Virus record (IMG/VR): IMGVR_UViG_3300009157_000016
Location: 1 to 64,000 of that record
Origin: a virus
Direction: 5' to 3' (one strand)
Length of the DNA stretch: 64,000 nucleotides
The notes beneath the pieces were generated by a model. That model ran no database searches and was not told where the DNA came from. It saw only the letters and a program-made list of their open reading frames with translations. Positions within the stretch are counted from its first letter, which is position 1; every line of letters starts with the position of its first letter. This document shows positions 1 to 64,000 of the stretch, piece after piece. The translations under genes were made by a program, and so were the position numbers.

Positions 1-311
1 AAGGCCGCCGCCCGTGACTTCCGCACGTAGATGGTGACTTGCTCCTTGACGTGCGGGCCGTTCCCAACTCGCACAACGCCGCCGCCATCCACCCGTATGC
101 CGTATTTCCTATCGGCGTTGTTGCCACGTCCTCGGGAAATGTCCAAGGTCATGACGCACCATCCGATGGAGTCCGTCTTGTAGAAGGTCAACATCCCGTG
201 CTGACCCACATCGTGAACCATCGGGTCCTTCTGGAAGTCCGGGTAGCTCAGGTCAACCGCCAGCACGTTCGGCGGAAGAGCCTGAGGCTTCTTGCCTGTT
301 GCTCTTTTCAT
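1..311 (-). CDS. hypothetical early protein (runs off window start)
   Basis: ATG at 311 preceded by the repeated RBS CAGCAGGAGAGAGAAC; open frame MKRATGKKPQALPPNVLAVDLSYPDF... to the window edge; not in ORF track. Confidence 0.75.
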   Translation of the reverse strand, partial: MKRATGKKPQALPPNVLAVDLSYPDFQKDPMVHDVGQHGMLTFYKTDSIGWCVMTLDISRGRGNNADRKYGIRVDGGGVVRVGNGPHVKEQVTIYVRKSRAAA

Positions 312-390
312 GTTCTCTCTCCTGCTGTGAAGCACTCACGTTGAGCACTTCCCTATCCAGTCACTCTGACTGACTGGATGAGGCTGCGCT
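312..390 (-). repeat. intergenic hairpin+RBS element, copy 1
   Basis: AGCGC-AG-CCUCAUCCAGUCA-GUCAGAG-UGACUGGAUAGGG-AA-GUGCU (344-390) followed by CACAGCAGGAGAGAGAAC-ATG. Confidence 0.9.
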
Positions 391-471
391 CTACTGCTGT
401 AGAAGGTCGCGGATGCCTGCGATGACTGCTAGCGCAATCATCACAAGCAAGAAGACGTGGTCAGGCTGCAT
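391..471 (-). CDS. small hydrophobic peptide (26 aa)
   Basis: MQPDHVFLLVMIALAVIAGIRDLLQQ; overlaps the end of the upstream gene and stops at the hairpin. Confidence 0.45.
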   Translation of the reverse strand: MQPDHVFLLVMIALAVIAGIRDLLQQ

Positions 472-778
472 CCGGCACCGCCTGATACTGCTTCGCGTAT
501 CCAAGTGAATGAAGATTGTGGATGATTGACACCGCCATTTCTTCGTTTGATGGCAGTATCTCGTGCCCAAAGATGGTGTGACGGTAGATGTCAAACGCCT
601 GCAAGAGCACCAGCGCGGCATATTCGTCACTGACCTTCTTCGCCGTGCTGCCAATGCCCATCGCCGTGAAGATGTCCATCCCATTGGGATATTCCGTTGG
701 GTAGCCATCTTCACTGCTGTAGTGGGCGCTCATCTCTTCCGCGATGAGCCGGATGCGCTTTCCTAAATTTGTGTCCAT
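461..778 (-). CDS. hypothetical early protein
   Basis: 105 aa ORF; start preceded by the repeated RBS. Confidence 0.8.
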   Translation of the reverse strand: MDTNLGKRIRLIAEEMSAHYSSEDGYPTEYPNGMDIFTAMGIGSTAKKVSDEYAALVLLQAFDIYRHTIFGHEILPSNEEMAVSIIHNLHSLGYAKQYQAVPDAA

Positions 779-855
779 AGTTCTCTCTCCTGCTGTGAAA
801 TGCTTCCTAGCACTTCCCTATCCAGCCGCTCTGACCGGCTGGATGAGGCTGCGCT
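779..855 (-). repeat. intergenic hairpin+RBS element, copy 2
   Basis: Same as copy 1 with compensatory stem changes (UCA/UGA to CCG/CGG). Confidence 0.9.
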
Positions 856-1309
856 ACACTTGGATGTGGCTGGAAGTATCCAGCCGCTCCATTGGCAAAT
901 AGCTCTCAAGTGCCTCGAAGATCAGGTGATTGTAGAACTGCTCAATGATCTCCGGAGTGGCACCGTTGCCTTCCGTGAGGCCCTGCTGCATGTGCTCGGG
1001 GACATCGTCCCAGAGGAACGTGTCTTCCGTGGCCGCCACTTCGCCATCGCCGGCGCTGGAAGCAAGGGCGTAGGCTTTGCTGTTCCAATCCCAGCTTCCC
1101 ATGATGATCGTAATCGTGAGATCACGCTCATACACCAGCGTCATCGCAACGCCATGCTGCCGGAGTTCCCAGCCCTCGTTGAGAGGCCAGTTTTCCGCCA
1201 GCTTGAACGTCTCATGCTGCGCGTAGTCCTTGCTGTCCATTGTGTAACGGGGGTTGCCCATCCCATCCTGGAGCATGGTCACGCGCGGCAATGTGATCTT
1301 GTCACTCAT
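854..1309 (-). CDS. hypothetical early protein
   Basis: MSDKITL start chosen from the repeated RBS. Confidence 0.8.
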   Translation of the reverse strand: MSDKITLPRVTMLQDGMGNPRYTMDSKDYAQHETFKLAENWPLNEGWELRQHGVAMTLVYERDLTITIIMGSWDWNSKAYALASSAGDGEVAATEDTFLWDDVPEHMQQGLTEGNGATPEIIEQFYNHLIFEALESYLPMERLDTSSHIQV

Positions 1310-1390
1310 AGTTCTCACTCCTGCTGTGAAGTCCTCATCGTGAGCACTTCCCCTACCGGCGCAGTTCCCTGCGCCGGTAATGGCAGCGCT
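1310..1390 (-). repeat. intergenic hairpin+RBS element, copy 3
   Basis: AGCGC...UACCGGCGCAG-GGAA-CUGCGCCGGUA...GUGCU plus CACAGCAGGAGTGAGAACT-ATG. Confidence 0.9.
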
Positions 1391-1882
1391 CTAGCTGACA
1401 ATCATCTTCATGATGACCACATCCAAGCTTGGCTGCGCCTTGTAGAAGACACGCAGCTCGTCGCGTTCATAGGGTGTGGCATCCTCGCCAAGGCGGTTCT
1501 TGACTTCCGCCACAGCCGCTTCTTCGGTGGCATACGTTCCCGTGATGGGTTCCTCCACGGTCACGCCGCCATCCATGCTGACTTCGTAAACCAGCCACAC
1601 GGCCCAGTCTTCGCCGGGCTCCAGCGGGGGCTTGAACGTCCCTTCGCTCCGGTGCGGGTTGAACGGCCCGCCCAGCTTCTGGACGATCTCGCCCAGCCGG
1701 TAGTGGGCTTCCTCATCGCAGTCCAGGAAGCACTCCGTGCCGCCCTCTTCCGGGCTGTTGACATCCAGCGTGCCTCCCGGCGCTAACCAGATGTCTACGC
1801 CGTTGGCCTCCCGCATCAGCCATGACAGCTTCTCACGGAGGGCCTGCTCTTGGGCGTCAGTCAACTCAAGTATCTTGCTCAT
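1391..1882 (-). CDS. hypothetical acidic early protein
   Basis: 163 aa Glu/Asp-rich ORF with the repeated RBS. Confidence 0.8.
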   Translation of the reverse strand: MSKILELTDAQEQALREKLSWLMREANGVDIWLAPGGTLDVNSPEEGGTECFLDCDEEAHYRLGEIVQKLGGPFNPHRSEGTFKPPLEPGEDWAVWLVYEVSMDGGVTVEEPITGTYATEEAAVAEVKNRLGEDATPYERDELRVFYKAQPSLDVVIMKMIVS

Positions 1883-1962
1883 AGTTCTCTCTCCTGCTGT
1901 GTTGAAATGCTCCTAAGCACTTCCACATCTAACCGGGCTGGCCGGTTAGATGGGGCTGCGCT
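1883..1962 (-). repeat. intergenic hairpin+RBS element, copy 4
   Basis: AGCGC-AG-CCC-CAUCUAACCGG-CCAGC-CCGGUUAGAUG-UGG-AA-GUGCU plus RBS. Confidence 0.9.
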
Positions 1963-1963
1963 C

Positions 1964-2194
1964 TTATATGTTCTGTTGCACAAGCCGTTCCCGCACCATT
2001 TCTTGGGCGCGCAGGAGGCCAGCTTTATCCAAGGTGCTGACCATCCCGCTGAGCCTAAGCTCGTAGATGAACTGTCTTCTGTCATTGCTGACTTCCTTCA
2101 CGTAGCCCCTGTGGAGGGCAACGCGGAGGGCCGCCGGATCAGCGGCAATGAACGTGTCATCGTCAAGCTTGAGAAAGGCGGTGACTTTCTTCAT
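1964..2194 (-). CDS. hypothetical protein
   Basis: 76 aa; ATGA-coupled to the upstream small ORF. Confidence 0.7.
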   Translation of the reverse strand: MKKVTAFLKLDDDTFIAADPAALRVALHRGYVKEVSNDRRQFIYELRLSGMVSTLDKAGLLRAQEMVRERLVQQNI

Positions 2195-2316
2195 GACGTT
2201 ATCTCAAACGTCAAGCCCATCCCAGCCCGGAGGTTCCTCTCTTCGAGGGCTTCCAAGTAGGTTGCGCATTCTATGACCAACGGCTCTTCGTAGCCGTAAA
2301 AGGTGATCGTGATCAT
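2191..2316 (-). CDS. hypothetical small protein (41 aa)
   Basis: MITITFYGYEEPLVIECATYLEALEERNLRAGMGLTFEITS; ATGA overlaps at both ends. Confidence 0.6.
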   Translation of the reverse strand: MITITFYGYEEPLVIECATYLEALEERNLRAGMGLTFEITS

Positions 2317-2543
2317 CTGCGCCTCCGGGGGCCAATCTTGCCGGTCACCGGATCCACAGGCTTTCCGTTCACCGTGACATTCCCTTGGCTCAGGGCGGCG
2401 AAGAAAGAGTTGGCCACGTTGGCTATCTCAGCCTTCGTTGCCGGCCTGCTTCTGCCAACCACTCCGTCAGCGTTTTCCACGGTGATCTTACCCACCTTGA
2501 AGTTATCCAGGTTCTTCAACCTTCGGGTTCTCTTTGCTGTCAT
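2313..2543 (-). CDS. hypothetical basic protein
   Basis: MTAKRTRR start behind the repeated RBS. Confidence 0.75.
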   Translation of the reverse strand: MTAKRTRRLKNLDNFKVGKITVENADGVVGRSRPATKAEIANVANSFFAALSQGNVTVNGKPVDPVTGKIGPRRRR

Positions 2544-2625
2544 GATTCTCACTCCTGCTGTGAAGTATCCTGCTGTGAACACTCCTGCATCCAGCGGCCA
2601 CGCCGCTGGATATAGTTGCCTTCAC
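2544..2625 (-). repeat. intergenic hairpin+RBS element, copy 5 (divergent)
   Basis: GUGAA...AUCCAGCGGC-GUG-GCCGCUGGAU...UUCAC plus CACAGCAGGAGTGAGAATC-ATG. Confidence 0.8.
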
Positions 2626-2894
2626 TCTACTTTCATCTGACGCTGCCATTTTGTGGGAGTGTCATTGTACTTGTAGTATCTTGGATGCTGCTGCCTTTTC
2701 TTGAACCTTATCTTCGGCTTGCTATCATCCACGAAGTCATGCGTGCTGTGCTTCTCAGGTATTCCTCGGGGGAGGATACCGTAAAAGGAACACAGCGCTT
2801 CTTGCCTGCCGGGTTCCTTGTGCCTGCGTTCCCGCAATCTGCGGGGCAGCTTAGCTCTTGGAACCTTGCGGGCCTTACGCCAAGGTTTCTTCAT
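2622..2894 (-). CDS. hypothetical very basic protein
   Basis: Lys/Arg-rich ORF behind the repeated RBS. Confidence 0.7.
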   Translation of the reverse strand: MKKPWRKARKVPRAKLPRRLRERRHKEPGRQEALCSFYGILPRGIPEKHSTHDFVDDSKPKIRFKKRQQHPRYYKYNDTPTKWQRQMKVE

Positions 2895-2980
2895 GTTCAA
2901 CTCCTGCTGTGACGTGCTCTTGTGAACACCTCCCCAATGACTGAACGCGAAGTGCGCCCAGCCATTGAGATGACGTTCAT
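2895..2980 (-). repeat. intergenic hairpin+RBS element, copy 6 (divergent)
   Basis: CUCAAUGGCUGGGCGC/GCGUUCAGUCAUUGGG stem with several G-U pairs, plus CACAGCAGGAGTTGAAC-ATG. Confidence 0.8.
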
Positions 2981-2981
2981 C

Positions 2982-3635
2982 TTACCCCCTACCCTTCGCA
3001 GGGCTGCTTCCCCAACGGGCCACTTCCTTTTGCCTCAGCGGCCCATGCCGCTTTGCCTTCTTGGCCTTGGGTTTCTTTTGTGTTAGCTGCTCTTGCAAGT
3101 TGTCAGTGCCTACGCTGCGCATCTTGGGGAGCGCAACGTCACCATGATTCTCATTCATGGGGCCGCACTGGATGAGAAGCCACGTGATCACTTGGGATTG
3201 CAAGGCCACCGGGAGTGTGATCATCCACACCCCCTGACGCAGCCTGCGCCCTGAGATCATGAAGAGGCTATTCACCATGTGAGGCTGGAGCACCGGCTGC
3301 TTGCCCTTCATCTTGTAGCTCCAGCCAGCCGGCCGGCGTACAGTGAAGGGGAGTTTGACGCCACCTCTTTCAAGGCGGTCACCAAACCTCTTGCGAACAG
3401 CCTTGTCATTGAGAGTGACCGGCACATCCCGCGTGGGGTAGTGCGGCTTGCTCATCGCACGCTCATCCTGGCCCTTGGCTATCTCACGGAGCAGTGCCCG
3501 TGCTTCACCAAAGGCTAGGCCCTGCTCACTTAAGAGGAGCGTGCCTGCCGCCTCACGCCGTGCCCGCTGGGATGCGCGCCGCGCTTCCCGTAGGTCATGT
3601 TCAGCATGAAGCAGCTTTCTTACTGCCTTTTCCAT
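2982..3635 (-). CDS. hypothetical basic protein, first gene of the leftward operon
   Basis: ~217 aa ORF; RBS CAGGAGG upstream of ATG 3635. Confidence 0.75.
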   Translation of the reverse strand: MEKAVRKLLHAEHDLREARRASQRARREAAGTLLLSEQGLAFGEARALLREIAKGQDERAMSKPHYPTRDVPVTLNDKAVRKRFGDRLERGGVKLPFTVRRPAGWSYKMKGKQPVLQPHMVNSLFMISGRRLRQGVWMITLPVALQSQVITWLLIQCGPMNENHGDVALPKMRSVGTDNLQEQLTQKKPKAKKAKRHGPLRQKEVARWGSSPAKGRG

Positions 3636-3710
3636 TTCAACCACCTCCTGTGTGATGCCCTACGCATCAGCAAATGGCCTTCTTGGAAGCCACTTGCTGA
3701 TGGGTAGGTG
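3636..3710 (-). repeat. intergenic hairpin+RBS element, copy 7 (divergent)
   Basis: CCUAC-CCAUCAGCAAGUGGCUU...AAGGCCAUUUGCUGAUG-CGUAGG plus CACAGGAGG. Confidence 0.65.
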
Positions 3711-4507
3711 GCAGGCGCGCTTGTGACGGCGCGCCCGCCTACCCAACATTGCAGGAGGAGGAGAACAGCGTGGTGTGTGAGATGGCAGCTACTTGGCCCC
3801 TCACTTGAGATGCCTAAGAACCTTGCAGCATTGGCTGGTTGCTAGCGGCTTCACTTATCTTGCTGCCCTTGCGGCTTGACACCTACGTGCTGAACAGGAT
3901 CACGGGAACTGTTCAGGTTTCAGGGCGTCACTACACTTCCCTTTGCTGGCTTGCCTTGTGGGAGGGCTGCCGGTGCGTCACGTAGGCTGATTGCCGCCAG
4001 CCAGCCCTTGCGGGGCTGGCGGGATGCAAGATGTGGCTGATTGAGCTATGCAGGGTGCTATCATGGGTGCGGGAGTAGAAGCCCACACACCACGCTTGAA
4101 TTTGCCGCCCGGCTAATTGAGATGAGGAGTGCTACCCCTCACCCTAGGCGCGTTGAAAAGCGCCAAGCCTGTGAGATACGGAAGGGTTTTGCCCCCATGC
4201 CCCGCGCCGGTGACCGGCTGCAACACATGGGAAGACTTACTCACTGCCCCCTACAACGGGAGTTACAGGCCAGTGTCACCATCATCAGCGGTTACTCATC
4301 TCACCCCCTTGCCGTCAGGTGCCCCTCAGCAATCAAGATCACGCTAGATGACCCCTTTTGCCCGTGCCCGTGCGCCGCAGCTTAACAGCGGGATGAGAGT
4401 TTCACCAGCAGCGCAGTGGCTACCGGGTTACCCTCATGAGAGTTTGCGGTGCCTCACGGCGCTGCTCATCTCAGATGCCTTCACCTATGCCATAACGCAT
4501 AGCGGCA
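3710..4507 (-). ncRNA. candidate large structured leader/ncRNA (~800 nt)
   Basis: No credible ORF. Perfect 13-bp long-range inverted repeat (3767-3779/4084-4096), 9-bp inverted repeat (4118-4126/4295-4303), several GNRA-capped hairpins; starts just after a sigma70 promoter. Confidence 0.55.
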
Positions 4508-4512
4508 GCTAC

Positions 4513-4541
4513 ACGTTACCATAGGCGTTACACAGTGTCAA
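4513..4541 (-). promoter_or_regulatory. sigma70-type promoter (leftward)
   Basis: TTGACA (4541-4536), 17-bp spacer, TAACGT (4518-4513). Confidence 0.8.
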
Positions 4542-5288
4542 CCTAGCCAAAAGGATAATTTTGAGCCTGTGCAAAAGATAAGGCAGCTCATCCTGCTACC
4601 ATCCTCGCACCCATCTTCATCGCATTCTTCATACCCATCTTATTCGTATATCTTCCCGCCCCTCATAGCAAAGAAGAAAGCAGATTCGAAAACAAATCTA
4701 GCAAACGGGATTAAGAGCAAAACCCCCAACCCCGTCAAACGACATAAGTGCAACAATGCCCGCAAGAAGGGGACCAAACCGCATCCATGTGTAGGAGGAA
4801 TCGAAAACAAATCTAGCAACCAAGGATCAGGAGCTAACTCCTTGTCCAGCCAACGAATAAACAACAAAGCCCCAAGGCCCAAGAGAAGCGGTTCCCAGTG
4901 TCCTAAGATGCAAACGTTCTAGCAGTCCTACGACTCTAAGAAAAGCCCCATCCAGCAACCTTACTCTTCCTACGTCCCACCCCCGTCACATAGAACAGGT
5001 TCCTAGGACAAAGCAAACCGACACCAAGAGGATAATCCTGCCAAAGACACCAAGAATGCAGCTTATGTGGACAGCACTCCCCATAGAGCCCACTGGACCC
5101 ACAATGCAGCTTAAGAAAACAGGAAACCCACGTAGTCCGTTGAAAAAGCCTGTCTAAGGCCGCCTCCCCTCAAGAAGAATTAATCGTGGACTGAGAAGAA
5201 CAGGACAGACTCTATCGTGTTCTTTCTTCCCCACAGTCCCCCATACCACATAAGGGGGTTTGCTAGAAGAACAAGATACTCTTCTTTG

Positions 5289-5416
5289 GCACGACCCGCA
5301 GGAATTATATGCACGACAGGACTCAATTCCCTTGCACGAGCAGGTTCAATTCTTGTGTGCGACGCTGGGTATTTCTTCACACCGACCATGTGGAATAGTG
5401 TAGCACGACTATCAGG
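5289..5416 (+). repeat. imperfect ~22-23 bp tandem repeats GCACGA..CAGG..AATT
   Basis: Units start at 5289, 5311 and 5334; weaker copies at 5359 and 5403. Confidence 0.6.
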
Positions 5417-5531
5417 ATGAAAGTAGATTCGAAAAAATTTCTAGCAACCGGGTTTTCGAACGACGTGGGGAATGCTCTAGCTGTCTTATTCATTGTGCTA
5501 CTTAGGTCGTCGTTCCTTGCGGAAGGGCTCT

Positions 5532-5734
5532 ATCGTCTTCTTTCTTCTTCCGGGGGTCTCTTTCTTCTTCCCCATGCGGACATGCGGGGAAGAAGATGGA
5601 AGGCGATTCGAAAAAATTTCTAGCGAAGGGGGTTTGATAGCGCGGGCCAACTATGAGAAGAAGAGTGCCCAAGAAATGGTTAATCGTCCTCTTTCTTCTT
5701 CCGGGGGTCTCTGTCTGCTTCTTTCTTCTTCCCC
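5532..5734 (+). repeat. pyrimidine-rich direct repeat pair
   Basis: ATCGTC(T/C)TCTTTCTTCTTCCGGGGGTCTCT...TCTTCTTCCCC at ~5532-5573 and ~5683-5734. Confidence 0.8.
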
Positions 5735-5923
5735 GCGCCGTGAAGGGAAGAGGGCGGGAAGAAGAGGGAGGAGATTCGAAAGCGATTATAGGAAGAAGAA
5801 TGAGGAGCGCCGGCGCGAGGAGGCCGGGAAGAGGGGTGCCGGCCGCCGGCCGCAAGGCGGCATGGTTAACGGGAGGTTTATTAACCATATGCCTGAAAGC
5901 GCCGCCGGCATTGTTGTTTTTTG

Positions 5924-5952
5924 TTGCCGTTACGCTGTGTAACGCCCATATT
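5924..5952 (+). promoter_or_regulatory. putative sigma70-type promoter (rightward)
   Basis: TTGCCG, 17-bp spacer, CATATT; the spacer contains the CTGTGTAACGC motif. Confidence 0.5.
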
Positions 5953-6122
5953 GACGTTGCACCGGGCTTGACCGGTCAGGGCGGCCCATGCCGCCCGCTT
6001 CACCGGGCCACGCGCGCTTGACGGCGCTTGCACGTGGTACCGCGGCGGCGCTAAGCGGCCGGGCTCACTTGCCCGTGCCATGCTGCGCAAGGTGACACGG
6101 CGCAAGCCGGTGCCGCGCTATG

Positions 6123-6141
6123 GCGTTACGCTGTGTAACGC
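6123..6141. promoter_or_regulatory. palindromic operator-like site GCGTTAC-N5-GTAACGC
   Basis: Related copies at 4525-4541 (-), 5928-5945 and 6808-6824 share CTGTGTAACGC. Confidence 0.6.
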
Positions 6142-6169
6142 TAGGCGCAAAGCCTGAAAGGTTGAAGCA

Positions 6170-6760
6170 ATGGCAAAGGGTATTGACTACGGTTTCACCG
6201 GCGTGAGCCGCGCGGCGCTTGACTACTGGCCCACGGGCAAGGCGGCGCAAGGCGGCATTGACTGCGGCCCACGGCCCACGCAAGCGCAGCTTGACGCGGC
6301 CGCCGTGCTACTGCCACGGCAGGGTACGGGCAAACACTTGGCGCTTGCCATGTACGGCCGTGAAGGCGGCGCGCTACAGGCGCAAGTGAGCCGCGTGACC
6401 GGTGACACGCAAGTGAACGTACTGCGCAACCTCATTGCCGCCGGCAAGGTTGTGGCGCGGCCGTTGCCGGGTGAGGGCAACGCCAAGCGCTACGCGTACG
6501 CGTTGCCGGGCGCGGCCAAGGGCAAGGGCAAGGGCGCGGCCAAGGTGACCGCCACGCCGGCCGCCAAGGTGACCGCCAAGGGCGCGGCCAAGCCGGCCGC
6601 CAAGGGCAAGGGCAAGGGCAACGTGCCCGCCGTGCCCGCCAAGCCTGACCGCGCGGCGCTTAAGCGCGCGGCTGACGCGCTTTTGGCCAAGCGCAAGCCG
6701 GCCGCCACGGTGGCCGCCACGCCGGCCGCCACGCCGGCCGGTGACAAGCCGGCCGCCTGA
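6170..6760 (+). CDS. putative DNA-binding protein: winged-helix-like domain plus histone-H1-like Ala/Lys/Pro tail
   Basis: 196 aa; GT...EGGA...TG..Q.NVL..L...G core; AAKVTA/KGKGKG repeats in the C-terminal half. Confidence 0.75.
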   Translation: MAKGIDYGFTGVSRAALDYWPTGKAAQGGIDCGPRPTQAQLDAAAVLLPRQGTGKHLALAMYGREGGALQAQVSRVTGDTQVNVLRNLIAAGKVVARPLPGEGNAKRYAYALPGAAKGKGKGAAKVTATPAAKVTAKGAAKPAAKGKGKGNVPAVPAKPDRAALKRAADALLAKRKPAATVAATPAATPAGDKPAA

Positions 6761-6773
6761 TAGCGGCTCACAT

Positions 6774-6801
6774 GCTAGGGCGCGCCACGGCGCGCCCTAG
6801 C
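6774..6801. terminator. GC-rich hairpin after the H1-like gene
   Basis: GCTAGGGCGCGCC-AC-GGCGCGCCCTAGC; no U-tract. Confidence 0.4.
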
Positions 6802-6838
6802 GCCACGGTGACACTGTGTAACGCATGAGGTTGCGGCA

Positions 6839-7027
6839 ATGATTGATGACACAACGCATAGGCAATGGGCCGGCATGAGTGCCGGTCACAAGCTGGTCAG
6901 CGGTACGCGTGACCAGCTAGCGCGCTACGCGCCGCGCAAGCGCTACAGCTTGACGCGCGCTTTTGCGCTGACGTTTGCCGCCGGCTTTGCGCTTTGCGGC
7001 TTTGCGCTTGCGCTTTACGCGCTTTGA
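6839..7027 (+). CDS. small protein with C-terminal transmembrane segment
   Basis: 62 aa; RBS GAGG; hydrophobic C-terminus. Confidence 0.6.
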   Translation: MIDDTTHRQWAGMSAGHKLVSGTRDQLARYAPRKRYSLTRAFALTFAAGFALCGFALALYAL

Positions 7028-7033
7028 TTGCAT

Positions 7034-7067
7034 GGGGGCGGGTACCCGTTTGCGGGTACCCGCCCCC
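7034..7067. terminator. 15-bp perfect hairpin between convergent transcription units
   Basis: GGGGGCGGGTACCCG-TTTG-CGGGTACCCGCCCCC. Confidence 0.65.
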
Positions 7068-7167
7068 CTATTGCCGGGGGGCACCTTCCCTGCGAATTTC
7101 AGCACTCCAATACTCTAAGGAAGCGGTTCTCAGGACACCCCCATGCCCCCACTGAAACCCGCCATAG

Positions 7168-7392
7168 CTACGCGGTTTCACCAGAAGCCGATCCCGACAT
7201 TTCTCCACGGATTTCACGCAACAGAACCGGGTCACTCAGCAAGATGCATCGACCGCATAGTTCCCGCACCCGCACCGCCTCACCAAGCAGCAGGCGTAGG
7301 AAGTCTGACGCATTGCAGAACCCATTGCAGTCACGAATGATCACTCCGCATTCCACGCAGCGTCTCTCACCAATCCCATCCCACCCGCTCAT
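7168..7392 (-). CDS. hypothetical Zn-finger-like protein
   Basis: CxxC...CxxC; ATGA-coupled to the upstream gene. Confidence 0.6.
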   Translation of the reverse strand: MSGWDGIGERRCVECGVIIRDCNGFCNASDFLRLLLGEAVRVRELCGRCILLSDPVLLREIRGEMSGSASGETA

Positions 7393-7685
7393 GGGACGTT
7401 CCGCAGGTTCGACTTCCCCTGATCCGGTTGCGGCTCATCCTGGACTCCGGCGTCGGCTCCTCGATCAATCGAGAATTTCATCCCTCCCCGAACCGGATCG
7501 AAGTCGCCAGCCTGATTCCAAGCAGCAGATGCAATCGCCTTGTCAAACTGCACAACGTCGAACACCGCGCTCCGCTCAGTGAGGGTGCGAACGAATGCGT
7601 CACGAACTGTCTTTCTGATCTCTTCGGGACATGCTGCAATTCCCTTGGCGATCACGACATAGTGTCCGGAATCAAACTTCGCCAT
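7389..7685 (-). CDS. hypothetical protein
   Basis: ORF in a tightly coupled minus-strand run; start MAKFD chosen. Confidence 0.6.
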   Translation of the reverse strand: MAKFDSGHYVVIAKGIAACPEEIRKTVRDAFVRTLTERSAVFDVVQFDKAIASAAWNQAGDFDPVRGGMKFSIDRGADAGVQDEPQPDQGKSNLRNVP

Positions 7686-7962
7686 TCCCTTCGGCCTTCC
7701 TCGGTTCTTCACTATCGGTTTCAGGGGAGGTAGACTCATCGCAGATCTCCATTGTTGGAACTTCGCATCTGGCGTGGATCGTCAGAGCTTCTTCATCCAC
7801 CGTTTGCTGGATGATCTCTTCGTCCTCTCCCAAAGGATCACCGCAATGGGCGCAGAGGGCTCCTGCTAGGAACCTTCGCATTTGCCGGAGCATTGCTTCC
7901 AGTTCTCGCTCCCTATCCTCCCGCCGGATTTTCAGAAGCAGTTCTTCCACTCGTCCCGCCAT
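7672..7962 (-). CDS. hypothetical protein (CxxC...HxxC)
   Basis: ORF overlapping both neighbours; GAGG RBS. Confidence 0.6.
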   Translation of the reverse strand: MAGRVEELLLKIRREDRERELEAMLRQMRRFLAGALCAHCGDPLGEDEEIIQQTVDEEALTIHARCEVPTMEICDESTSPETDSEEPRKAEGNGEV

Positions 7963-8176
7963 TTGGTTCCTCGTTGCTTGGGAAGAGGACGCTCTCACAG
8001 AGCACGATTGTTTCTTCGTGTTCTGCAAGCGGTGGCGTCCCGAACCTATACTTGACCTTGTAGGATGGGAGGCCGTCGTCAGGACAGACGTTGTGGTAGC
8101 AGACTACTTCCCCTTTCCAGTATCCGGCCGTCCCTATGATCGCTACCTTGTCTCCCGTCTTGAACTTCGGCTTCAT
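7913..8176 (-). CDS. hypothetical SH3-like protein
   Basis: Starts MKPKFKTGDKV, typical of KOW/SH3-like small phage proteins. Confidence 0.6.
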   Translation of the reverse strand: MKPKFKTGDKVAIIGTAGYWKGEVVCYHNVCPDDGLPSYKVKYRFGTPPLAEHEETIVLCESVLFPSNEEPNGGTSGRTASENPAGG

Positions 8177-8466
8177 GTGTCTTCCTCGAATGGGGTGAAG
8201 CTTCCGTCGTCAAGGACGCGGAGCCAGAGTTCGGGTTTGTTCTCGGAACTGAGGACCCTATCCCATCCCACCATCCAGTTCCGGTTCCCGGCGTCTTCTT
8301 CGCCGAAGTCGTCGAGGTAGATTTCGATGGTTGACCGGAAGGCGTCCTTGGATACTTCGACGTAGTATCCGCTCAGCCCTTCCACCGGGACGTAGACCTT
8401 GTCCATCTCCTGCAATTCTTCGAGCAGATCTTGCAGGTGGGACTTTTCAGACTTTATCCTTGTCAT
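8173..8466 (-). CDS. hypothetical acidic protein
   Basis: 97 aa; coupled ORF. Confidence 0.65.
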   Translation of the reverse strand: MTRIKSEKSHLQDLLEELQEMDKVYVPVEGLSGYYVEVSKDAFRSTIEIYLDDFGEEDAGNRNWMVGWDRVLSSENKPELWLRVLDDGSFTPFEEDT

Positions 8467-8692
8467 AGATTAGTTCCTCTTCGTGGTAGATGCGGACCAG
8501 TCCTGGATGGTGCGATACGACGATCTCCGCTTCGTAAGGATAGCGGGCCAGATCCATCAAGGCGTGCTCAGCTCGGCCGAGCTCAGTCCAGTGTTCTGGC
8601 TTCGCTTCTAGGCCCAGCTCGATGACGCGCTCTCGAGCGTTCTTCCAATCCTCGAGCGCGTCAAGTATCTGTCTTGTCTTTAGCTGGATCAT
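8447..8692 (-). CDS. hypothetical protein
   Basis: 81 aa; GAGGAGG RBS. Confidence 0.65.
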   Translation of the reverse strand: MIQLKTRQILDALEDWKNARERVIELGLEAKPEHWTELGRAEHALMDLARYPYEAEIVVSHHPGLVRIYHEEELIYDKDKV

Positions 8693-9119
8693 GGAACCTC
8701 CTCAGCGCCGCTTCCAGCACTTCCTTGGAATGCGGTTCTGTCACCACGTCGTCGATGACGGTGATCGTCTTCTTTGGCTCACCGTGTTCTGTCCAATCGT
8801 CCCGATCGTAGATCTTCCTGTCTCCTGCAAACAGGACTTGGACCTCAGTGCCGCATCCTGGACAGGTCATGTTGCTGTCAAGGTAGACCTTGAAGCAGGC
8901 GGGACAGATGATCCTATTCCCCGGTTCCTCTACCTGCGGCATGTCCTCACACCTGATCTTGCAGTTGCAGTTCCGCGCCATGAACCGGCAGTATTGGAAT
9001 GGTGTGCCAGAATCAATTCCCATGTGGCGTGCTCCTTCTATCCAGCAGTAGCAGAAGTGCAGCGGCATCCTGCACTTCTCACAGTAGGTGTATTTGTTCT
9101 GATCGTGGTAGCTAGTCAT
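8661..9119 (-). CDS. Cys-rich hypothetical protein
   Basis: Multiple CxxC motifs. Confidence 0.65.
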   Translation of the reverse strand: MTSYHDQNKYTYCEKCRMPLHFCYCWIEGARHMGIDSGTPFQYCRFMARNCNCKIRCEDMPQVEEPGNRIICPACFKVYLDSNMTCPGCGTEVQVLFAGDRKIYDRDDWTEHGEPKKTITVIDDVVTEPHSKEVLEAALRRFHDPAKDKTDT

Positions 9120-9273
9120 ACTCCATCCATTGCCTGCCGCAGCGCCGGCACCACCACTGCCACGAATGATGGACGGGCCAGCAGCGATGATAGGGAACGT
9201 GGTTCGTTTCGCAGTGACGGCGCTCCCGCCACTTCCTCCACGCCCTGCGGAAGTCCCTGAGGAACTTCTTCAC
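9112..9273 (-). CDS. small Trp/Cys/His-rich protein
   Basis: GTG start coupled to the upstream stop; ...HCE...WCRRCGR. Confidence 0.45.
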   Translation of the reverse strand: MKKFLRDFRRAWRKWRERRHCETNHVPYHRCWPVHHSWQWWCRRCGRQWMEYD

Positions 9274-9479
9274 GTCTTTATCTCCCCGTGCAGCATCAGG
9301 AGGTAGGTGCGGCCGTTGGACAGCACGAGATGCAGCTCGCCCTTGTGCGGTAGGAAATAGACCGTGGCATCTGCGTCACCAAGATCTACCATCCCCTCAG
9401 GACGATGCTTCTTGTCAGTCGGTATCCAAGGAACGCCTTTGGCGAGGCATTCCAGATAGTATCTGAGAGCTTCGATCAT
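9270..9479 (-). CDS. hypothetical protein
   Basis: 69 aa coupled ORF. Confidence 0.6.
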   Translation of the reverse strand: MIEALRYYLECLAKGVPWIPTDKKHRPEGMVDLGDADATVYFLPHKGELHLVLSNGRTYLLMLHGEIKT

Positions 9480-9595
9480 AGAAGCACCCCTGCGATGATT
9501 GTTACGAACCCGGTGAGGACGGAACCAATGACTACGCCAAGCACGAAGTAGAACTTGGCGACTTCTATGTCCGTCCCCGTGACTAGCAGTTTCAT
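9476..9595 (-). CDS. small membrane peptide (39 aa)
   Basis: MKLLVTGTDIEVAKFYFVLGVVIGSVLTGFVTIIAGVLL; coupled at both ends. Confidence 0.55.
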   Translation of the reverse strand: MKLLVTGTDIEVAKFYFVLGVVIGSVLTGFVTIIAGVLL

Positions 9596-9930
9596 TATCT
9601 GTCCTCCAATCTCACGCGCACCTTGTCAGACGAAGCTTCCAGCCGCAGCTCGTCCAGCGCTGCTTGCAGCGTCTCATGGCGGGCGACGAAGTTGTCCACG
9701 GCTGCCTGCTCTGCCTTCGCCTTCTCATGGCTGATCATCACGGCTCGAACTTCCTCCAGCGCGCCCCGCGCAGTCGTGCGCCGGCCCTGATTGTCCACGT
9801 AGCGCGGCAAGGATAGGCTCTCAGGCAGGCGCGCGAACAGAGGCTCGAACAGACCGTTGATGTCTTGCTGGAGCTTCGCGAACGCCTTCCGGCGGATGAT
9901 CCCGTCTACTGTCTCTGTCTCAGTGGTCAC
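9595..9930 (-). CDS. hypothetical protein with C-terminal RVRLE tag
   Basis: 111 aa; ends KVRVRLEDR. Confidence 0.7.
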   Translation of the reverse strand: MTTETETVDGIIRRKAFAKLQQDINGLFEPLFARLPESLSLPRYVDNQGRRTTARGALEEVRAVMISHEKAKAEQAAVDNFVARHETLQAALDELRLEASSDKVRVRLEDR

Positions 9931-10507
9931 GTCTTTTACCTTTCAGGTCGTAGTGATCGCGAAACCAGTCAATGCCCTTCTCTTTGTAGACCCCGCGCCA
10001 CAGATGGCCTTTGCGGAACAGGACATAGAGATCCCAGTCCTTGTCGTCCAGGATCTCTTTGAGGAAGGGATACAGCTCATCGTAGTTCTCAAGGACGTCC
10101 ATCATGGTGTCACCACCGCACCACGGCGCTTTGGTCGTGCTGGAGCCTCGGTAGTTGAGAACCCATTCTTTCTCTTCACGGGTAGCGCGGCGCAGGATCT
10201 TCGCATCCCGCCCGGTCTCTTCATTGAGTTTGCGCTCGCCCGTGGGCACGATGCGGCCTTCACACTGGAGAGTGTTGACGGCACCTGAGATTGGATCTTG
10301 ATAGAGGGTCTCACCACGGCGCTTTGCGCGGCGGATCATCTCAATGGTGAGATCCCATAGCGTGCATGGTTCAATGTCAAGAAAGACGCTCCACACATCC
10401 TCCTTGAAGGCCCGCTTTAGATTTCGGGCTGCTTCACGAGATGTCTCAGGCCCGACGCTGCGGGCGTAGCTGTCATATGTCTCCCGGTCCCTGTTCGCCA
10501 CCGTCAA
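9920..10507 (-). CDS. hypothetical protein, possible HTH
   Basis: 195 aa; TSREAA... and GRIVPTGERK winged-helix-like segment. Confidence 0.6.
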   Translation of the reverse strand: MTVANRDRETYDSYARSVGPETSREAARNLKRAFKEDVWSVFLDIEPCTLWDLTIEMIRRAKRRGETLYQDPISGAVNTLQCEGRIVPTGERKLNEETGRDAKILRRATREEKEWVLNYRGSSTTKAPWCGGDTMMDVLENYDELYPFLKEILDDKDWDLYVLFRKGHLWRGVYKEKGIDWFRDHYDLKGKRRDH

Positions 10508-10727
10508 GCTCCTTCATGGGCAGCACCCCCTGATCGGATGGGGGATTGGGGTACACCCTGACGCAGCCCTTGCGGCGGATGAGGCCGAAGGATCTGCCGT
10601 CAGAGAACGTCACACCCATAACATACCCGAGAGGCTTTGATCTCATGTAGTCAAGATAGTCGCCGCCAGCGCGAACTTGCCCCCACAAGTCAGGATGGTC
10701 GGCGTCAAGGATGAGGCGAAACTTGGC
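10473..10727 (-). CDS. hypothetical protein
   Basis: ORF fills the gap between coupled genes; start uncertain. Confidence 0.5.
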   Translation of the reverse strand, partial: AKFRLILDADHPDLWGQVRAGGDYLDYMRSKPLGYVMGVTFSDGRSFGLIRRKGCVRVYPNPPSDQGVLPMKELDGGEQGPGDI

Positions 10728-11301
10728 CAAAGGCTGGTACTCCTGCAATGGTCTTGTCGAATTCTGTGCGGTGGCACATGAAGCCGCGAAGCAGGATGAG
10801 GGAAGCAACTGGCGGATCTGCGTCGATAGCGGCTACGTCGGTGAACTGCACGAACTCAGACGGGTGCCAGTTCGAGACGTGCGCCTCAGACAGCACTCCG
10901 CCGGCGTCGTTCTGGATGTAGCCGTAGGGCACCACGATCATGATGTATTCGCAGCGGTAGAGAAAGAAGTGGATCAGGTCGACCGCTTCTGACTTGTACA
11001 TGTGCTCCAATACGTCACCAAATATCACCATCGACCACCGCTCGTTGATCCCTTCGTGCGTGCCCATGTGGTCGTAGATATCGTGCAGTCGCACTTCGTC
11101 ATAGATCTCCGTCAGCTTGAATCGCTTGACGTAGGCTTCCTCCTTCTCATAGGCCACGCGCCGGCACTGAGCGCCCCTGATGGACTTGAGCATGGTCCCA
11201 TACTTGCCCATGCCCGCGCCTACGTCCAGCGCCGCCGTGGGCTGCGCTGCGGTGATGATTTGGGCAGCGGCCAAGTCAAACAGGCTCCACGATGTCGGCA
11301 T
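10705..11301 (-). CDS. class I SAM-dependent methyltransferase
   Basis: ALDVGAGMGKYG motif I; FGDVLEH motif. Confidence 0.85.
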   Translation of the reverse strand: MPTSWSLFDLAAAQIITAAQPTAALDVGAGMGKYGTMLKSIRGAQCRRVAYEKEEAYVKRFKLTEIYDEVRLHDIYDHMGTHEGINERWSMVIFGDVLEHMYKSEAVDLIHFFLYRCEYIMIVVPYGYIQNDAGGVLSEAHVSNWHPSEFVQFTDVAAIDADPPVASLILLRGFMCHRTEFDKTIAGVPAFGQVSPHP

Positions 11302-11302
11302 G

Positions 11303-11620
11303 TCACAATTCCTTTCCGATAACGAACTCTTGGAAGGCGAGGCTGGGGCGCACACAGTGGGCCACTAGGTAGTGCATGTACCCATCGGGCCATTCCCAGC
11401 CTTCGTAGAAGAACGTCGAGCTGCCGTTGTGAGCGCCGCACAGGCGGCACGTTGAGAAGCCTCTGTAGGTTCGCATTGAGCCGCCGCGCTTCTTGCGAAG
11501 TATATCCTCTAAGCCAGCAAGGGCTGAGATGAGCTCTTGCTGCCCATCCCACGGTTTGCCCATGATGGGCTCCGGCAACTGCGGGTGATGGCGCTCCATC
11601 CAAAAGCCTTCGCGAGGCAT
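11303..11620 (-). CDS. phage hypothetical protein
   Basis: YRGFSTCRLCG...WEWPDGYMHY; coupled ORF. Confidence 0.7.
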   Translation of the reverse strand: MPREGFWMERHHPQLPEPIMGKPWDGQQELISALAGLEDILRKKRGGSMRTYRGFSTCRLCGAHNGSSTFFYEGWEWPDGYMHYLVAHCVRPSLAFQEFVIGKEL

Positions 11621-11874
11621 CAGTCCCACTCCTCGTGTTTGGCGGGTTTCGTGTCCCACTTGGCCAACTGAGAGCGCTCGTACTGCTTGCGGCGCTGCTC
11701 ATCCGGGTGGCCGGGCTTCCAGTCCTCAATGCCGTAGTTGTCAACTTCGAAGACACGGGACTTCGCATAGCGGTTGAGACTCATCGGCCGGTACCGATAA
11801 GCCCCGGTTGCCATGTTGAACTGGACTTCGAACTCGCTCTGCACTGTGGTAATGTCAATCCAGTCGTCGTCCAT
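11620..11874 (-). CDS. hypothetical protein
   Basis: MDDDWID start with GGGGG RBS. Confidence 0.6.
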   Translation of the reverse strand: MDDDWIDITTVQSEFEVQFNMATGAYRYRPMSLNRYAKSRVFEVDNYGIEDWKPGHPDEQRRKQYERSQLAKWDTKPAKHEEWD

Positions 11875-12130
11875 CGTCACCCCCTGCTTCGTAGTCAACG
11901 AAGAAGATCTGACCGGTTGCCGTATCCGCTCCGTACTTTCGGTCCTCCGGTAAGCCATGCTCCAACGCTGCTTGACGGACCCAATGGTGCGGCGGCGCTG
12001 GCCGCTCTACAATGGTCTGACCCTTTGCAAGGTCCATGCTGATCGTAGGGCCGCGTTTCGCCGCTTCAATCCGTTTCGTTTGTTCAGGTGTGAGACGCTT
12101 TCCCGTATCCGTCAACTTTGGCGTAGCCAT
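11855..12130 (-). CDS. hypothetical protein
   Basis: GAGG RBS; coupled ORF. Confidence 0.6.
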   Translation of the reverse strand: MATPKLTDTGKRLTPEQTKRIEAAKRGPTISMDLAKGQTIVERPAPPHHWVRQAALEHGLPEDRKYGADTATGQIFFVDYEAGGDDGRRLD

Positions 12131-12134
12131 GATC

Positions 12135-12584
12135 CTATCCTCGCACACTTCGCCTGTACATCAGGCCGTCCACCATGACCATCTGCTTCGCCTCAACCCA
12201 TTCGCGCAGTTTGACGGCCTTGCCTATGGCGTGGTCTTCAAGCTTAGGATGAGATATACCGGCGAGCTGGCAAAGGTGTTCTATCTGCAACACCATGTCA
12301 GCCAATTCTTGGAGCCGATCAAAGGTGTCGCCCAGCGGCTTCATGTTGGAGGGATAGACGCCGGCCTTCTTGGCTTCGTTGTAGATGGCGTCCATGACGT
12401 GCTTGAGAATGTCGGCAGGCGGCAGACCAAAGATCAGCGCCAGCTCCACCGCCTCCTCAAGCATACGGCCGGCTGAGCGCGCATGAAGATGCGACTTGCG
12501 AATGTTGTCGTACTGCTTGGGGTCCACGAATCGTACGGTTTGCTGGATGTGTAAGCCAAGGTCATTCATGGTGGGCTTCGGCAT
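12135..12584 (-). CDS. MazG-like nucleotide pyrophosphohydrolase
   Basis: RMLEEAVEL ... QELADM acidic motifs (ExxE/ExxD). Confidence 0.65.
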   Translation of the reverse strand: MPKPTMNDLGLHIQQTVRFVDPKQYDNIRKSHLHARSAGRMLEEAVELALIFGLPPADILKHVMDAIYNEAKKAGVYPSNMKPLGDTFDRLQELADMVLQIEHLCQLAGISHPKLEDHAIGKAVKLREWVEAKQMVMVDGLMYRRSVRG

Positions 12585-12606
12585 TCTTACCTCCTACCTG
12601 TAGAGA

Positions 12607-12638
12607 GGGCCGGGGTGTCGCATTCCACCCCGGCCCCT
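12607..12638 (-). terminator. hairpin terminator
   Basis: AGGGCCGGGGTG...CACCCCGGCCCCT inverted repeat after the small basic gene. Confidence 0.55.
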
Positions 12639-12641
12639 AGT

Positions 12642-12800
12642 TCACCGGCGGTCCCGCTTGTCGCTGCCGCCGCTCTTGCCGCCCTTGTGCGCGGTGTCCA
12701 TCTGCCGGTCCTGATAGCCGGCAGGGCTGCCAGACTTCTTCTGGCCGCCAGCGGGCTGCTTGCCCTTGCTCTCCTTGCGCCTGTCCTTGTCTTTGGCCAT
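12642..12800 (-). CDS. small hydrophilic Gly/Lys-rich protein (KGG stress-protein-like)
   Basis: MAKDKDRRKES...AHKGGKSGGSDKRDRR; AGGAG RBS. Confidence 0.65.
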   Translation of the reverse strand: MAKDKDRRKESKGKQPAGGQKKSGSPAGYQDRQMDTAHKGGKSGGSDKRDRR

Positions 12801-12851
12801 TTCTGCTCTCTCCTTCTGCCCGAAGCGCGGGCCACGCAAGCGGATGATCCG

Positions 12852-13511
12852 CTATTCTGTTGCGTAGGTCACCAGAAGCGGCCGACGCCGTGGTGCCTCA
12901 CTGAAATCGTCCCGGTCCATTCCATAGGCCCACATGAGGTCTACAGGCGAACGATAGTAGCTCAATTCGTTGAGATTGAGCGTGAGAATGCGTGCAGCAC
13001 GCGAATTATGGGCGATTTCCTTGTTTCTGCCCTCGATATGGCGGTCAACGGTGGTCAGAAACACGTTCTTTTTGTGCCCTCTCGTGCCCAATCTCTTGCG
13101 GAATCGCACTAGCTGATCACGAATCGCGGTGGAATTCGCCACGGATTCGGTGACTCCTTTGAGCGATTCAGTCATCCCAATTTTCATAGCCTCAATCAAA
13201 TCCGCCTTGTCCAGCTCCTTTCCGCACCCTGCGAGGGCCGAATCGAAGGCTTCGACCAGCACTTTCATGTACAGCTCTTCGGCTGTCTTGAAGGATTCCT
13301 CATCCTTGTTGCCGGTGGTGTCGTAGATGTGACGGGAATCCGGGTCCATGAGGATCCGGTATGCCCGGTTGATTTCAAGATAGGCGTCTTCGTCGCCCGT
13401 GACCTTGTTGTCAGGGTGCAGGGCCTTCGCCTTCTTGCGGAACGCCTTTTTGATGACTGTCTCAGTCGCGTCTTCGTCGACTCCTAGCAGCTCGTAAAAT
13501 TCCTTTGCCAT
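12852..13511 (-). CDS. DnaJ (J-domain) protein
   Basis: FYELLGV...IKKAFRKKAKALHPD...EINRAYRILMDP; HPD motif intact. Confidence 0.9.
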   Translation of the reverse strand: MAKEFYELLGVDEDATETVIKKAFRKKAKALHPDNKVTGDEDAYLEINRAYRILMDPDSRHIYDTTGNKDEESFKTAEELYMKVLVEAFDSALAGCGKELDKADLIEAMKIGMTESLKGVTESVANSTAIRDQLVRFRKRLGTRGHKKNVFLTTVDRHIEGRNKEIAHNSRAARILTLNLNELSYYRSPVDLMWAYGMDRDDFSEAPRRRPLLVTYATE

Positions 13512-13526
13512 TGCCTGCCTGCCTAC

Positions 13527-13835
13527 CTAGTGTCTCTGCGGCCTCATGACCATGCGCGCCGGATTGAGCGGTGCCGCCTCACGGCTGAGCCCTGCGGCGC
13601 AAAGCTCGTCATACGTCGCTTGATGCCCGCCAGCGCACTCCACCTCCACGTAGCGGATCACGCTATGGTCGTAGGGCGGGTTCCAGCTCGTGAACATCTC
13701 CACGGCTTGGTCCACCGTGTCAAATACCGGGACCGACTCCTGCCCGGCGTCCTCCACGAAGGAGAAAAACGCGAGGCCCAAACCCGTGCCGACAAAAACC
13801 CCATCGGTCGGATGCACTGCGACCAGCTTCTTCAT
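13527..13835 (-). CDS. hypothetical protein
   Basis: 102 aa; GAGG RBS. Confidence 0.65.
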   Translation of the reverse strand: MKKLVAVHPTDGVFVGTGLGLAFFSFVEDAGQESVPVFDTVDQAVEMFTSWNPPYDHSVIRYVEVECAGGHQATYDELCAAGLSREAAPLNPARMVMRPQRH

Positions 13836-13864
13836 GATTAGGGAACCCTCAGTTGCCTACAGAC

Positions 13865-14488
13865 CTATACGGTTCTGGCGGCGTTCTCAAGCCTACGAAA
13901 TATCGTCACCATACGAACCCGGTGATTGGTAGATTTGACCATCCCGATGTAGGCTTCAACTGCCCACTCATCCTTGCGATACATGGGCAGCACTTGATCC
14001 AGCCAGACAAGGTGAGCGCCGGCCTTCAACTTGCGCGCCAAGGTGCGGAGAACGGTGTTCCGGTTGATCATGGATGCCTGATAGTGCTCCGCGTCCTCAA
14101 CGCTGTAGGGCGGATCAGCCAGAACAAGGTCTATCCCGTCAAAAGGCACCAAATCCAGCGATTCGGCGTTATCCACGTAGTCAGGACACCTATCGGGGTT
14201 GATATCCACCGTAATTCCGGGGAATTCGTCAACATTCACCGCCCCGGCGAACAGATGCAGGCACTTTCGCTTGTCAGGAAACATGCATCTGACCCGCCGT
14301 AGGTAGGTTGGCGGGTATCCACCGTAAAAGCCGGATTTCACGCTGTAGTCGTTCCCCATGACCCAAGTTCCCACGATTCGGCCGTCTCCAGCCAAGAATA
14401 GGCTCTCAGGGAAGCCAGATCGGGCCGAATAGCACGAAATCCGGTCAGAAGGGGTCAAATCTAGCCGAATTCGCCGAATTCCGCTCAT
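13865..14488 (-). CDS. putative DNA N6-adenine methyltransferase
   Basis: LHLFAG (motif I) and DLVLADPPY (motif IV). Confidence 0.7.
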   Translation of the reverse strand: MSGIRRIRLDLTPSDRISCYSARSGFPESLFLAGDGRIVGTWVMGNDYSVKSGFYGGYPPTYLRRVRCMFPDKRKCLHLFAGAVNVDEFPGITVDINPDRCPDYVDNAESLDLVPFDGIDLVLADPPYSVEDAEHYQASMINRNTVLRTLARKLKAGAHLVWLDQVLPMYRKDEWAVEAYIGMVKSTNHRVRMVTIFRRLENAARTV

Positions 14489-14799
14489 TTTCGCGGTTCT
14501 CCACGTCTTTTTGTGTTGTACGGCTCATTATACTTCTGCATCCCCTCAATATAGGAATTGAGCGGGCCAAGAATGGCGAAGCCGTCCATGAAGGGCAATC
14601 TGCCGTATTCCGTGCGGCTAAGGTTGGTCGCAGCGCACGCAAGCAGGACCCCAAACTCAGGATGGCCGGCAAAAGGCAGAATGTCGTCAGTGAGCGGCAT
14701 CCTGACCTCCATCCTTGCGCCGTTGCTGAGCGTGAGTGTGGTAAGCAGTTCCCGTTCCTTGTATTCCGCTTCGGGCAGCGGTTTGTATTCTGCTCTCAT
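14485..14799 (-). CDS. hypothetical protein (weak resemblance to Mu gp41-type chaperones)
   Basis: 104 aa; TLTLSNG..EVRMP..D pattern. Confidence 0.55.
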   Translation of the reverse strand: MRAEYKPLPEAEYKERELLTTLTLSNGARMEVRMPLTDDILPFAGHPEFGVLLACAATNLSRTEYGRLPFMDGFAILGPLNSYIEGMQKYNEPYNTKRRGEPRK

Positions 14800-15005
14800 A
14801 CCAGCCCTTTCTCCTCCGCTAAGTCCTGCGGCATGGTGGCAATGATGATGGTGCCTTCACGCGTCTGCTTCTTAACCTCCCACTCCACCGGTTCCTTGGG
14901 AATCCAGACCGCCGTAGCGCGCACGCCGTCAGTTGAGACGAGCAACGCCTTGGGGCGCTCAAAGTGGAGGCACAGTTCCAGGTCGCAAAGGTTTGATCTA
15001 GCCAT
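14796..15005 (-). CDS. hypothetical protein
   Basis: KALLVSTDG...VWIPK pattern common in small phage proteins. Confidence 0.65.
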   Translation of the reverse strand: MARSNLCDLELCLHFERPKALLVSTDGVRATAVWIPKEPVEWEVKKQTREGTIIIATMPQDLAEEKGLV

Positions 15006-15012
15006 GTTGCAC

Positions 15013-15390
15013 CTATACCTTTCTCAGCTCTCGGTTTAGCCGCTTCTTTAACGTGTCGGCAAGCACACCGATCTCCTCAGCCCATTCTGTGAGGGTTTTA
15101 GTTCTACCGTCAAGCGTCACCAGTCGATTGCGGCGCGTGTTTCGAGCTTGTTGGCGTGCGGTTGCCCAATGGCAATTCTTTTTGAAGTAGCCGCGTTCGT
15201 TGTTCTTTCGCTCAAGGGTTAGGCCGTGCGGGGCCTCACCCATGTCAGCTAGGAAGTTTTCAAAGTTGTTCCAGCGCTCACAAATCACTAGGCCGCGCCC
15301 GCCGTAGTCCTTGAACTTCGGGTGATTGGGATTGAGGCACCGCTGCCGCATGTTAAGCCAGCAACGGTAGGTTCTGGTTTCTTGTGCCAT
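15013..15390 (-). CDS. HNH homing endonuclease-like protein
   Basis: WLNMRQRC.NP...YGGRG..ICERW..FENFLADMG...TLERKNN..GY..NCHWAT. Confidence 0.85.
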   Translation of the reverse strand: MAQETRTYRCWLNMRQRCLNPNHPKFKDYGGRGLVICERWNNFENFLADMGEAPHGLTLERKNNERGYFKKNCHWATARQQARNTRRNRLVTLDGRTKTLTEWAEEIGVLADTLKKRLNRELRKV

Positions 15391-15412
15391 GCACAATCAT
15401 ACCGTTCGGGAT

Positions 15413-15439
15413 AAAAAAAAAGCGGCTTCGCAGCCGCTT
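15413..15439 (-). terminator. Rho-independent terminator
   Basis: AAGCGGCTGCGAAGCCGC followed by a 9-T run on the minus strand. Confidence 0.8.
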
Positions 15440-15492
15440 CAAGTTCTGCCTCGGGGTGATAGGATGAGGCAGTTCGCAGGGAGGAGGGAACA

Positions 15493-15768
15493 TCAGAGCT
15501 TGTTGAGGTCCTCCTGAATACCTTCGAGGACCTTGTTCACGCTCCGGTTCATGCTCATGCCGAGAGCAACACCGACACGCTCCTTGATCCGTGCAAGCAC
15601 GGTAGCGTTGTCTTCGGCCACCTCGGCTTCGGCAGGGGCGGCGGCTGCGGCTGTGGCAGCGGTCTTTGCCTGTTCAGGCGTCTTCGCTGCCGCAGGACTT
15701 GCCTTACCGCCCGGTTCGGGTGTCTTGGCTGCGCCCCCTGCGGCGGCAGCCGTTCCCTGTTCGCTCAT
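15493..15768 (-). CDS. Ala-rich hypothetical protein
   Basis: MSEQGTAAAAGG; GAAGGA RBS. Confidence 0.65.
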   Translation of the reverse strand: MSEQGTAAAAGGAAKTPEPGGKASPAAAKTPEQAKTAATAAAAAPAEAEVAEDNATVLARIKERVGVALGMSMNRSVNKVLEGIQEDLNKL

Positions 15769-15811
15769 GCTATGTCCTTCCGTTTGTTGGTGCTTCGGTG
15801 TGGAGCTGGTC

Positions 15812-16000
15812 TCAGCCGCTCGAGCCGGGCCGCTGCTGGCCGGGAGCCTTGCCGGCCTCACGCTCGCCTTCGTCGGTCTGGCGCTGGTCCTGACCGGGCT
15901 TGCGGGAGGGATCCTCCTTGCCCTGCTCACCGGGCTTCCGGCGGTCCACGTTTTCCTTGTCCTGCGACTGGTCGCCCTTGCCTTTGTCGTGCTCACTCAT
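15812..16000 (-). CDS. small hydrophilic disordered protein
   Basis: 62 aa, Gly/Gln/Lys/Asp/Arg-rich; AAGGA RBS. Confidence 0.65.
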   Translation of the reverse strand: MSEHDKGKGDQSQDKENVDRRKPGEQGKEDPSRKPGQDQRQTDEGEREAGKAPGQQRPGSSG

Positions 16001-16022
16001 TGGTAGTTCCTTTCTTCGGGTT

Positions 16023-16592
16023 TCACAAGAAGCCGGGGTCTTTCGTTCCCAGCTCTATCACTATACTGCCGCTCAACCTATGCACTGGCAAGACGCCCGG
16101 TTCTTGGAACTTGCCGCGTCGGTTCCAGACTTCTGCCTGTTGCGTCACGGCATCGGCCCAAATGACGTGGTCGAGTTGTTCGCCACGATACCAAACCGAC
16201 ATCCTTCGCCAATCCAAAGGCCAGCCTTGGCGCACGTACGGTACCAGATTCTCCGCGCGCAGGGCAGCTATAAGGCTGCCCTGTAACGCAAAGCGAGCCA
16301 TCTTGGTTGCACTGAGGCTGTTAGAGGGGTCGACCAGCGCCGGCCCGCCGTCAGGTCGGTGCCATATCAGGGCGTGGAGGCCATTGAGGGGAAGGTCGGG
16401 GGAGCCCATGAGAAGAGCGTTTTCAACAGATCCCCATCCGGTGTTCCAGATGCGATCAATGCGGTCAGGTGATGCAAGGTCGTTCGCCGTGCATCCCAGC
16501 GCCTCAGCGGTCACCTTGGTCCAATCCTCATCCGCCTGATTAACCAAAAGCAGGTACCGCAGTGCTGAGACTTTGACCGATTCTATCTGCAT
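16023..16592 (-). CDS. hypothetical protein
   Basis: MQIESVK start with GGAGG RBS; divergent from the head genes. Confidence 0.6.
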   Translation of the reverse strand: MQIESVKVSALRYLLLVNQADEDWTKVTAEALGCTANDLASPDRIDRIWNTGWGSVENALLMGSPDLPLNGLHALIWHRPDGGPALVDPSNSLSATKMARFALQGSLIAALRAENLVPYVRQGWPLDWRRMSVWYRGEQLDHVIWADAVTQQAEVWNRRGKFQEPGVLPVHRLSGSIVIELGTKDPGFL

Positions 16593-16677
16593 GGATAAAT
16601 CCTCCGGTTGACTTTTGACGAAATCGGGGCTTTTGTCCACGGTTATACCTTTCCCACGCAAGCAGGGTGTAATCCCG

Positions 16678-18531
16678 ATGAGCAAAAAGACGCTACAGCG
16701 CGAAGCGCCAGTTAAGGGGGAGCCGGAGCGCAAGTCGTATCCAAGCGTCATCAAATCAATCGACCAAGCGACACGGAGGATTGACTTCATCATTTCGACG
16801 GAGTCAGTTGACCGCTACGGCGATGTCATTCGTGTCAAGGGGTGGAGCCTCAAACCCTACAAGGCGAACCCGGTTGTCCTCTTCGGTCACCAGAACCGCG
16901 AACCGCCTGTCGCGCAGGCCGTGCGCGTGTGGAAGGAAGATGGAGCGCTGCGGGCAACCGCTCAGTTCATGTCTGAGGATCTGAGCCCGTTCGCGCACAG
17001 CATTTTCCGCATGTACGAGGAGCGCTTCCTGCGCGCCACGTCCGTCGGCTTCATGCCCCGCGAATGGGACTTCATTCAGGACGCGGACGGGAACATCACC
17101 GGCTACGACTTCGTGAAGTCGGAGCTTCTGGAATTCAGCGCCGTGCCTGTGCCGGCCAACCCGGAGGCCCTTGTCAACGCACGGGCGAAGGGGATCAACA
17201 CCGCTCCGTTCAAGAAGTGGGCGGAGCACATGCTCGACGAGTGGCCCGAGCGTGAGTCGCAACTTCGTGGCCTCTACGGCATTGACCGGAAGGGGCTCGA
17301 GTCTATCCGCCGTAAGGCGGCAGGAACCGGCGCAGTGTACCGCTTGTCCGCCGAGGAGACGGAAGAACTCCGTCGCCGGAACTTCGGGGACATCATCATC
17401 AACATTGGTGGGGCCGACGCCGTTGAGAAGGACGCGCAGCGCTCCTTCGCCAACTCCGGAATGAGCGAGGACCAGGATCACAAGGAGAGCACGATGAAAG
17501 TGAAGCAGGGAATCTTCGGCGTTTCGGCCGCAGAGGTCGAAGAGTTGAAGGAGGCTTGCAAAGAAGCGGAGCTGTACGCAATCCCGCTGCCCGACAAGGA
17601 CGGCAAGAAGCAGTTCCTGCTTGTCCCGGAGATCGACTCGGGGATGATGGAAGGCACGAAGGGCATCCAGATGTCCGTCGAGGAGCACAACGGCAAGCGG
17701 TCATTCGTGATCGACAAGGCCCCGAAGCTCGCCGTCATCGCCCCCGAGGTCCTCGGCAAGGACGCCAACCTGTTCGAGTTCAAGATGGACGACAAGGCGT
17801 CGCACGTCTTGCTCACCATCAAGGGAGCGAACTTCGCCGCCACCTACAAGCTTCACGGCATGGTGGACGCGGACGCCGAACTCATGGCCGAGCTGGTCGG
17901 AACCAAGGACCAGAAGCAGCCCAACGAGAAGGGCGACGACGCCGACAAGGGCACCAAGAAGCCCGACACCAAGGACACCAAGAAGGAGTCCAAGGACGGT
18001 GAGGAGTCCAAGGACGAGTCGAAGGACGAGTCCAAGGGTGGCGACGACGCCGAGGGCGAGAAGAAGGCCACGAAGGACGGCGACGACGAGCCGCTGGAAA
18101 TCGGCGGCAAGAAGATCCCGGCCGAGGCCGCCAAGGAAATCCGTCGGCTCATTGCAGCCGCCGTGAAGAAGGAGGAAGACGAGGCCGCGAAGGGTCCCAT
18201 CGACCTCATGAAGGAAATCGAGAAGGCCGAGGCGCTGATGTCCTCCCTCGAGGAGGCTCTTGCCAAGGCGAAGAAATCCGGGCAGTTTGTCTCCAAGCTT
18301 GCTGGGCGGAAGCTCAAGACGCTTGGGGCCTACCTGCGCGAGCTGGCCGACGACCTCGACCCGGAGGGGAAGGTCAAGGTCAATACCAACGGGCACGATG
18401 AGTCCAAGTCCGACGACAAGGACGAAATCGACCTGAAAGATCTCGGTTCGTTCTTGGCCAAGGAGGTTCAGCCCCAACTTGCCGCCCTGATCGCGACCGA
18501 AGTGAAGAAGGCACGGGGGGCGCTCGACTAG
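16678..18531 (+). CDS. HK97-type prohead protease with long C-terminal scaffold-like extension
   Basis: STESVDRYGD, NPVVLFGH, ATSVGF, LLEFSAVPVPANPEAL motifs; charged C-terminal half. Confidence 0.9.
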   Translation: MSKKTLQREAPVKGEPERKSYPSVIKSIDQATRRIDFIISTESVDRYGDVIRVKGWSLKPYKANPVVLFGHQNREPPVAQAVRVWKEDGALRATAQFMSEDLSPFAHSIFRMYEERFLRATSVGFMPREWDFIQDADGNITGYDFVKSELLEFSAVPVPANPEALVNARAKGINTAPFKKWAEHMLDEWPERESQLRGLYGIDRKGLESIRRKAAGTGAVYRLSAEETEELRRRNFGDIIINIGGADAVEKDAQRSFANSGMSEDQDHKESTMKVKQGIFGVSAAEVEELKEACKEAELYAIPLPDKDGKKQFLLVPEIDSGMMEGTKGIQMSVEEHNGKRSFVIDKAPKLAVIAPEVLGKDANLFEFKMDDKASHVLLTIKGANFAATYKLHGMVDADAELMAELVGTKDQKQPNEKGDDADKGTKKPDTKDTKKESKDGEESKDESKDESKGGDDAEGEKKATKDGDDEPLEIGGKKIPAEAAKEIRRLIAAAVKKEEDEAAKGPIDLMKEIEKAEALMSSLEEALAKAKKSGQFVSKLAGRKLKTLGAYLRELADDLDPEGKVKVNTNGHDESKSDDKDEIDLKDLGSFLAKEVQPQLAALIATEVKKARGALD

Positions 18532-18588
18532 TTCGAGCCTTCCTTCAACAGCGGCCTGAGCGCCGCAAGTTTGCAAGGCTGTAAAGGA

Positions 18589-19842
18589 ATGAGCAAAGTC
18601 ACGAAGCAAGAGCTGCGGGAAGTCGTCAACGACTCGCTGGCTCCCATTGTCGCCGCCGCAATCTCGAAGGCTCTCGGCCGACCGGAAAGCGACGACGACA
18701 GCAATCTGCCGTCGACTCGGTCTTCGCAGTCGCGTGAGTTGCAACTGTACCGGACCCCCGGTGCAATCATCCGCGCACGGAAGTTCGAGATCAAGCCGGA
18801 ACAGAAGGGCATCGCTGCTGCCCGCTACGTTCGCGCCCTTGCGGCGTCGCGTGGCGACGTGGGCCGCGCACGGCACTTCCTCAAGACCCTGTACGACGAC
18901 GAACTGAGCGTGGAAATCCAGCGCGCCATGATGGCGGGCGAACTGATTTCCGGCGGTGCCTTGATTCCTCCCGAATACGCGGCGGAGATCATCGAACTGC
19001 TTCGCTCCCGGACCGTCGTTCGTGCGGCCGGTGCGCGGCGCCTCGACATGGACAGCGGTTCGCTGACCATCCGGAAGCAGACGGCCGGCACCACGGCCTC
19101 GTACGTTGGTGAGTCGCAGGACATTCCGGTGACCGAACCGGAAGTCGGCCTGATCAACCTCGTGAGCAAGAAGCTTGCGGCAATCGTTCCCATCTCGAAC
19201 GACCTGCTCAAGTTTACGAGCTCGCCGGCCGCCGACGAGTTCGTGCGTGACGACCTTGTCCTGGAGATCTCGATCCGCGAGGATCGTGCGTTCCTCCGTG
19301 ACGACGGCACGCAGAACACCCCGAAGGGTCTCAGGCATTGGGCGCTGCCCGGCAACCTGATCCCGATGGAGGGCACCGGCACCGCGACGGACATTGAAAC
19401 GGACTTCCGCGATCTGGTCAACGCACTGGAAAGCGCTGACGTTCGTCTCATCCGCCCGGCGTGGTTCATGCATCCGACCCGCAAAAACTACCTGCGGACC
19501 TTGCGTGACTCGAACGGCAACCTGATCTACCCCGAGATTCGGACTTCCAGCCCGACGCTCTACGGGTGGCCGGTCTTCACCACGACGTCGCTTCCCGCCA
19601 ACCTTGGCGGCGGCGGCAACGAGTCGGAAATCATGCTCGTCGATATGGTCGACGCGATCATCGGCGAAGCCACTTCGCTGGAGATCGTCGTGGACGCTTC
19701 GGCTTCCTACGTCGAGGGCGGCGTGATGAAGTCGGCGTTCAGCCGCGACGAGACGCTCATCCGTGCCATCAGCCGGCACGACTTCGCAATGCGCCATGCA
19801 GAGTCCGTCGCCGTCAAGACCGGCGTGACTTGGGGCGGCTGA
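18589..19842 (+). CDS. major capsid protein (HK97 fold)
   Basis: GGALIPPEYAAEIIELLR, YVGESQDIP, KKLAAIVPISNDLL, AFSRDETLIRAISRHDF. Confidence 0.95.
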   Translation: MSKVTKQELREVVNDSLAPIVAAAISKALGRPESDDDSNLPSTRSSQSRELQLYRTPGAIIRARKFEIKPEQKGIAAARYVRALAASRGDVGRARHFLKTLYDDELSVEIQRAMMAGELISGGALIPPEYAAEIIELLRSRTVVRAAGARRLDMDSGSLTIRKQTAGTTASYVGESQDIPVTEPEVGLINLVSKKLAAIVPISNDLLKFTSSPAADEFVRDDLVLEISIREDRAFLRDDGTQNTPKGLRHWALPGNLIPMEGTGTATDIETDFRDLVNALESADVRLIRPAWFMHPTRKNYLRTLRDSNGNLIYPEIRTSSPTLYGWPVFTTTSLPANLGGGGNESEIMLVDMVDAIIGEATSLEIVVDASASYVEGGVMKSAFSRDETLIRAISRHDFAMRHAESVAVKTGVTWGG

Positions 19843-19910
19843 GCCTAGGAGGCTCCCGTAGCAGGACCATGAGGGAAGGCTAAGACCCTTCTCAACTGAA
19901 AGGAAATGAA

Positions 19911-20387
19911 ATGAGCTCGATTGCTTTCTTGAAGAACGCGGGAGCACTTATCACTCCGGTTGCCGCGTTCCCCTCGACCCCCGCCACGGCGGGCGGCTCC
20001 GGGGATGCCACGGAAGTGAACGGCTTCTCGGTCGATCTGCTTGCCTATGGCACGCGGTTCCGCTCGGCGAAGCTGTGCATTCCTGTGGCCGCCGTCTTGG
20101 CGTCCGGCGCAACCATTTCGGTCGCGGCGAACTTCCAGGACTCGGCGAATGACTCCGACTGGTCGGACTACGCTACGGCGTTGGCGGCCACCACGCTTCT
20201 CACCGGCCCCTCGGGCGGCGGCGCGGCGCGTGGGGTGGCGGAGTTGGAAGTGGACATCACGGGCGCTCGCCGATACATCCGTGCTCAGGCCACGCCCAAT
20301 ATGTCCGCCGCCGGTACCGACACCGCCGTCATGGGAGCCGGTATGCTGCTCCTTTGCGGTCCGCAGGAACTTCCGGCCCCGTACTAA
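19911..20387 (+). CDS. head decoration/minor virion protein
   Basis: Directly after MCP; QDSANDSDWSD and RRYIRA motifs; beta-rich. Confidence 0.6.
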   Translation: MSSIAFLKNAGALITPVAAFPSTPATAGGSGDATEVNGFSVDLLAYGTRFRSAKLCIPVAAVLASGATISVAANFQDSANDSDWSDYATALAATTLLTGPSGGGAARGVAELEVDITGARRYIRAQATPNMSAAGTDTAVMGAGMLLLCGPQELPAPY

Positions 20388-20416
20388 ACGGGAACCAGTT
20401 CCGGTAGCGCGTAGGG

Positions 20417-20444
20417 AAAGGGCGGCCTTGTGCCGCCCTTTCTT
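20417..20444 (+). terminator. Rho-independent terminator
   Basis: AAAGGGCGGC-CTTGT-GCCGCCCTTTCTT. Confidence 0.7.
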
Positions 20445-20474
20445 ATCTCAGGCAACAGGTAAGAGGAACGCAAC

Positions 20475-21182
20475 ATGGCCACATTGAATCTTAACGGCAT
20501 TGGCGTGGTGATTGGAGTTCCCACGTGGCAGCAATGCATCAACGCTCAGTTTGTGAACTCCCTCTATTCCACAATCAACTATCTTACCGCACAAGGCGTG
20601 CGCCACGGCTTCATCTGCTTCGACGGAGCGTGCGTTGAGAAGTCACGCAACGCCATTGTCGCGAAGTTCATGACGAGCGGTTACTCACACTTGCTCTTCA
20701 TTGATCCCGACCAAGGGTGGCAGCCGCCTGACGTTGTGCGCCTGCTGGCGCACCAGAAGGATTTCGTAGGCGCAGCCATTCGCAAGAAGAGCGAGGATGT
20801 GCGCTGGAACGTCAATTTCACCGAAGGGGCGGAGGTGAGCGAGGAGGGCCTCCTCCTTGTGGACGAGATTGGCACCGGCTTCGCAATGATGTCACGTCGC
20901 GTGTTTGAGCGCACCGCCATTGCCATGCCGGAACAGCGGATCATTGACAAGACCGTCGAAGGTCCGTTCTACCGCTGGTACTACCCTGAGGTCGTGAACG
21001 GTGACTACTTAGGGGAGGACATCAACTTCGCCCGGAAGTGGCGTCAGCTCTGCAACGGTGCAATCTATGTGGACGTGACGCTGAGCCTTTCGCACTTCGG
21101 CAGCTACGACTACAAGGGCTGCCTAGGCGAGCACCTTCTTGAAGCGCAGGAAGCTTCGATGAGTAGCGGCGATGCTCGTTAA
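20475..21182 (+). CDS. GT-A fold glycosyltransferase
   Basis: VIGVPT, SRNAIV, HLLFIDPD (DxD), IGTGFAMMSRRVF, GEDINF. Confidence 0.85.
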   Translation: MATLNLNGIGVVIGVPTWQQCINAQFVNSLYSTINYLTAQGVRHGFICFDGACVEKSRNAIVAKFMTSGYSHLLFIDPDQGWQPPDVVRLLAHQKDFVGAAIRKKSEDVRWNVNFTEGAEVSEEGLLLVDEIGTGFAMMSRRVFERTAIAMPEQRIIDKTVEGPFYRWYYPEVVNGDYLGEDINFARKWRQLCNGAIYVDVTLSLSHFGSYDYKGCLGEHLLEAQEASMSSGDAR

Positions 21183-21489
21183 GCTGAATAACGGGACGGG
21201 AGGATGGCACCTTGTTGACGGCGTTGAGCGCTGCAATCTTCCAGGTAGCCGCCCCTCAGTCCGAGATCCGCAGGGCCTAGCGAGGCTAGTTCAGGCTGGA
21301 TATGAGATGATCAACCTGATCCCAAAAGAAGCGTTCACCGGCAAGCAGCCGGTAGACGTCGGGGTTGTCGAATTTCTACGCGCCGGGCAGTGGCATACTG
21401 CCTTGTTCACATCCGTCGCATACATTTGCAACGATCAGGGTGATACGTTAGAAATTGAGCGCGTCAAGTTCCAGTCAAACAGGAGATGA
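21172..21489 (+). CDS. hypothetical protein
   Basis: 105 aa; AYICNDQGDTLE C-terminal pattern. Confidence 0.7.
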   Translation: MLVKLNNGTGGWHLVDGVERCNLPGSRPSVRDPQGLARLVQAGYEMINLIPKEAFTGKQPVDVGVVEFLRAGQWHTALFTSVAYICNDQGDTLEIERVKFQSNRR

Positions 21490-21495
21490 ATTCCA

Positions 21496-22278
21496 ATGCC
21501 CAGCGAGAGAGTCAATATCACTTTCACGGGTTCGGCGAGCCCGTACACGTCCGGTGACAAGGCCAGCTTCCCGATGGCCAAGGCCAAGGCGTTCATCCGA
21601 CGCGGCGTTGCTCATTTCACGAACCCCGACCTTCGTGACAATGAGAAGGCTATCCGCCGCGTTCGCCTTGGCGACGTTCAGGACCGTATGCACAGCGTCC
21701 ACGGCAACGTCACGTCCGGCAAAGACTTCCAATCGCCGCCCGACGAGTTCGACCGTGCCATGCGCGGCGGTGCCGTTGACGTGGACGAACGCGGTGAGCC
21801 GCTTCTGGACAAGGACGGCATTCCGCTCGACGAGACGGGTGAGCGGAGCAAGCCTATCGATCCGCGCCTGCGTCCGGGCGGCACGGGCACGGGGGCGGGA
21901 CGACTTGGCACGCAGGACTCGGCCGGTCACTCGATGAACGTGGGCGAGCACGGCGGCGATCCTTCCTTGACGAAGGAGACGGGCGTGAAAACGGCTGCGG
22001 AAGCCGAAGCCCGCCGTACCGGTACCGACCCGGTGGAAGCCGGCGCGACGGCCGAGCGCGAGAAGCAGGCGGCTGAGGGTGACGCCATCAAGGAGGCGAA
22101 TCGTGACGCCGCCGCCGAGGCCAAGGGACCCGACGCCGTTGCCAAGCGCGAGGAGCAGAAGGCCGAGACGGTGAAGAAGGAGATCGCCGAGCAGGCTGAG
22201 GCCGACAAGGCGGCTGCTGACGCGGCGGCTGAGGCAGAGGCGGCCAAAGCCAAGAGCAAGACCCGGACCCGCCTGTAG
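21496..22278 (+). CDS. hypothetical head-region protein with Ala/Glu/Lys-rich tail
   Basis: 260 aa; AGGAG RBS; contains RRVRL, ends KTRTRL. Confidence 0.75.
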   Translation: MPSERVNITFTGSASPYTSGDKASFPMAKAKAFIRRGVAHFTNPDLRDNEKAIRRVRLGDVQDRMHSVHGNVTSGKDFQSPPDEFDRAMRGGAVDVDERGEPLLDKDGIPLDETGERSKPIDPRLRPGGTGTGAGRLGTQDSAGHSMNVGEHGGDPSLTKETGVKTAAEAEARRTGTDPVEAGATAEREKQAAEGDAIKEANRDAAAEAKGPDAVAKREEQKAETVKKEIAEQAEADKAAADAAAEAEAAKAKSKTRTRL

Positions 22279-22321
22279 GCCCGGCCGCAGCCCCGAGAAA
22301 CGCTAAGGAACAGGTGCGCCA

Positions 22322-23029
22322 ATGAGGTCCGGTGGAACCATTGTGGTCGTCACGCCGCCGCAGAGCACGCTCCTCACCACGATGGCGATGGTGCGGGCTT
22401 ATCTGAACGCGCCGGCTAACCCCGATGCGAATGACCTGACCGTCATGGAGCACCTGCTCCAGATGTCGTCTGACTTCATCTGCAACTACTGCGGACGACA
22501 ATTCGCCCGGCAGACCGTCACTGAGCATTTGCCCGGTGATGGCCTGCCGGACCTTCTTGTCAGCATCACTCCCATTATCACGGTGTCGGAAGTGGATTGG
22601 GACGACGGCAGCATTATTACCGACTACACGATCTATGATGCTGAGATGGGGTGCCTGCAACGTGAGGCGGGATGGACGGACAGCGGGTTCTATTCCAACT
22701 ACCTGAACCGCAGCCCGACCAGCTACAATATGCGGAAGTGGGCAATCACCTACGAAGGTGGATACATCCTGCCCGGTTGGGTAGACGGGGCTGGTGCGCC
22801 TATGACGCGCACGCTTCCCTATGATCTCGAGCGGGCGTGCATTGAGATGATCCGCAGCGGCTACAAGCAGATCAAGACGGGGGCAGACCCCGCCATGACG
22901 AGCTACAAGATTGGTGAGACGATGGCCGCGTGGAAGCAGGACGCGGAGTTCCTTGGCGGTGACGTGGCAGCGCTAGGTGTCCCGGCTTCGGCTATGGGCA
23001 TCTTGCAGCACTACCGCCGCGCCTACTAG
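22322..23029 (+). CDS. head-tail connector/adaptor protein
   Basis: LTTMAMVRAYL...ICNYCGRQF..QT...ITYEGGY...LPYDLERAC...ILQHYRR. Confidence 0.85.
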   Translation: MRSGGTIVVVTPPQSTLLTTMAMVRAYLNAPANPDANDLTVMEHLLQMSSDFICNYCGRQFARQTVTEHLPGDGLPDLLVSITPIITVSEVDWDDGSIITDYTIYDAEMGCLQREAGWTDSGFYSNYLNRSPTSYNMRKWAITYEGGYILPGWVDGAGAPMTRTLPYDLERACIEMIRSGYKQIKTGADPAMTSYKIGETMAAWKQDAEFLGGDVAALGVPASAMGILQHYRRAY

Positions 23030-23038
23030 GGGGGTGGG

Positions 23039-23371
23039 ATGAGCTTCCTAACCATGTATCTCAACCAAGTTACGACTTGGTGGAGGAAGACAGGAACAGA
23101 CGGCTTCGGGAACGTGACGTTTGCGCCGCCTGTGCCGCTGCCTTGTCGTTGGGAGGATAGCTCGCGTTTGATTACGAACGCCGAAGGTCAGCAAATCCCG
23201 TCACGGTCGCGTGTTTGGCTGGACAGGGACATCAGCATTGGTGACTGGCTCTATCTTGGGAACAGTTCCACGACTGACCCGCAGGACGTTGACATGGCTT
23301 TCATCGTTCAGGATTTCAGGAAAGTCCCGTCACTGGACGCAACCGACTTCGAGAGATTGGCATATCTCTGA
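23039..23371 (+). CDS. head closure protein
   Basis: TDGFGNVTF...PCRWED; position in the neck module. Confidence 0.7.
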   Translation: MSFLTMYLNQVTTWWRKTGTDGFGNVTFAPPVPLPCRWEDSSRLITNAEGQQIPSRSRVWLDRDISIGDWLYLGNSSTTDPQDVDMAFIVQDFRKVPSLDATDFERLAYL

Positions 23372-23820
23372 TGGCACGGCAGACCCCTTTCGCAACAGGC
23401 AAATCGGGCCGGAAGGATGTCCGTCAGGTAGGCCGTGTTCTCACTGACTACAAACGCTTCGTGCAAGTGGTGGAGGATGAGGCGCTGCGCATCATGGAGG
23501 AAGCTGCCTACATGGTGCTGGAAGCGACTATCCCCCACACACCGCTCCAGTTTGGCGGCTTGCGTGAGAGCGGCCGTGCCTATGCTGAGATGGGTCCCAA
23601 AGGCCCGCGTGGCATCGTTACTTTCGGCGGCGACTCGAACCCGGTGACGCCCACTCCGAACGCTCCTACTGGCATCGTGACGTACGCGCTCAAGGTTCAC
23701 GAAGACCTGGAGCGCACCTACAACGTCGGCGGTCCAAAGTTCTTAGAGAACGGCGGCCTTGACGCCAAACAGGAAGTGGACGAGTTCATTATCAGGGAGC
23801 TCAGGAAGATCAAGCCATGA
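23371..23820 (+). CDS. neck/tail completion protein (HK97 gp10-like)
   Basis: TPLQFGGLRESG...YALKVHE...GPKFLE. Confidence 0.75.
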   Translation: MARQTPFATGKSGRKDVRQVGRVLTDYKRFVQVVEDEALRIMEEAAYMVLEATIPHTPLQFGGLRESGRAYAEMGPKGPRGIVTFGGDSNPVTPTPNAPTGIVTYALKVHEDLERTYNVGGPKFLENGGLDAKQEVDEFIIRELRKIKP

Positions 23821-24248
23821 GCGCGCCGACCATCGATATGAAGAACCTTATGCTGACCGCGCCGGCCTTGGGCACGTTCGGTGAGAATCCCAACAAGGCT
23901 CTTTTCTCAATCTACATCGGCAAGGAGCCTGCGATACCCGACAACACCGTGACTCTCTACGACACGGCGGGTGAGGCACCGAATCCGAAGTGGTTGCTAG
24001 ACTTCCCTCGCTTGCAAGTGCGGGTAAGGGCGAAGGCATACGAGGCCGCGTACAATCAGTGTGAGGCTGTGAAAAGCCGTCTCCTCGGTTTGCCAAGCCA
24101 AGACTTAGGTGGTATCCGTTATATCGGAGTCTATATTGTGATGGACACGGCCTTCTTGATGGTGGATGAGAACCAGCGGTTCATCTTCACCACCACGTAT
24201 CGCATCACAAGGGAGCCGATAGTCGGGCAGCACCGGAGGCCACTGTAA
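23817..24248 (+). CDS. tail terminator protein
   Basis: LYDTAGEAP...PRLQVRVRA...DENQRFIF. Confidence 0.75.
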   Translation: MSAPTIDMKNLMLTAPALGTFGENPNKALFSIYIGKEPAIPDNTVTLYDTAGEAPNPKWLLDFPRLQVRVRAKAYEAAYNQCEAVKSRLLGLPSQDLGGIRYIGVYIVMDTAFLMVDENQRFIFTTTYRITREPIVGQHRRPL

Positions 24249-24263
24249 CAAGGAGACTGACAG

Positions 24264-25319
24264 ATGACTGTGGCGAAAGAAGTCCTGATTTCGGGTGACG
24301 GGGGAACCACCTATTTCACGCTCCCCGGCGGTTCCGGTGAATGGAACGACGAAGCGGACCAGATCGAGGATACCATCTTCGGTCAAACGTTTGCCTCCAC
24401 GCAACCGGGTCTGATCACTTGGACGTCAAACGCGAACGCTCTCTACAAGGGCTTCGCCGGCTACGTCGCCAAGCTGATGTCCAGCGGCACCGCCACGGCC
24501 ATGACGGCGGAAGCGATGTCGCTTGTTACCGGCAAGACCTACCGGGTGACCGACAACACGAAGAGCGTCATTTCGTTCGCTCATGCCTACACGTTCAAGG
24601 ACAACGGCGTCGCCGTGGACGTGGACGACCCGGCTGAGGTCGAGTCGGTGAACCTCCTGTTCGGCCGCATCACCTTCGCAGCCGCCTACACGGTCACCGG
24701 ACCGGTCACCGTGGACGCCAGCTACCTGCCCATGACGGAAATCGGGAAGGGCTCCAGCTTCACGCTCACGCAGACCGTGGAACCGCTGGACAAGACCGAC
24801 TTTCCCACGGCGCGGGCGAACAACGGCTACCGGATCTTCGACCCCGGCCTGCGAACCGTCAATCTTGAGATTGGCGGCTTCTACGACACGGCGTCGGAGT
24901 TCTGGACGGTCCTTGAAGCCCGTGAGAACATCGTCATTGAGATCAACCCGGATGGTTCCAATCTCAGCCGGGCTCGTGGCGTGTTCAAGCTGGTCACCCG
25001 TTCTCAGTCCGGCGACGTGGGCGCGCTGGAGGAAGAGACCAGGAACTTCAATCTGGCCGTGCCGGAAGGACTGCCCCTTCCGTTCGACTGGCTGCACGAC
25101 GCGGCGACCACGCTTTCGCAGGGCATCCGCATCGCACTGGACTCGTTCATCGACCAGACGCACATTGACGTTCGCTACTTGCCGGAAGGGCCGACCATCC
25201 TCGGCTTCGAAGGCGACGGCATCGTCACCGACCTGTCGCTCAGCTCGTCGCTCGACGCGATGAACGAATTCACCGTCAACGTTCAGGGGTCCGGAGCGCC
25301 GACCCGCGCCGTGTTCTAG
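24264..25319 (+). CDS. major tail tube protein
   Basis: 351 aa, Thr/Gly-rich; precedes chaperone and tape measure. Confidence 0.8.
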   Translation: MTVAKEVLISGDGGTTYFTLPGGSGEWNDEADQIEDTIFGQTFASTQPGLITWTSNANALYKGFAGYVAKLMSSGTATAMTAEAMSLVTGKTYRVTDNTKSVISFAHAYTFKDNGVAVDVDDPAEVESVNLLFGRITFAAAYTVTGPVTVDASYLPMTEIGKGSSFTLTQTVEPLDKTDFPTARANNGYRIFDPGLRTVNLEIGGFYDTASEFWTVLEARENIVIEINPDGSNLSRARGVFKLVTRSQSGDVGALEEETRNFNLAVPEGLPLPFDWLHDAATTLSQGIRIALDSFIDQTHIDVRYLPEGPTILGFEGDGIVTDLSLSSSLDAMNEFTVNVQGSGAPTRAVF

Positions 25320-25368
25320 TTGCGTGGCGGCATAGGGCCGCCACATAGGTAGGAAGGGAAGAGGAAAG

Positions 25369-25746
25369 ATGACACAGGCAATGACGAGAAACGAACTCCG
25401 TGCGGCAATCTTTGCGGCGGAGAACAAAAAGCCGAAGAGCAAGGAGATCACGCTCTTCGGACAGAAGGTGGACATCCGCCAACCCACGGTTGGCGAAGTG
25501 ACGGCGATGGTTGACAAGGCGGGGAAGCCCAACGTGTCGGCCATCGTCACCATCTTGATCACGTACTGCTACGTGCCGGGCACTGACGAGAAAGTGTTCG
25601 AAGAGGCGGACCGCGAAGGTCTCCTATCCATGCCGACGGGCCAGTGGCTCACAGACCTCAACAACACGATTGAGGAACTGACCGGCGTGAACGTGAAGGA
25701 ACAGGAAAAAAACTCCGACGCAGCCCCCTCCGACTCGCCGTTATAG
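25369..25746 (+). CDS. tail assembly chaperone (gpG-like)
   Basis: Position; VDIRQPTVG, PGTDEKVF; ends ..EKN at a slippery site. Confidence 0.85.
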   Translation: MTQAMTRNELRAAIFAAENKKPKSKEITLFGQKVDIRQPTVGEVTAMVDKAGKPNVSAIVTILITYCYVPGTDEKVFEEADREGLLSMPTGQWLTDLNNTIEELTGVNVKEQEKNSDAAPSDSPL

Positions 25747-25937
25747 CGGTCGCAGAGGCGTTTGGGAAGCTCCCAAACGAGATAGCTGACATTCTCAGCT
25801 CTGAGGAACTCGGAGAGCTATTGGCGTACTTCAACATCAAGACCGCCGACCAGAAGAAAGCCATTGAGGACGCCAAGCGCAAGCAAGGCAAGGGTGGCAA
25901 TCAGGGCGGAAGGCGGGGACGGGGAAGACGACGGTGA
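25707..25937 (+). CDS. -1 frameshift extension of the tail chaperone (gpGT-like)
   Basis: A AAA AAC at 25707-25713; -1 frame reads LRRSPLRLAVIAVAEAFGKLPNEIADILSSEELGELLAYF... to TGA overlapping the TMP GTG. Confidence 0.8.
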   Translation, partial: KKLRRSPLRLAVIAVAEAFGKLPNEIADILSSEELGELLAYFNIKTADQKKAIEDAKRKQGKGGNQGGRRGRGRRR

Positions 25938-28900
25938 CCACTCTTCGAGACCTCGAATATCAGATCGCGGCAAACACGGACGGCCTCAACAAAGCCTTCC
26001 CTGTTCTGGACAAGCTTGTCAAGTCGCTTGAGAAGCTTGAAACGACTGTTGAGAAGCTCGCGCAGAGCTACGATCAGTCCATGAACCAGATGGCGCGGTC
26101 AACCGTGACCGCGCAGGCTGCGACGACGAGGTCGGCGAACTCAAACCGCCAGAGTATGCGGAAGCAGGCGGACGCCGTCAAGGACATGAAGGTTCGCGTG
26201 GACGAGCTGAACGCCCGTCTACGCACGAACAACCTAACAAGCTGGATGGGCGGGACAACCCGCTCATTCACATCCTTTGAGCGTGCCATGAAGAGCGGCA
26301 CGCTGAGCGCCTATGACTTCCAGCGTGCCAAGAAGCGCCTGACTGATACGCTCGGCCGTGCCAACACCGCCTTGCGCGAGACGGAACGGAACCACCGGGC
26401 TGCCGCTTCTGCTGTGCGTATGGGCGACACTCAGATGATCCGGCAGGAGAACACGGTTGACCGGCTAAGGCACAAGTACGAGGACACTCAGGCGGCGCTC
26501 CAGAAGTACACGCGGTCGATGGATCCTGCCATCATGCAACGCCTGCATACCGCGTTCCAGCAATTGAACACGGATATGACCGCTGGTCCCATGTCCGCGC
26601 GCAGGTACGCGGCGGCGCAGCGCGATTTCAACAATGTCATTCGTCAGACCTATGCTGACGCGAAGGTCACGCATCCTATCTTGCGGCTGCTCGGCTCGGA
26701 AGTGGACGACCTGACAAAGGCCGTTCAGGTCGCTCTTGGCCCGCTCTCCGGCGTCGCTTCCCGTATTACCGCCACCGCTGCATTGTTCAAGACGAACGCT
26801 GCGGCTATCGCGTTCATGATCTCTGGCATCATCGCTCTAGGTGTCGGCTTCGGCATGGCCGTCAATGCTGGCGCTCAGTGGGAGCAAGAACTGCTCCGCA
26901 TTGACGCGGTGCTCAAAGCGACAGGACGTTCGTCCGATGGCGCTGCCGACACTTTGGATAGGCTGGCCGGTGAAATCGGCCGACTGACTTCCGCTACCGA
27001 CAATCAAGCGCGTGCCGCCATTGCGAACCTCCTGACGTTGGATAACGTTACTTCGGACCTCTACAAGGGGGCGTTGCTTGCCGCGCAAGGCTTGAGCCTG
27101 ATCGGCCGAGGCACGCTGGAGTCACAAATCCGCCGCGTCGGTAAGGCGCTGGATGATCCCATCAACAACCTGACTGAGCTCGGTGAGTCCGGCGTGTTCT
27201 TCAACGCTACGGAAAAGGAGACGATTGAGATCCTGCAAAGGAGCGGCAAGCTCCACGACGCACAAGCGCTTGTCATGGCGAAGCTGTCCGACGTCACTGC
27301 GGCGGCCACGGGTGAGACGGGCGGCCTTATGGGCGCTTGGCACCGGCTGACTGAGTCGCTGGACGACTTCCTGACTGAGTCCGTTGCCGCGACTGGTGTG
27401 CTCACGACCTTGACCGCTGGCCTCAACGAACTGACTGAGGACTTCGAGCAGCTTAACCGGGACATGGACCTCGCGAGGAACATCGGCAGTATCTTCTACT
27501 ACTCAATGGTCATCCTTGGCGGTGTGCTCAAAGTGCTTGCCACGCATCTTGACACAGTTCTGATGCTGCTTGGCGGGTTCATCACGCTAAAGATCGCGAC
27601 GTGGGTTCTTGCCGCTGTCAAGAACTTTAGATTGCTGATTAGCGCGATGGGAATGGTGGCGGCGCAGGCTGCCATCATGTCTCGTGTCTTGGGAGCTACC
27701 TATCTTGGCCTAGCCGCCGCTGCCGTTATGGCGATTACTCGCATCGTAACGTCGCAGAAGATTCTATCTGCTGAGACGTCTACGTTTGCGAACGAACACA
27801 CGCGGGCGTTTGATCAGGTTCGCAAGAACTACGAGGACTCCATCAACGCTACGTCGCGGTTTGGAAGCTTCCTTGACGAAGTTCTCAACAGCACCGTTCT
27901 GGTGTTCGGCAAGTCCGTCAATGAGATGCGCTTCGACCGGGTGATGAACAATCTCCATGATCTCATGGAGAACGTGACCGGACTGGTCCAGTCGCGGGCT
28001 CTCAAATTCATCAACGCGCCGGAACTCAATCCTTCGTCACAGGAGAAGCTTAAGGAACAGTACCGGACGCTCGTGCAAGCTATTGTCGCCATGCAGTCCG
28101 AGTTCTTGCGGGCGGCGCGTGAAGGCACGACCCCTGACATTGATCCCGCGCCTCTGGAGAACGCTCTCAGGGTGCTTGAGACCATTGGCCTCGAGCCGAC
28201 CATTGAGAACGTCAAGCAGCTTGAGACGGTCATGGAGGCGCTCAATCGGGAGTATGCGCCACTACTCGAGCATATGCGGAAGACCGGAACTATCGCCGAC
28301 TCGCTGAACGCGCCGCTGCGCCAAGCGCTGGACCGCTTCACGCAGATGCGGGATCAGTTCATGCCGTTCATCAAGGACGAGAAGCTGGCCGGTGCCAGCA
28401 TCACCGACCTGACAGACAACATTGAGAAGATGCGTGAAGCACTTCGTCAGACCGGCGACCTTGAGGGATTGGCTCTTCTTGACGACATGCAGCGTGTCGT
28501 GGAAGAGAACGGCACGGCCGCGCGCAAGTTTGTCAGCGACTTGGGCCGCCAGACGAAGGCTATGGAACGGTCGATCAAGATTGCCGGCGCGTTGGGCAAG
28601 GAACTGTATGACCTAACCCTTGCTGAGGAGATCAATCAGAACGTCTTGTCGCAATTCCCCACGCTTGGTGAGAACTGGCGCGACACGATGAAGTTCCAGA
28701 GTGAGGAGATCCGCAAGCAGATTGAGGCGATCATCGCCCTGACGACTGCTATGGCCGGTTTCCGGCAGCAAGCCGCTCAGGTGACGATGCAGAAGGATCT
28801 CACTGAGGAACTGGCCCGCCAGTCCAGCGAGCTTGGGAACATTGGCAAGTCCGATCGTGAGCGCGCCATCATTGCGGCTGAGCTCGCCAAGAAGCAGGAG

Positions 28901-31114
28901 ATGCTCAACAACAAGGTTGAGGAAGGAAGCGAGTCGTGGAAGGAACAGCTTCGCATTGTGCGGCAGTTGGTTGAGGTCGACTTCGCAACGCAGCAGGAAG
29001 AGGCGCTCATCGCGCTTCGTGATAATGTCAAGGTTCTCGAGCGTGGTGTCAGCACGGCGCGGGGCCTCACTGCCATCCATGACGAAGAGATTGCGCAGTT
29101 GCGTGACCGGCTAGAGCTGGAGCGCCAGTACGGCAAGGCGTCGGAAGAGGAACTGCAACTGCGGAAGCAGATCCGTACGCTGGAGCGGGCTGAGGCGCAG
29201 GAGCAGTCGATCAAGGCGCTGGGCGACGAGATCTTCCTCCTTGAGAAGCAGGTCCAGCTTGGCAACGCTTCCACGGCGGTCATGAACGAGCAGGTCGCGC
29301 AGTGGCGCGACATGATCGAGCTGGCGAACACCTATGGCGTCATCAGCGAAGAGGAATTGCAGCGCCGGCAGAAGATCCGGCAACTGAACATGCTGGTCCA
29401 GCACAACGCTGAGATCAAGGCTCTCCAGACGCAGCTTAGTTTGCAGGATGCACTGGTCGAGTCCTACTTCCAGTCTGAGACGACGCAGCGCCATATGCTT
29501 GCCCTGCGGCAAAAGGAACTGGAGCTGATTGAGAAGTATGGGTCCATGCAGGATCCAATGGCGCAGCGTGAGATGGCTCTGTTCAAGGCCATCCAAGACC
29601 GCGTGGCGTGGATTGAGCGTAACCTTGCGCCCATTGCGGACGCTTTTGATAGCATGTTCCAGAGCATGGAGGACGGGCTGGTTGAGTTCCTGTCCACCGG
29701 CAAGATGGACGTCGTGGCGTGGGGCCAGTCCTTGGCTGAGGACGTGTTCCGCACCATGTACAAGTCCCTTGTCACCGACCCGCTCAAAGATGCGCTTGGC
29801 GGTATGCTGAGCAACTTCCTGAAAGGCGGACTGCCGAGTATCCCCGGTCTCGGTGGCGGCCTAGGCGAGCTTGGCACCATGAACAATCCCATGTGGGTTC
29901 GCGTGTCTGGTGGCATTCCCGGTCTAGGCGGGGCTGCGAATCCTCTTGCTGCGGCTACTGCGTTGACTGGAACTGCCGCTACCGCTGCGACTGCGGCTGC
30001 GGCCGTTCCTGCCGGCGTCACGGGCGCGGGCAGTGCGGTGGATACGGCCACGCAGTTGATTGGCTTGAATGAGAGCGCGAACACGGCCCAAATCAACTCC
30101 TTCCTCAAAGCAGGCGGCGTGGACATCAACAGTGCTCAGACGGCATGGTGCGCGGCCTTCGTGAAATCCAGCCTTGCGCAAGTAGGCATTGACGCGCAGG
30201 GGGCAACTCTCACTGCTACGTCCTTCTTGAATGTCGGCACAGCGGTCAAACCCGAGGACGTTCTCAAGGGTGACATTCTTGTGCAAGCGCGCGGGCTGGC
30301 GGCCGGGCAGAGTGGAGGCCACGTTGGCTTCGCTACCGGCGCTACGCGCATGGCCGAATCCGGCTTGCAGCTTGAGATGCTTGGTGGCAATCAAGGGCCT
30401 ACCGGAATGGGAGGCGTGAGCAAACAGTGGATTGACGCGGCGGAACTGAACGTCCAGCGTCTCACGGCGTCCACCGAGTCGCTCGCCGGCGCTCAGACCG
30501 CTGCGGTCACTTCCTTGCAGACGGTTCCGGGGGCGGCCAACAGTCTCACGTCCTCTGTCAATACGCTGGCGACGGGAGCCGTTCCGGCCACGACGCAGGC
30601 CATGCAGCAAATGACCACGTCCGGCGTTGTGAGCGCCACGACGGGCATGACCACCACCGGCACCGCTGCTCTCACTACAGCGGCCAGTCTGAACGCCCTA
30701 GGGGCTGCCGCAGGCGGAGCGGCTATCAGTGCTCAGGCACAGGCCGCGATGGCGGCTGCTCCGATGGGCGGTCTCTGGCACGAAGGCGGTGTGGTTGGCG
30801 CAGGCGGTGCGCTAACATCGATGTGGACAGGTGGATTCTCAGGTCCGCGCCTAGCCAAGGGCCTCATGCCGGACGAATTCCGCGCCGTGCTGCATCGCAA
30901 CGAAGCGGTGTTCAACGAGGATCAGTTGAACGCGCTCGGCAACGGCCTTCGTGCGCGCAACGAATTTGATGACGACGGGCAGCCGTCAATGGGCGGTGAG
31001 AACCACTTCCACTTCCACGGCGTCAAGGACGTCAGCGGCTTCAACAAGAGCAAGTCGCAGATGGCGGCGTGGGCAGCGCAGGCGAACCGCAAAGCGGATT
31101 ACTACGAGAACTGA
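25934..31114 (+). CDS. tape measure protein with C-terminal TIGR02594/NlpC-P60-like peptidase domain
   Basis: 1726 aa, helical; VGKALDDPI motif; TAWCAAFV...GGHVGF...LGGNQ. Confidence 0.92.
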   Translation: MTTLRDLEYQIAANTDGLNKAFPVLDKLVKSLEKLETTVEKLAQSYDQSMNQMARSTVTAQAATTRSANSNRQSMRKQADAVKDMKVRVDELNARLRTNNLTSWMGGTTRSFTSFERAMKSGTLSAYDFQRAKKRLTDTLGRANTALRETERNHRAAASAVRMGDTQMIRQENTVDRLRHKYEDTQAALQKYTRSMDPAIMQRLHTAFQQLNTDMTAGPMSARRYAAAQRDFNNVIRQTYADAKVTHPILRLLGSEVDDLTKAVQVALGPLSGVASRITATAALFKTNAAAIAFMISGIIALGVGFGMAVNAGAQWEQELLRIDAVLKATGRSSDGAADTLDRLAGEIGRLTSATDNQARAAIANLLTLDNVTSDLYKGALLAAQGLSLIGRGTLESQIRRVGKALDDPINNLTELGESGVFFNATEKETIEILQRSGKLHDAQALVMAKLSDVTAAATGETGGLMGAWHRLTESLDDFLTESVAATGVLTTLTAGLNELTEDFEQLNRDMDLARNIGSIFYYSMVILGGVLKVLATHLDTVLMLLGGFITLKIATWVLAAVKNFRLLISAMGMVAAQAAIMSRVLGATYLGLAAAAVMAITRIVTSQKILSAETSTFANEHTRAFDQVRKNYEDSINATSRFGSFLDEVLNSTVLVFGKSVNEMRFDRVMNNLHDLMENVTGLVQSRALKFINAPELNPSSQEKLKEQYRTLVQAIVAMQSEFLRAAREGTTPDIDPAPLENALRVLETIGLEPTIENVKQLETVMEALNREYAPLLEHMRKTGTIADSLNAPLRQALDRFTQMRDQFMPFIKDEKLAGASITDLTDNIEKMREALRQTGDLEGLALLDDMQRVVEENGTAARKFVSDLGRQTKAMERSIKIAGALGKELYDLTLAEEINQNVLSQFPTLGENWRDTMKFQSEEIRKQIEAIIALTTAMAGFRQQAAQVTMQKDLTEELARQSSELGNIGKSDRERAIIAAELAKKQEMLNNKVEEGSESWKEQLRIVRQLVEVDFATQQEEALIALRDNVKVLERGVSTARGLTAIHDEEIAQLRDRLELERQYGKASEEELQLRKQIRTLERAEAQEQSIKALGDEIFLLEKQVQLGNASTAVMNEQVAQWRDMIELANTYGVISEEELQRRQKIRQLNMLVQHNAEIKALQTQLSLQDALVESYFQSETTQRHMLALRQKELELIEKYGSMQDPMAQREMALFKAIQDRVAWIERNLAPIADAFDSMFQSMEDGLVEFLSTGKMDVVAWGQSLAEDVFRTMYKSLVTDPLKDALGGMLSNFLKGGLPSIPGLGGGLGELGTMNNPMWVRVSGGIPGLGGAANPLAAATALTGTAATAATAAAAVPAGVTGAGSAVDTATQLIGLNESANTAQINSFLKAGGVDINSAQTAWCAAFVKSSLAQVGIDAQGATLTATSFLNVGTAVKPEDVLKGDILVQARGLAAGQSGGHVGFATGATRMAESGLQLEMLGGNQGPTGMGGVSKQWIDAAELNVQRLTASTESLAGAQTAAVTSLQTVPGAANSLTSSVNTLATGAVPATTQAMQQMTTSGVVSATTGMTTTGTAALTTAASLNALGAAAGGAAISAQAQAAMAAAPMGGLWHEGGVVGAGGALTSMWTGGFSGPRLAKGLMPDEFRAVLHRNEAVFNEDQLNALGNGLRARNEFDDDGQPSMGGENHFHFHGVKDVSGFNKSKSQMAAWAAQANRKADYYEN

Positions 31115-31123
31115 GGATGAGCT

Positions 31124-31771
31124 ATGGCATACCGCGACGCATTGTTCCCGACGGGGCTGGCCTACGGGTTCCGTGGCGGCCCCATGTTCAACACGACGGT
31201 CTTGGAGCTGGCAAGCGGCTTTGAGAAGCGGAACATCAACTGGAGCCAAGCCCGCGCTCAATATGACGTTTCGCATCTAGTCAAGAAGCCGGACACCTTT
31301 GCCGCGCTGCTTGACTGGTTCTTTGTCATGGAAGGCAGGGGCCACTCCTTCAAATTCTGGGACAACAAAGATGATACCATTACTGCGCAGTCGCTTGGTG
31401 ATGGTGACGGCGCGAAAACCGTCTACCAAATCTACAAAGAATACCGTGTCCAAGGCGTCTCCCAAGTCTTCACCTACCACCGCTGGATCACCAAAATCCA
31501 GCCGGCCCTCATCACCGGGGTCACGGTAGGCGGTGCGGCAAGAACTGAGAACGCGGTCGGTTCCACCGGTTTCACCGTAGACCGGAACACCGGCAAGATC
31601 ACGTTCAACAGCGCACCGGCACTGGACGCTGAGATCATCTTGGGCAGCGTGAAGTTCTACGTCCACGTGCGGCTCAACATTGACTACATGGACACGGAAT
31701 ACACGAATTGGGAAGCTATCTCGTGGGGTAGCATCCTGTTTCAGGAAGTCAGGGAGAAGGTCACCCCATGA
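31124..31771 (+). CDS. distal tail protein (DUF2460, GTA-like)
   Basis: GGPMFNTTV..LASGFEKRNINWS, GRGHSFKFWD, GDGAKTVYQ. Confidence 0.9.
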   Translation: MAYRDALFPTGLAYGFRGGPMFNTTVLELASGFEKRNINWSQARAQYDVSHLVKKPDTFAALLDWFFVMEGRGHSFKFWDNKDDTITAQSLGDGDGAKTVYQIYKEYRVQGVSQVFTYHRWITKIQPALITGVTVGGAARTENAVGSTGFTVDRNTGKITFNSAPALDAEIILGSVKFYVHVRLNIDYMDTEYTNWEAISWGSILFQEVREKVTP

Positions 31772-33855
31772 AGTCCATCTCAGGAGCAATGGCGGCGCAC
31801 CTCCTCGAGGTCACCACCACCCTTTGCAATTGCTGGCGGCTCACTCGCAAGGACGGTGTCGTCCTTGGCTTTACTGATCTGGACGCCGACCTTGTGATTG
31901 ACGGCCTGACCTATGCGTCGGAGACCGGCTTCTTCCGCAGTGCCATCACCAATAGCGCCACGGTGGCGGTGGGCAGCATGGAGGTGCGTGGCTTCCTTGA
32001 CAGCGAAATGATCACGGCCAACGACCTCAAGAACGGTCGCTATGACTACGCGGAAGTGGAAGTGTTCGCAGTCAACTACCGCGACCTTACGATGGGCGTG
32101 ATCCGGCTGCGCTACGGCTACTTCGGTGAGAGCGTCCGCTATCCCAGCGGTCTGTTCAGCATTGAACTTCGCGGCCTCACGCAACTGCTCCAGCAGAAGG
32201 TGGGAAGGACCATCGTGCCTGAGTGTGATGCTGACCTTGGCGATGATCGCTGCAAGGTCGTCCTCCAGCCGGAGGAAGTCCATCGCAATCACCAGTACAG
32301 CGTAGGCGATCGCGTACTCGTTCCTGTTGACGGCGTAGGCGTTGCGCGCCGGTTACCCTTGCTCAACCCGTCCTTTGAGGATGCATCTTCAAGCGCTGTC
32401 TTTGGCTGGAGCCTGACCGACTGCTTGGCGCAGAACTTGCCGCCCTACATTGCCAAAGAAGGTCGCGTCTACATCCTGCCTGAGGATGAGGAAGGCAAGG
32501 TTGAGCAGCTTGTGGATGAGAACGCCATTGGCGACACGACCACGCTGGCTACGTTCGTGTTCAACCAGTTCCAGCTTAATGCCGACTGGCAGGCGCGCGG
32601 CGTGGTAGAGATCCTGGACGCAGGCGGCCTTGTGGCGGTTACGAAGACCACCACGTGGGCGGCCACCACGCTCAATACGTGGGTTACAAGAACGCTGGAC
32701 TGCGACGACGAGGACATCACGCCCGGAGGCTTCCGCGTGCGGATCGAGTGGCGGCCTGATCCGGTGGAGCTTCCCACCGGGGCGGCGCAAATCCTGTTCG
32801 ATGATTGCAGCATCACGCACAACGGGACTGCGGAAGCCGGCGCAGCGCTCCAGTCACCGGGGTTCGAGCTGACCTATCAGGCTGACCTTGGCATCATATC
32901 TTGGGGCGGCGGCTTCGGTCCCGTCAGGCGTCTTGCCAACATCAACTTCCAGCCGTATGAGGGGGAAGCCTATCTCCTCATTAGCACGTTCGATGCCACC
33001 ACGCAGGTCGTGGTTTTCACTGACGCTGACGGCGTTGAGGAAGTGGACATTGACGCCGGCGAGTTCGAGGTCCAAGTCAAGGGCCGCGTGGGCGCTGAGG
33101 AGTGGGGATACGTCTATGAGGTACGGCTTGACTTCCTGACCGCCGCTGACGGCCTTATCTCAACGCTGACCACGGGTGAGATCGAAGTGCGCCCGGAGCG
33201 GGTGTGGCGGGACTTCACCTTGCGCGGCCCTGTGCCGGCCACGGCGCGCAAGGTCAGGGTGGAGCTGGATGGTGGACCGGGGCCGCGCAACACAAGCACG
33301 CGGCAGAAGGTGGTCTATGACGCGGTCTATCTTGACCTCTACGATTCCAACTATCAGGCGAACCGCTTTGACGCTTATGGCGGGATTGAGTTCGTGGCTC
33401 TCACAAACGGCTACACCGCCGGTACCCAGCCCACGTTCGACACGGACCTCGGGGATGAGACGATTGATGGAACGGTCGTGTGGGACGCCGTGGTGCCGAC
33501 ATTCACCTTCCTGGGAACAGTGGTGACCGTCACCGACCACACTCACTTTACCATCTCTGGCGCTGAGAGCGCCGTGGACCAGTGGTTCCAGTTTGGCATC
33601 ATTGAGTTCCTTGACGGTGAGAATGCCGGCCGCATGGTTGAGATCGTGTCGTGGGTCCAGTCCACGGGCGCGCTGGAGATTCTGCTTCCCATGCTGTGGG
33701 AGCCTGAGGTCGGCGACCTCTGCAAGGTCGTGGTAGGATGCGACAAGTCAACGGATATGTGCTTCACGCGGTTCAACAACATCCTCAACTTCCGCGGCTT
33801 CCCGGCAGTGCCGGGGACAGATGAGTACTTCAAGGTAGGAGGCGTTTCAACATGA
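31768..33855 (+). CDS. baseplate hub protein (DUF2163/BR0599) with large insertion
   Basis: CWRLTRKDGVVLGFTD, ECDADLGDDRC, GCDKS...C..RFNNILNFRGFP. Confidence 0.9.
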   Translation: MKSISGAMAAHLLEVTTTLCNCWRLTRKDGVVLGFTDLDADLVIDGLTYASETGFFRSAITNSATVAVGSMEVRGFLDSEMITANDLKNGRYDYAEVEVFAVNYRDLTMGVIRLRYGYFGESVRYPSGLFSIELRGLTQLLQQKVGRTIVPECDADLGDDRCKVVLQPEEVHRNHQYSVGDRVLVPVDGVGVARRLPLLNPSFEDASSSAVFGWSLTDCLAQNLPPYIAKEGRVYILPEDEEGKVEQLVDENAIGDTTTLATFVFNQFQLNADWQARGVVEILDAGGLVAVTKTTTWAATTLNTWVTRTLDCDDEDITPGGFRVRIEWRPDPVELPTGAAQILFDDCSITHNGTAEAGAALQSPGFELTYQADLGIISWGGGFGPVRRLANINFQPYEGEAYLLISTFDATTQVVVFTDADGVEEVDIDAGEFEVQVKGRVGAEEWGYVYEVRLDFLTAADGLISTLTTGEIEVRPERVWRDFTLRGPVPATARKVRVELDGGPGPRNTSTRQKVVYDAVYLDLYDSNYQANRFDAYGGIEFVALTNGYTAGTQPTFDTDLGDETIDGTVVWDAVVPTFTFLGTVVTVTDHTHFTISGAESAVDQWFQFGIIEFLDGENAGRMVEIVSWVQSTGALEILLPMLWEPEVGDLCKVVVGCDKSTDMCFTRFNNILNFRGFPAVPGTDEYFKVGGVST

Positions 33856-34268
33856 CACGCGATGAGATTGTCGCCGAAGCGCGCAGCTACCTGGAGGTCC
33901 ATTTCAAGCTGCACGGCCGCAGTCGTGTCGGCATTGACTGCATTGGCCTTCTCATCGCGGTGGCCAAGTCCTTCGGCCAGACGATTGAGGACCGGGTCGA
34001 CTACTCGCTTCGCAGCCCGTTCGAGGTAATGCTGAACAAGCATCTGCGGGCACACTGCAATCCTGCCCCCATCACGCCTATCCGGCATGGGCAGATCCTC
34101 AAGTTCCGGCAGTCGCAGATTCCCATGCACGTAGGCATCCTGACGATGGACGGCAGGGTGCCTACGGTCATCAACGCCAATCTGCGTAAGCGCAAGGTCG
34201 TGGAAGAGCCGCTGACCGAGTGGAAGAACTTGCTGATGGAAATTCGCGAGTTCAAGGGAGTCGTCTGA
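33852..34268 (+). CDS. NlpC/P60 tail-associated peptidase
   Basis: IVAEARSYL...GRSRVGIDCIGL...HVGI. Confidence 0.9.
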   Translation: MTRDEIVAEARSYLEVHFKLHGRSRVGIDCIGLLIAVAKSFGQTIEDRVDYSLRSPFEVMLNKHLRAHCNPAPITPIRHGQILKFRQSQIPMHVGILTMDGRVPTVINANLRKRKVVEEPLTEWKNLLMEIREFKGVV

Positions 34269-37200
34269 TGCAACTAGCTGTAGCCTTCGGCGCGCAAGGG
34301 CTTCTCAGCTCGGCCGGGTTGCTGCGGATTGGCCTTGGGGTCGGTTCCGCAGTTGCCATGTACATGCTTGGCAGCCGGGACAGTGAGAGCAACCGGCTCA
34401 ACGACCTCAAGGTGTCTTGCAGCACCTACGGGAAGGGTCTGCCCATTGTGTTCGGCACGATGCGCACGACCGGGAATATGATTTGGGCCACCGACTTTGA
34501 GGAGGAAAAATCCTACTTCGACTCCAAGGGCAAGGACATCACCGACAAGAAAAAGGCGGAGAAGAAGGGAACTGAGTTCTACGAATACTTCGCCAATTTC
34601 GCAATGGCCTTGTGTGAAGGTCCGGTTGATGAACTCCTGCGCGTATGGGCAGATGGGAACCTTATCTACGACAAGTACAACCCTGACAACGAGGACCTGG
34701 TCGGCCCCGGCTTCTCAACTGACGAAGAGGACGGCGGCAAGAGCGGCAAGACCGCCGGCAAGGGCAAGGGCAGTGAAGGCGGCGACTCAGGCCGCTTCGC
34801 TTTCCGCTTCTATGACGGCAGTGAGGAGCAGCTACAGGACCCGTTCATGGTGTCCAAGGAGGGCGTTGAGAAGGTCCCCGGCTACCGTGGTTGCTGCTAC
34901 ATCTTCTTTGAGCACTTCGCCCTGATGGACTTCGGCAACCGCTGCCCCACCATCACGGCCGAGGTCTCGGTCTTGAAGAAGCGGGCGGTCAGCTATGTCT
35001 ACGCCAAGCCCATCATGGATGAGGATGCGCCGCAGCCGGTTGACAACAATCTGGAAGACGCGGTGTACGTTGATCCCAATCGCTACCGCTGCTACGTGAT
35101 CAAGGACTCGGTGGAAGGCGGCCGGCTGGTTCAGGTCTACGACATCAGCACGCTGGAGGAAGTGACACGCGCCCGCATCACCGGCGAAGTGGACAGCATC
35201 CCGCAGTACAACGGCTTGGGCCAGTTCATAGGCTACGCGTCGCTCGACCTGGAGGCCCTGCATATCATTGGCGTCTCGGCCGAGGGTGATCTGGTAGGCG
35301 TGCCGGGCGGCGGCAACAGTCAGCCCATCGTCTTCCTTGATCCCAACACGTTCACTGCAAAGTTCGTGTTTGGTGCTTCGTCGGCCGACCTCAGCAACAC
35401 CGACTTAAGCATCCAGCACGCGGAATGGGCGGTGCCGCTTATGACGATGAGCGTGGACCCGGTGAGCGGGGAAACCACGCCTTACTTCGTGACCGGTATC
35501 ATCAGCCAGTTCGGTGACTTGGCGTTCTTCCAGAACGTCGGCGGGGTGTACAACTACACCTACCAGAACACTGCCATTCCCGGCAGCAGCCATTTTATCT
35601 TCCCCGGCCTGCCTGACGTGGACAGCTCGTTCATGTATGTGCAGACAGAAGGTAAGATCTATCGCTGCAACACGGTCGGCGCTCCCGTTGAAGGGACAAT
35701 GTTCGGTCAGGCTGACACAAGCGTCCTGATCTATGAGCCTACGCTGCTCCCGGCTGACATAAGCATCAGCGCGACGACTGTCCCGTCGGTGTTCGTGGGG
35801 GCTGAGTGCATTGGCTTCTTGGAGCAGATCAGCTCCAACGATCCGGCACGCGACGGCCTGTGGGCGGTCAAGCTGGACCCGTTTGACGGGACGGAACTGT
35901 GGCGCGGCAAGATCACCGACTCCAGCGGGTGGTACTACAGCGGCAGGATGCAGCAGACGCCTATCATCACCGGCAACAAGATCATGTGGCTGGGGCAGAC
36001 GGTGTCCTCAACCTACACCGTGTTCGAGGTGGACTACCGCACGCTGGAAATCAACAGCTTCATCCTACCCGAGGAGGGTTCCCCCAACGACGGCTTCGCC
36101 GGTCAGTTTCAGGCGTACTGGGCACCGGGCGGCTACATCCTGATTGGCGGCCTCATTGAGGATGGCTCTGAGTTTGACGGCGAGTGGTCAATCTTCCTTG
36201 CCAAGGTTGACAAGCTGTCTCAAGTGGCCGTGGGGGTGCGGGACATCTGCTCCGGCTTGTGTGAGCGCGTGGGCCTGCCGCCTGAGCGCTTCAATCTGTC
36301 GTCGCTGACGGACGACGAGATCATCGGCTACATCATTGAGGAACCGACCGGGGCGCGCAACGTCATTGAGGATCTGACGAAGATCTTCATGTTTGACGTG
36401 GTTGAGAGCGACTACGCGCTGAAATTCGTCACGCGCGGCGGTCCGTCCATCTTGACCATCCCGCAGGAGGACTTGGGCATCATCATTGAGGATACCCATG
36501 AGCCCTACAAGGAGACGACCGTCCAAGCCATTGACTGTCCCATGACGGTCAACATTGGATACGTCAACCCGGAGGAAGACTACAAGAACGGGATGCAGCA
36601 CTACAAGCGCCCGCGCAGCCCCATGCCGGTCATGCATTCCCGTGACGTGCTTGAGATCTCGTATCCTATGGCCATGACACCTGACTTCGCCAAGCAGACG
36701 GCGCAGAAGGTGTGCGTCAGCATTTGGGCAGAGCGCACGAACTACGACACGCTCCTGCCTTGGGAATACCTTGCCTACGACCCGGCTGACGTGGTGACGT
36801 TCGTGATGGATGATGGCTTCTCATTCGTCACGCGCTTGCTCAAGATGGACTTGGGCGGTGACTTCTCAATTGAGTCTGAGGCGTGCGGCTACCAGCCGGG
36901 CTCCTACAGCAGCGACATCCTTGCGGTGAAGCCCGGCCATACCTTCCCCATTCCCAGCCGGCCAGCGCCGGTTGTCTTCCCCATCGTGCTTGACGTGCCG
37001 TTCCTTAGTGACGGCGACGCCTCGGCGGGTGGTGGTGGCTTCTCATACTATTGGGGAGCGGGTGCCTACAGCCCCGGCCTCAAGTACGCTGCCCTAGAAC
37101 GGCGCGTGACACCGGGCGACTGGGAGCTTATGGACGCGACCAGCCATGAGGCTATCTACGGAACGGTTTTTGACACCGTGCCGCCGCCTCCCAACGGGCC

Positions 37201-37999
37201 GTTCGCAACGGATGATCAGACAGTGCTCACCCTAGCGCAGGCCCACAGTTTCCAGTTCGGCACGCAACAGTTCGAGTGGGTAAGCATTCCTGCTGCCAAC
37301 TGGCCGTCAGAGGACAACATGGTCATCATCGGAGACGAGGTGATCTTGTTCCGTGACGTGAACGAACTAGGCGACGGGCGGGTTGAGATCAGTCACCTGA
37401 TCCGTGGCTGGCGCGGCACTGAGAACGCCGCCTATGCTCACGTCGGGAAGTTCAATGAGACGTGGATCGTGGTGACGACCAACGGCGTGCGGGACGTGGC
37501 TGAGGACATCAATCTGATCAACACGCAGTTCCAGTTCAAGGCGGCCTCACCGGGTCTCATGATTAGCATCCCGCAAGTCTATCCCAAGGTGCTGACCGGT
37601 GCGTCCTTGAAGCCCTATGCGCCCGGCTATTTCAACCGGCTGGAGGACACGCCGGGGGCGGGTGACATCCGCATCACGTGGCAGCGTCGCACGCGCTACG
37701 GCGGCGGTCTCAAGAACGGGACGGCGGTGGTGCCGCTGAATGAGGAAGCGGAGGTCTATGACGCCTACATCCTTGCCGCACCATTTGACGCGACAACCTT
37801 CGACCCGGCCGACCCTGAAACCTTCGTGCGTGAGTTCCCCGGCCTGACCAGTCCGCAGTTGGACTACCTAGCGGCTGACTTGGCTACGGACGGCTTCACG
37901 CTGGCGAGCCCGCTGCACGTTGTAGTCTTCCAAATCAGTGCTACGGTAGGGCGTGGATTCCCCGGTAGCACTACCCTGTATCATTCCGTCGTGACGTGA
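34268..37999 (+). CDS. central tail tip / host-specificity protein (GTA megatron-like)
   Basis: STYGKGLPIVFGTMR..GNMIWA, ALCEGP, RVWADG, PGYRGCCY, LIRGWRGTE, ITWQRRTR. Confidence 0.9.
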   Translation: MQLAVAFGAQGLLSSAGLLRIGLGVGSAVAMYMLGSRDSESNRLNDLKVSCSTYGKGLPIVFGTMRTTGNMIWATDFEEEKSYFDSKGKDITDKKKAEKKGTEFYEYFANFAMALCEGPVDELLRVWADGNLIYDKYNPDNEDLVGPGFSTDEEDGGKSGKTAGKGKGSEGGDSGRFAFRFYDGSEEQLQDPFMVSKEGVEKVPGYRGCCYIFFEHFALMDFGNRCPTITAEVSVLKKRAVSYVYAKPIMDEDAPQPVDNNLEDAVYVDPNRYRCYVIKDSVEGGRLVQVYDISTLEEVTRARITGEVDSIPQYNGLGQFIGYASLDLEALHIIGVSAEGDLVGVPGGGNSQPIVFLDPNTFTAKFVFGASSADLSNTDLSIQHAEWAVPLMTMSVDPVSGETTPYFVTGIISQFGDLAFFQNVGGVYNYTYQNTAIPGSSHFIFPGLPDVDSSFMYVQTEGKIYRCNTVGAPVEGTMFGQADTSVLIYEPTLLPADISISATTVPSVFVGAECIGFLEQISSNDPARDGLWAVKLDPFDGTELWRGKITDSSGWYYSGRMQQTPIITGNKIMWLGQTVSSTYTVFEVDYRTLEINSFILPEEGSPNDGFAGQFQAYWAPGGYILIGGLIEDGSEFDGEWSIFLAKVDKLSQVAVGVRDICSGLCERVGLPPERFNLSSLTDDEIIGYIIEEPTGARNVIEDLTKIFMFDVVESDYALKFVTRGGPSILTIPQEDLGIIIEDTHEPYKETTVQAIDCPMTVNIGYVNPEEDYKNGMQHYKRPRSPMPVMHSRDVLEISYPMAMTPDFAKQTAQKVCVSIWAERTNYDTLLPWEYLAYDPADVVTFVMDDGFSFVTRLLKMDLGGDFSIESEACGYQPGSYSSDILAVKPGHTFPIPSRPAPVVFPIVLDVPFLSDGDASAGGGGFSYYWGAGAYSPGLKYAALERRVTPGDWELMDATSHEAIYGTVFDTVPPPPNGPFATDDQTVLTLAQAHSFQFGTQQFEWVSIPAANWPSEDNMVIIGDEVILFRDVNELGDGRVEISHLIRGWRGTENAAYAHVGKFNETWIVVTTNGVRDVAEDINLINTQFQFKAASPGLMISIPQVYPKVLTGASLKPYAPGYFNRLEDTPGAGDIRITWQRRTRYGGGLKNGTAVVPLNEEAEVYDAYILAAPFDATTFDPADPETFVREFPGLTSPQLDYLAADLATDGFTLASPLHVVVFQISATVGRGFPGSTTLYHSVVT

Positions 38000-38008
38000 G
38001 GACCTGAC

Positions 38009-38809
38009 ATGGCTGACAGCCCCATCCTTGGTATCCCTGAGGTCCTGCCGAACCAAGCGGCAAAAGAAGTAACGATAAACGATGGCTTTTCCATCTCTGA
38101 GCGCGCGGCCAACGCGACCGGTGTGGTGGATATGACTGCCGGCAACGTGGACCTGACAGCATCTCCCAACGACTTCAAGCATCACATGGTGCTGCGGTGC
38201 GAAGGCCACACTGTTCCGCGCACGCTTACCATTCCAGCACAGGAGCGGTGGTTCGCTGTCCACAACGCTGGAACGGGGGTGGTGACCGTGGACCCCGGCG
38301 CTGGCGCTTCTGTGAACGTAGCTGTTGGTTCTAAGTGCCTCCTTGCTTGCGACGGCGTAGACGTGGAACTGATTGCCGACAGCGCGGCGGTGACAATTCC
38401 CGGATTGGATGGCCTTACCGACGTTACCATCACGACGCCGGTAGCTGGTCAGATTCTGGAATACAATGGTTCTGCGTGGGTGAATGGCAGTCGCTATCCC
38501 GCGCCGGTCAACATCACGGCGACTGGGGAAATCAACGCCGCTTCGCACGCCGGAAAGTTCCTGCACGTCAGCAGTGCGACGGACGTTACTTTGACCATTG
38601 ACGCGGAAGCTGACGGCGCATGGCCGGCTGATACTGAGATGAGCGGTGTCCAGTACAATACTGGAAAGGTTATTTTCGCTGTGCAGACGGGCAGCCTGCG
38701 AGTTCCTACAGGCTGCGAACCGAACACACGCGATCAGTATTCCAGCTTTGCGCTCAAGCGGCTTGCTTCCAATGAATGGCTTCTTACGGGGGATTTGGAA
38801 CTGACATGA
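38009..38809 (+). CDS. tail fibre-associated protein (DUF2793-like N-terminus)
   Basis: SPILGIPEVLPNQAAKEVTIND; GLTDV...GQILEYNGSAWVN. Confidence 0.75.
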   Translation: MADSPILGIPEVLPNQAAKEVTINDGFSISERAANATGVVDMTAGNVDLTASPNDFKHHMVLRCEGHTVPRTLTIPAQERWFAVHNAGTGVVTVDPGAGASVNVAVGSKCLLACDGVDVELIADSAAVTIPGLDGLTDVTITTPVAGQILEYNGSAWVNGSRYPAPVNITATGEINAASHAGKFLHVSSATDVTLTIDAEADGAWPADTEMSGVQYNTGKVIFAVQTGSLRVPTGCEPNTRDQYSSFALKRLASNEWLLTGDLELT

Positions 38810-39582
38810 GCATACATCCCTTTCCTCTGGGAATTGTTTCCAGTCCTCTCATCGGGAGCGCGGGTGGCGGCGGCGGGCCGGCAACGGACCCGTTCTTCGC
38901 CAACGTCCTTGCGTTGCTCAACTTCCAGACGTCGGTTATCACGAATAGCGGACCTTCCGGGTTCACCTTCACGTCCTCCCTTGTCGCACTGACGACAGGA
39001 TCAGGCGGTAAGTTTGGGGAAGGTGTGCATCAGCCTACCGGAGCGGTCGGCAGCCACACCTTCCAGGGTGTGAACACCGACAATTGGGATTTCACCACGG
39101 TAGACTTCACGGTCGAAGCTTGGGTTTATCGTGAGAACGCTGTGACCAAAGCTTTGCTCTCTCATTGGCGCAATGCCAGCTCGCAGCAAGCGTGGTGGAT
39201 GGGCATTGATGGCACTGGCCATCTTCGCGTTGATTTCAACGCGCCGGTCTCGACGCCGCTTAATATCGTGGATACCGGCGTGATGTCGAACTCTGCTTGG
39301 GATCACGTGGTCTTTGAGCGCGCCAGCACTACGTTCCGCCTCTACAGGAACGGGGCTATGGTCGGTACCAAGATCACTGGCAATTCCAGCTCCCTAGCGG
39401 CCGTGACAAACGCCGCTGACGACTTCCTGCGGATCGGCATTCTCGCAGGTGCGGCTCAGAATTTCTTCGACGACGACTTTCCGAACCAACGCATGGACGA
39501 GATTCGCATCACGCGCGGCACGGCGCGCTACGCTAGCGATGCCGGCTATACGGTGCCCAGCGCTCCCTTCCCGACCTCATAG
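38806..39582 (+). CDS. LamG/concanavalin-like receptor-binding protein
   Basis: DPFFANVLALL, DFTVEAWVY, WDHVVFER, LYRNG, MDEIRITRG.ARY. Confidence 0.85.
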   Translation: MSIHPFPLGIVSSPLIGSAGGGGGPATDPFFANVLALLNFQTSVITNSGPSGFTFTSSLVALTTGSGGKFGEGVHQPTGAVGSHTFQGVNTDNWDFTTVDFTVEAWVYRENAVTKALLSHWRNASSQQAWWMGIDGTGHLRVDFNAPVSTPLNIVDTGVMSNSAWDHVVFERASTTFRLYRNGAMVGTKITGNSSSLAAVTNAADDFLRIGILAGAAQNFFDDDFPNQRMDEIRITRGTARYASDAGYTVPSAPFPTS

Positions 39583-39588
39583 GTGACG

Positions 39589-39611
39589 GCATACGGCTTC
39601 ATGCCGTATGC
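39589..39611 (+). terminator. hairpin after the tail module
   Basis: GCATACGGC-TTCAT-GCCGTATGC. Confidence 0.5.
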
Positions 39612-39633
39612 TACTCCGATAGGTTAGAAGGAG

Positions 39634-40281
39634 ATGACGATGCACAGGAACTACATCATCACAATCATCGCCGTGCTGGTCTTGGCGGCAATGCCGGTCG
39701 GCATGGTCAAAATGGGCCGCGCCGTGGCTCAGACAGCCCCGACAGCAGCCGAAGCGCCTAGCGCCGGCCCTGTGCCGCTGGTCGGCCTTGACAGCGCTGC
39801 GACGCCCGCCTCACAGGCCACCGAAGCTGTTCCCGTTGTGAGCGTGCCAAGCGGCGAACCGATGAGCGTCACCGGCGATGCCCTGATTGACAAAATCGTG
39901 GGGTATCTCATCGCGCTCACGTCAGCGCTGGTACCGGTACTCATCACGATGATCACCTTGTCGTTCCAGAAGCGAACGGGCATCAAGGTCGACGAGGACC
40001 TGCGTGCGAGCTTCCAGTCAGCGCTCAATAACGGTGCCGGCCTGCTCATCCAGCGGTTGGGCAAGGAAGCGGCGGCCATGACGAACTTGGACACCGCCAA
40101 TCCGAACGTGAAGGACGCAATTGCGCTCGTGAAAGCGGGTGCCGGCGAGGCTATTGACCACTGGAAGATTCCTCCCAACGAAGTCATCAAGCGGCTGGAA
40201 GCCAAGATTGGTATCCAGACCGGCATGACCGACGACCTCGGCATCCCACTGACTGCAAAGTTCCCTGCGCCGATTGCGTAG
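39634..40281 (+). CDS. membrane protein, holin/spanin-like
   Basis: N-terminal signal/TM, second TM, then GIKVDEDLRASFQSAL. Confidence 0.6.
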   Translation: MTMHRNYIITIIAVLVLAAMPVGMVKMGRAVAQTAPTAAEAPSAGPVPLVGLDSAATPASQATEAVPVVSVPSGEPMSVTGDALIDKIVGYLIALTSALVPVLITMITLSFQKRTGIKVDEDLRASFQSALNNGAGLLIQRLGKEAAAMTNLDTANPNVKDAIALVKAGAGEAIDHWKIPPNEVIKRLEAKIGIQTGMTDDLGIPLTAKFPAPIA

Positions 40282-40294
40282 GTAGGAGTGGTCG

Positions 40295-40768
40295 ATGGCC
40301 GAAGTGGTTTCTGGGACGGGCTTCGACACGTTGATCCTTGAGCTCGTCAAGTACGGCGTTTTCGGTGTTCTATTCGGGTTGTTGATCATCGCCTATCGCG
40401 AAAAGCTTAAGGAGTTGAATACGCTTTGGAAGGAGCGTATTGAGGACAACAAGCAGGTTGCGCAGGTCGCCACCACCACGAACAAAATGTATGAGGAGCT
40501 GGCACGCTCCATGAACTCTCGTGGTCAGACGATGGAACATATGGGTGAGGCCCAATCCATTGCCGCCAAGGCTTTGGAGAAGCAAGCCGAGCTCCTTGAT
40601 CTTATCCGTCGCATTGCAGAAGCTAACGGCAATGAGATGCGACGGATAACTGAGACACAAGAACGCACACGGCGGGATTTGGAAGCACTTACAGTAAGAA
40701 CAGAAGAACTTCTTCGTCAAGTGACTATCTTGCTTGAGAATCCGCCAAAGCGCGTGACTGTTAGATGA
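40295..40768 (+). CDS. TM plus coiled-coil protein (holin-like)
   Basis: Single N-terminal TM followed by coiled coil. Confidence 0.6.
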   Translation: MAEVVSGTGFDTLILELVKYGVFGVLFGLLIIAYREKLKELNTLWKERIEDNKQVAQVATTTNKMYEELARSMNSRGQTMEHMGEAQSIAAKALEKQAELLDLIRRIAEANGNEMRRITETQERTRRDLEALTVRTEELLRQVTILLENPPKRVTVR

Positions 40769-41085
40769 GCTTCGTCCAAAGAATCTTGGACCGTTGGCTA
40801 GGCGAGCCCGGTACCGCCGATCTGCCGGCTGAGGCTGCGGCTTCGTCTGAGGAGGCCAAGCAAAAGGTAAAGGAGCTTCGAGGGAGCACTGCCGGCATAC
40901 TCAAGCAAGTGCGCAGCGAACGCCGTGAGGCGGATAAGGTGCTTGACGTGGTGCATGAAACAACTGACATTCTTAAGGGAGTTGAGGAGCGCGCGGAATC
41001 TCGAGATCAGGAAACAATGACCAAGCTTTTGGAAGACACACTCGACCTTCTGAGAAGGAGGAAAGACAACAATGAGCACCGTTAA
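40765..41085 (+). CDS. hypothetical coiled-coil protein
   Basis: 106 aa; coupled ORF. Confidence 0.65.
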   Translation: MSFVQRILDRWLGEPGTADLPAEAAASSEEAKQKVKELRGSTAGILKQVRSERREADKVLDVVHETTDILKGVEERAESRDQETMTKLLEDTLDLLRRRKDNNEHR

Positions 41086-41563
41086 GAAGCATTGGCGCTG
41101 GATAGCGTTCGTAACGGTCCTCGTGTCGAGCTATCTTGGCTTAGTTGCGCTGCTCGGATTCGAGAACATTGCGATCCCGAATCACTTCGCGCGGGTTGCT
41201 CTTGTTACGGCCGGCTTCATTCTTTTCGTGCGTGAGATTGCTGGAGTGTTCCATGAAATACCCGCTCCTCGTCGAGACTACCTGCTAGCAGGGATCATTT
41301 GCAATTCCGCATCTGGTCTCGGGTTTTCTCTTTGGAACGAAACGAGCCGATTGTTTGATGTCGACTCTAATGTTTTCACCAGTCCGGTTGCTGGTTTTTT
41401 CAGCCTCCTCTTGACGCTTAGCTATGTGTTCTTCATTCTTGCTGTACCGGGTTATGAAGGCGAAGACGGTAATTGGTTTTCACGGCACTGGAAGACAATT
41501 TCCATTGTAATCGGCTGTTTAGTTGGGTTAGCAATCGCTCTTGTCGCACCGATGTTTCGGTAG
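41072..41563 (+). CDS. multi-pass membrane protein
   Basis: About five hydrophobic segments. Confidence 0.7.
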   Translation: MSTVKKHWRWIAFVTVLVSSYLGLVALLGFENIAIPNHFARVALVTAGFILFVREIAGVFHEIPAPRRDYLLAGIICNSASGLGFSLWNETSRLFDVDSNVFTSPVAGFFSLLLTLSYVFFILAVPGYEGEDGNWFSRHWKTISIVIGCLVGLAIALVAPMFR

Positions 41564-41585
41564 GTGAAAAACGAAGGAGACTGAC

Positions 41586-41744
41586 ATGACACTTGGAACG
41601 ATCTTACTTATCATTCTCATCCTGTTGCTGATTGGCGCTATCCCCCGTTGGGGATACAACAGCAGTTGGGGTTACGGTCCCGGTGGCATCGTGGGCGTGC
41701 TCTTGATCATCGTCCTCATTTTGTTCCTCACCGGGCATATCTGA
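41586..41744 (+). CDS. DUF3309-family small membrane protein (52 aa)
   Basis: MTLGTILLIILILLLIGAIPRWGYNSSWGYGPGGIVGVLLIIVLILFLTGHI; AAGGAG RBS; not in ORF track. Confidence 0.85.
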   Translation: MTLGTILLIILILLLIGAIPRWGYNSSWGYGPGGIVGVLLIIVLILFLTGHI

Positions 41745-41803
41745 CCCTCTGGACGTCCTAGGTCTGTGAGGCTAAGCTTGGTTGCTCGTAAGGAGAGTTA
41801 ACC

Positions 41804-42061
41804 ATGCATCGTATTCTTGTCTTGGCGTTCGCCCTGCCGCTTGCTGGCTGCACCACATTCGCCGCAAATCAAGGTCCGGGCTGTGCCGCTGGAACCATTG
41901 TCGGTGCCACTGCCGGCGGTCTTGCGGGGAGTGCCATCGGGGCCGGGTCCGGTCAGCTCGCGGCAATAGGTGCCGGCGTAGCGCTTGGAGGCGCTGCCGG
42001 CTATGCGGTCACACCCGCCTGCCGACGGAACGAAGTGGTGCTCATCGAATCTCTGAAATAG
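41804..42061 (+). CDS. glycine-zipper lipoprotein
   Basis: Lipobox LAGC; GxxxG zipper. Confidence 0.8.
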   Translation: MHRILVLAFALPLAGCTTFAANQGPGCAAGTIVGATAGGLAGSAIGAGSGQLAAIGAGVALGGAAGYAVTPACRRNEVVLIESLK

Positions 42062-42089
42062 CTTTAGCCTCAACTGAGGCAGGAAGGAG

Positions 42090-42323
42090 GTGAAAGGAAT
42101 GATCAACATTGGACAGGCTGTTACGTATGTTGATCCGCGCGGGCAGGATCGCCCGGCGGTCGTCACGAACGTTTTCGGGAAGGACGACACGCCGAGCATC
42201 AACGTCGTTTTCGTGAACGACGATGAAAGCCAGTCGGACAACTACGGAAGGAAGATCGAGCGTGCGACTTCAGTGCCGCACGGCGATCAGCAGAAGGCTC
42301 ACGGGAACTACTGGACCCCGTGA
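42090..42323 (+). CDS. hypothetical protein
   Basis: IGQAVTY...RPAVVTNVFG...INVVF. Confidence 0.7.
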   Translation: MKGMINIGQAVTYVDPRGQDRPAVVTNVFGKDDTPSINVVFVNDDESQSDNYGRKIERATSVPHGDQQKAHGNYWTP

Positions 42324-42832
42324 GCCTAAAGCTGCCAAAGCCCGACCCGCGAGCGACGGTGGAAGCAGCCGATCAGGAGTTTAACATGGTTGAATTAGAT
42401 CTGAAGTCTGAGAAGATCAGTCTGACGGTCTTGATTGGTTTTCTCACCATGTTCGCATCCTTGATATTGGCTTATGCCGATCTAAGGAATGGTCTTGGTG
42501 ACGCAGATGCTTTTATTGAGAACCAACGAAGTGAAAACACGCGAATGTTTCGCAAGATAGATGATCACATTGAGCTATTGACTGCCACTATCGCACGGGT
42601 CGACAGGTTGGAGTTTCAGATCGAGCAGATGCAGCAAAATGCCACGAATACGACTGAGCGCATTGGTGTCGTTACCGAGAGCTTCTCCAATCAGATGAGC
42701 AGCGCGAACACTTTGATCAGTCGCATCAATATCGAGCTGGCTATTGTCAATCAGATGCTTAGGCAGCTAGGATATAGGAACGACGATGATCGAGGACTGA
42801 GTGGTCTGGCTCCGGATGAAGTTGGTCGCTAA
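42320..42832 (+). CDS. TM plus coiled-coil protein
   Basis: One TM and heptad-rich C-terminus. Confidence 0.65.
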   Translation: MSLKLPKPDPRATVEAADQEFNMVELDLKSEKISLTVLIGFLTMFASLILAYADLRNGLGDADAFIENQRSENTRMFRKIDDHIELLTATIARVDRLEFQIEQMQQNATNTTERIGVVTESFSNQMSSANTLISRINIELAIVNQMLRQLGYRNDDDRGLSGLAPDEVGR

Positions 42833-43560
42833 GGAATGACTGTGATGGGGCGGTCCACGCCCTTGCCAGTCAGAAGTTCTTCATCACGCTCTTGCAGCAC
42901 TTTCTGCAAGCGCCGCGTTCCTTCCACAATCAGATCATTCTCAACGAACTCAGAGGCGGTAGGCGCTAGGCCCATCTGCATGAGTTCCTTGGCGCGCTCA
43001 GACGGCTCGTAGATGGGACCCTGTGGCTTCTTGCGCTGATGCTGATACTTCCCGTCGTAGGGCTTGTTGGTAGGATGGTCCAGCCAGTCAAAGATCATCT
43101 GGCAGACCGGATCACCCTTCTTGTAGGTCACGTTGGCGGTTCCAAGGTTGACCAGCTCCAACGTGCCGTTGCCCCAAAAGCCGGGATCAAAGAACGTGTT
43201 GAAGGCGGACACGAAGACCCGCGCGTAGGTGCTTTTGTCGCACACGCCGCCTGACACTTGGTCGGGCATGTAGAAGTCTTCCAGTGTGTAGGCCAGCGCC
43301 GCCATAGGCGGGTTGTTGCTCAGCTTGTCCTTGAGCAGCTCCACGTTTGCGAAGCCGTGCTCCAGGATGTGGTCGGAGATGATATGGGCGGGATTGATCC
43401 CAAGGATCAGATCGTGGTCAATGTGGCAGTCGTAGGAAGCCGAGCTGAGCCCGCCTGACTTGCCGTTGATCACGACCTTCTCTCGCCGGAACGGAGAGAT
43501 CATCGGCTGGTTTGTGTCTGCGCACAACGCTAGAATGCTTTGATGGGACAGCCGAGCCAT
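42829..43560 (-). CDS. dcd: dCTP deaminase
   Basis: SGGLSSASYD, DKSTYAR, FDPGFWGNGTLELVN, VCQMIF, YDGKYQHQ. Confidence 0.9.
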   Translation of the reverse strand: MARLSHQSILALCADTNQPMISPFRREKVVINGKSGGLSSASYDCHIDHDLILGINPAHIISDHILEHGFANVELLKDKLSNNPPMAALAYTLEDFYMPDQVSGGVCDKSTYARVFVSAFNTFFDPGFWGNGTLELVNLGTANVTYKKGDPVCQMIFDWLDHPTNKPYDGKYQHQRKKPQGPIYEPSERAKELMQMGLAPTASEFVENDLIVEGTRRLQKVLQERDEELLTGKGVDRPITVIP

Positions 43561-43877
43561 TACCTTCTCCTCTTGCTCCGGTAGACCTTCTCCGGGCTTG
43601 CTAGGACCCGCGTGCAAAGCTTGTGATGCTTCTCGCACCAACTCTTACCCGGCAAAACGGGGTCTCCGCAATAGCGTGCTTTGGGGTCCCGCAGTTCACC
43701 GTAGATGTACTTGCATTCGTCAAAGTTGGGTATGTTGCCTAGACGGAACTTGGCAAGCTTCTTCGCTTTGCGTTCTTTGTAAGCTTCCAAGTTGAAATCA
43801 GGCGGCAGGCGTTCCCGGTGCTTAGGCGGCCATAGCCGCGCAATGTCCTCCTCAGTGAGGCGAACCCGGTGTTTCAC
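43560..43877 (-). CDS. GcrA-like regulator (C-terminal Cys/His domain)
   Basis: ECKYIYGE..D..ARYCG.PV.PGKSWCEKH matches the GcrA C-terminal pattern. Confidence 0.7.
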   Translation of the reverse strand: MKHRVRLTEEDIARLWPPKHRERLPPDFNLEAYKERKAKKLAKFRLGNIPNFDECKYIYGELRDPKARYCGDPVLPGKSWCEKHHKLCTRVLASPEKVYRSKRRR

Positions 43878-45730
43878 GCAAGAATCTCCTCGTACTCAAG
43901 CGAGGAGCTTTCCTCCGCCATGACGGCCGTGAGCACGCCGGCAAATTCACCGCTGTCGAAGGCATGGTGATCTACCAGCCATACCTTCTTGTTCTCCCGG
44001 TCAGCCCGTTCGCGTAGGTTGTCAATGAGGTCGGCCATCCCCTCAGCGCTCAGGTGCTCAGAAGGCTCGTCATGCATCTCAATGCCGCTTGTGAGCCCCA
44101 CGCGCTCAAGGATCATATTCGACACGGCCAAGTCGCCGGCCAGCCTGATCCGCTGGATCTCGCCGCCGCTAAAGGCTTCGTATGGTACCGGCTCAGTGTG
44201 GCGCGGTGAGTAGATGAGAACGGTGAAACCCTTCGTGATCCCGCCTGACTTGTTCTCACGTTCAATGTCAAGCTGGATCTCCCAGCCAATGAGGCCGAGC
44301 TGCGTCAGGTTGTTGTTCGTCTCAATCTCAAGCTGCTTGAGAGTGCGCTCAATAACGAACAGGCGAATGCGCTTGAAGCCGGCGACCCAATAGAACACCG
44401 CATCATAGTGTTCCTTGAGCCGGGCAATCTCATCCTGCGACTCCTCAATGTCCTTCTCATAAGCATTGATGTCGTCACGGCGCTTATCCAGCAGCGCCTC
44501 AAAGGGGTCCTGCGCCGCCTGTAGCGTGTCGTAGTCCAGTTGCGCCTTCTTCAAGTCGCGCTCAGCTTGCGTCAGGGCGTTGTCGCAGTCCACGCGGGCA
44601 TGGTGCGTCCCGGTGACCTTGTCGCTCGCCAATCTCAGGAGGCCGTCCGACTCTTCCATCTGACGCTTCAACTTCTTGCGGCGGCCCTTGGCGCGCTCAA
44701 GCCGCTCATAGATGTCGTCAGCCTCCTGCTCATCCTTCTCGCGCAACGCTTCTATCTTGTCACCCTGCTTCTTAAGGTGATCACCGTCCACGACCTGTAG
44801 GCACGTGGGGCAGATCTTGCCGCGCAGACTGTCGAAGTGCTTGTGGTCGTCTTGCAGCGCCGCCAGCTTGGCGGTCACGCGGTCGTAGTCGCCCTGCAAG
44901 GAAGCTGCGTCCCGGCGTTCGTCGAAGTAGGTCAGCTCCAATCCCTGCCGCCCCTGTTTCAAGCTGTCCAGCGAACGCGCGGCGGCCTGCTCAGCTTTGC
45001 GCAGCGCCGGCAGCGCATCCTTAAGGTCGGTCACGCGCTCATCGTGTTTGCTGATCTGCTTCTTTAGGGCTTTCAGGCTGACCTTCCTGTCGTCTACGAA
45101 CTGGTCCGACTTGCGCCTCAGCTCTTTCAAGCCGGCAATGGCTTCCTCACGCCGCCCCTCAGCGCGGTTCAGTTCTGCTTCCTCCTTGCGCATGTCAGTT
45201 GAGATGCGCTCAGCTTTGGACGAAGCGCGCTTGCTGCGCTCAAGCCAGAAGTCAAGCTGCATGATGGACGCGAACAGTGACAGCTTGGCGGCCGGCAGCA
45301 AGTCAAAGAACGACGTGCCAAACTGCGGGATGAAGATGGCGTACTTGAACGCCTCATCGTTCATGCGCAGGAGCTTGTCAACTTGATCCTGCGTTGCCTT
45401 CTGTCCGTCAATGGTCAGGAAGTTCGGGTTTTGCCCGCGCGCTATGGTGAAGGTGCCGAGTCCAACGGTTACGTCGACTTCCACCTTGCACGACTGCGTG
45501 CCCCAATGGACGACGTTCGCCGCTTTGATCCCCCGCGTGCTAGTGCCGTAGAAGCACCAATATATGGCGTCCACAAGAGACGTCTTGCCGCAGGCGTTCG
45601 CCCCAAGGCCGGGGCTGTCCTCGTTGCGGCCGGTGAGATAGTAGAGGCCAATGCCTTCCGGGAACCAGAACTCGTGTTCGCCGTAGTAGGACTTGAACCA
45701 CCACATGCAGATGCGCAGGATGTCGAACAT
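43874..45730 (-). CDS. SbcC/Rad50-like ATPase
   Basis: GANACGKTS Walker A, CPTC hook, FSGGE signature, HDEP. Confidence 0.92.
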   Translation of the reverse strand: MFDILRICMWWFKSYYGEHEFWFPEGIGLYYLTGRNEDSPGLGANACGKTSLVDAIYWCFYGTSTRGIKAANVVHWGTQSCKVEVDVTVGLGTFTIARGQNPNFLTIDGQKATQDQVDKLLRMNDEAFKYAIFIPQFGTSFFDLLPAAKLSLFASIMQLDFWLERSKRASSKAERISTDMRKEEAELNRAEGRREEAIAGLKELRRKSDQFVDDRKVSLKALKKQISKHDERVTDLKDALPALRKAEQAAARSLDSLKQGRQGLELTYFDERRDAASLQGDYDRVTAKLAALQDDHKHFDSLRGKICPTCLQVVDGDHLKKQGDKIEALREKDEQEADDIYERLERAKGRRKKLKRQMEESDGLLRLASDKVTGTHHARVDCDNALTQAERDLKKAQLDYDTLQAAQDPFEALLDKRRDDINAYEKDIEESQDEIARLKEHYDAVFYWVAGFKRIRLFVIERTLKQLEIETNNNLTQLGLIGWEIQLDIERENKSGGITKGFTVLIYSPRHTEPVPYEAFSGGEIQRIRLAGDLAVSNMILERVGLTSGIEMHDEPSEHLSAEGMADLIDNLRERADRENKKVWLVDHHAFDSGEFAGVLTAVMAEESSSLEYEEILA

Positions 45731-46056
45731 TAGCCGAAGGGCTCCGGATCGTGGTCGCCGTCACGCCATTGCTGGAAGGCTGCCTTGTCGCGCTCGTTGA
45801 GCTTCCCGTGGCCCATCATGCCCACGCTGTCGGTGATCTCGAAGCGGCCGTCAAGGAGCTGACGGATAGCGCGGGTGAACGGTACCGGCGACTCGCTGGA
45901 TGTGTAGAAGCCATCCCATTCGTCCGTCTTGGCGTTCCACACGTAGTCGCTCAGCACGTAGTAGGTGTCACGTTCCTTGTGGTGGAGGACGTGGTAAAGC
46001 AAACTCATGTCCGGCACGTCACCGTTCTTGTCCGGCGTGTCGTAGTTGATCGGCAT
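45730..46056 (-). CDS. hypothetical protein (DUF1653-like)
   Basis: HHKERDTYYV...PFTRAIRQLLDGRFE. Confidence 0.6.
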   Translation of the reverse strand: MPINYDTPDKNGDVPDMSLLYHVLHHKERDTYYVLSDYVWNAKTDEWDGFYTSSESPVPFTRAIRQLLDGRFEITDSVGMMGHGKLNERDKAAFQQWRDGDHDPEPFG

Positions 46057-47047
46057 TTCCTTCCTCCAGCAGTAAGGCCCCCTCACGCTTGAAAGGGGCG
46101 GATACCTTCTCGACGACAGTGAACTCTTCAAACACGACCTTGGGATCTTTTGAGGCGATCTCCTTGGCGCTGGCTCTGCGCCGCTCCTTGGCCTTTTGGA
46201 CCTTCATCTCAACACCATACACTTCCAGGTCCAATCTGCGGCATTCGTCAAGAACTGCTTTCTTGACACGCTGCCATTCAAAGGCTTCCTCGCGTGTGAG
46301 ATCCACGGTGATCTTGACGTGGTCGCCTTGCTTCACCTGACCGTCAATCTCCCCCACTTCCCTGATTGTGAGGCTGCGCTTGGCGGGCGCTTCAAAGTGG
46401 ATGTCGTCAAGCAGGTCGTGCTTCGTATCCAGCAAGACGCAGCGCGGCTGAAAATCGTCGCCAAAGCGCACATGATAGGGCGCGCCAACGTAGGCGACAG
46501 CGCCGACGTCCTGCGGGCGGTGTATGTCACCGGCCAATATGCGTTTGGCGCGTAGGCGCTCAATTGTCGCGGTCTCTAGGCCGTTCAGACGTGCCCCGGA
46601 CTCAGCTATGGCCCCTTCAATGCATTGGTGAATGAGGATGTAGTCCGGTCGACCCTCCAGCCAGTTAAAATCAGGCCATCCGTCCCATTGGTGCGGCACG
46701 CACAGAAAGTGGATGCCAGCGATTTTGAGCAGCATTGGCGTGGTGATGAAGCTGATCCCTTCCAGCCCGCTGAGGAACTTGAAGAAGGGATTCGCAGGGT
46801 CAACGTAGTCGTGGTTCCCTTGCAGCACGTAAACCGGTGGAATTAGGTGCTGCAATCCTTCCACGATCGCGTTGACAAGCTTCGCGCTATGCTTGTCTTT
46901 CTTGTCAGTGAGGTCGCCAAGGATGAACGTGAAGTCGACATCGTGTTGCCGCTGTTGCTTGCGCAGCCACGGCCATAAATCGAAACGATACTTATCCTTC
47001 GGCCGGTCAGTCATGTGCAAGTCACTCGCGAAAAGACCTATGCTCAT
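46019..47047 (-). CDS. SbcD/Mre11-like metallophosphoesterase nuclease
   Basis: SDLH, LGDLTD, GNHD, GDIH motifs. Confidence 0.92.
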   Translation of the reverse strand: MSIGLFASDLHMTDRPKDKYRFDLWPWLRKQQRQHDVDFTFILGDLTDKKDKHSAKLVNAIVEGLQHLIPPVYVLQGNHDYVDPANPFFKFLSGLEGISFITTPMLLKIAGIHFLCVPHQWDGWPDFNWLEGRPDYILIHQCIEGAIAESGARLNGLETATIERLRAKRILAGDIHRPQDVGAVAYVGAPYHVRFGDDFQPRCVLLDTKHDLLDDIHFEAPAKRSLTIREVGEIDGQVKQGDHVKITVDLTREEAFEWQRVKKAVLDECRRLDLEVYGVEMKVQKAKERRRASAKEIASKDPKVVFEEFTVVEKVSAPFKREGALLLEEGNADQLRHAGQER

Positions 47048-47610
47048 ATGTTGGGGATCCATTTTTGGAGGGGGGTGGAGCCATCCACGTATAGCGGGTG
47101 GCGGGGATGGCGGTCCTTGGTCGTGCCAAGGCAGTACACGTCCTTGCCTGAGTGTTCCAGGATGCCGGCTACCGCGTCAGCGTAGTGCTGGAGCTTATTT
47201 GGAACCTTCCCCCACGCCGCTATGATGAAGCTTGCCTTGGCCGCATACTTCTTGATCAGGAAGTGATTGTCGGCCGAGCAGGGTTCCTTGCCTATCAGGT
47301 CCTCCGGGTGCGTGAACCGCAGATCCATGACGTTCATCTTCATGTAGGAAGTCATGATCAGCTTGTCGGTGAACAGGCACTCCCGCGCAATGGTGGGGTC
47401 GTTCATGGTGGCAATGGCGGTGCTTGGATTCATGCCTATCCACAAGGCAAAGCGGTCGTCCTCAAACCGCCTTTGTCTGTTCCACCAACGGCGCAGTGTC
47501 AGTCGGTATTCCTGATTGCGGCCGGCGAACGAGGCGTCGCCGCCCATGCCGGCCGGCATCCTTAGGAGCTTCTTTCCGCCGGGGTCGTGCTTTGGAGCGA
47601 AGAACGTCAT
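47044..47610 (-). CDS. DUF1643-family protein
   Basis: YRLTLRRWW, WIGMNPSTA..NDPTI, IAAWG, HPRHPLY. Confidence 0.85.
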   Translation of the reverse strand: MTFFAPKHDPGGKKLLRMPAGMGGDASFAGRNQEYRLTLRRWWNRQRRFEDDRFALWIGMNPSTAIATMNDPTIARECLFTDKLIMTSYMKMNVMDLRFTHPEDLIGKEPCSADNHFLIKKYAAKASFIIAAWGKVPNKLQHYADAVAGILEHSGKDVYCLGTTKDRHPRHPLYVDGSTPLQKWIPNI

Positions 47611-47830
47611 GACGCACCTTTCCACGTTCTTTTAGTTTCACTTTCCTTCCCAACGACCAGTAGACGACCAAGACCCTCTTCGATTGTCGCCACTTGACTA
47701 TGTGGCAGGGAGCGAGGACACGTCTCATCTGCCAGACTTGTTCGAGAAGCTCCTTCAACGTGCAGCCGGGCTCACGGCGGAACTTCCCTTTTATGGGAAT
47801 GCGGAAGAGGGTCGGGTCGTCATCCTTCAT
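47462..47830 (-). CDS. hypothetical protein
   Basis: ATGA-coupled to the resolvase; its 3' part overlaps DUF1643. Confidence 0.45.
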   Translation of the reverse strand: MKDDDPTLFRIPIKGKFRREPGCTLKELLEQVWQMRRVLAPCHIVKWRQSKRVLVVYWSLGRKVKLKERGKVRHDVLRSKARPRRKEAPKDAGRHGRRRLVRRPQSGIPTDTAPLVEQTKAV

Positions 47831-48345
47831 AGGCGCACGCGATCACGCAGCGGCCGGCACTTGAGAAAATCATCCCAAAAGATGACTTGCAGATTGAGTT
47901 GTGGGTAGATGGCTTCAATGCGGAAGATGCCCAGCAAATGGAAGCCCTTCTTGGTGCTGAGGACCAGTATGGGGAAATTGTTCTGGCGGGCAATGAGGAA
48001 CGGTATCTTGTCGAACTTCTCAGCATCCCGGCACAAGGCAAGCCAGAAGTTGACAAGGTTCCCCCTGCGCTTAATCAGCGCATCAATGTCCAAGTTCTTG
48101 AAATGCTTTGAGTCGACGAGGAAGTTGTCGACGAATTTCATGCCGGCTGGATCAATGGCGCTTATGTCACCGGCTTGCGCAGAGAGGATTGTGCCGGACT
48201 TGAAGGCAATGCTGGCCCGGCCTCCTGACATGGCGGTGCGCCAGAATATGTCCTCACGCTTGCCGCGCGTGACCCATTTGGATAGCTCACGGCAACAGTA
48301 GCGTTCGAACGTAGCGCCCTTTTTCTGACTACCGCCCTTCCTCAT
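47827..48345 (-). CDS. Holliday junction resolvase (PD-(D/E)xK)
   Basis: KKGATFER...WRTAMSGG...GDI...VDSKH; ends RDRVRL. Confidence 0.8.
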   Translation of the reverse strand: MRKGGSQKKGATFERYCCRELSKWVTRGKREDIFWRTAMSGGRASIAFKSGTILSAQAGDISAIDPAGMKFVDNFLVDSKHFKNLDIDALIKRRGNLVNFWLALCRDAEKFDKIPFLIARQNNFPILVLSTKKGFHLLGIFRIEAIYPQLNLQVIFWDDFLKCRPLRDRVRL

Positions 48346-48679
48346 CTACCCGCTCCCCTTTATCGTTGATAGGCCACTTCTCACCGCTGATAAGACGGAT
48401 AGTGACCATTTCCTGATGACGGTTCATCATGTCGACTTCGTATTCCGCCTTGCCGTTGGCGACCTCAATGGTGAACCGCATTCCCCTTAGCTTCTCGGGG
48501 TCGCTGATGTCCAAGCCGAACTCACGAAGCATTGCGAACGTCGTCGTGGTGGAGTGCATCCACGGAGTGTCTATTGTGGTGTAGCGCTGGCCGTAGATGG
48601 GCTCCACATCTTTGCCGAATGCGGTATCAGGAACCTCGCCGGTGTGCAGCGAGAATTGCATCCTGCGTAGCTCAACCAT
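48329..48679 (-). CDS. hypothetical protein
   Basis: MVELRRM start with GAGGAGG RBS. Confidence 0.6.
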   Translation of the reverse strand: MVELRRMQFSLHTGEVPDTAFGKDVEPIYGQRYTTIDTPWMHSTTTTFAMLREFGLDISDPEKLRGMRFTIEVANGKAEYEVDMMNRHQEMVTIRLISGEKWPINDKGERVDEEGR

Positions 48680-49724
48680 ACTTCCTCCTCTTGGGTATGA
48701 ACTCGTCCTCGATCTCATTCCAGAGACGACGGACGACCTTGTTGACGCGACGTGTCTCGCGGTCAAACTCCTTGTCGCTCATGTCGTTCAGCGCGTCGCG
48801 GTACTGAGTGAACTCCTTCTTCTCCGCCGGTATGTCAGCCGCCTTGAGACGCTTGATGGACTTGAGCCAGTCCAGCGAAGCCCCAAGGTCATCAATCCCG
48901 TAGCCAAAGATGAAGTCCATGTCGCACGACCTGAACGGGAAGCCGACCTTGTTCTTCTTGCATAGGGCTTTGATGCCGATCCCGTAGACGCGCTCAACGC
49001 CGCGAATGGTGCGCTTAAGCTGCTCCTTGTGGGACAGCCAGAGGATGTGCGTGGCGTAGAAGTCAAGCGCTTTGCCGCCAGCGCGGCGGTGCTTCTCCCC
49101 AAAGCTGACGTTGATGTTGTCCCGCACCTGTGAGACGATAACAAGGCAGACGCGGGCCTTGCCGATCTTCTTGGTCAGCTTGCGGAACAATTCAGACGCC
49201 ATCTTGGCCTTTGCCATGCCGTAGGTGGCGTCACCAATCTCACGCTCCAGTTCCTTCTCGTCGCTGAGGCCGTCATAGCTGTCCAGCACGTACATGCCGG
49301 GCACGTCGTCTTTGATGCAGTCGTCGCAGAAGCGTTCCAAGTCCCGTGCAAACGCTTCAATGGTGGTGATGGGGGCGTCCGGATCGCCGAAGTCTATGTC
49401 GTCAACCGGCGCGCCCATAGCCTGCGCATAGTCCATGTCGTAGGCTTCTTCTGTCTCCCGGTAGGCTGCCTTTCCCTTCGGGTAGTCCATGCAGAAGTTT
49501 GTCAGCCCCTCAGTGGCAAGCGCCGTCTTGGCCGTGCTCTTGTCGCCCACGATGTTGATCATACGTCCTAGGACGTAGCCGCCGCTGAGAACGTTATCAA
49601 GCAGCCCGCAGCCGCTTGACGTGAATTCCAGCTTCTCCTTTTCGGAGGTGAAATAGAGGTTGTCCTCTTTTCTCAGCTTGTCATAAGCCGTTTCATCCTC
49701 AAGCTTTACGCGCCGCTTTGCCAT
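48672..49724 (-). CDS. recA: RecA/UvsX-like recombinase
   Basis: SSGCGLLD..LSGG, GDKSTAKT (variant Walker A), VLDS, SQVRD, GGKALDFYA, KNKVG.PFR. Confidence 0.9.
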   Translation of the reverse strand: MAKRRVKLEDETAYDKLRKEDNLYFTSEKEKLEFTSSGCGLLDNVLSGGYVLGRMINIVGDKSTAKTALATEGLTNFCMDYPKGKAAYRETEEAYDMDYAQAMGAPVDDIDFGDPDAPITTIEAFARDLERFCDDCIKDDVPGMYVLDSYDGLSDEKELEREIGDATYGMAKAKMASELFRKLTKKIGKARVCLVIVSQVRDNINVSFGEKHRRAGGKALDFYATHILWLSHKEQLKRTIRGVERVYGIGIKALCKKNKVGFPFRSCDMDFIFGYGIDDLGASLDWLKSIKRLKAADIPAEKKEFTQYRDALNDMSDKEFDRETRRVNKVVRRLWNEIEDEFIPKRRKYG

Positions 49725-49931
49725 CTGGCCTCCAGTTGTAGACACGGCGCTGCTTGGGAAGGGGGTTGACCGCCAGATAATCCTGCCAGCCCTCGTATCC
49801 CATCGCCCGTATCTGACTTTGATCTCTGTCCAACCTTGCCCAAGGGATTTCGTCATCCATCTGCTCTGCAAGAGGGCGGTTATCTAGCTGGTGGGCGTAG
49901 ATGACGCCCTCTTGCAGGAGGTAGGCAGCCC

Positions 49932-51503
49932 TTAGTCCCGGTCGCGCCTCCGGCGGTCCCGGTCGTCGTCCGGGTCGTCATAGCGGGTGCGCTTCTTGTC
50001 ACCGCGATCGTCGTCACGGTCGCGCTTGCGGTCACGGTCGTCGTCATCATCCCGACCGCCGCGCTTCTCGCCGACGTCACGTTTGCGGTCGTCGTCCTTG
50101 TCCCGGTCCTTGCTGCGCTCACGCATCTCAGCAAGACGGTCCTTCACGTTGCGGCGCTCACCCTTGTCGTCGTCATCGCGCTTCCGGTCCCGGTCCCGGT
50201 CATCGTCATCACGGTCGCGACTGCGGCTGCCACGGTCAACGTCATCCCGGTCACGGCTGCGGCGGTCGTCCTTGTCGTCGTCACGGTCACGCCCGCGCCG
50301 GTCATCACGGTCGTCATCCCGGTCACGGCTGGCACGACGATCATCCCGGTCATCATCACGGTCACGCCGGCCACGACGATCGTCGTCGTCTTCGCTCCTC
50401 TTCCGTGACGACCCACGGTCATCATCACGATCGTCGTCCCGGCCACGGCCGCGCACCGAACCACGATCATCATCATCCCGGTCACGCCGGCCACGGCCTG
50501 AGCCGCGTTCGTCATCATCCCGGTCACGGCTGCGCCCGCCGCGCCGGTCGTCATCCCGGTCACGGTCACGGCTACGGCCACCACGACGATCGTCTTTGTC
50601 GTCGTCGTCCGTTTCAACGCGGACGTGGCCGCCGAAGGCCGCTTCAATGTGGTCGTAGTCGTGGTATTGCAGGACATCAGGGATGGGATTTTCCTTGATG
50701 TAGTCCAGCACGTCCTGCATGTCACGCTTGTTGTCCAAGATGGGACCGCTGGGGAGGATCTTCATCTTGGACGCCGGGTACTTGGTATTGCGGCCGGTGC
50801 CTTCACGGTAGAAGCGGATGTCGTTCCCGTCGTAAGGGTCATCAATGTAGATGAGCGCCTTGGTGTCCTCGTCAACCGTCAGGTTGGCGATGTCCTTGTC
50901 GAACGTCCACGCCATTGCCCAAAACTGAGCGCCTTCGTCAGGAGCGTTCTTGTCAAGGACCCACACGCCCTTCCGCTTCTTGGGCGTCAGGGCTTTGGCC
51001 AGCTTCTCGTCGCCGTCCTTTTCAGCATCACGGCGGGCCTCATCCAGCGGGTCCCTCTTGCCCAGCATCTTGCTGAGGCTGAGGTACGTCTGCGAGTCGA
51101 CGCCAATGCCGTAGTTGCAGTAGATGTCGTAGCAGTAGTACTTCGCATCGTCCCACGTGGGCGGCAGGATGCGGATCGTGTTCTTGCCTTCCTTTGGCTT
51201 GAACACCTTGATCCCATCCTTTACGATGGAGTCGAAGTTCCCTCCGCTTTGGTTGGCGGCTTCCCGCACGGCTTCACGCGACGTGCGCTTGTAGACAAAG
51301 CTACCACCACGACTGGAGCCGCGATCATCATCACGGTCACGATCACGCGAACGACCACGGTCACGATCCCGGTCATCGTCGTCCCTCCCACGGCTTGAGC
51401 GCCTGTCGTCATCATCCCGGCCACGGCGACGATCGTCGTCCCGGTCACGGTCGCGATCCCGGTCATCATCCCGGTCACGGCGTCTATCGTCATCACGTGC
51501 CAT
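49932..51503 (-). CDS. gp32-like single-stranded DNA-binding protein with Arg/Asp-rich N- and C-terminal tails
   Basis: Core FKPKEGKNTIRILPP...DDPYDGNDI...GTGRNTKY; RDRDDD repeats on both sides. Confidence 0.8.
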   Translation of the reverse strand: MARDDDRRRDRDDDRDRDRDRDDDRRRGRDDDDRRSSRGRDDDDRDRDRGRSRDRDRDDDRGSSRGGSFVYKRTSREAVREAANQSGGNFDSIVKDGIKVFKPKEGKNTIRILPPTWDDAKYYCYDIYCNYGIGVDSQTYLSLSKMLGKRDPLDEARRDAEKDGDEKLAKALTPKKRKGVWVLDKNAPDEGAQFWAMAWTFDKDIANLTVDEDTKALIYIDDPYDGNDIRFYREGTGRNTKYPASKMKILPSGPILDNKRDMQDVLDYIKENPIPDVLQYHDYDHIEAAFGGHVRVETDDDDKDDRRGGRSRDRDRDDDRRGGRSRDRDDDERGSGRGRRDRDDDDRGSVRGRGRDDDRDDDRGSSRKRSEDDDDRRGRRDRDDDRDDRRASRDRDDDRDDRRGRDRDDDKDDRRSRDRDDVDRGSRSRDRDDDDRDRDRKRDDDDKGERRNVKDRLAEMRERSKDRDKDDDRKRDVGEKRGGRDDDDDRDRKRDRDDDRGDKKRTRYDDPDDDRDRRRRDRD

Positions 51504-51518
51504 ACACTTCTCTCCTCG

Positions 51519-51689
51519 TCAGGCGCTCTCGGCGCGGGTTTCTTTCTGCCCATGCTGGATAAGGCTCAGGAGTCCCTGAACGTATGCCAGCTTGGCGCGG
51601 TAGTATGCGATGAACACGAAGTTCAAGAAGCAATACAGCAGCGCCAGAACAAGGATCAGGACTGCTACGCCCAGTACGTCCTCAGTCAT
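51519..51689 (-). CDS. small membrane protein (56 aa)
   Basis: MTEDVLGVAVLILVLALLYCFLNFVFIAYYRAK...; GGTGAGG RBS. Confidence 0.6.
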   Translation of the reverse strand: MTEDVLGVAVLILVLALLYCFLNFVFIAYYRAKLAYVQGLLSLIQHGQKETRAESA

Positions 51690-52182
51690 CGTACCTCACC
51701 CTTCGTTTGGAACGGCCTTCAATGATCCGCTCCATGTTGCGCTTGGAACGATACTCGTCAGCCCGGCCGCCTTTGGTGGCGTCCGTCTGATAGTAGTTCG
51801 CTACGTACAGCCCTGCCAGATCCTTGAGCATGTAGGACCGCATTGAGAAGGACTCCTTCAACGTCTGGCACCTGTCCGCCCATTCCTTGGCGTCAAGGTA
51901 GCTCTTGGTGGCCTCAATGTGGTCGTCATGTATCTCAATGGCGTTCTTGATAGCCGCCTCACTGGCCTTGCCGTCCGACCGTTCCAGTTCCCTCCTGCAC
52001 TCAAAGTATAGGCGCGCGTCGATTTGGGACAGTTCCTCTTTGGCTGTGTCCCGGTCAGCGTTTGCCGCTGCCAATAGATCGCCGGCTTCATAGAACAATT
52101 CTGGTTGCCTGACCAATTCCATGTCTAGGTCAAGGCGGTCAATTTGCAGCGCACGGCGCAGTTCGCTAGGTTTTGCGGGCAT
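51682..52182 (-). CDS. UvsY-like recombination mediator
   Basis: LQIDRLDLDMELVRQP, KASEAAIKN, helical; next to SSB and RecA. Confidence 0.65.
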   Translation of the reverse strand: MPAKPSELRRALQIDRLDLDMELVRQPELFYEAGDLLAAANADRDTAKEELSQIDARLYFECRRELERSDGKASEAAIKNAIEIHDDHIEATKSYLDAKEWADRCQTLKESFSMRSYMLKDLAGLYVANYYQTDATKGGRADEYRSKRNMERIIEGRSKRRVRYDD

Positions 52183-52214
52183 GGTTCACCCCTCCGTTTT
52201 CACATATACCTTTC

Positions 52215-53192
52215 CTAGGCCCGGTGGAGTTCCAGAACCAAGCCAATGGAAACGTAGAGGGGAGCGTACTTGGCGGAATTGTCATAGGGCGTTGAGAAGC
52301 ATTCGATGATCCTCAGCAGGCTCGCAGCGCGGCGGTGATCAGTCGTCTTGGCCGCCACCTTCGCCATGTAGTGGCACGTAACGATGCGAATGCTTTCAGC
52401 GTCCTGATTGGCTTCCTCCATGTCCTTGCAGATGCGCATGGCGTCCTTCCATGTGCCCTTGGGCTTCATGAGGAACTGGCAGAAGTCATTGATTTCCTTC
52501 GTCTCACCGGCCAGCCTTAGCGCCTCACGCGCGTCGGTCACCGTTTCGCAGTACTCAACCTTCTCAAGGTAGGTCAAAGCCTGCCGTGGTGAGCCGCCGC
52601 TGTTCTCAGCAATCAGCTCTAGTATCTCATCCTCCACCTTGAGGTCCGCCTTGTCCATGACCTCGGCAAGGATGAGCAGAATTTCATCCTCACTGAGCGG
52701 CTTGAGATGGTAGTCAATGCACCGCGTCTTGATGGTGGCAGGAACCTTGCCGGGCAGCGTGGTGCAGAAGAACCAGTACACGTGCTTGGGCGGTTCCTCC
52801 GTGGCCTTGAGAATGCTGTCCCATGCGTTGCTGGACAGCTTGTGGCACTCATCCACGATGATTCCTTTGACCGGACTGTCGCCAATTGCCCGGTAGTTGG
52901 CCTTCTGGACAATGCTGCGCATGGCGTCCACACCGGTATGCGTGGCAGCGTCCACGTCGAGGATGTTCGCCAGCGTGATAGTGGCATCGTCGCTCTTGGC
53001 CCCAAGCAGGGCAAACTCGTTCGCCACAATGCGGGCAAGCGTCGTCTTGCCAAGGCCGGAGCCGCCCGTGAACAGGAAGGTGTGGGCACGCCCCTCCTTC
53101 ACGACCTTGCGCAAGGACTTCACGACGGCGTCGTGTCCAATGACGTCCTTGAATACGTTCGGCCGATAGGCGGTGTGTAGTGACGTGCTCAT
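52215..53192 (-). CDS. clamp loader, DnaX (gamma/tau)-like
   Basis: YRPNVFKDVIGH, GGSGLGKTT, DAATHTGVD, VDECHKL, LKATEEPP, TIKTRC. Confidence 0.92.
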   Translation of the reverse strand: MSTSLHTAYRPNVFKDVIGHDAVVKSLRKVVKEGRAHTFLFTGGSGLGKTTLARIVANEFALLGAKSDDATITLANILDVDAATHTGVDAMRSIVQKANYRAIGDSPVKGIIVDECHKLSSNAWDSILKATEEPPKHVYWFFCTTLPGKVPATIKTRCIDYHLKPLSEDEILLILAEVMDKADLKVEDEILELIAENSGGSPRQALTYLEKVEYCETVTDAREALRLAGETKEINDFCQFLMKPKGTWKDAMRICKDMEEANQDAESIRIVTCHYMAKVAAKTTDHRRAASLLRIIECFSTPYDNSAKYAPLYVSIGLVLELHRA

Positions 53193-53512
53193 CTTCGTTT
53201 ATCCTTTCGCTTCCCCTGTTGGCTCATGTGAAATATACCGTTCGCACAGTCAGGGCGCTCCCCATTGCACGGCCTCCAGTAGATGTGTCCGCACAACGTA
53301 CACTCAGTTGGCTTGTCACCGGGGAACGCTGGATACATCGTTCGGTGGTCACCGGCTTTGTACTCGGTCATGACCTCTATGGGTCCGTCGTCCAGCCTCA
53401 CCCGCTGACGGTGCGGCGGCGGGGCGGGCTCAGGCAGTATCAGGTCATCTTCGTCAAGCCTGACCCGTTTGCGGGGCACGACGGGCTCATCTAAACGCAC
53501 TCGCTTTTTCAT
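53189..53512 (-). CDS. protein with three RVRLD repeats and a C-terminal Cys motif
   Basis: KKRVRLDE, RKRVRLDE, RQRVRLDD; CTLCGH...C...C. Confidence 0.7.
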   Translation of the reverse strand: MKKRVRLDEPVVPRKRVRLDEDDLILPEPAPPPHRQRVRLDDGPIEVMTEYKAGDHRTMYPAFPGDKPTECTLCGHIYWRPCNGERPDCANGIFHMSQQGKRKDKRR

Positions 53513-53548
53513 CTGTTACCTCCATACGCCCCCGCAGGGCGCGGAGGC

Positions 53549-56266
53549 TTAGATACCCTGAGAATCGAATGACTTGTAGTTCTCGCTCCAGTACTTGCCC
53601 ACGGGCTCAAGCTTGTTCCACTTCTTGCCAATGGACACTTCCACGCTCATAGGCACGTTGATGAAATCATACGGGAGCAGAAGCAGTTCGCGTGCCAAGT
53701 AGCTGATCTCATCTGCCAGTATGCTGTCCTTGTCAGGCATCATGAACGTCAGGTCGTCATGGATTTGCATGATGGGATGACGGTAGCGGATCTTATGCTT
53801 GAGAGAGCTGCGGCTGATCCTCACCATGCCGTCGTTCACAATGTCAGCCGCCAAGGACTGGATGGGGCTGTTGTACAGTTCGTGTCGGCTCATGGGATAG
53901 TAGCGGCGGCGGCCGGTGAACGTTTCCACGTAACCCACGTCGTAGTAGGTCCGCATGGTCTCGTCCTGCCACTCCTTGAGGCCGGAGAACGTTTCCCAAA
54001 ACTCCTCAAAGATGTCCTGCGCCACGTTGTCAGGCATGGCCTCGCCAAGGAAGGGTAGGAAGTAGCTGGCAACCGACGGCTCAGCCGCACCAAAGATAAC
54101 AGGGAACACCATCTTGTTCTTGACCAGTGAGCGCGCACCCTTCAATGCGTCCTCGTCATTCTTCCCCTGCTTCTCCTTAAAGTAGTCGAACAGCCACGGC
54201 CAGCGCTTGCCAATTTTGAGCGCCCATTCCTTGTGAACGTCGTATTCCTTCCACGTAGCACCGACCATGTTCTTGTCATTGCAGAACATGCAGGCGGTAC
54301 ACCACTCCAACTGCCCAAAGTCCACGCTAACGAAGACGTGGCCTTCCAGCGCTTCAACTTGCTCCCTGATCCAAGCGTCCTTGTGCTTGGGCCAGTTCTG
54401 CATGTTGGGGTCGTCCGAACTGAGTCGGGCGGTGGTGGTGAAGGTCGTGTTGAAGGAAGTGTGGAGCTTGCCGTCGGGAAAGATGAGCGTGCCGTCAGGC
54501 AGGATCATCTGGTCGACGTACGTGCTCTTCATCTTCACTTTGTTGCGCAGCTTGATAATCAGCGGCGCAAGCGGATGGTCTATCTTCTCAAGGACGGCTT
54601 TGTCAACCTTCTCAGTGACTTTATCTGAGTCCTTTTTGTCCTTGACGAAGACCTCAGGCCGCTTTAGGTAGTCACGGAATATGGTAAGGACCTGCGGCTG
54701 CGACTCAGGATTGAATTCCCCTTTATGCTCACTGACATACTTCTTGACCACTTTGAGGCCAAGGATGTCATTTACGATACCCTTGACTTCGTCTTCCAGC
54801 TTGCCTTGCAGGCGCTTGGCGGTCTTCTGGTTGATGGGGACGCCGTAGTGCTGCATGAGAGCCACCGCGCCCTGACGCGGCATGGCCATCTCATAGACAT
54901 GCTCCTGCCTGATGTCCCTGATAAGCTTGTCCTGATGGAACCAGAGTTGCAGCGTGGCGCGCGTGTCAGCGCCATTGTAGATGAGGACCTGATCGTAGGG
55001 GCTTTTGCGCAGGTCCTTCTTGTCCAGCTTGAACTGGCTCTTGATGTCTATGCCGAAGTGCTGGCGTGTGAGGAAGCCTAGCTTTTGGTATTGCGAAGCG
55101 TGATCGTCCTGACCCTTCTCGTTTGGCCCTTTGCGGCCGTCAAGGATGTAGGCTTGGACCATTGTGTCTTCCCACGAGTTGTGGTGAACAATGTCTTCGC
55201 CAAAGTAGAAGATGTACCACTCCATCTCAAATGGAGAGTTGTGCGCAATCTTGGGGATGTCACGGCGGCGTATCAACGCCTCAAGCCGGTCAAGGATCTT
55301 CTGCCGCTGCGCTTTGGACCAGTTGGCCTTGGGATGGTCGACTCCGAACGAAAACGTTCTTAGTTTTAGGTGCCTGTCATAGTAGGAAAAGGCGGCCGTC
55401 AGAATGATAGCGCCGGTGCGGTAGGGTCTGAGAGGCCACGTCTCAAGGTCGGTGGCGTAGCAGGCAACTCCTCTCTCAATGTCGTCGAACTCCCGCATCA
55501 GGGAGTCAAAGTCATCCTCGGGGCGCTCACCGCTGTAGGTGTTGACGTCCTTCTTGACAGTCTGCTGAGTCCATACTTCCGGCCACGGCGGATCGTCGTC
55601 CATGAACCGCCATATCTGCTCAAAGTCCAGCTTCCACGCGCCACCTACTCGGCCGTTCAGCGGGCGTCTGTCATCCTTGGCCGACCGCAGGACGTAGGCA
55701 GGGTGATTGGTGGGGAAGAACCAGCACTCATGCTTTCCAATGGTGACCGCAAAGAAGCGGCCCCGCATACCTTGCATGTCTTTCGTGCCAAGCATCCACT
55801 GCAAGGCTGGGATGCCAAGGCCCACGATCAGCTTGGGGGCAGCTTCCTCAATGGCGGCGGTGACGTAGCCGCGACAGCACTCCTGCTCAATCCACTCCGG
55901 CGGCCGTATCTTACCCTCAGCGTTTTTGGGGAAGTGCCTGACTGTGTTCCCGTAACCGCAGTTGTCATAGTATTCGTTGGGGATCATGGACTTGAGAAGC
56001 TTGCCTGACTTCCCAATGAACGGTACGCCCTCCTGTTCCTCCTGCGGACCCGGTGCCTCACCTAGGAAGAAAATGTCGCATCTGCGTGGTACGTCTTCAC
56101 GGACCTCATTGCCGGCACGTGAGAGGGGGCAAGCGCGACAGCCTAGGCGTTGCAGCGTTTCCGAGCTTTGCTTCGTTTGCTGGCCTACCGAAGACCGGCG
56201 GGGGCCGGTTTTGTCGGCGCCCTTTTTCGCGTTCGCCTTATCTGCTTTCTGGTAGAAGAAGCCCAT
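53549..56266 (-). CDS. polA: family A DNA polymerase with N-terminal family-4 uracil-DNA glycosylase domain and 3'-5' exonuclease
   Basis: CRACPL, GEAPG, HPAYVLR (UDG); DLET, HNSPFE, YNGAD (exo); TARLSSDDPNMQN, DFGQLE, QIHDD (pol). Confidence 0.93.
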   Translation of the reverse strand: MGFFYQKADKANAKKGADKTGPRRSSVGQQTKQSSETLQRLGCRACPLSRAGNEVREDVPRRCDIFFLGEAPGPQEEQEGVPFIGKSGKLLKSMIPNEYYDNCGYGNTVRHFPKNAEGKIRPPEWIEQECCRGYVTAAIEEAAPKLIVGLGIPALQWMLGTKDMQGMRGRFFAVTIGKHECWFFPTNHPAYVLRSAKDDRRPLNGRVGGAWKLDFEQIWRFMDDDPPWPEVWTQQTVKKDVNTYSGERPEDDFDSLMREFDDIERGVACYATDLETWPLRPYRTGAIILTAAFSYYDRHLKLRTFSFGVDHPKANWSKAQRQKILDRLEALIRRRDIPKIAHNSPFEMEWYIFYFGEDIVHHNSWEDTMVQAYILDGRKGPNEKGQDDHASQYQKLGFLTRQHFGIDIKSQFKLDKKDLRKSPYDQVLIYNGADTRATLQLWFHQDKLIRDIRQEHVYEMAMPRQGAVALMQHYGVPINQKTAKRLQGKLEDEVKGIVNDILGLKVVKKYVSEHKGEFNPESQPQVLTIFRDYLKRPEVFVKDKKDSDKVTEKVDKAVLEKIDHPLAPLIIKLRNKVKMKSTYVDQMILPDGTLIFPDGKLHTSFNTTFTTTARLSSDDPNMQNWPKHKDAWIREQVEALEGHVFVSVDFGQLEWCTACMFCNDKNMVGATWKEYDVHKEWALKIGKRWPWLFDYFKEKQGKNDEDALKGARSLVKNKMVFPVIFGAAEPSVASYFLPFLGEAMPDNVAQDIFEEFWETFSGLKEWQDETMRTYYDVGYVETFTGRRRYYPMSRHELYNSPIQSLAADIVNDGMVRISRSSLKHKIRYRHPIMQIHDDLTFMMPDKDSILADEISYLARELLLLPYDFINVPMSVEVSIGKKWNKLEPVGKYWSENYKSFDSQGI

Positions 56267-56421
56267 CACTTTTCCGCTTTGAGTTGGTCGAGTCGCTTGC
56301 GGCATGTGGCAAGCAAGTCACGGTTCGCGAAGTCACCGTGACGCTTGAGTTCTGCCTCCTGCACCGCCAGCATGACGTCGACGATTTCGATCAGGGCGTT
56401 AACCTTCTGCACATCCGGCAT
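56266..56421 (-). CDS. hypothetical small protein
   Basis: MPDVQKVNAL...; GGAG RBS; coupled to polA. Confidence 0.6.
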   Translation of the reverse strand: MPDVQKVNALIEIVDVMLAVQEAELKRHGDFANRDLLATCRKRLDQLKAEK

Positions 56422-56422
56422 G

Positions 56423-57478
56423 TCAGTCTCCGAAGTTGGACAAGATTTGGAAGAGGTCCGCCCCCTTCCGGTAGACCGTGAAGCCTTCCAGCACGGCCAT
56501 CTCTGAGCATACGTCAATGCTGCGCGCCATCAAAGCCGCGTTGACCTTGATCTCGACGTCTGGATGATCCCCTTGAAGGTTGACCAGATCGCGCACCTCG
56601 CCCATGTCGGTGTTCGTGTATAGGCGCATCCGGCCTTCCTTGATGCTGATCTCAGTGGGCTGCGATTTGGGCTCAGCCACGACACGCGCCCGGCTCAGAG
56701 CGTGCTCAAGTCCTTTGGGGACCTTCATCCACGGGATCTCATCCCGCGTGGTCTTTTCGACCCACATGGCGTGGTCCACCGGGTCTTCTGGTTTGATGAC
56801 GCGGCCGTAGACCTTGTAGTCCTTCTCAAGCTCGGCCAACACCCATTCGTCAGAAGCGTGCAGCCGGCCGTTCATGGACTTGTCGCTCTTGCAAATGCGC
56901 AGGACCGACTCGCAGAAGGAGTTGGGCATGACGAAGCTGTGCGGGTCGTTGTAGTTGGCTCCGTCGATCAGGTAGTGCGTGAGGCTGTCTGAGTCGCAGG
57001 AGTAGAAGCTGATCCCGTCACCGGTATCCAACGTGATGCCCATGAGCGCCTGTTGGCTGCTGTCCTTGCTGGTCGTGGTGAGGCAAATTTCCATCGCCTC
57101 AATCAGGCTGTCATCCAGGTCCAGCACCACGTCCCACGACTCGTCAGACGGTTCTTTGAACAGGAACTCTGACTCTGGCAAGTAGGGCAGGCGCATCTTG
57201 GACCGGCCGGCAATGAACACGACTTCGTGTTGCTGGTCGTCGAACTCAATCTCCACTTCCTCGGTGCGGCAGTTGCGCAGCAAGCCGAGCATGGTGTCGC
57301 CGTGGCAGGCGAAGGGCGCTACGCCGGACGTGCATTTGGCCACGATGCCTAGGTGGTCGTCCGTCGCGTACAGGGTGTCCCCTGTGAACACGAAGTTCTG
57401 GTAGACGGGAACCAAGTCCTGATCGGCCAAGGCGGGCTTGATCAGTTCCAACATCGTGACCAGTGCTTTGCGTCTCAT
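56423..57478 (-). CDS. DNA sliding clamp (beta-clamp, DnaN-like)
   Basis: ~351 aa; LYATDDH, QALMGI, SCDSDSL repeats of the beta-clamp ATD motif; same module as DnaX. Confidence 0.8.
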   Translation of the reverse strand: MRRKALVTMLELIKPALADQDLVPVYQNFVFTGDTLYATDDHLGIVAKCTSGVAPFACHGDTMLGLLRNCRTEEVEIEFDDQQHEVVFIAGRSKMRLPYLPESEFLFKEPSDESWDVVLDLDDSLIEAMEICLTTTSKDSSQQALMGITLDTGDGISFYSCDSDSLTHYLIDGANYNDPHSFVMPNSFCESVLRICKSDKSMNGRLHASDEWVLAELEKDYKVYGRVIKPEDPVDHAMWVEKTTRDEIPWMKVPKGLEHALSRARVVAEPKSQPTEISIKEGRMRLYTNTDMGEVRDLVNLQGDHPDVEIKVNAALMARSIDVCSEMAVLEGFTVYRKGADLFQILSNFGD

Positions 57479-57918
57479 AGCCTCACCCTTCTTGCTAGTT
57501 TCCAACGGCGCTTGGCCGATTGCTGCATCTTTGCGATAGATTCGGATGTGTGCCGCGTACCATACCTTATGTGACCTATACCTTTCTGCGTGACGCCGGA
57601 GTGACCCTTCTGAGATTTATGTTTGGCGTGACAAGAAGGATAGAGTTGATTCTGACTGTTGGTTCCATCAAGTAAGTGCGCGGCGTTGCAGCACGGATGA
57701 AATTCGCAGTCATGGAGAACCATTCTTGGCCATGCTGGCACGTAACCGTTCTCTAAGAAGAACGCCACGCGATGGGCAGTGTACTGTATGCTGTGACGAA
57801 CTGAGAATACTCCATGCCCACTGGTTTGCGTTCCGCCTAACCAAGGCCAGCATTCGTCGGGGCCGCGTCGGTCAACTTTGGACCAGAAGCGCGCTATGTC
57901 TTTAGCGCTGAGGATCAT
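57475..57918 (-). CDS. HNH endonuclease
   Basis: RFWSKVD..GPDECWPWLG, AHRVAF, VLHDC..PCCNAAHL..GT..QN; ends RRVRL. Confidence 0.9.
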   Translation of the reverse strand: MILSAKDIARFWSKVDRRGPDECWPWLGGTQTSGHGVFSVRHSIQYTAHRVAFFLENGYVPAWPRMVLHDCEFHPCCNAAHLLDGTNSQNQLYPSCHAKHKSQKGHSGVTQKGIGHIRYGTRHTSESIAKMQQSAKRRWKLARRVRL

Positions 57919-58799
57919 TCTGGCTTCCTGAAAATCAAAAGGTGCTCGTGTCTCGGCACGAGCTTCTTACCGCGCCATGCGTTGCCTGCTCTCTTGGCGG
58001 CGCTGGCGAAGTTTTTGGACAGGATAATGTCCTGCCAAAACAGGAAGCCTGCTTCACGGAAGTTCTCAACGGTATGGCTGCGGAAGTCGACCAGCTCCCC
58101 GGTCTTGTCACGGAAGTTGCCGACCACAATGCAGACGAACGCTCCCGGCTTCATGAGCGGCCAATGCGCGTAGGCGCACAGCATCATGGAAGCGTTGAAT
58201 TCTGCGTAAGAGATGGAGTTTGAGACATCGTCCCGCTGTTCGCTATACACCTCGAGATCAAAATAAGGGGGACAGGTGACAGCACAGTCAAAATCAGACT
58301 CGTCGATATCAAGATAGCGAGCGTCATCAAGGTGGTAATGCACGCGGTCAAGATTAAGGTCGGCGATAACCTTTTCGTTCTCATCTAACTGCTCCTGCCT
58401 GACGTCTACCCCGTGGTAGATGTGGCCCATGAGGGAAGCGGCTATGGCACGGGGCGGCCCGCCGCAGAAGGCGTCAAGGACCTTCGCCCTGCGCTCCTTG
58501 CCAGCGTAGCGTAGGTAAATCCATTCAGCCAAGGGAAGGGGGAACACGCTGTACGTGCCGGTGTAGACGCTGTCATGGTCAGCCCGGAACTTCTCAGCGC
58601 GTTCCCCGGTGTGGCCGTCCTCGTCAGTGACGCGACGCCAATCCCGCACGCGGCGCTTGATAGCCTCATCCACGTGCCAGATAGTCATGCTGGTCGAGAA
58701 GTCGAGCGTGGGGCGGACATACCCTTGCTTGAAGTCGGTCAGGGTCGGCCGAGTGATTTCCCGCACGCGGCCGTCAGGGAGAGTCTTCTTAAATAACAT
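57915..58799 (-). CDS. DNA amino-methyltransferase (N4-C/N6-A)
   Basis: VLDAFCGG (motif I), TCPPYFDLEVYS (motif IV), HEHLLIFRK. Confidence 0.88.
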   Translation of the reverse strand: MLFKKTLPDGRVREITRPTLTDFKQGYVRPTLDFSTSMTIWHVDEAIKRRVRDWRRVTDEDGHTGERAEKFRADHDSVYTGTYSVFPLPLAEWIYLRYAGKERRAKVLDAFCGGPPRAIAASLMGHIYHGVDVRQEQLDENEKVIADLNLDRVHYHLDDARYLDIDESDFDCAVTCPPYFDLEVYSEQRDDVSNSISYAEFNASMMLCAYAHWPLMKPGAFVCIVVGNFRDKTGELVDFRSHTVENFREAGFLFWQDIILSKNFASAAKRAGNAWRGKKLVPRHEHLLIFRKPE

Positions 58800-59178
58800 T
58801 CTGGCTACTCCTGTAACCCATGCGGCGGTTCAGCACGTGGTAGGCGTGTTCGATGTTCTTGCCGTGAGTTCCCCATTCAAGGTTATCCTCACAGTTATTC
58901 GACCGGTCGCCGTCGTCGCTCTTATGATTGACTTCGTGATCTGGACTCGGAGGGGGACCGTGAAAGGCTGTGCAGACGAGAACGTGAACAAGGAATTGCT
59001 TCGTCACTCCGTTCTTGCTGAGCACGACAGGTACATACCCACCCTTGCGTGGACGCAGACTTAGCAATTTGCCAGCCTGCGTCCCGATAGCTTGGCGGTC
59101 GCGCCGCACGCGCCCAAGACTGGAAACGCTGTACCAGCCTTCGTAGCCGACCACTGGCTTCCAGACTTCACGGCGCAT
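58789..59178 (-). CDS. NUMOD4-HNH homing endonuclease
   Basis: EVWKPVVGYEGWYSVSSLGRVR; VHVLVCTAF.G; VNHK...NLEWGT..N. Confidence 0.9.
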   Translation of the reverse strand: MRREVWKPVVGYEGWYSVSSLGRVRRDRQAIGTQAGKLLSLRPRKGGYVPVVLSKNGVTKQFLVHVLVCTAFHGPPPSPDHEVNHKSDDGDRSNNCEDNLEWGTHGKNIEHAYHVLNRRMGYRSSQNVI

Positions 59179-59189
59179 GACTGGCTCGC

Positions 59190-59447
59190 TTATGTAAGAG
59201 CGATGGGGGCGACGGCGGTAGTGCGGAGTTCGTGCTCCCGCGTGTAGGCCACCGCCTGTGCAAAGATGTCGGCTGCCCAAGCGTCAACCGTCTCCGCGTC
59301 CGTGAGCGGCTGGCCGTCCACCCCCGGTCCATACTTGATGCGGTGCGCGGCTACGAACCGTCCAAGGTCGGTAGCGTTGACAGTCTTGGTGACCGTCCTT
59401 CTGGTTGCCGGCGTCCCGCCGTTCACGTCAATGCTAATCGTCGCCAT
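59190..59447 (-). CDS. hypothetical protein
   Basis: 85 aa; AAGGAGG RBS. Confidence 0.7.
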   Translation of the reverse strand: MATISIDVNGGTPATRRTVTKTVNATDLGRFVAAHRIKYGPGVDGQPLTDAETVDAWAADIFAQAVAYTREHELRTTAVAPIALT

Positions 59448-59448
59448 G

Positions 59449-60024
59449 TCAGCCTCCTTTCAGGCTATCCTCACGCCGCATCATCTGGTCGTAGATGCGG
59501 GTGTCCATGTTCATCCAGCGGTCACCGCCACCCCGATCAAGATGATTGGATAGGACGGCAGTGTCGTTGGAACCAAACAAGGCTTCAAGGCTGCCTGCGA
59601 ACACCACATACGCCGGCTCACCACGTTCCTTGTCGTAGCATGGTAGCAGCTTGTAGCGGTTCCGGACAACCAGTGTTCCGGAACGGTTTAGCATGAACGG
59701 GCTGACGATGCATCCGAGGGGGCGTTCGGGCAACCGCCAGAGGCCGCATAGGTGCCCCGCTGTCTTGGCCGGACAAAGGCGACAACCGGGCTCTGGCTGT
59801 ATGAAGCCGCCACGAGCTTTGATGCCTATGCGGTGCAGCCTGCGGGCCTCAGACGGGCTCACGTGAACGCGGATGCCAGTGGGGCTCGTAGGGGCGTCGC
59901 AGCATTTGGCCGTGCAGCCCTTCTTGGCGATGCACTCTGGGCCGCATTGGATGAAACGCAACCGACAAGAAGGGGCGGACACCCTTACAGGAGTCCGCCC
60001 CGGTTGCGCGAAGAGTCCGCGCAA
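59449..60024 (-). CDS. YkgJ-like Cys-cluster (putative Zn/Fe-S) protein
   Basis: CxxxC...CxxxCC...CxxC...C...RPxxCxxxPF. Confidence 0.65.
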   Translation of the reverse strand: MRGLFAQPGRTPVRVSAPSCRLRFIQCGPECIAKKGCTAKCCDAPTSPTGIRVHVSPSEARRLHRIGIKARGGFIQPEPGCRLCPAKTAGHLCGLWRLPERPLGCIVSPFMLNRSGTLVVRNRYKLLPCYDKERGEPAYVVFAGSLEALFGSNDTAVLSNHLDRGGGDRWMNMDTRIYDQMMRREDSLKGG

Positions 60025-60025
60025 C

Positions 60026-60256
60026 TCAGTCCCGTTCGCGGTCGCGGTCGTTGTCGTTGTCGCCGGCGTCCTCGTCCTCGGTGATGGCGTCTTCGTCCCA
60101 CCAGTTCTCGCAGGGCGTGCCGGTGCCGTCGGCGTAGCGGATCAGGTACTTGTTGTCGGCGCTGAGATACTCGGCGCGGCCAATGACGACGCCTTTGATC
60201 TCGATGTTGTCCTCGAAGATCACTTTGGCTTCGAGGTCGTACTTGAACTTCGCCAT
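60026..60256 (-). CDS. hypothetical SH3-like protein with acidic/RD tail
   Basis: FKYDL..V...GVVIGRAEY...YLIRY...WWDED. Confidence 0.7.
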   Translation of the reverse strand: MAKFKYDLEAKVIFEDNIEIKGVVIGRAEYLSADNKYLIRYADGTGTPCENWWDEDAITEDEDAGDNDNDRDRERD

Positions 60257-60296
60257 TTCAACTCCTGTTGGTTGTGGCTGCATGATGACTATACGC

Positions 60297-60324
60297 AAAC
60301 GGCCAGCCTTCGCAGGCTGGCCGT
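60297..60324 (-). terminator. hairpin terminator
   Basis: ACGGCCAGCCT-GCGA-AGGCTGGCCGT-TT. Confidence 0.65.
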
Positions 60325-60343
60325 CAGTTTCCTGGAAGGTCGA

Positions 60344-61285
60344 TCAGTCGTCGCGGCGGCGGCGGCTGCCCTTCCGGTCGTCATCGTCATCCTTGCGGCT
60401 GGACCGCTTGGAGTCCTTGGCATCGTCGTCGTCACGGCTGCGGCGCTTGGACGAGGAAGCCTCCTTGTCGTCGTCGCGGCTGCGGCGCTTGCCCTTGTCG
60501 TCATCGTCGTCACGGGAGCGGCGCTTGCTGCTGCCCTTGTCGTCGTCATCACGGGACCGCTTCCGGTCGCCGTCGTCGGAGTCACGCTCCTTGTTCGAAG
60601 CGGTGGTCATTTTCCGCTTCTGCGCCGAGGACAGGTCATCCTTGTGCGTGACCTTGATCAGACCGTCGTAGCGCTCGACAAGGTGCCCATCCTTGGTCAG
60701 CTTCTTGAGCACGTTGTTCTGCGGGCCGCCGGTCTTGTCCTTGATGGTCTTCATGGACGCGCCGCCCTCGAAGAGCTTCACGGCGTCGGAGACCTTGGTG
60801 CCGACGACGAGCCCGTAGCGGTCGCGCTTCGCACCCTCGTAGTCACGGGGCGACTTCTTTTTGGAGCCCTTGTCGTCGTCCTTGTCACGGCCGCGGATGG
60901 ATTTGCGGTCGTCCTTGTCGTCGTCCTTGGAGGAACGACGGCCGCGCCGGTCATCCTTGTCCTCGTCCTTGTCCTTCGACTTGGCCGACTTGCGGTCATC
61001 GTCGTCGTCCTTGGACGAACGCTTGCCGCCCTTGCGGTCGTCGTCCTTGCCGCCCTTCTCCTCCTCGAAGTCCTCGATATCCTGGTCGGTCTTCAAGGCG
61101 TCCAGCGCGTTGTTCGCCCAGTCGGTCGCCGGGTCTGAGACCGCGTTGAACTCGTCGTCGGGAAGCTTGTTGACTTCCTTGGCGAGCGCGGCAAGGTAGT
61201 CCTGCCGGGTCTTGTAGTCGTCCTCGTCCTTCTTGAAGCCGGTCGCCTTGATCAGCTCCTTCTCGATTGCATGGAGTTTGGCCAT
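60344..61285 (-). CDS. winged-helix-like protein with long Lys/Arg/Asp mixed-charge tracts
   Basis: Core GTKVSDAVKLFEGGASMKTIKDKTGGPQNNVLKKLTKDGHLV flanked by KDDDR/RSRDDD repeats. Confidence 0.75.
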   Translation of the reverse strand: MAKLHAIEKELIKATGFKKDEDDYKTRQDYLAALAKEVNKLPDDEFNAVSDPATDWANNALDALKTDQDIEDFEEEKGGKDDDRKGGKRSSKDDDDDRKSAKSKDKDEDKDDRRGRRSSKDDDKDDRKSIRGRDKDDDKGSKKKSPRDYEGAKRDRYGLVVGTKVSDAVKLFEGGASMKTIKDKTGGPQNNVLKKLTKDGHLVERYDGLIKVTHKDDLSSAQKRKMTTASNKERDSDDGDRKRSRDDDDKGSSKRRSRDDDDDKGKRRSRDDDKEASSSKRRSRDDDDAKDSKRSSRKDDDDDRKGSRRRRDD

Positions 61286-61302
61286 TTCCTACTGCCTTCC
61301 TT

Positions 61303-61875
61303 TCAAGCTGTTAACCACTCACGAAACGCGGCCACCAAGTCAGCGTCGCTATCCAGACCAAGAATGCGCTTGATCCTTGTGTTGAAGCTGGGGCGTGGAA
61401 GCCCACGGTGTCTCCTACTTGGTTTCCTAAGCTCTTGCAAGTGGCGGTCACTGGCGAACACGCTGAGAAGCAAAAGCACTTCCGGAGGCGCGTTCGCCAA
61501 GACAATAGACACTGACCCTTCGTCGGCAAGATTGCAAGCTAATTCGCTCACATCTTCTACGCCGTCAACGAAGGCGGACTTGCGTTCAATGTTCTTGTTT
61601 GCTAGGTCAATCAGCTCGTTCAGGAGAGCCGTCTTGTAGAGCGCCATGAAATGGGGCGCGTGCATGACGCGCGGATACTTGACTGTGCAGCGCTCGAATA
61701 CAATGTAGGCGTCTTGCAGGAGGTCGTCCATGCCACATAGGACTGGATCATAGCGCCATAGGTTTTCACGTAAGAACTTGATCGTGTAGGCTTTTATCAC
61801 CCCGTCCCATTCAGGATACCATTCAAGACGGACACGACTGGACAACTTTTCAAGCCGCACACGGCGCTTCGGCAT
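61303..61875 (-). CDS. sigma70 region-2-like factor
   Basis: MDDLLQDAYIVF...KY...F...Y...L.N..ID...K; GGAGAGG RBS. Confidence 0.65.
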   Translation of the reverse strand: MPKRRVRLEKLSSRVRLEWYPEWDGVIKAYTIKFLRENLWRYDPVLCGMDDLLQDAYIVFERCTVKYPRVMHAPHFMALYKTALLNELIDLANKNIERKSAFVDGVEDVSELACNLADEGSVSIVLANAPPEVLLLLSVFASDRHLQELRKPSRRHRGLPRPSFNTRIKRILGLDSDADLVAAFREWLTA

Positions 61876-62010
61876 GGCCCTCTCCCCGACATAGAGCAGC
61901 GCCCCATTGCCCGGCTGCACTTCGATGTGGGTAATGGGAGCTCTAGCTGCGAAAAGTGAGCCAAGCACTTTCACGTTTCAGAGGCAAATGGAATCTTGTC
62001 ATCCACACAG

Positions 62011-62577
62011 CTAGTCATCAAGCAGCCGGCGCAGCCTCATTTGTCCGGTCTCCATGAACTGGACTTCGAAGCCCTTTTCGTCCCCATACGCCTCATAGAT
62101 GATAGGACCCTCGTGCGGAAGCTCGCCCCGAATGTAAACACCGTGGCGCTTGCAAAGCTTCTCAAGGTCCTCAGTGAACTTGCGAATGCGGTCGCGGGTT
62201 TGCGACTCGCGTTTGTTCAGGCAATGAGCGGGATACATAAGCTCCAATTCAAATTCAGCTTTGCGAATTAACTCTTCGGTGATCTTGGGATCACACCTGA
62301 GAAGCTCCTCCTCAGTGGTCAGTCTGACGTCGCATCCAGACCAACCATCCGTGAATTCGACACTGCGCATGAACCCACGCACGTCAAAGAACATCCCGTT
62401 GGAACGGTTGCCCGCGTGCATGAGTTCGTCGCCACGAAATATCCCGTAAAGTTCGCCGTATCGAAGCTTGCGTTGGATGGCAATTGCGAAGGCCACGCAA
62501 AGCCCCATCATGTACTTTCCGGAGAAGATCCGGCGCGCCAGCTTTTGCCCGGTGTCATCCAGTTCCTTGAATCTCAT
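62011..62577 (-). CDS. hypothetical protein
   Basis: YMMGLCVAFAIA...HAG...FFDVRG (Cys-His-Asp pattern). Confidence 0.65.
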   Translation of the reverse strand: MRFKELDDTGQKLARRIFSGKYMMGLCVAFAIAIQRKLRYGELYGIFRGDELMHAGNRSNGMFFDVRGFMRSVEFTDGWSGCDVRLTTEEELLRCDPKITEELIRKAEFELELMYPAHCLNKRESQTRDRIRKFTEDLEKLCKRHGVYIRGELPHEGPIIYEAYGDEKGFEVQFMETGQMRLRRLLDD

Positions 62578-62872
62578 ACCGCTCTCCTGTCAACCAATCA
62601 CGCTCCCCGGCCTTGATTTCCCGGTAAGTCATGACAGCCTCACGAATTTCGAAGTCGAAGTCGAGTATCCTGTCCACTGTCAACGGCTCAACTTGTTCTG
62701 TGAACGCTTTGTGGATGCTCGCAATGGCATAGCACTCTCGCGCGTCGCGCGGCTGTGACTTGATAGGGGAATCAACCATGATCTGCCGCTCCATGAGAAC
62801 GCCATACCAAAGGACGCCGCCATAAGGAAGGTTGTACTTGCGCGCGATGTCAAGATAGACTGCTTTCGCCAT
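62555..62872 (-). CDS. hypothetical protein
   Basis: 105 aa coupled ORF. Confidence 0.6.
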   Translation of the reverse strand: MAKAVYLDIARKYNLPYGGVLWYGVLMERQIMVDSPIKSQPRDARECYAIASIHKAFTEQVEPLTVDRILDFDFEIREAVMTYREIKAGERDWLTGERYEIQGTG

Positions 62873-63873
62873 TACAAGAAGCTCCTGACTAAGCGTTGCG
62901 TCAGCGTAGGCGTGAGCGCCCCCACGTCCTCAGTCACGAAGGACGGGTACTCACCTACTTCGAAGCCAGCCCCCATCAACAGGTCGCTGGCAAGAAAGAC
63001 GGTCTCGACCTCAGTGGGGTCGTAAAGCAGGATGCGCCGCCTGTAGCGGCGTCCAATCCTGCCAATGATGTACGCCTGATCCGTGCTCATCCTTGTTCCC
63101 AACGGGCAACACGCATTGACGTTGTAGTTGACTCCATAGAAGTCCAGCTTGAGCACGTCAATGGGGCCTTCAACTACGAACAGGATGTCACCGCCGCGAC
63201 ACTCATCCGCGTTGTAGACAAGCTGATTGCGGTCCACCGTAGCTGACGGCCCCACTTCCTCTTCCATACCGAGGATCTTGTAGCGGGGTGCGTCCACCAC
63301 GTGCATGATGGCGCGGCCGGTCCAGCTTACCAATTCCCCATCCTGATAGATGGGGAATATGATCCGGTCCTTGTGCGGTCCAGTGGTCGCGTATTTGAGG
63401 TTGTACTCGCTGACAATGCCACGGACGTCGTCAAAGCCACGGCGCTCGAGGTAGTGCCAGAATCGCTTGGCTGTCCCGGTGCGGACAATGCGGTTGAAGT
63501 TGTCGGGCATGTGCAGGCGGCTGCGCCGCCTAGGGCCGCTTGTCGGGGCGCTGTCGTGGCCCTGTAGCAGCGCCACGGCGTCCTCAAAGGTCTCAGGATC
63601 CGCTTGGCTGTATTGAGCCGCTATCAGCTTGCTCTGTCCGAAGCTGCAACCCAACAAAGCACGGATGAGATTGTGTGGTTTCTTGCCTGCGTGAGCCGCT
63701 GAGCGCCAGCACCCATACAGCTCTTGCGACAGGTGGATACCCATGTGCTCAGATGGATCGTCTGAGCCGCAGAAGGGGCACTTGACGTTTATGTGTCCCT
63801 TCTTGACGTTGCGCCCCTTGCTGACATAGGGGATGTTGTGGTCCTCAAGGAACCTAATCCAGTCGATTTGCAT
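62872..63873 (-). CDS. DNA primase (Zn-ribbon plus TOPRIM)
   Basis: CPFCG...H...CWR; YLERRG; RIIFPI; WTGR; VVEGPIDV. Confidence 0.88.
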   Translation of the reverse strand: MQIDWIRFLEDHNIPYVSKGRNVKKGHINVKCPFCGSDDPSEHMGIHLSQELYGCWRSAAHAGKKPHNLIRALLGCSFGQSKLIAAQYSQADPETFEDAVALLQGHDSAPTSGPRRRSRLHMPDNFNRIVRTGTAKRFWHYLERRGFDDVRGIVSEYNLKYATTGPHKDRIIFPIYQDGELVSWTGRAIMHVVDAPRYKILGMEEEVGPSATVDRNQLVYNADECRGGDILFVVEGPIDVLKLDFYGVNYNVNACCPLGTRMSTDQAYIIGRIGRRYRRRILLYDPTEVETVFLASDLLMGAGFEVGEYPSFVTEDVGALTPTLTQRLVRSFL

Positions 63874-64000
63874 AGAGCGTCTGCACCGTTTCGTCGTTAG
63901 TGCAATTTTTCCCGCACCTGTCCATCCACATAGTGTGTTGGTGCTGCGCGCATTTGACGAAGTAGAACGTTTTGCGAAGGCCGTCCCTGACACGCCAGAT

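Follow-up and report, generated by a model that had tools for sequence, protein, structure and literature searches.

The GOLLD and ROOL families of large RNAs are defined by conserved sequence together with covarying structure across many genomes. Among early-operon leaders, the lambda N leader, transcribed from pL, carries structure beside the ribosome-binding site (RBS) of the first cistron that limits translation, and host RNase III acts on the leader, which is ~220 nt long and contains a nut site (boxA/boxB) bound by N. The T7 early transcript is polycistronic, with RNase III hairpin sites between cistrons and a leader fragment that is removed at the first site; the leader is ~400 nt long, has three promoters (A1-A3) and contains, to our knowledge, no anti-Shine-Dalgarno (anti-SD) tract. 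PMC8708148 mentions that lambda N mRNA is regulated by RNase III and cites a map of the T7 early region (reference 45). [quoted passage not shown]

We compared with these systems a locus in a 64,000-nt stretch of DNA (the window) that comprises bases 1-64000 of a 108,377-bp IMG/VR virus record from an uncultivated siphophage, G000. A sequence-only reading had proposed that positions 3710-4507 encode one ~800-nt structured non-coding RNA, in the manner of GOLLD and ROOL, as the first product of a strong leftward promoter. The likeness to those families lies in a large, non-coding stretch within a phage genome, but the present locus matches no Rfam model, and its conservation in relatives does not go beyond a 15-nt tract. 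On balance we favour reading positions 3636-4507 (minus strand) as the ~870-nt untranslated leader of a leftward early operon, with a conserved SD-masking module in its last ~130 nt. So read, the locus resembles the lambda N leader in being an untranslated early-operon leader with structure, here predicted, beside the RBS of the first cistron; it differs in its ~870-nt length and in its masking partner, a dedicated CU-rich tract ~100-215 nt upstream of the SD, and we recognised no boxA/boxB consensus by eye in the G000 leader. As in the T7 early region, each early gene has a hairpin before it, here within a repeated hairpin-plus-RBS unit, but no sequence relationship exists between the two. 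With the T5 iss region it shares a kilobase-scale, ORF-free character, nested inverted repeats and palindromes, and a position adjoining small early genes, but the region is not conserved in relatives and has no direct repeats inside 3710-4507.

Genomic setting and related phages

The record encodes an HK97-type capsid, a long tape measure, DNA polymerase A, SbcCD, terminase and portal, and no close relative of it was found among isolated phages. Although rated 100% complete, the record is incomplete on the left, because a metagenome contig from the same phage (L040, 4020 nt, 99.9% identical over window 1-1818) extends 2.2 kb beyond position 1. Small minus-strand genes form an array to the left of the putative leader (Table 1), and in front of every one stand a hairpin and an RBS that is nearly identical from gene to gene. 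The hairpin-plus-RBS unit was found at several array genes (324-2557, 103680-107114 and also 88851), and some 30 kb of small minus-strand genes separate the portal (92.3-93.9 kb) from the protease/capsid (16.6-19.8 kb). To the right are an AT-rich repeat core and then a divergent H1-like gene at 6170. No replication origin could be located by GC skew, which tracks gene orientation only, and no tRNA or tmRNA was found in the window.

The first gene of the array belongs to no Pfam or PHROG family, and a homologue search found no match to it, related phages included. Another early protein (1391-1882, minus strand) is conserved, with invariant DIWL..GG and DCDEEAH motifs and ~10 homologues in metagenome protein sets, but likewise has no Pfam or PHROG family; a search with this protein of the metagenome, viral and genome collections retrieved only related phage G001 and the window's own sample. 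Protein search also shows closer relatives, with P0003 at 83% identity.

Capsid searches led to four related records, two of which, G001 and G002, are complete, with lengths of ~103-106 kb. A fifth relative, G006, was found by scanning viral contigs for the 15-nt CU tract, the other matches being mostly unrelated or sense-strand RBSs. Our comparisons cover five phages, namely G000, G001, G002, G004 and G006. Core proteins are 30-67% identical to those of relatives, and G001 is syntenic with G000 in reverse orientation.

Table 1. Coordinates of features at the leftward early locus of G000 (window positions)
Feature	Position	Strand	Remarks
Putative leftward early promoter	4513..4541	-	TTGACA (4541-4536), 17-nt spacer, TAACGT (4518-4513); read from sequence
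5' part of leader	4097..4507	-	transcript G+U-rich, several local hairpins; without conservation in relatives
Nested inverted-repeat domain, 330 nt	3767..4096		closed by perfect 13-bp helix 3767-3779/4084-4096
CU-rich anti-Shine-Dalgarno tract GUUCUCCUCCUCCUG, 13-15 nt	about 3752..3766	-	shared with related phages
GC-rich 11-bp hairpin in predicted SD-sequestering junction	3710..3739	-	minimum-energy and centroid folds
21-bp hairpin with C-C mismatch ('hairpin copy 7' of the sequence-only reading)	3659..3708	-	two G-U pairs on minus strand
Shine-Dalgarno CAGGAGG of first early gene	3644..3650	-	pairs with CU tract in predicted fold
First gene of leftward early array	2982..3635	-	217 aa from ATG 3635

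Coding potential and conservation

The stretch 3645-5492 is non-coding on either strand. Stop codons of each of the three kinds interrupt every one of the six frames, no SD-led ORF of at least 15 codons occurs on the minus strand of 3710-4507, and a codon-usage score based on the phage's own usage is negative for every ORF in the stretch and positive for the neighbouring genes. ORFs inside the stretch have no Pfam match, and we reject recoded or hidden coding on these four grounds. The six-frame stops, the SD-led ORF scan and the codon scores thus agree with the original observation that no credible ORF lies between the promoter and the first gene.

Across 3770-4507, blastn and tblastx found nothing alignable in G001, G002 or G004, G006 having been read at the CU-tract locus only, and no homologue of the region was found in the phage collection. 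The CU tract is the sole leader sequence that G000 has in common with its relatives, being present in G001, G002 and G004 and, with one mismatch, in G006. An ORF-free stretch of at least 750 nt does occupy the equivalent place in G000, G001, G002 and G004; in G006 the ORF-free length is at least 450 nt, or less than 350 nt above the CU tract if ORF 724-1161 is real. These equivalent stretches fold at z-scores from +1.0 to -3.1 and the relatives' leaders have no Rfam match, leaving the bulk of 3770-4507 without conserved sequence or structure in the syntenic leaders of relatives (alignments to G001, G002 and G004). Inside the large non-coding region of G001 is an AT-rich ORF of 137 aa (L010, 98850-99263, minus strand) with no Pfam match, which recalls the HNH insertion that splits the repeat regions of T5.

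Lack of conservation in relatives is what would be expected if the stretch consisted of decayed former genes or neutral filler, serving only to keep the promoter at a distance from the first gene. The A/T skew of 3600-4000, which is like that of the neighbouring minus-strand genes, points the same way, as does the fast turnover of early regions, where even the first gene has no homologue in relatives. However, tblastx shows no trace of coding similarity to relatives, the complete avoidance of CGA/TCG described below shows that the stretch is under selection, and the ORF-free stretch of at least 750 nt recurs at the same position in four phages, so that we regard decay or filler as highly unlikely.

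Folding of the whole stretch

The helices and hairpins quoted in support of a structured RNA are real. Both the 13-bp perfect pair listed in Table 1 and the 9-bp pair (4118-4126/4295-4303) are exact, and the named hairpins are present, including GCCAGCCC..GGGCUGGC at 4000-4020, GCC-GUGA-GGC, GG-GUAA-CC and CUGAACAG/CUGUUCAG at 3890-3916. Statistically they carry modest weight, at most a little above chance. The 9-bp helix has a stronger competitor in predicted folds, a local hairpin at 4118-4143; perfect inverted repeats of at least 13 bp within 800 nt number 10 in 108 kb, some of them within genes; and GNRA-capped stems show no significant enrichment on the minus strand (3 observed against 1.3 expected, with 60 of 500 shuffles reaching 3).

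The whole 798 nt folds with z = -2.15 on the minus strand and -2.06 on the plus strand, and 2 of 100 dinucleotide shuffles fold equally well. This is marginally better than shuffles and inside the genome background, for which 20 random 330-nt windows gave a mean z of -0.8 (sd 1.3, minimum -3.2). Folds of tiled 150-nt windows resolve discrete stable hairpins, and the stretches between them do not fold better than shuffles, or even fold worse. The mean z of these windows is lower for the minus than for the plus strand. In the 5' part of the leader, where 150-nt windows range from +0.95 to -2.55, the overall z is -1.96 (3 of 100 shuffles equally good).

No Rfam covariance model matched at gathering score anywhere in the window, and none for GOLLD (RF01998), ROOL (RF03087) or other large RNAs matched at E <= 5 over 3500-5600 under permissive filters; the check for a known large-RNA family was therefore negative. 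At 4648-4737 (+), in a stretch that overlaps the first GATTCGAAAA repeat, there is a weak match to RT-19 RNA (E = 0.016); its score is 26 bits where the gathering threshold is 78, and it is probably due to chance.

The stretch might nonetheless be a large structured RNA specific to its lineage, a ~800-nt leader cut at the hairpin before the first gene that persists stably and has an independent function, such as carrying the anti-RBS tract. The recurrence of a long ORF-free leader in relatives argues for this, as do the many stable hairpins (the 330-nt domain reaching z = -4.1 and the 5' 411 nt the value given above), the more negative average of the minus-strand 150-nt windows, and the strong complementarity of the CU tract to downstream RBSs that we describe below. 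Against it stand the lack of an Rfam match, the lack of sequence conservation of 3770-4507 in relatives that keep the CU tract (G001, G002 and G004 aligned), the z-scores of the equivalent stretches in relatives, which run from +1.0 to -3.1, and a whole-region z of about -2.1 that is equal on both strands and within the genome background; moreover, the best domain is more stable as antisense and the minus strand has no GNRA excess. We consider such an RNA unlikely. As a single ~800-nt structured RNA like GOLLD or ROOL, the stretch falls short on background-level folding, on conservation of its bulk and on Rfam matching.

The inverted-repeat domain and DNA-level signals

Within the 13-bp closing helix, the 330-nt domain contains helices of 7, 9 and 5 bp and two 8-bp hairpins. 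It folds with z = -4.08 on the minus strand and -4.00 on the plus strand, with none of 100 shuffles equally good, and 86 Watson-Crick pairs are common to both strands. The plus (antisense) strand is the more stable, at -154.5 versus -136.6 kcal/mol, and carries 12 G-U pairs versus 1 on the minus strand; base composition may explain this difference in stability. Whatever its cause, nothing in the domain points to selection acting on the leftward RNA. We rejected a MITE or other mobile inverted-repeat element at 3767-4096 because there are no further copies with the same terminal repeats: a search for both 13-nt termini with a spacer of 290-318 nt gave no match in the viral and genome contig collections, and the G000 genome has no other copy of the domain.

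The trinucleotides CGA/TCG are absent from 3455-4605 (1150 nt, ~38 expected) and from 5816-7093 (1277 nt, 42 expected). No other run of this kind in the genome is as long, and the TCGA-bearing repeat core lies between the two. Over 3455-4605 the absence takes in both coding and non-coding DNA and is symmetric between the strands, which indicates selection on DNA and not on RNA. GGA/TCC and AGA/TCT are likewise missing over ~5830-7114. In G001 a GAC/GTC-free run (100272-100978) covers the end of that phage's own leader and its first genes, and in G002 trinucleotides containing GA are avoided at 23075-23940, over the H1-like gene.

The AT-rich core that adjoins the leader holds five GATTCGAAA repeats and four operator-like palindromes. 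The palindrome, GCGTTAC-N5-GTAACGC (the CTGTGTAACGC motif), occurs at 4524-4541 (-), 5925-5946 (+), 6121-6142 and 6804-6825 (+), two of the four copies being in the spacers of putative divergent early promoters. A second perfect 13-bp long-range inverted repeat (5584-5596/5724-5736), with a GGGGAAGAAGATG-type purine tract, also lies inside this core.

These features raise the possibility of a cis element acting as DNA, in which inverted repeats and motif-free composition would serve protein binding, replication initiation, packaging or DNA entry, as in T5. The strand symmetry of the 330-nt domain, with its 86 shared pairs and equal z, agrees with this, and so do the loss of CGA/TCG from coding and non-coding DNA alike in both runs, the adjoining repeats and palindromes, and the T5 precedent of an untranslated repeat region beside pre-early genes. 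By contrast, 3710-4507 contains no direct repeats or repeated binding motifs; the T5 region is highly conserved among T5-like phages and the present one is not conserved in its relatives; no T5-type phage appears among the best 25 capsid matches listed, and the window has no tRNA genes, which leaves no sign of T5 kinship; and the 3' module clearly behaves as RNA. As an explanation of the stretch we find a DNA-level element rather unlikely, though it deserves some credence.

The putative promoter

Of the 'strong leftward promoter', the TTGACA and TAACGT boxes are present, but a sigma-70 consensus scan made no call at TTGACA-17-TAACGT (4541-4513) and the promoter is sub-consensus. Its spacer carries one copy of the operator-like motif, CTGTGTAACGCC (4535-4524). 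Because the scan did not call it, we can only infer the 5' end of the transcript, placing the transcription start at ~4500-4508. The original observation thus stands for non-coding status, helices and hairpins, and is weakened by the modest statistical weight of the latter and by a promoter that the scan did not call.

A conserved module before the first early gene

The order of elements is the same in all five phages: after the CU tract come a gap of 4-12 nt, one to three strong hairpins, and then the SD and start codon of the first early gene, although the sequences of the intervening hairpins are unrelated between phages. The distance from tract to SD ranges from ~100 nt in G000 to 215 nt in G001. 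In G000 the minus strand of 3626-3772 folds at -76.8 kcal/mol (z = -7.0), and the core of the pairing between tract and SD comprises 7 bp, CCUCCUG:CAGGAGG, plus extensions. The minimum-energy structure contains this pairing in G000 (z = -7.0), G001 (z = -7.0) and G002 (z = -4.75), in each of which the pairing probability of the SD is 1.0 and the summed probability of tract-to-SD pairs amounts to 6.5-9 bp (~9 bp in G000). One compensatory change is seen among the five phages, CCUCCUG:CAGGAGG in G000 and G001 versus CCUCCUA:UAGGAGG in G002, a replacement of G:C by A:U at the helix end. In G004 and G006 the CU tract is predicted to be paired elsewhere or open, with the SD in a local hairpin instead, so sequestration in cis may not be the conserved function of the tract.

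In five of five phages the sense strand of the module is the more stable, by 6-22 kcal/mol, and it has more G-U pairs than the antisense strand. This bias, the opposite of that in the 330-nt domain, is our best evidence for leftward transcription and for action as RNA. Because its 3' end has a conserved, sense-favouring element at the RNA level, we take it as very probable that the stretch is transcribed and makes up the 5' part of the operon.

Hairpin stems before the first cistron measure 21 bp in G000 and 15-22 bp in G001, G002, G004 and G006. The hairpin at 3659-3708 has the double-stranded stem of ~20 bp or longer before a cistron that is an RNase III-type trait, making it a candidate RNase III-type processing site. 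Release of the leader by cleavage at this hairpin, as originally suggested, is plausible by analogy with T7 and lambda.

In the leader model that we favour, the CU tract would pair with the SD of the first gene, and the resulting helix would close a three-way junction containing the hairpins at 3710-3739 and 3659-3708. With its SD held in this helix, the first cistron would be translationally masked as transcribed. Unmasking would require the junction to be opened or cut, for which RNase III-type cleavage of the long hairpin seems the most likely route; such a cut would detach the leader too. The remaining ~740 nt would be a fast-evolving spacer with local hairpins, including the lineage-specific 330-nt domain, and the z of -4 of that domain is unaccounted for by the 'spacer' reading.

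The CU tract is also complementary to the extended RBSs of downstream cassettes, with a mean of -22.6 kcal/mol against -12.5 +/- 4 for control RBSs, and this complementarity is kept in the related phages. A more elaborate scheme would have the leader processed to a stable RNA whose CU tract masks the first cistron in cis and, as the RNA accumulates, pairs in trans with the near-identical extended RBS (CAGGAG[A/G]...GAAC) of each downstream cassette, so forming an RNA timer that shuts off early translation, with the ~700-nt body as a stabilising scaffold free to drift in sequence. We offer this timer as speculation and think it quite improbable.

Implications

The main practical result of this analysis is negative, in that the stretch is no new GOLLD- or ROOL-class RNA. 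It also indicates that ORF-free, hairpin-rich stretches of GC-rich phage DNA need a check against genome background and a comparative check before a structured RNA is called. As regards the untranslated leader itself, the anti-SD tract matches the shared RBS of a long early array, which hints at coordinated translational control, and if the module works as proposed it would be a conserved RNA switch standing at the start of the early programme in an unstudied group of ~100-kb environmental siphophages.

Follow-up and report, generated by a model that had tools for sequence, protein, structure and literature searches.

A conserved pyrimidine element in the early leader of four T5-sized phages is a candidate cis-acting anti-Shine-Dalgarno sequence

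The early genes of a ~108 kb phage are preceded by a long leader region that holds a 15-base pyrimidine element complementary to the ribosome binding site (RBS) of its early genes. The best explanation, in which we have about even confidence, is that the long folded 5′ leader of the leftward early transcript carries this element as an anti-Shine-Dalgarno sequence acting in cis. Its sequence, conservation, position and predicted pairing, together with a structural bias towards the early-sense strand, are established in the following sections. We infer that the leader is transcribed on this strand, and that the helix would form in the cell and lower translation.

Phage genome and early gene array

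The source record is a 108,377-bp phage genome (G000), and the window, the whole stretch of 64,000 nt analyzed here, is its first 64 kb. The record encodes a capsid protease, a major capsid protein, a DNA polymerase, a clamp loader and SbcCD-like genes, a set typical of large siphoviruses that are distantly T5-like. The early genes occupy the minus strand from position 3635 down to 1 and resume at the opposite end of the record. Some ten are each preceded by a repeat unit consisting of a long hairpin that begins at the preceding stop codon, a short second hairpin and a conserved RBS motif abutting the ATG. A scan of the window with this cassette motif gave 10 matches against 2.4 expected, a count reached in 0 of 100 shuffles. 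Five copies are listed in Table 1, and the record has at least three more outside the window, at 103.7-107.1 kb.

An ORF-poor gap of ~2.5 kb (3636-6170) separates the leftward array from the first rightward gene (6170-6760), and a home-made coding-potential scan detected no gene on either strand of the gap. In the public annotation the first early gene (P0001) starts at 3455 and encodes 157 aa; an ATG at 3635, preceded by a strong Shine-Dalgarno (SD) sequence, leads to the longer product given in Table 1. This protein has no Pfam or PHROGs family and no homolog in a search of 5.8 billion proteins, and the phage DNA of the region has no match in the phage database searched by DNA. A protein search revealed no integrase in G000 or G001, a relative described below, and no T7/phage-type RNA polymerase was found in these two genomes, in a search that had no positive control. 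Integron-like cassettes and a phage-polymerase promoter were rejected on these two results, the second of which carries the same qualification.

Table 1 Features of the early leader and gene array (window coordinates)
Feature	Position	Strand	Basis or remark
Conserved pyrimidine element, candidate anti-SD sequence, 15-mer	3752..3766	-	Sequence and conservation
Invariant 12-base core of the element	3753-3764	-	Same in all four phages
Start region of first early gene, predicted cis partner	3633..3650	-	SD 7-mer 3644-3650, ATG 3633-3635
First early gene	2982..3635	-	217 aa
Hairpin B, adjoining hairpin A	3660..3703	-	Predicted folds
Hairpin A, between element and first gene	3704..3745	-	Predicted folds
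Closing helix of leader domain, 3′ strand, 13 bp, long-range	3767..3779	-	Predicted folds
Interior of ~330-nt folded leader domain	3780..4083	-	Predicted folds
Same 13-bp closing helix, 5′ strand	4084..4096	-	Predicted folds
12-codon ORF after plus-strand reading of element	3770..3808	+	Without counterpart in G001, G006 and G004
Cassette RBS motif copy 1	311..325	-	Motif scan; possible trans target
Cassette RBS motif copy 2	779..793	-	Motif scan
Cassette RBS motif copy 3	1310..1324	-	Motif scan
Cassette RBS motif copy 4	1883..1897	-	Motif scan
Cassette RBS motif copy 5, variant	2544..2558	-	Motif scan

The element complements the cassette RBS motif

A sequence-only reading of this DNA had described a leader segment complementary to the repeated RBS of the cassettes, and the description is accurate. 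The minus strand from 3767 to 3751 reads as it stated and contains CCUCCU, the core of the 16S anti-Shine-Dalgarno sequence. Complementarity to the cassette motif extends over two 7-base blocks around a 1x3 internal loop, with 7+7 bases for copies ending in A (4 of 9) and 7+6 bases otherwise. By simple arithmetic, two exact 7-mers spaced 1-3 bases apart are expected ~2e-5 times in ~900 nt on two strands, so the match is not due to chance. The 12-base core occurs a single time in the 108-kb genome, even with up to one mismatch allowed.

Duplex prediction, a check that the same reading had suggested, likewise agreed with it: element-cassette duplexes are predicted at -20 to -24 kcal/mol against a median of -15 over all 170 start regions. 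Nine cassette sites in G000 (-19.7 to -23.7 kcal/mol) and 11 sites in G001 show complementarity of this kind, as pairing in trans would require. Duplexes with the first-gene site are weaker than those with the cassettes (-18.4 in G000 and -13.5 in G001), and the 5′ block of the element is a better fit to block two of the cassette motif than to the first-gene site. The cassette sites themselves form only weak duplexes of -7 to -9 kcal/mol with the tail of 16S rRNA, represented by a typical sequence that may not be the host's. Because the site of the first gene is, in every phage compared, a worn form of the cassette motif, complementarity alone cannot tell cis from trans.

Conservation in three related phages

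Three informative, distant relatives were traced via the major capsid protein: G001 (102.6 kb, capsid identity 61%), G006 (a 27.7-kb fragment, 60%) and G004 (106 kb, 66%). Each has an early array bearing a related start-associated motif, and each carries the pyrimidine element once, on the early-gene strand upstream of the first early gene. Conservation in related phages, on which the sequence-only reading depended, was thus found in all three. The 15-mer is identical in G000, G001 and G006, and G004 keeps the 12-base core with changed flanks, leaving twelve invariant columns in the four-way alignment. In every genome the element lies 3′ of a large folded leader domain, with one to three hairpins before the first early gene.

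The longest word common to the G000 and G001 leaders is 15 bases; masking it lowers the maximum to 10, as expected by chance, and a word of 15 arose in 0 of 1000 dinucleotide shuffles. The four genomes span 49% (G004) to 58% (G000) G+C. Given a 15-mer shared by otherwise unalignable leaders over this range of composition, the element is, on sequence grounds, under selection. It is more conserved than any single cassette site. The gene directly behind it encodes a different, unrelated small protein in each of the four phages.

Several other searches were made for relatives. The first-gene protein as query found none in the collections. In the viral and metagenome collections the conserved cassette protein matched G001 and a 4-kb fragment and no other record; genomes gave no match. 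As a DNA pattern, the cassette motif gave one chance match, which was discarded, and the 15-mer gave at least 118 matches in IMG/VR, at about the chance rate and none with cassette arrays. A near-match to the element in G002 was discarded since it lies inside a gene, and G005 (70% G+C) has no cassette array.

Leader fold and strand of the element

The 13-bp helix that the sequence-only reading had placed next to the element is present in the minimum-energy folds, and the element adjoins it directly. Equivalent helices were found in G001 and G004. The ~330-nt domain of G000 has fold z-scores of -4.4 (sense) and -3.9 (antisense); these are so alike that the domain alone does not decide the strand. 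The stretch from element to start has z-scores of -6.7, -8.4, -5.6 and -5.3 in early-sense folds of the four genomes against -4.6, -4.5, -4.3 and -3.4 on the other strand, and the sense value is the more extreme in 4 of 4. Furthermore, three G·U pairs in the closing helix of G001 would become A·C mismatches if read on the other strand. The early-sense strand thus appears to be the functional strand of the element.

A consensus scan detected no sigma-70-type promoter for the leader. On the sense strand, scanned for the ends of a discrete small RNA, nothing resembling a promoter precedes the element and nothing resembling a terminator follows it. Rfam gave no match at gathering score in the whole window and only chance-level matches at E up to 5 in 3600-4650. 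Membership in a known RNA family, including c4 (RF01695), was rejected, there being no match to an Rfam model.

Predicted pairing with the first early gene

Minus-strand RNA of G000 was folded in four contexts of 151 to 961 nt, bearing in mind that predicted folds of RNAs near 1 kb are unreliable. Positions 3752-3758 pair with the SD sequence of the first gene at 3644-3650 in all four (p 0.97-1.0). Additional pairs join 3760-3761 to 3641-3642 and 3763-3765 to 3636-3638, making 7+2+3 bp that reach to 1 nt before the AUG. The anti-SD helix closes a junction with hairpins A and B. Sequestration of the segment in local structure, which the sequence-only reading had named as counting against itself, is what the folds predict: in G000 it is paired with the first-gene SD (p ~0.99), and in the relatives with the first-gene SD or a tract just upstream.

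The relatives differ in detail. In G001 the element lies 215 nt before an identical 7-mer first-gene site, with two hairpins between, and the pairing is context-dependent (p 0.45-1.0); in wide contexts an upstream purine tract competes at about 50:50, and pairing there extends the leader closing helix. In G004 the distance is 80 nt with one hairpin between, and the element forms a 7-bp complement to the AGGAGGA form of the first-gene site (p 0.99). In G006 the SD stays outside the helix: the element is paired (p 0.8-0.99) with a purine tract whose end lies 4-5 nt upstream of the SD. The 3′ half of the element is thus paired with the first-gene SD in three of four genomes in early-sense folds.

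With an accessibility of 0.19, the first-gene start region ranks 12 of 170 and is among the least accessible start regions; values for the cassette sites are 0.49-0.73, and these are open. Folds lacking the first-gene site leave most of the element unpaired, and folds including it show the element paired.

Upstream purine tracts (99770-99777 of G001 and 15103-15109 of G004) adjoin the 5′ strand of the closing helix and could pair with the element's 5′ half. The 12-15-mer of G001 and G004 may therefore have both halves paired simultaneously or alternate between partners. Just before the first gene of G001, a terminator-like hairpin with a U run (~100573-100591) overlaps the 3′ strand of the predicted anti-SD helix and could be an attenuator-type alternative fold.

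The base pair between the 3′ end of the element and the base before the first-gene site is G-C in G000, G001 and G006 and A-U in G004. As judged from the alignment, this would be one compensatory change favoring the cis partner. The changed base would form a C·A mismatch with 8 of the 12 cassette copies behind the G004 consensus. Covariation of the element with the cassette RBS had been suggested as a further check on the sequence-only reading; the only clean compensatory change follows the first-gene site and not the G004 cassette consensus, which speaks against that reading. Variation in the SD core is precluded, since this site has to fit 16S rRNA too. A covariation test on duplexes across genomes gave a mixed preference for own over other sites, and none for the G001 element. 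Complementarity beyond the 7-base core, tested against shuffled flanks, is not significant (P = 0.86 in G000 and 0.20 in G001), and extra cis complementarity in the flanks was rejected.

A proposed cis-acting anti-Shine-Dalgarno model

Under the cis model, the RNA would be made and its large leader domain would close upon itself first. The pyrimidine element would emerge next, followed by one to three stable hairpins, and the first-gene RBS would emerge last and pair with the 3′ half of the element. The resulting helix would close a multi-branch junction and make the site inaccessible to 30S subunits. For the first gene to be translated, the fold would have to be opened or cut, and candidate means of relief are nuclease processing at the hairpins, the competing upstream purine tract, or a factor.

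The proximity of the element to the first gene and the single covariation favor action in cis. The two-block match and the extreme conservation favor several targets or a bound factor. A strand of a plain helix need not be invariant over 12-15 bases, which counts against a role in cis only. This invariance, together with the fit of the 5′ block to the second block of the cassette motif, suits a multi-target or protein-bound element.

Alternative readings

The sequence-only reading had proposed that the leader RNA could regulate translation of all cassette genes in trans. The leader, or a cut piece of it comprising the folded domain and a pyrimidine tail, would lower cassette translation as leader accumulates. 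We consider this unlikely, and are equally doubtful of a variant in which the element acts at long range within the polycistronic RNA or in addition to cis pairing. Much of the basis for the proposal stands: both blocks of the element fit the cassette motif, the duplexes in G000 and G001 are stronger than those with the first-gene site, and the targets are structurally open with weak fits to a typical 16S tail. An element that outconserves any single cassette site is expected of one regulator with many targets, and element and array occur together in all four genomes. The element is also mostly unpaired in folds that lack the first-gene site. Even the changed 5′ block of G004 fits about four cassette copies by Watson-Crick pairing and about six by G·U wobble.

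Action in trans is nevertheless not the simplest reading. The element is predicted to be paired in cis whenever the first-gene site shares the molecule, and the G-to-A change in G004 mismatches most of the cassette copies there. The cassette copies of G006 mostly lack the second block, yet its element is unchanged, and the G001 element shows no preference for its own sites in the cross-genome duplex test. The sense-strand scans revealed no terminator or separate promoter marking a small RNA. Stoichiometry is a further difficulty: with one anti-site per polycistronic RNA, titration of 10-15 sites would require that the leader be cut off and build up. Cutting at the hairpins after the element might yield a stable RNA with a single-stranded pyrimidine tail that shuts off 10-15 cassettes, an outcome to which we give little credence. 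The proposal thus keeps its complementarity, duplex strength and conservation, and is weakened by the predicted cis sequestration, the stoichiometry and the covariation in G004.

It is improbable, in our estimation, that the element acts as double-stranded DNA or on the opposite strand. As DNA it would be an inverted start-associated motif bound by a factor that reads the cassette motifs, a version we think improbable as well, despite exact conservation of 12-15 bases being typical of a protein site and the retention by Cluster K mycobacteriophages of one inverted start-associated sequence (SAS) away from gene starts (PMC3203893). On the opposite strand, it could be a purine-rich 5′ tag (an RBS-like stabilizer) or the start of a plus-strand structured RNA from 3768. 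That, too, is hardly probable, even with the motif at the edge of a closed 330-nt domain that folds about equally on both strands. The sense-biased structure in 4 of 4 genomes and the G·U pairs in the G001 closing helix argue against these versions, as do the 2.4 kb devoid of plus-strand genes and the lack of an integrase or, in the search that had no positive control, a phage-type RNA polymerase in G000 and G001.

The plus strand of G000 also reads as an RBS, which, as the sequence-only reading noted, serves a 12-codon ORF (GTG 3770 to TGA 3806-3808). This ORF is probably not a gene, judging by its lack of a counterpart in G001, G006 and G004. There the opposite strand has no start codon after the motif, or an AUG followed immediately by a stop. 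An opposite-strand RBS with a small ORF was rejected since a start codon stands behind the motif in this phage only.

Lastly, the element could be a functionless relic of an inverted cassette junction within a leader structure conserved for other reasons, its RBS match a by-product. We hold this to be quite improbable, and the same goes for its premise that the structure is kept for, e.g., RNA stability or processing; the chance-level cis complementarity beyond the core and the many 15-mer matches in phage metagenomes (at least 118, at about the chance rate and without cassette arrays) are in keeping with it, but 12-15 invariant bases at the same relative position in four genomes with unalignable leaders are hard to explain without selection.

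Relation to known systems

Early read-through transcripts of the phage T4 genes e, soc, 49 and I-TevI mask their own start sites (PMC3014915). There, as in the cis reading, pairing of the SD or start codon with a more upstream part of the mRNA blocks the 30S subunit and times a phage gene. The T4 structures are short local hairpins, relieved by a late promoter inside, whereas here the strands are 80-215 nt apart with hairpins between, and a promoter scan showed no internal promoter. A further difference from T4 is that the anti-site borders a leader domain of 300-600 nt and consists of a conserved triple pyrimidine repeat. The element most likely masks the first-gene RBS by folding back on it, which would be a familiar form of translation control found here in a new setting.

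The early mRNAs of T7 and the N leader of lambda are processed by RNase III, and processing within a leader changes start-site accessibility. They resemble the present array as early polycistronic RNAs punctuated by conserved irregular hairpins, but the hairpin sequences are unrelated. The c4 antisense RNA is processed from the leader of the operon under its control. In P1 and P7, exposed segments of c4 (RF01695) pair around the RBS of its own mRNA and block translation (PMC12197685). The likeness lies in phage RNA segments that block an RBS of the phage's own mRNA; in c4, a discrete RNA of 77 nt, the seeds are presented in loops and a single operon is targeted, whereas the element here has no Rfam match.

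The cassettes resemble the SAS/ESAS of Cluster K mycobacteriophages, in which a repeated asymmetric motif with an SD core lies a few bases upstream of the start codons of 11-19 non-structural genes, extends beyond the 16S pairing and is preceded by inverted repeats in about half of its copies (PMC3203893). The likeness is in layout only; motif sequence, phage lineage and host differ, and the cassette motif here does not fit the 13-bp SAS consensus of PMC3203893. One inverted SAS of Cluster K is not at any gene start, and its function was unknown in 2011 (PMC3203893). That copy was not linked to a leader or to RNA pairing, whereas the inverted copy here is 3 bases longer and more conserved than the direct copies. 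SAS function was still untested as of 2025 (PMC12699233).

Significance

Early-gene arrays with an extended repeated RBS motif have been known since 2011 from the Cluster K SAS (PMC3203893), with no partner known. What is new is that four uncultured T5-sized phages carry one conserved complement of such a motif, at a fixed leader position. If it acts in cis only, this is one more case of start-site masking, useful for annotation and for the timing of the first gene. If the cassettes are also targeted, one RNA segment could switch off the whole early gene set, and compensatory mutations in the block outside the 16S rRNA contact would make the purpose of SAS testable. A cut leader RNA, if real, would be a leader-derived, multi-target master anti-RBS RNA. 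It would offer the first mechanistic explanation for start-associated sequences conserved past the SD core, and for the lone inverted SAS of Cluster K mycobacteriophages it would suggest an idea that can be tested.

Cassette hairpins and a second sample

The long hairpins of the cassettes (311-2625 in the window and 103.6-107.8 kb in G000) have a conserved basal helix and a variable upper stem. In layout they resemble sites of nuclease processing between early genes, and their counterparts in G006 and G004 precede U runs in the manner of terminators. The cassette protein at 1634-1882 of the window is 60% identical between G000 and G001. Metagenome contig Ga0105091_10010004 (4020 bp) encodes a 100% identical part of the cassette protein at 1391-1882, which indicates a near-identical phage in a second sample.

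Follow-up and report, generated by a model that had tools for sequence, protein, structure and literature searches.

What could have removed a three-base word, on both strands, from a single 1.2-kb stretch of a phage genome? And why from that stretch? The words concerned are AGA, CGA and GGA with their complements TCT, TCG and TCC (VGA/TCB). The stretch lies in the IMG/VR virus IMGVR_UViG_3300009157_000016, whose first 64,000 nucleotides form the window. The reading favoured here, held at about one chance in two, is that the phage places a protective covalent mark on VGA/TCB throughout its DNA, that the cassette expressed first is kept unmarked, and that the mark would carry a cost for early transcription.

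The phage is siphovirus-like, with a genome of 108 kb and 58% GC, recorded in IMG/VR as linear, complete and without end repeats. It encodes a 1726-aa tape measure protein, PolA, a DnaB-like helicase, a DnaG-type primase, a clamp, a clamp loader, a RecA/UvsX-like protein, SbcCD, TerL and a portal protein. Phages of Alphaproteobacteria are among the TerL relatives. Citromicrobium phage RXM (TerL 35% identity), which has no word-free island, was used only as a control. Megablast of 25 kb against phage records gave no close relative.

The word-free island as a transcription unit

An earlier note, written from the sequence, had described the stretch as an island with no AGA, CGA or GGA on either strand, with GA only as TGA and TC only as TCA in about 42 places, and with on the order of 100 sites expected. 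Counting confirms the description. Between positions 5875 and 7086 (1212 bp), AGA, CGA, GGA, TCT, TCG and TCC each occur 0 times, TGA 34 times and TCA 8 times. The border words are GGA at 5872 and TCC at 7087. Nowhere else in the 108,377-bp genome is there so long a gap without VGA/TCB (1215 bp); those next in length measure 168, 138 and 80 bp. At the genome density of 0.096 words per bp, about 120 are expected in the island, and the chance of a gap of this length, taken as exp(-density x length), is about 2e-51.

Markov models trained on the genome give 125 (order 1) and 116 (order 3) sites, with minima of 104 and 92, and an ordinary frequency of these words in the island is thereby refuted. 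An order-1 model trained on the island itself still gives 33 sites (minimum 19 in 500 runs). Synonymous resampling of the two island ORFs, ORF196 and ORF62, with genome codon usage gives 36 and 14 sites (minima 20 and 7). With codon order shuffled, the figures are 28 and 10; zero is never reached. Amino-acid composition or codon choice alone is insufficient for the absence of VGA/TCB. In both ORFs each Asp or Glu codon is preceded by a codon ending in T. Since zero is reached under none of these nulls and T-ending codons precede Asp and Glu throughout, the absence is a constraint on the DNA and not a by-product of protein composition.

GC content of the island is 67.5%, above that of the genome, and both ORFs are intact; an origin by TC-specific deaminase hypermutation is ruled out on these grounds. 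The island retains 42 TGA/TCA and 139 GGC/GCC. Readers acting on RNA (RNases, the ribosome, Rho) are ruled out by the sense strand, which is without both VGA and TCB. Avoidance of CRISPR PAMs and of primase recognition words was dropped; we know of no CRISPR PAM or primase system that fits VGA with TGA exempt.

As read from its sequence, the island is one complete rightward transcription unit, with a candidate promoter, two small ORFs and a probable terminator hairpin. The exclusion of the words covers all of these, coding and non-coding DNA alike, and its borders are as sharp as the earlier note had them. The candidate sigma-70-type promoter P1 (TTGCCG, 17-nt spacer, CATATT) lies at 5922-5950 on the plus strand. 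A T-rich tract is present upstream of it. A scan of 3400-7400 with a strict sigma-70 consensus returned no promoter; P1 and the leftward P4 (below) are candidates only. The left border of the island precedes the -35 element of P1 by about 48 bp, and its right border lies 19 bp beyond the terminator hairpin.

ORF196 (6170-6760, plus strand) is predicted to have a winged-helix-like N-terminal domain and a basic, Ala/Lys/Pro-rich tail resembling histone H1, as judged from its translation and the homologues P0004 and P0005. It matches no Pfam or PHROG family. Its AlphaFold2 model has a pLDDT of 43, poor and unfit for fold search, in which three helices and a beta hairpin are visible. Three winged-helix paralogues are carried by the genome, and the island contains one copy of this duplicated gene. 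ORF62 (6839-7027, plus strand) encodes a small protein with a hydrophobic C-terminal segment. It is followed by a perfect GC-rich hairpin of 15 bp at 7034-7067, probably a bidirectional terminator (fold energy -37.6 kcal/mol, z-score -6.7). To the right of the island lies a converging minus-strand operon.

A 14-nt motif, ACRCTGTGTAACGC, operator- or promoter-like, is found on the plus strand at 5932-5945, at 6128-6141 in the 5' leader of ORF196 and at 6811-6824 between ORF196 and ORF62. The fourth copy (4525-4538, minus strand) lies inside P4. Matches in the window number five against 0.7 expected, made up of the four copies and a minus-strand match with 2 mismatches that overlaps the second copy; across all 108 kb of the genome the 11-nt core has just four occurrences. 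Exact search of IMG/VR with a 15-nt form of the promoter-like motif, GACACTGTGTAACGC, gave six matches, none with a VGA/TCB-free gap and varied in GC, which look like chance; a 17-nt form gave no match. A reading of the motif as a hairpin-like promoter for an N4-like or virion RNA polymerase was dropped: neither a large ORF for an RNA polymerase nor a DxDGD motif turned up, and a hairpin can form at just two of the four copies.

Adjoining repeats, the leftward operon and relatives

The island is adjoined by a non-coding control/repeat region (4606-5874) with five GATTCGAAAA...TCTAGC boxes and long CT-tract/GA-tract hairpins (fold energies -36.9 and -61.6 kcal/mol). It is the most VGA-rich zone of the genome; AGAA alone occurs 40 times against 10.6 expected. 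Beyond it, on the minus strand, lies the candidate promoter P4 (4507-4541; TTGACA, 17-nt spacer, TAACGT), read from the sequence and from its copy of the motif. The leader of a leftward early operon (3455-4605, minus strand) contains CGA/TCG 0 times against 40 expected and VGAC once against 33. In the operon proper (1-3454, minus strand) the purge is graded and weaker, with two CGAC against 41 expected, and depletion of VGAC is strongest at 2001-4000. By fixed intervals, VGAC/GTCB occurs once in 2001-4000, where a typical 2 kb has about 55, and CGAC occurs twice in 1-2000 against about 23. The purge thus weakens with distance from the promoter of the operon, and past the graded early zone VGA words return to ordinary frequencies. 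From these counts the reader of the word prefers CGAC to CGAN and VGAC, prefers both of these to other VGAN, and ignores TGAN. The ORFs of the leftward operon match no Pfam or PHROG family.

Homologues of ORF196 are few, with P0004 at 67% identity. Scans of IMG/VR with ORF196, ORF220, TerL and an ORF196 alignment, and of GTDB genome contigs, found no relatives. Three metagenome contigs are informative. L010 (98% protein identity) has a VGA/TCB-free gap of 1227 bp. It differs from the island by 12 substitutions that create 0 forbidden words, although a random substitution would do so in 28% of cases; three of the 12 make new GA/TC steps, all TGA or TCA. In L012, with about 50% protein identity and 55% GC, exactly the same three word pairs are missing from a gap of 883 bp. 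The gap takes in the ORF196 homologue, another small ORF and a GC hairpin, stops 23 bp beyond that hairpin, and is followed by a GA/CT-rich repeat region similar to 4606-5874. Absence of the same word pairs from both contigs argues that the exclusion is conserved across deep divergence. L011 carries the same two-gene cassette, with a small membrane-type ORF similar to ORF62 after the ORF196 homologue, in ordinary words (75 sites in 1050 bp). The proteins therefore do not need the exclusion.

Restriction words outside the early region

The phage strongly avoids restriction-type words. Tests were made on genome positions 8001-108377, that is, outside the early region. CAGCTG, CCATGG, CCCGGG, CTGCAG, GCATGC, GGGCCC and GTGCAC each occur 0 times against 12-39 expected, and GGCGCC, CCGCGG and AGGCCT are near-absent. 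CTGAAG, the only purged non-palindrome, occurs 5 times against 46 expected; its GA is part of TGA.

The purged set is small, and within it none of the 18 strongly depleted hexamers (O/E<=0.45, E>=20) contains VGA/TCB, against a background of 37.5% (p=2e-4). Among 64 comparable word classes VGA/TCB ranks first at these thresholds and shares first place at the other two. Flanking context was compared for GANTC. TGANTCA, which may itself be a 7-bp restriction target (CCCNGGG is equally absent), occurs 0 times against 24 expected; half-shielded sites, with one VGA flank, occur 78 times against 115; VGANTCB occurs 134 times against 134. With A..T, C..G or G..C as the palindromic flanks, sites reach or exceed expectation. 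The depletion of half-shielded sites by 32% argues that GANTC is the real target. GAATTC, GACGTC, GAGCTC and GATATC have 96 copies in all, none as TGA...TCA against 10.5 expected. In the control phage RXM, GACGTC and GAGCTC are purged in every context (0 against about 23 and about 37 expected).

Where nearly purged palindromes survive, the edge of 21 of the 28 copies is overlapped by a VGA/TCB word, against 32% for control palindromes that are not purged; several GA/TC and AC/GT classes score about equally here, and this test does not separate VGA from GA in general. The bulk genome tolerates ACGCGT and CCGCGG almost only when shielded in this manner, and the island holds three unshielded ACGCGT and one unshielded CCGCGG. 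Taken together, the contexts are indirect evidence that restriction words overlapping VGA/TCB are exempt from avoidance, as would be expected if VGA/TCB neutralises them.

A candidate mark and its alternatives

Neutralisation of the overlapped words would have its simplest cause in a covalent mark on VGA/TCB genome-wide. The phage would mark its own DNA at the duplex word, best at CGAC/GTCG and never at TGA/TCA, and the mark would shield overlapping restriction sites across the genome. Selection would have rewritten 5875-7086, from promoter to terminator, without a markable word, and the island would be the sole plain DNA to enter the cell. Near its promoter, the leftward early operon would have lost its best-marked words. 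A cost tied to transcription is suggested by the polar gradient and by the island borders, about 48 bp before the -35 element and, in two lineages, about 20 bp beyond the terminator. The mark would likely make the infecting DNA harder for the unmodified transcription machinery of the host to use, and a marked site between promoter and gene would reduce all downstream expression. The mark would be made by the phage itself, the candidate maker being a PF01555 methyltransferase. The earlier note had offered DNA kept free of a phage-made mark, for the sake of the host RNA polymerase, as one of two explanations. Its first half gains indirect support from the exemption of VGA/TCB-bearing words elsewhere in the genome, and the part given to the polymerase is suggested by borders and gradient.

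Some points speak against the mark. No hypermodification pathway was found in Pfam scans of about 90 ORFs, most of which match no family, and the purged words available to the tests are few. We know of no phage DNA mark that blocks host RNA polymerase, and phages with heavily modified DNA have their early genes transcribed from marked DNA. In phage CAjan DpdA-dependent dPreQ0 is placed at GA and GGC, and all NGA words are modified, TGA included (PMC7544227). The likeness to CAjan, whose published short-word mark also speaks for the reading, is a short GA-centred word that would be marked genome-wide and would guard against restriction enzymes. Unlike CAjan, the present phage has no DpdA or preQ0 genes that were found, and its island tolerates TGA and is rich in GGC, which points to a different specificity; to our knowledge no modification-free cassette has been described in phages of the CAjan type.

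The other explanation in the earlier note was first-injected DNA purged of the targets of a defence. The cassette would be first-entering (pre-early) DNA as in T5, at the leading end of the genome and perhaps in a terminal repeat, and would carry no mark. Entry would pause at the adjoining repeats, and some activity that cuts or damages DNA, at work before the cassette's products are, would have driven its target out of the cassette. The sensitivity of T5-like phages to restriction, CRISPR and Ssp depends solely on sites within the first-step-transfer region, next to which lies a long non-coding stretch of repeats (PMC10644984; 10.1101/866236), and the leading region of the T7-like Murciavirus follows the same logic of site avoidance (PMC12455610). 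Site avoidance in first-entering DNA (T5/BF23, Murciavirus) is thus established, as are short-word marks (CAjan). As in those phages, a short early stretch is purged of words, long non-coding repeats adjoin it (1.27 kb here, with a similar region in L012), and two opposed early units, divergent from the repeat region, are present; the purge decays along the next DNA. The five boxes and long hairpins of 4606-5874 resemble the T5 injection stop signal. Contig depth is about 1.65x that of the flanks from about 5021 to 7200-7796 in two metagenomes, which is a hint only. The sites avoided by T5/BF23 and Murciavirus are, however, 4-8-bp sites of host systems in DNA whose first entry is proven, whereas here a 3-bp degenerate word is fully removed from DNA that may enter first; the avoided word is not of the host-system site type, and ACGCGT and CCGCGG, which are nearly purged in bulk, remain in the island. 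No homologue of T5 pre-early A1, A2 or dmp was found by Pfam or PHROG among the ORFs of the island and the leftward early operon. Contigs bridge both borders, and the record of the genome is linear without end repeats. The neighbouring repeat region is the genome's richest in VGA, and the shielding statistics are left unexplained. We know of no defence that reads a 3-bp degenerate word, and the host would need about 10% of its own positions protected against one. First entry fits less well than the mark and is considered unlikely.

Viral enzymes that read short degenerate words offer another route, which is a variant of the mark reading. A phage-encoded frequent-cutter nuclease or nickase would act with a cognate methyltransferase at VGA, in the manner of chloroviruses, where host DNA is degraded; methylation would protect the bulk of the genome, and the cassette would be nuclease-proof when unmethylated or hemimethylated. 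Chloroviruses possess frequent-site methyltransferase/nickase pairs, such as Nt.CviPII at CCD and M.CviPII, and their genomes are heavily methylated by the viral enzyme. A three-base degenerate word from which one outer base is excluded is shared with them, and heavy genome-wide methylation would be. In the present genome two HNH genes lie at the sides of the sole amino-methyltransferase gene; Davison's proposal for T5 A1 has the same logic, and the shielding statistics are accommodated as well as by the mark. Chloroviruses differ in having eukaryotic algal hosts and no reported word-free cassette, and here no cognate nuclease was identified. The NUMOD4 and HNH_3 domains of the flanking genes are typical of homing endonucleases, with nothing that links them to VGA, and if virion DNA is already methylated it is hard to see why a word-free cassette should be needed. 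Such a pair is rather improbable. A DNA-binding protein, either the ORF196 product or a host silencer, might also coat VGA DNA from nucleation sites on the GA-rich repeats, with the early units avoiding its sites. The hyper-VGA repeats that adjoin the island in both lineages, the depletion graded away from them and the winged-helix-like protein with its basic tail are in keeping with this. L011 has the same protein and its gene shows no exclusion; purging of every site by 3-bp specificity would be unusual for a binding protein, and context-specific shielding of restriction sites is not obviously explained. A coating protein is very improbable.

The covalent mark accordingly remains the preferred reading. 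That a tailed phage marks about 1 bp in 10 at a three-base degenerate word, and writes its first unit in an unmarkable vocabulary as plain DNA for a naive host, is given slightly less than an even chance. No full purge of a 3-bp degenerate word from one unit, combined with shielding of the rest by the same word, was found in print, and we know of no system that purges a 3-bp word so strongly. If the mark is real, a word-free early cassette would be a sequence-only signature of an unknown DNA modification. The signature would give the target word (VGA/TCB, best CGAC) and would predict which restriction enzymes fail on the phage DNA. DNA marks would then carry a cost that phages must bypass, of which no published description was found. 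The flank-context tests, in which the same restriction word is compared shielded and unshielded, are cheap and applicable to any phage genome with such an island. Even without a mark, a 3-bp duplex word is read by something with enough force to clear about 120 sites, coding and non-coding, in lineages that have diverged.

The earlier note had named two amino-methyltransferases and a glycosyltransferase as possible makers of a mark. One methyltransferase is confirmed (57915-58799, minus strand; Pfam N6_N4_Mtase PF01555, E=2.4e-8, with a SAM-binding domain), and Pfam scans of about 90 ORFs recognise no other DNA amino-methyltransferase; the second was not confirmed. For the proposed glycosyltransferase (20475-21182) no Pfam family gives support, even at E<=1. 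Among the ORFs of the same scans, most of them without a family match, none was recognised as DpdA, QueC, a thymidylate-synthase homologue or a C5-methylase. PF01702 and PF06508 gave nothing in six-frame searches, which also missed the known methyltransferase and are weak for that reason. PDB sequence searches with the DUF1643, methyltransferase and dCTP-deaminase-like proteins were uninformative, the methyltransferase having remote relatives only (E=0.005). The HNH endonuclease genes that flank the methyltransferase lie at 57475-57918 and 58789-59280 and have HNH_3 and NUMOD4 domains. The candidate DNA-modifying genes are three: the PF01555 methyltransferase, a dCTP-deaminase-like gene and a DUF1643 gene.

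Island mini-ORF, ORF196 and its paralogues

The island (window 5875-7086) lacks VGA/TCB words, i.e., AGA, CGA, GGA and TCT, TCG, TCC. A mini-ORF of 17 codons (5889-5942), with a GGGAGG sequence in front, overlaps the candidate promoter P1. Its stop codon falls within copy 1 of the 14-nt motif, and TAA is present in all four motif copies. ORF196, one of the two island ORFs, carries an in-frame 12-nt insertion polymorphism at 6596 in its Ala/Lys/Pro tail (three metagenomes), adding one TGA and no VGA. In the near-identical strain contig (L010/X2), the substitution 6661 T>G creates within the island CTGAAG, a word purged genome-wide. The winged-helix domain of ORF196 has two further paralogues, both on the minus strand, at window 60344-61285 and at positions 100285-101031 of the whole genome (G000). 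Mixed-charge Lys/Arg/Asp tails are found in one; the long Ala/Lys/Pro tail of the other explains the 168-bp VGA-free gap at G000 100542-100710. The orthologous cassette of relative L011, from another metagenome (positions 1-640), encodes a 124-aa winged-helix/basic-tail protein and a 61-aa membrane-type protein. Trinucleotide use is fully ordinary across this cassette. L011 is a natural control lineage.

Regions beside the island

The non-coding region at window 4606-5874 (1.27 kb) contains five GATTCGAAAA...TCTAGC boxes, each with GANTC and TCGA. Inverted repeats of CT-tract/GA-tract fold into long hairpins. On the plus strand, A+C is 66% over the first 545 bp. In the distant relative L012, a comparable region carries TGCAATGCA boxes. 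CGA/TCG and VGAC are missing from the leader (3455-4605) and first genes (1-3454) of the leftward early operon; the gradient of word depletion has faded at about 4.5 kb from the promoter. In two sediment metagenomes, contig depth over window ~5021 to ~7200-7796 reaches about 1.65 times the flanking level, and contigs break near 5020 and at 7172-7796. This stretch may represent a terminal repeat, or else a module that strains have in common.

Restriction-type words and methyltransferase neighbours

Restriction-type words are eliminated genome-wide (window 8001-64000 plus G000 64001-108377, for all counts here). CAGCTG, CCATGG, CCCGGG, CTGCAG, GCATGC, GGGCCC and GTGCAC are absent (12-39 expected each), as are the 7-bp words CCCNGGG (17 expected) and TGANTCA (24 expected). 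Few copies are left of GGCGCC (2), CCGCGG (4) and AGGCCT (4); CTGAAG stands at 5 against 46 expected. The sole amino-methyltransferase gene has an HNH endonuclease gene on either side (window 57475-59280), one with an HNH_3 domain, the other with NUMOD4 and HNH_3. The two neighbours may be homing endonucleases; alternatively, they may form a restriction-like partner.

Follow-up and report, generated by a model that had tools for sequence, protein, structure and literature searches.

Why do so many unrelated proteins of one uncultured phage begin or end with the same few residues? In the window (the whole stretch of 64,000 nucleotides that was analysed, from a 108,377-bp record), a preliminary description had noticed such a peptide and proposed it as a shared docking motif. 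Across the whole genome, the tag reads basic-R-V-R-L followed by an acidic residue or the protein end, and lies on a disordered terminal tail (pLDDT below 50 for the tag residues in structure models). It occurs in about one in ten proteins of the 108-kb phage, nearly all of them DNA-acting, and no published description of an RVRL tag was found in the literature. When the sequence was re-read, every occurrence listed earlier was recovered at its place. The copies, together with two candidate scaffold proteins, are as follows (asterisks mark protein ends).

9607-9618, minus strand: tag RVRL (KVRVRLEDR*), C-terminus of a 111-aa protein (9595-9930) for which no family match was found
14462-14473, minus strand: weak tag RIRL (MSGIRRIRLD), N-terminus of a DNA methyltransferase (13865-14488)
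21658-21669, plus strand: tag RVRL (IRRVRLGD), residue 55 of a head-module protein (21496-22278)
22264-22275, plus strand: variant tag RTRL* (KTRTRL*), C-terminus of the same head-module protein
43857-43868, minus strand: tag RVRL (MKHRVRLTEE), N-terminus of 43560-43877, with a weakly GcrA-like C-terminal half
47830-47841, minus strand: tag RVRL* (RDRVRL*), C-terminus of a PDDEXK/RusA-like resolvase (47827-48345)
49701-49712, minus strand: tag RVKL (MAKRRVKLED), N-terminus of a RecA/UvsX-like recombinase (48672-49724)
49932-51503, minus strand: gp32-like SSB with R/D mixed-charge tails of about 65 N-terminal and about 225 C-terminal residues, candidate hub or scaffold
49980-49991, minus strand: variant tag RTRY (KKRTRYDDP), inside the R/D-rich C-terminal tail of this SSB
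51691-51702, minus strand: variant tag RVRY (KRRVRYDD*), C-terminus of a UvsY-like mediator (51682-52182)
53393-53503, minus strand: three tags in the N-terminal half of a 107-aa Cys-rich protein (53189-53512), namely MKKRVRLDEP (core 53492-53503), RKRVRLDED (core 53456-53467) and RQRVRLDDG (core 53393-53404)
57478-57489, minus strand: tag RVRL* (ARRVRL*), C-terminus of an HNH endonuclease (57475-57918)
60344-61285, minus strand: conserved 313-aa protein of unknown function whose low-complexity segments are rich in K/R/D, candidate co-scaffold
61825-61863, minus strand: two tags at the N-terminus of 61303-61875, namely MPKRRVRLE (core 61852-61863) and SSRVRLE (core 61825-61836)

Eleven carriers were counted in the window and 17 across the whole record; beyond the window come six, namely TerS, TerL with its two copies, and four small proteins whose last residues are RVRL or RVKL. 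As the phrog_3816 match of the methyltransferase covers residues 23-199 of its long form, the tagged start is favoured, and a GGAG lies upstream of it. Regarding the names given earlier, the UvsY-like label is supported by fold matches to T4 UvsY, and the GcrA-like label has a Pfam match (PF07750, 9.5e-5) that stays below the cut-off. The sigma-like label of 61303-61875 could not be verified, as this protein gave a poor structure model and no Pfam, NCBIfam or PDB match. The carriers support DNA-transaction, packaging and probably transcription proteins as the client classes.

Enrichment was computed on 163 gene calls (31,403 aa) with within-protein shuffles as the control. Exact RVRL was observed 17 times versus 0.96 in the shuffles (maximum 4 in 300), and 14 times within 25 aa of a terminus versus 0.33; hence the terminal enrichment over shuffles, a check proposed in the preliminary description, was borne out. 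Twelve proteins carried exact RVRL no more than 16 aa from a terminus, versus 0.14 (0/1000 shuffles), [KR]R[VI][RK][LY] followed by D/E or the end occurred 12 times versus 0.09, and R[VI][RK]L formed the last residues in 6 of the 163 proteins. In the same genes, the coding frame held 17 copies of RVRL and the five other frames combined held 4. The four tag positions used 5, 8, 8 and 8 distinct codons, and codons varied both between copies in the genome and between orthologues. At 45-63% identity, orthologues retain the peptide. As the codons differ while the peptide stays, it is the amino-acid sequence that is under selection, and the tag is a peptide motif and no DNA repeat, as had been proposed. 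Two C-terminal copies do double as Shine-Dalgarno sites, again as described earlier: AGGGTGAGG lies 5-6 nt before the ATG, with the HNH tag codons serving the clamp gene and those of the UvsY-like mediator serving the next gene (51519-51689). In spite of this overlap and of the Arg-rich proteome, the shuffle, off-frame, codon and orthologue controls refute an origin by chance, from amino-acid composition or from a DNA or RNA element that is merely translated along.

The tag was also found on orthologues in three related uncultured phages, but not in about 75 more distant relatives or in the cultured Vibrio phage SSP002. Hence the conservation in other phages that the preliminary description had looked to holds among close relatives and does not extend to distant ones. 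In the genome comparison, in which this phage is G000, G001 (TerL 63% identical) has tags on TerS, TerL (twice), the portal, RecA and the resolvase, as well as on a sigma-like, an MTase-like and an Nlig-Ia protein, and its orthologue of the head-module protein ends in KKRKRVKA*. Homologues of the Cys-rich protein (43-48% identity) keep RVRL invariant in both tags while the linkers have diverged, and the tagged terminus is N in G000 and C in G001. Just upstream of the clamp gene, the carrier is the HNH nuclease in G000, a 95-aa ORF in G001 and the C-terminus of an MTase-like protein in G002. As it switches terminus and carrier gene, the tag behaves like a modular motif. All five of the closest resolvase homologues, which come from several metagenomes and are 49-100% identical, terminate in R[VIT]RL*, an ending that was not seen in more distant resolvase homologues.

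A wider copy was observed on RecA. An N-terminal K-R-x-[RK]-hydrophobic peptide is present in 94 of 120 RecA relatives, about 12 times the background rate; the phage RecA N-terminus is the family-wide and probably ancestral copy of the tag. Since position 3 accepts E, V, A or T, specific recognition is favoured over charge alone. The tagged segment matches E. coli RecA residues 1-35, which joins protomers in RecA and UvsX. In our own alignment, a conserved YF about 15-20 residues past the tag aligns by spacing with the E. coli RecA strand IMRL, which we take to pair with the neighbouring protomer; because YF and not the tag lines up with this strand, the tag would be an accessory rather than the main contact. 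The flavour of the tag also co-varies with the RecA N-terminus from genome to genome, in a sample of four tag-bearing, mutually related genomes and therefore with few independent events behind it. G000, G001 and G002 have the R[VI][RK]L flavour in common. In G003, RecA starts with MVARERL, and RERL ends or begins two other proteins (3 versus 0.1 expected, 0/1000 shuffles), while in G004 the RecA motif KRVRA is identical to one in its own SSB tail. This tracking favours the recombination machinery over the clamp or a compartment. Both the family-wide, probably ancestral RecA copy and the co-variation between genomes are new here.

Our leading, though still tentative, explanation is that the RecA-UvsY-SSB recombination machinery, most likely the RecA core, reads the tag as a portable docking motif, in the way Rad51 reads BRC repeats. 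We infer both that the tag binds a protein and which one, a member of the presynaptic machinery and most likely the RecA ATPase core. The core [KR]-R-x-[RK]-[LY] on disordered terminal tails would act as a short linear motif tethering recombination, repair, modification, transcription-factor-like and packaging proteins to a single common protein partner at the phage replication and recombination centre. The tag looks like a copy of the peptide with which this phage's RecA begins; as this peptide comes from the protomer-joining segment, clients would attach to RecA protomers, or to the ends of filaments, by imitating an adjacent protomer. The three-tag Cys-rich protein, encoded between polymerase and clamp-loader genes, would serve as a multivalent adaptor or regulator.

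Like the tag, the BRC repeats of BRCA2 and further Rad51/RecA mimics are short peptides that come from or imitate a recombinase self-association segment, occur singly or in tandem on other proteins (compare the three-copy protein) and dock their carriers on the recombinase core (compare the family-wide copy on RecA). However, the FxxA motif is unrelated in sequence to the basic R-x-R-L, terminase, methyltransferases and an HNH nuclease are among the roughly 17 clients in a genome, and binding to RecA is a proposal. In T4, UvsX contacts both UvsY and the C-terminal domain of gp32 (PMC3016280, PMC11551737), a network matched by the tags on the UvsY-like mediator and the SSB tail. SSB hubs, in which a single abundant ssDNA-binding protein gathers partners through a disordered tail (T4 gp32 C-terminal domain, E. 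coli SSB-Ct, T7 gp2.5 tail), also collect recombination and replication proteins, including the same classes UvsX and UvsY (PMC11551737, PMC3016280). The polarity is reversed in this phage, where the partners bear the common peptide, and the SSB tail (170-225 residues, mixed or acidic low complexity) itself holds tag-like motifs; related motifs occur in the SSB tails of G002 and G004. It should be pointed out that the reason why methyltransferases, HNH, the sigma-like and GcrA-like proteins, TerS, TerL and the G001 portal would dock on RecA is not obvious, and that the polymerase, clamp loader, clamp, helicases, primase and SbcCD are untagged. In addition, strongly basic tags (KKRKRVRL) go with poly-acidic tails of the SSB and the 60344-61285-like protein in G001, a pairing that suits a simple electrostatic partner.

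Such a partner, which we consider unlikely but next in probability after docking on RecA, would be a polyanion: the tag would bind phage DNA, as a weak sliding sled or a KARL-like motif, or else the very long tails, acidic or mixed in charge, that the SSB and the 60344-61285 protein carry, and in either form the clients might partition into an SSB-DNA condensate acting as a virus factory. All clients of known function, including the G001 portal, act on DNA, and some carry two or three copies. In G000, G001 and G002, the SSB and the 60344-61285 protein have R/D, poly-D/E or RG/E tails of 170-290 residues, and tag basicity tracks tail acidity over these three genomes: tag charge is about +4.2 in G001, where the tails stand at -0.27 per residue, and about +3.2 to +3.6 in G000 and G002, where the flanks are acidic and the tails nearly neutral. 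In SSP002, RecA, SSB, the UvsY-position protein, the resolvase and TerS have generic Arg-rich tails at the corresponding termini. NLS-like basic peptides bind and slide on DNA (PMC4740752, PMC4797294), and the ssDNA-binding motif of T4 UvsY, LKARLDY, resembles the tag (PMC3016280). Sleds such as adenovirus pVIc (GVQSLKRRRCF) and the KARL motif combine a basic cluster with a following hydrophobic residue and hold proteins on viral DNA, KARL even with a tag-like K/R-x-R-L-D; however, KARL lies inside a folded helix and not in a tail. Arg-rich motifs that bind nucleophosmin acidic tracts and drive condensation (PMC4786410) offer a precedent for multivalent clients on a long acidic scaffold, although that system is the eukaryotic nucleolus, condensation in the phage is only hypothetical, and R-x(n)-R is a less specific pattern than the tag. 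Basic peptides bind DNA and slide on it regardless of residue order and spacing (PMC4797294), whereas the V/I and L of the tag are retained almost without exception and an acidic residue or the carboxy-terminus directly follows nearly all G000 copies. Moreover, Glu lies inside the motif in the commonest RecA variant and the G003 flavour, the G000 tag with its flanks has a net charge of only about +2 (weak for DNA at physiological salt), and mixed-charge tails occur also in G004, which lacks proteome-wide tagging.

It is rather improbable that the receptor is another folded protein, such as the phage sliding clamp, the SSB OB-fold core, or a host RNA polymerase or chaperone. Clamps in T4, archaea and eukaryotes gather partners through terminal peptides on DNA enzymes and a late sigma factor, and clamp-binding peptides (PIP box, bacterial QL[SD]LF, T4 gp43/gp33/gp55 tails on gp45) resemble the tag in being short, terminal and directed to one hub from many unrelated DNA-transaction proteins and a sigma-type factor. 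The alternating R-hydrophobic-R-hydrophobic pattern and its carboxylate would suit strand addition beside a carboxylate-binding site. On the OB-fold core, the tag would mimic the basic N-terminal cooperativity peptide of gp32-type SSBs, and a basic peptide of the YKRTSRE type is conserved at the start of the SSB. A J-domain protein encoded by the phage also counts in favour. However, clamp ligands are hydrophobic-aromatic and the tag is basic, unlike QL[SD]LF or PIP motifs; it is found on RecA, SSB, TerS and TerL but not on the replicative polymerase or clamp loader, and the family-wide hydrophobic polymerase N-terminus, MGFF[FY], comes closer to a typical clamp ligand. Relatives without proteome-wide tags also retain clamp, SSB core and UvsY. 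Thus, the earlier proposal of a selected terminal motif shared by DNA-acting proteins stands, while the clamp, its first candidate hub, is unlikely.

Less probable still is that the tag brings proteins into a replication compartment built by the phage, or retains them there, as nuclear or nucleolar localisation signals do in their setting. The SV40 NLS contains KRKVEDP, which flanks like RVRLDEP recall. The tag fits the classical monopartite pattern (K-[KR]-x-[KR], then L/V and acidic residues) and is nearly the c-Myc NLS (PAAKRVKLD); like these signals, it is terminal, disordered and borne by DNA-acting proteins. The clients belong to the classes imported by nucleus-forming phages, and the mixed-charge tails resemble nuclear-body scaffolds. 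However, the proteins scanned included no shell, no importer or importin-like reader and no ARM/HEAT-like protein, and polymerase, helicases and primase are without the tag. The phage amidase with a PG-binding domain (a peptidoglycan endolysin) shows that the host is a bacterium with a peptidoglycan wall, and the genes are SD-led, as in a bacterial virus. The likeness to an NLS may be physico-chemical convergence. Known phage nuclei, which belong to jumbo phages, read folded surface patches and not linear signals (PMC11087766).

A regulatory mark, either a degron or a modifying-enzyme site controlling all clients jointly, is very improbable. The tag is terminal and exposed. The end of MuA carries a ClpX signal with a basic-then-aliphatic C-terminus, a likeness shared by the tagged C-termini. 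However, known N- and C-terminal ClpX signals differ from each other, while here one motif serves N-termini, C-termini and internal tandems; it has no conserved residue typical of modification, and no protease or transferase was linked to it. The degradation and packaging signals offered as alternatives in the preliminary description gained no support and fit poorly with tagged TerS, TerL and a relative's portal, and the clients as a whole cover early, middle and late functions.

Genes were called anew, yielding 163 proteins with 31,403 aa, and shuffles that preserve the composition of each protein served as controls. All tag copies listed in the preliminary description (core R-[VI]-[RK]-L, followed by D/E or by the C-terminus) were found in the sequence. 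As for their claimed placement at protein ends, the enrichment over composition-matched shuffles was strong: RVRL occurred 14 times within 25 aa of a terminus against a shuffle mean of 0.33, and 17 times anywhere against a mean of 0.96 (maximum 4 in 300 shuffles). The stricter pattern [KR]R[VI][RK][LY] followed by D/E or the end was observed 12 times (shuffle mean 0.09), and exact RVRL no more than 16 residues from a terminus was present in 12 proteins, where 0.14 were expected (0/1000 shuffles). A C-terminal end of R[VI][RK]L was found in 6 of the 163 proteins. Wherever models exist, the tag residues have pLDDT values below 50.

The differing codons of the copies had been taken as a mark of selection on the peptide, and this was confirmed. 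Within the same genes, the coding frame contained 17 RVRL and the five other frames 4 in sum, and the four tag positions were encoded by 5, 8, 8 and 8 different codons. The orthologous tags of the nearest relative used different codons again. Because codons are diverse both within the genome and between orthologues, the signal lies in the peptide and not in the DNA, and a DNA repeat as source of the tag is thus excluded. Two C-terminal copies do overlap the Shine-Dalgarno (SD) site of the following gene, as had been cautioned.

Proteins bearing the tag
48672-49724, window: RecA/UvsX-like recombinase, tag at N-terminus
49932-51503 (-): gp32-like SSB, weak variant tag within tail
51682-52182 (-): UvsY-like protein, tag at C-terminus
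47827-48345, window: PDDEXK/RusA-like resolvase, tag at C-terminus
53189-53512, window: 107-aa Cys-rich protein between polymerase and clamp-loader genes, three tags
61303-61875, window: 190-aa helical protein, first called 'sigma-like', two N-terminal tags
Window: HNH endonuclease, tag at C-terminus
Window: DNA methyltransferase, weak tag at N-terminus
Window: small protein with sub-threshold GcrA match, tag at N-terminus
Window: head-module protein, one internal and one C-terminal tag
Window: one further protein with no assigned function, tagged
Beyond window: TerS, tag at N-terminus
Beyond window: TerL, two tags in N-terminal extension of ~100 residues
Beyond window: four small proteins, C-termini RVRL or RVKL

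Untagged in this genome were the polymerase (53549-56266), the clamp, the clamp loader (52215-53192), the primase, the helicases, SbcCD and the remaining structural proteins. Among the labels first given to the carriers, 'UvsY-like' was upheld, as the AlphaFold2 model (pLDDT 78) had T4 UvsY as all of its ten best PDB fold matches (E 0.04-0.16, probability 0.97-1.00). For 'GcrA-like' a match is present, yet it lies below threshold, while 'sigma-like' gained no support, as PDB profile and NCBIfam searches gave no match and the model was poor (pLDDT 55). At the position of the T4 UvsY KARL motif (LKARLDY), the UvsY-like protein has IDARLYF (residues ~55-70), and a KARL-like peptide, RRVRYDD, stands at its C-terminus.

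The nearest tag-bearing relative, G001, is a complete 102.6-kb IMG/VR phage (TerL 63% and RecA 55% identical) in which no fewer than 15 proteins carry K[KR]R[KH]R[VIT][RK]L. Its tagged orthologues are TerS, TerL (again with two copies), RecA, the resolvase, the sigma-like protein and the head-module protein; the portal, an N6_N4-methylase-like protein (weak match) and an Nlig-Ia protein (7.8e-13) are also tagged there. A partial relative of 64 kb, G002, bears tags on RecA, the resolvase and the conserved MTase-like protein. A third one, G003 (71.8 kb; RecA 45% identical), uses a flavour, or sequence variant, of its own: RERL was found at the termini of 3 proteins against 0.1 expected (0/1000 shuffles), and RIRL at the termini of three more. 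The five nearest homologues of the resolvase in a collection of 5.8 billion proteins (49-100% identity) all end with R[VIT]RL, while more distant ones have a C-terminus without it. Some Logan/JGI relatives have RecA or resolvase termini of the RVRL type.

The tag behaves as a movable module. The Cys-rich protein has three N-terminal tags here and one C-terminal tag in G001, and two metagenomic homologues (43-48% identity) have two N-terminal tags in which RVRL is invariant and the linkers have diverged. The tag carrier next to the clamp gene, directly upstream, varies too: it is the HNH endonuclease in this genome, a 95-aa ORF in G001 and the MTase-like protein, with its C-terminus, in G002. 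That three ORFs carry this tag in three genomes suggests that the HNH insertion took over a pre-existing tagged tail. The tag-coding stretch between the MTase-like and clamp genes belongs to three different ORFs (57475-58799 (-); G001 36207-37363; G002 11346-12302). Within the group, no protein is better conserved than the MTase-like protein itself (57915-58799), with 59-64% identity, even to the relative G004.

The conservation in other phages stands for G001, G002 and the G003 flavour, but it does not extend to ~75 other RecA-bearing loci, which have no proteome-wide tag; these include the complete relatives G004 and G005, the cultured Vibrio phage SSP002 and Citromicrobium phage RXM (TerL 35% identical, 104 kb). 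In SSP002, RecA, SSB, the UvsY-position protein, the resolvase and TerS carry Arg-rich tails of a generic kind at the corresponding termini. Over 32 RecA-bearing loci, the RecA N-terminal 4-mer was found again elsewhere in 4 cases, where 2.2 were expected; tagging of the whole proteome is therefore not a general feature. In G004 (L100; 87-93 kb), about nine small paralogous genes (72-94 aa) share a C-terminal L[LF]KA / IKAW unrelated to RVRL. Two 156-kb IMG/VR phages (L056 and L059, 32% G+C) have three ~245-aa paralogues near RecA with N-terminal IKVGD, two of which begin with MIKVGD.

A related motif is widespread at the RecA N-terminus. K-R-x-[KR] was present within the first 35 residues of 94 of the 120 best RecA relatives, against a background of 0.07 per 35 residues in the rest of the same proteins, and was followed by a hydrophobic residue in 65 of the 120; its third position is taken by E, V, A or T. 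Position 27 of the RecA-family profile aligns with residue 36-37 of E. coli RecA, hence the tag would fall within the N-terminal stretch joining RecA protomers. By spacing, it is the later YF and not the tag that matches the E. coli RecA strand motif. Meanwhile, the tag flavour on other proteins tracks the RecA N-terminus of the same genome: RecA and the other carriers share R[VI][RK]L in this genome, G001 and G002, and RERL in G003, and G004 has KRVRA on both RecA and the SSB tail. The UvsX protein of T4 has contacts with both UvsY and the gp32 C-terminal domain (PMC3016280, PMC11551737), and the counterparts of these contacts, the UvsY-like protein and the SSB tail, are tagged here. From the RecA-family copy, its probable place in the protomer-joining stretch, the tracking of flavours and the T4 contacts, we infer that the RecA N-terminal peptide and the client tags share one binding site. 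The RecA core would be the simplest candidate partner, which clients would bind through the tag in the manner of a BRC repeat. A complex prediction that paired the three-tag peptide (1-50) with the RecA core (33-350; alignment of 18 rows) gave no answer (score 0.00) and counts neither way.

The principle of shared terminal docking peptides is already familiar from clamp ligands, SSB tails and BRC repeats, and no published description of this tag was found in the literature, including that on phage short linear motifs and NLS-like phage signals. If RecA is the partner, the tag would be an independently arisen viral counterpart of the BRCA2-Rad51 principle. Whatever the partner, the case illustrates how a motif spreads through a proteome, from one probably ancestral RecA copy, present in hundreds of relatives, to 15-17 carriers in one clade. 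If one peptide gathers a tenth of the phage proteome to a single partner, it would offer a simple handle on how a mid-sized phage arranges in space its DNA modification and packaging, its late transcription and its recombination-dependent replication. Several small proteins of unknown function would then gain a provisional role in acting at phage DNA, and a six-residue tag could serve for sending foreign proteins to the phage replication centre.

The main rival to RecA docking, which we consider rather doubtful, is a polyanion partner, in that the tag would bind DNA or acidic tails, possibly with condensation. It is favored by the extraordinarily long charged tails of the SSB and of the protein 60344-61285, which are R/D repeats here, poly-D/E in G001 and RG/E in G002, and by the tag basicity, which parallels tail acidity across these three genomes. 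Binding to DNA and sliding along it are also known for basic peptides (PMC4740752, PMC4797294), and nucleophosmin R-motifs are a precedent for condensation with acidic tails (PMC4786410). The cluster of at least three basic residues that a molecular sled would need is present in the tag. However, sled activity is indifferent to residue order (PMC4797294), whereas the tag has a strict order with nearly invariant V/I and L, is followed by D/E or ends the protein, and contains Glu in the widespread RecA variant and in the G003 flavour, all of which speaks against an effect of charge alone.

The SSB has ~65 N-terminal and ~225 C-terminal residues of R/D repeats. Orthologous SSB tails are equally long with another make-up, namely poly-D/E with KSK blocks in G001 (44327-45574) and RG/E in G002 (20581-21972), and the tail in G004 is acidic with four KPxR(S/T)R...DPE modules. 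Judging from these orthologues, the charge-rich tail is kept as a feature, not as a sequence. The protein 60344-61285 (-), conserved and 313 aa long, is folded in its N-terminal part and has, besides a possible winged-helix region, long segments of low complexity made of K/R/D; its codon score per residue, inflated by repeats, is the highest of the genome, its G001 orthologue has ~160 D/E residues, and an Atlas search with it gave no usable lead.

It seems quite improbable that the tag is an address label whose bearers gather in, or gain entry to, a replication body built by the phage, for which the R/D-rich SSB and the 60344-61285 protein would be the scaffold. If true, this would be a linear NLS-like localisation signal in a 108-kb non-jumbo phage; to our knowledge, such signals have been sought in nucleus-forming jumbo phages and not found.

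A class II PDZ-type ligand (hydrophobic-x-hydrophobic-COOH, with an acidic mimic of the carboxylate in internal copies) fits as a pattern, as six proteins end with V/I-[RK]-L and internal copies are followed by D/E. No PDZ domain was found among the ~30 phage proteins that were scanned with Pfam. The clamp, proposed earlier as a possible hub, is unlikely, because the tag is missing from the polymerase and the clamp loader and the polymerase keeps its own N-terminus, MGFF[FY], across its family. Clamp-binding motifs (QL[SD]LF, QxxLxxFF) are moreover hydrophobic or aromatic, whereas the tag, R-[VI]-[RK]-L, is flanked by basic residues. The polymerase N-terminus (56255-56266 (-)), MGFF[FYLH] in this genome, G001-G004 and SSP002, is a candidate clamp-binding peptide, N-terminal instead of the usual C-terminal.

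Most copies match the classical NLS pattern K-[KR]-x-[KR] (KKRVRL, KRRVKL) in an exposed segment, their tails are disordered in models, and the c-Myc NLS is strikingly like the tag. A nuclear localisation signal is improbable all the same: judged by its genes, the source is a tailed phage (prohead protease, HK97-type major head protein, head-tail adaptor, 1726-aa tape-measure-sized gene, portal, TerS, TerL) of a peptidoglycan-walled bacterium (Amidase_2 endolysin with PG-binding domain, SD-led genes), and the scanned proteins included no ARM/HEAT protein, shell or importer. Nucleus-forming phages rely on surface patches, not linear signals (PMC11087766). The degradation and packaging signals suggested earlier as alternatives found no support, nor did a modification site. 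Also rejected were a head-cargo or capsid-targeting peptide (TerS, TerL, RecA, SSB and resolvase are not head cargo), a prohead-protease site (the T4-type L-x-E is unlike the tag, and C-terminal copies are uncleavable), a Tat signal (no hydrophobic region follows), PTS1 (by pattern) and a DnaK-binding core (no contiguous hydrophobic run).

The window covers bases 1-64000 of an IMG/VR virus record of 108,377 bp, which CheckV rates as complete and which has 58% G+C. A near-identity search of cultured phages with 20 kb and an IMG/VR scan with TerL alone gave no match, a RecA-profile scan of genome contigs gave distant MAG contigs only, of mixed taxa and without a host call, and a search for tRNA genes found none. 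The replication/recombination module runs clamp, polymerase, clamp loader, UvsY-like, gp32-like SSB, RecA, resolvase, SbcCD, an order syntenic with that of SSP002 (Mardecavirus; RecA 41% identical). Morphogenesis genes are split, with protease, major head protein, adaptor and tail genes at 16.7-40 kb (window 16678-25319 (+)) and TerS, TerL and portal at genome 89743-93935 (+), ~70 kb from the head genes on the linear record, a distance that would shrink to ~32 kb in a circularly permuted genome; those of G001 are split in the same way. Beyond the window, a six-gene plus-strand island (genome 69548-75320 (+)), absent from G001, G002 and G004, encodes among others a protein of 1237 aa that has a low codon score and matches nothing in Pfam. 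Window 12852-13511 (-) encodes a protein whose N-terminus, by eye, we take to be a J-domain (DnaJ-like); its PHROG matches, to function-unknown families, cover the first 70 residues only. It has a homologue in G001, and a DnaJ-class protein is annotated in Citromicrobium phage RXM.
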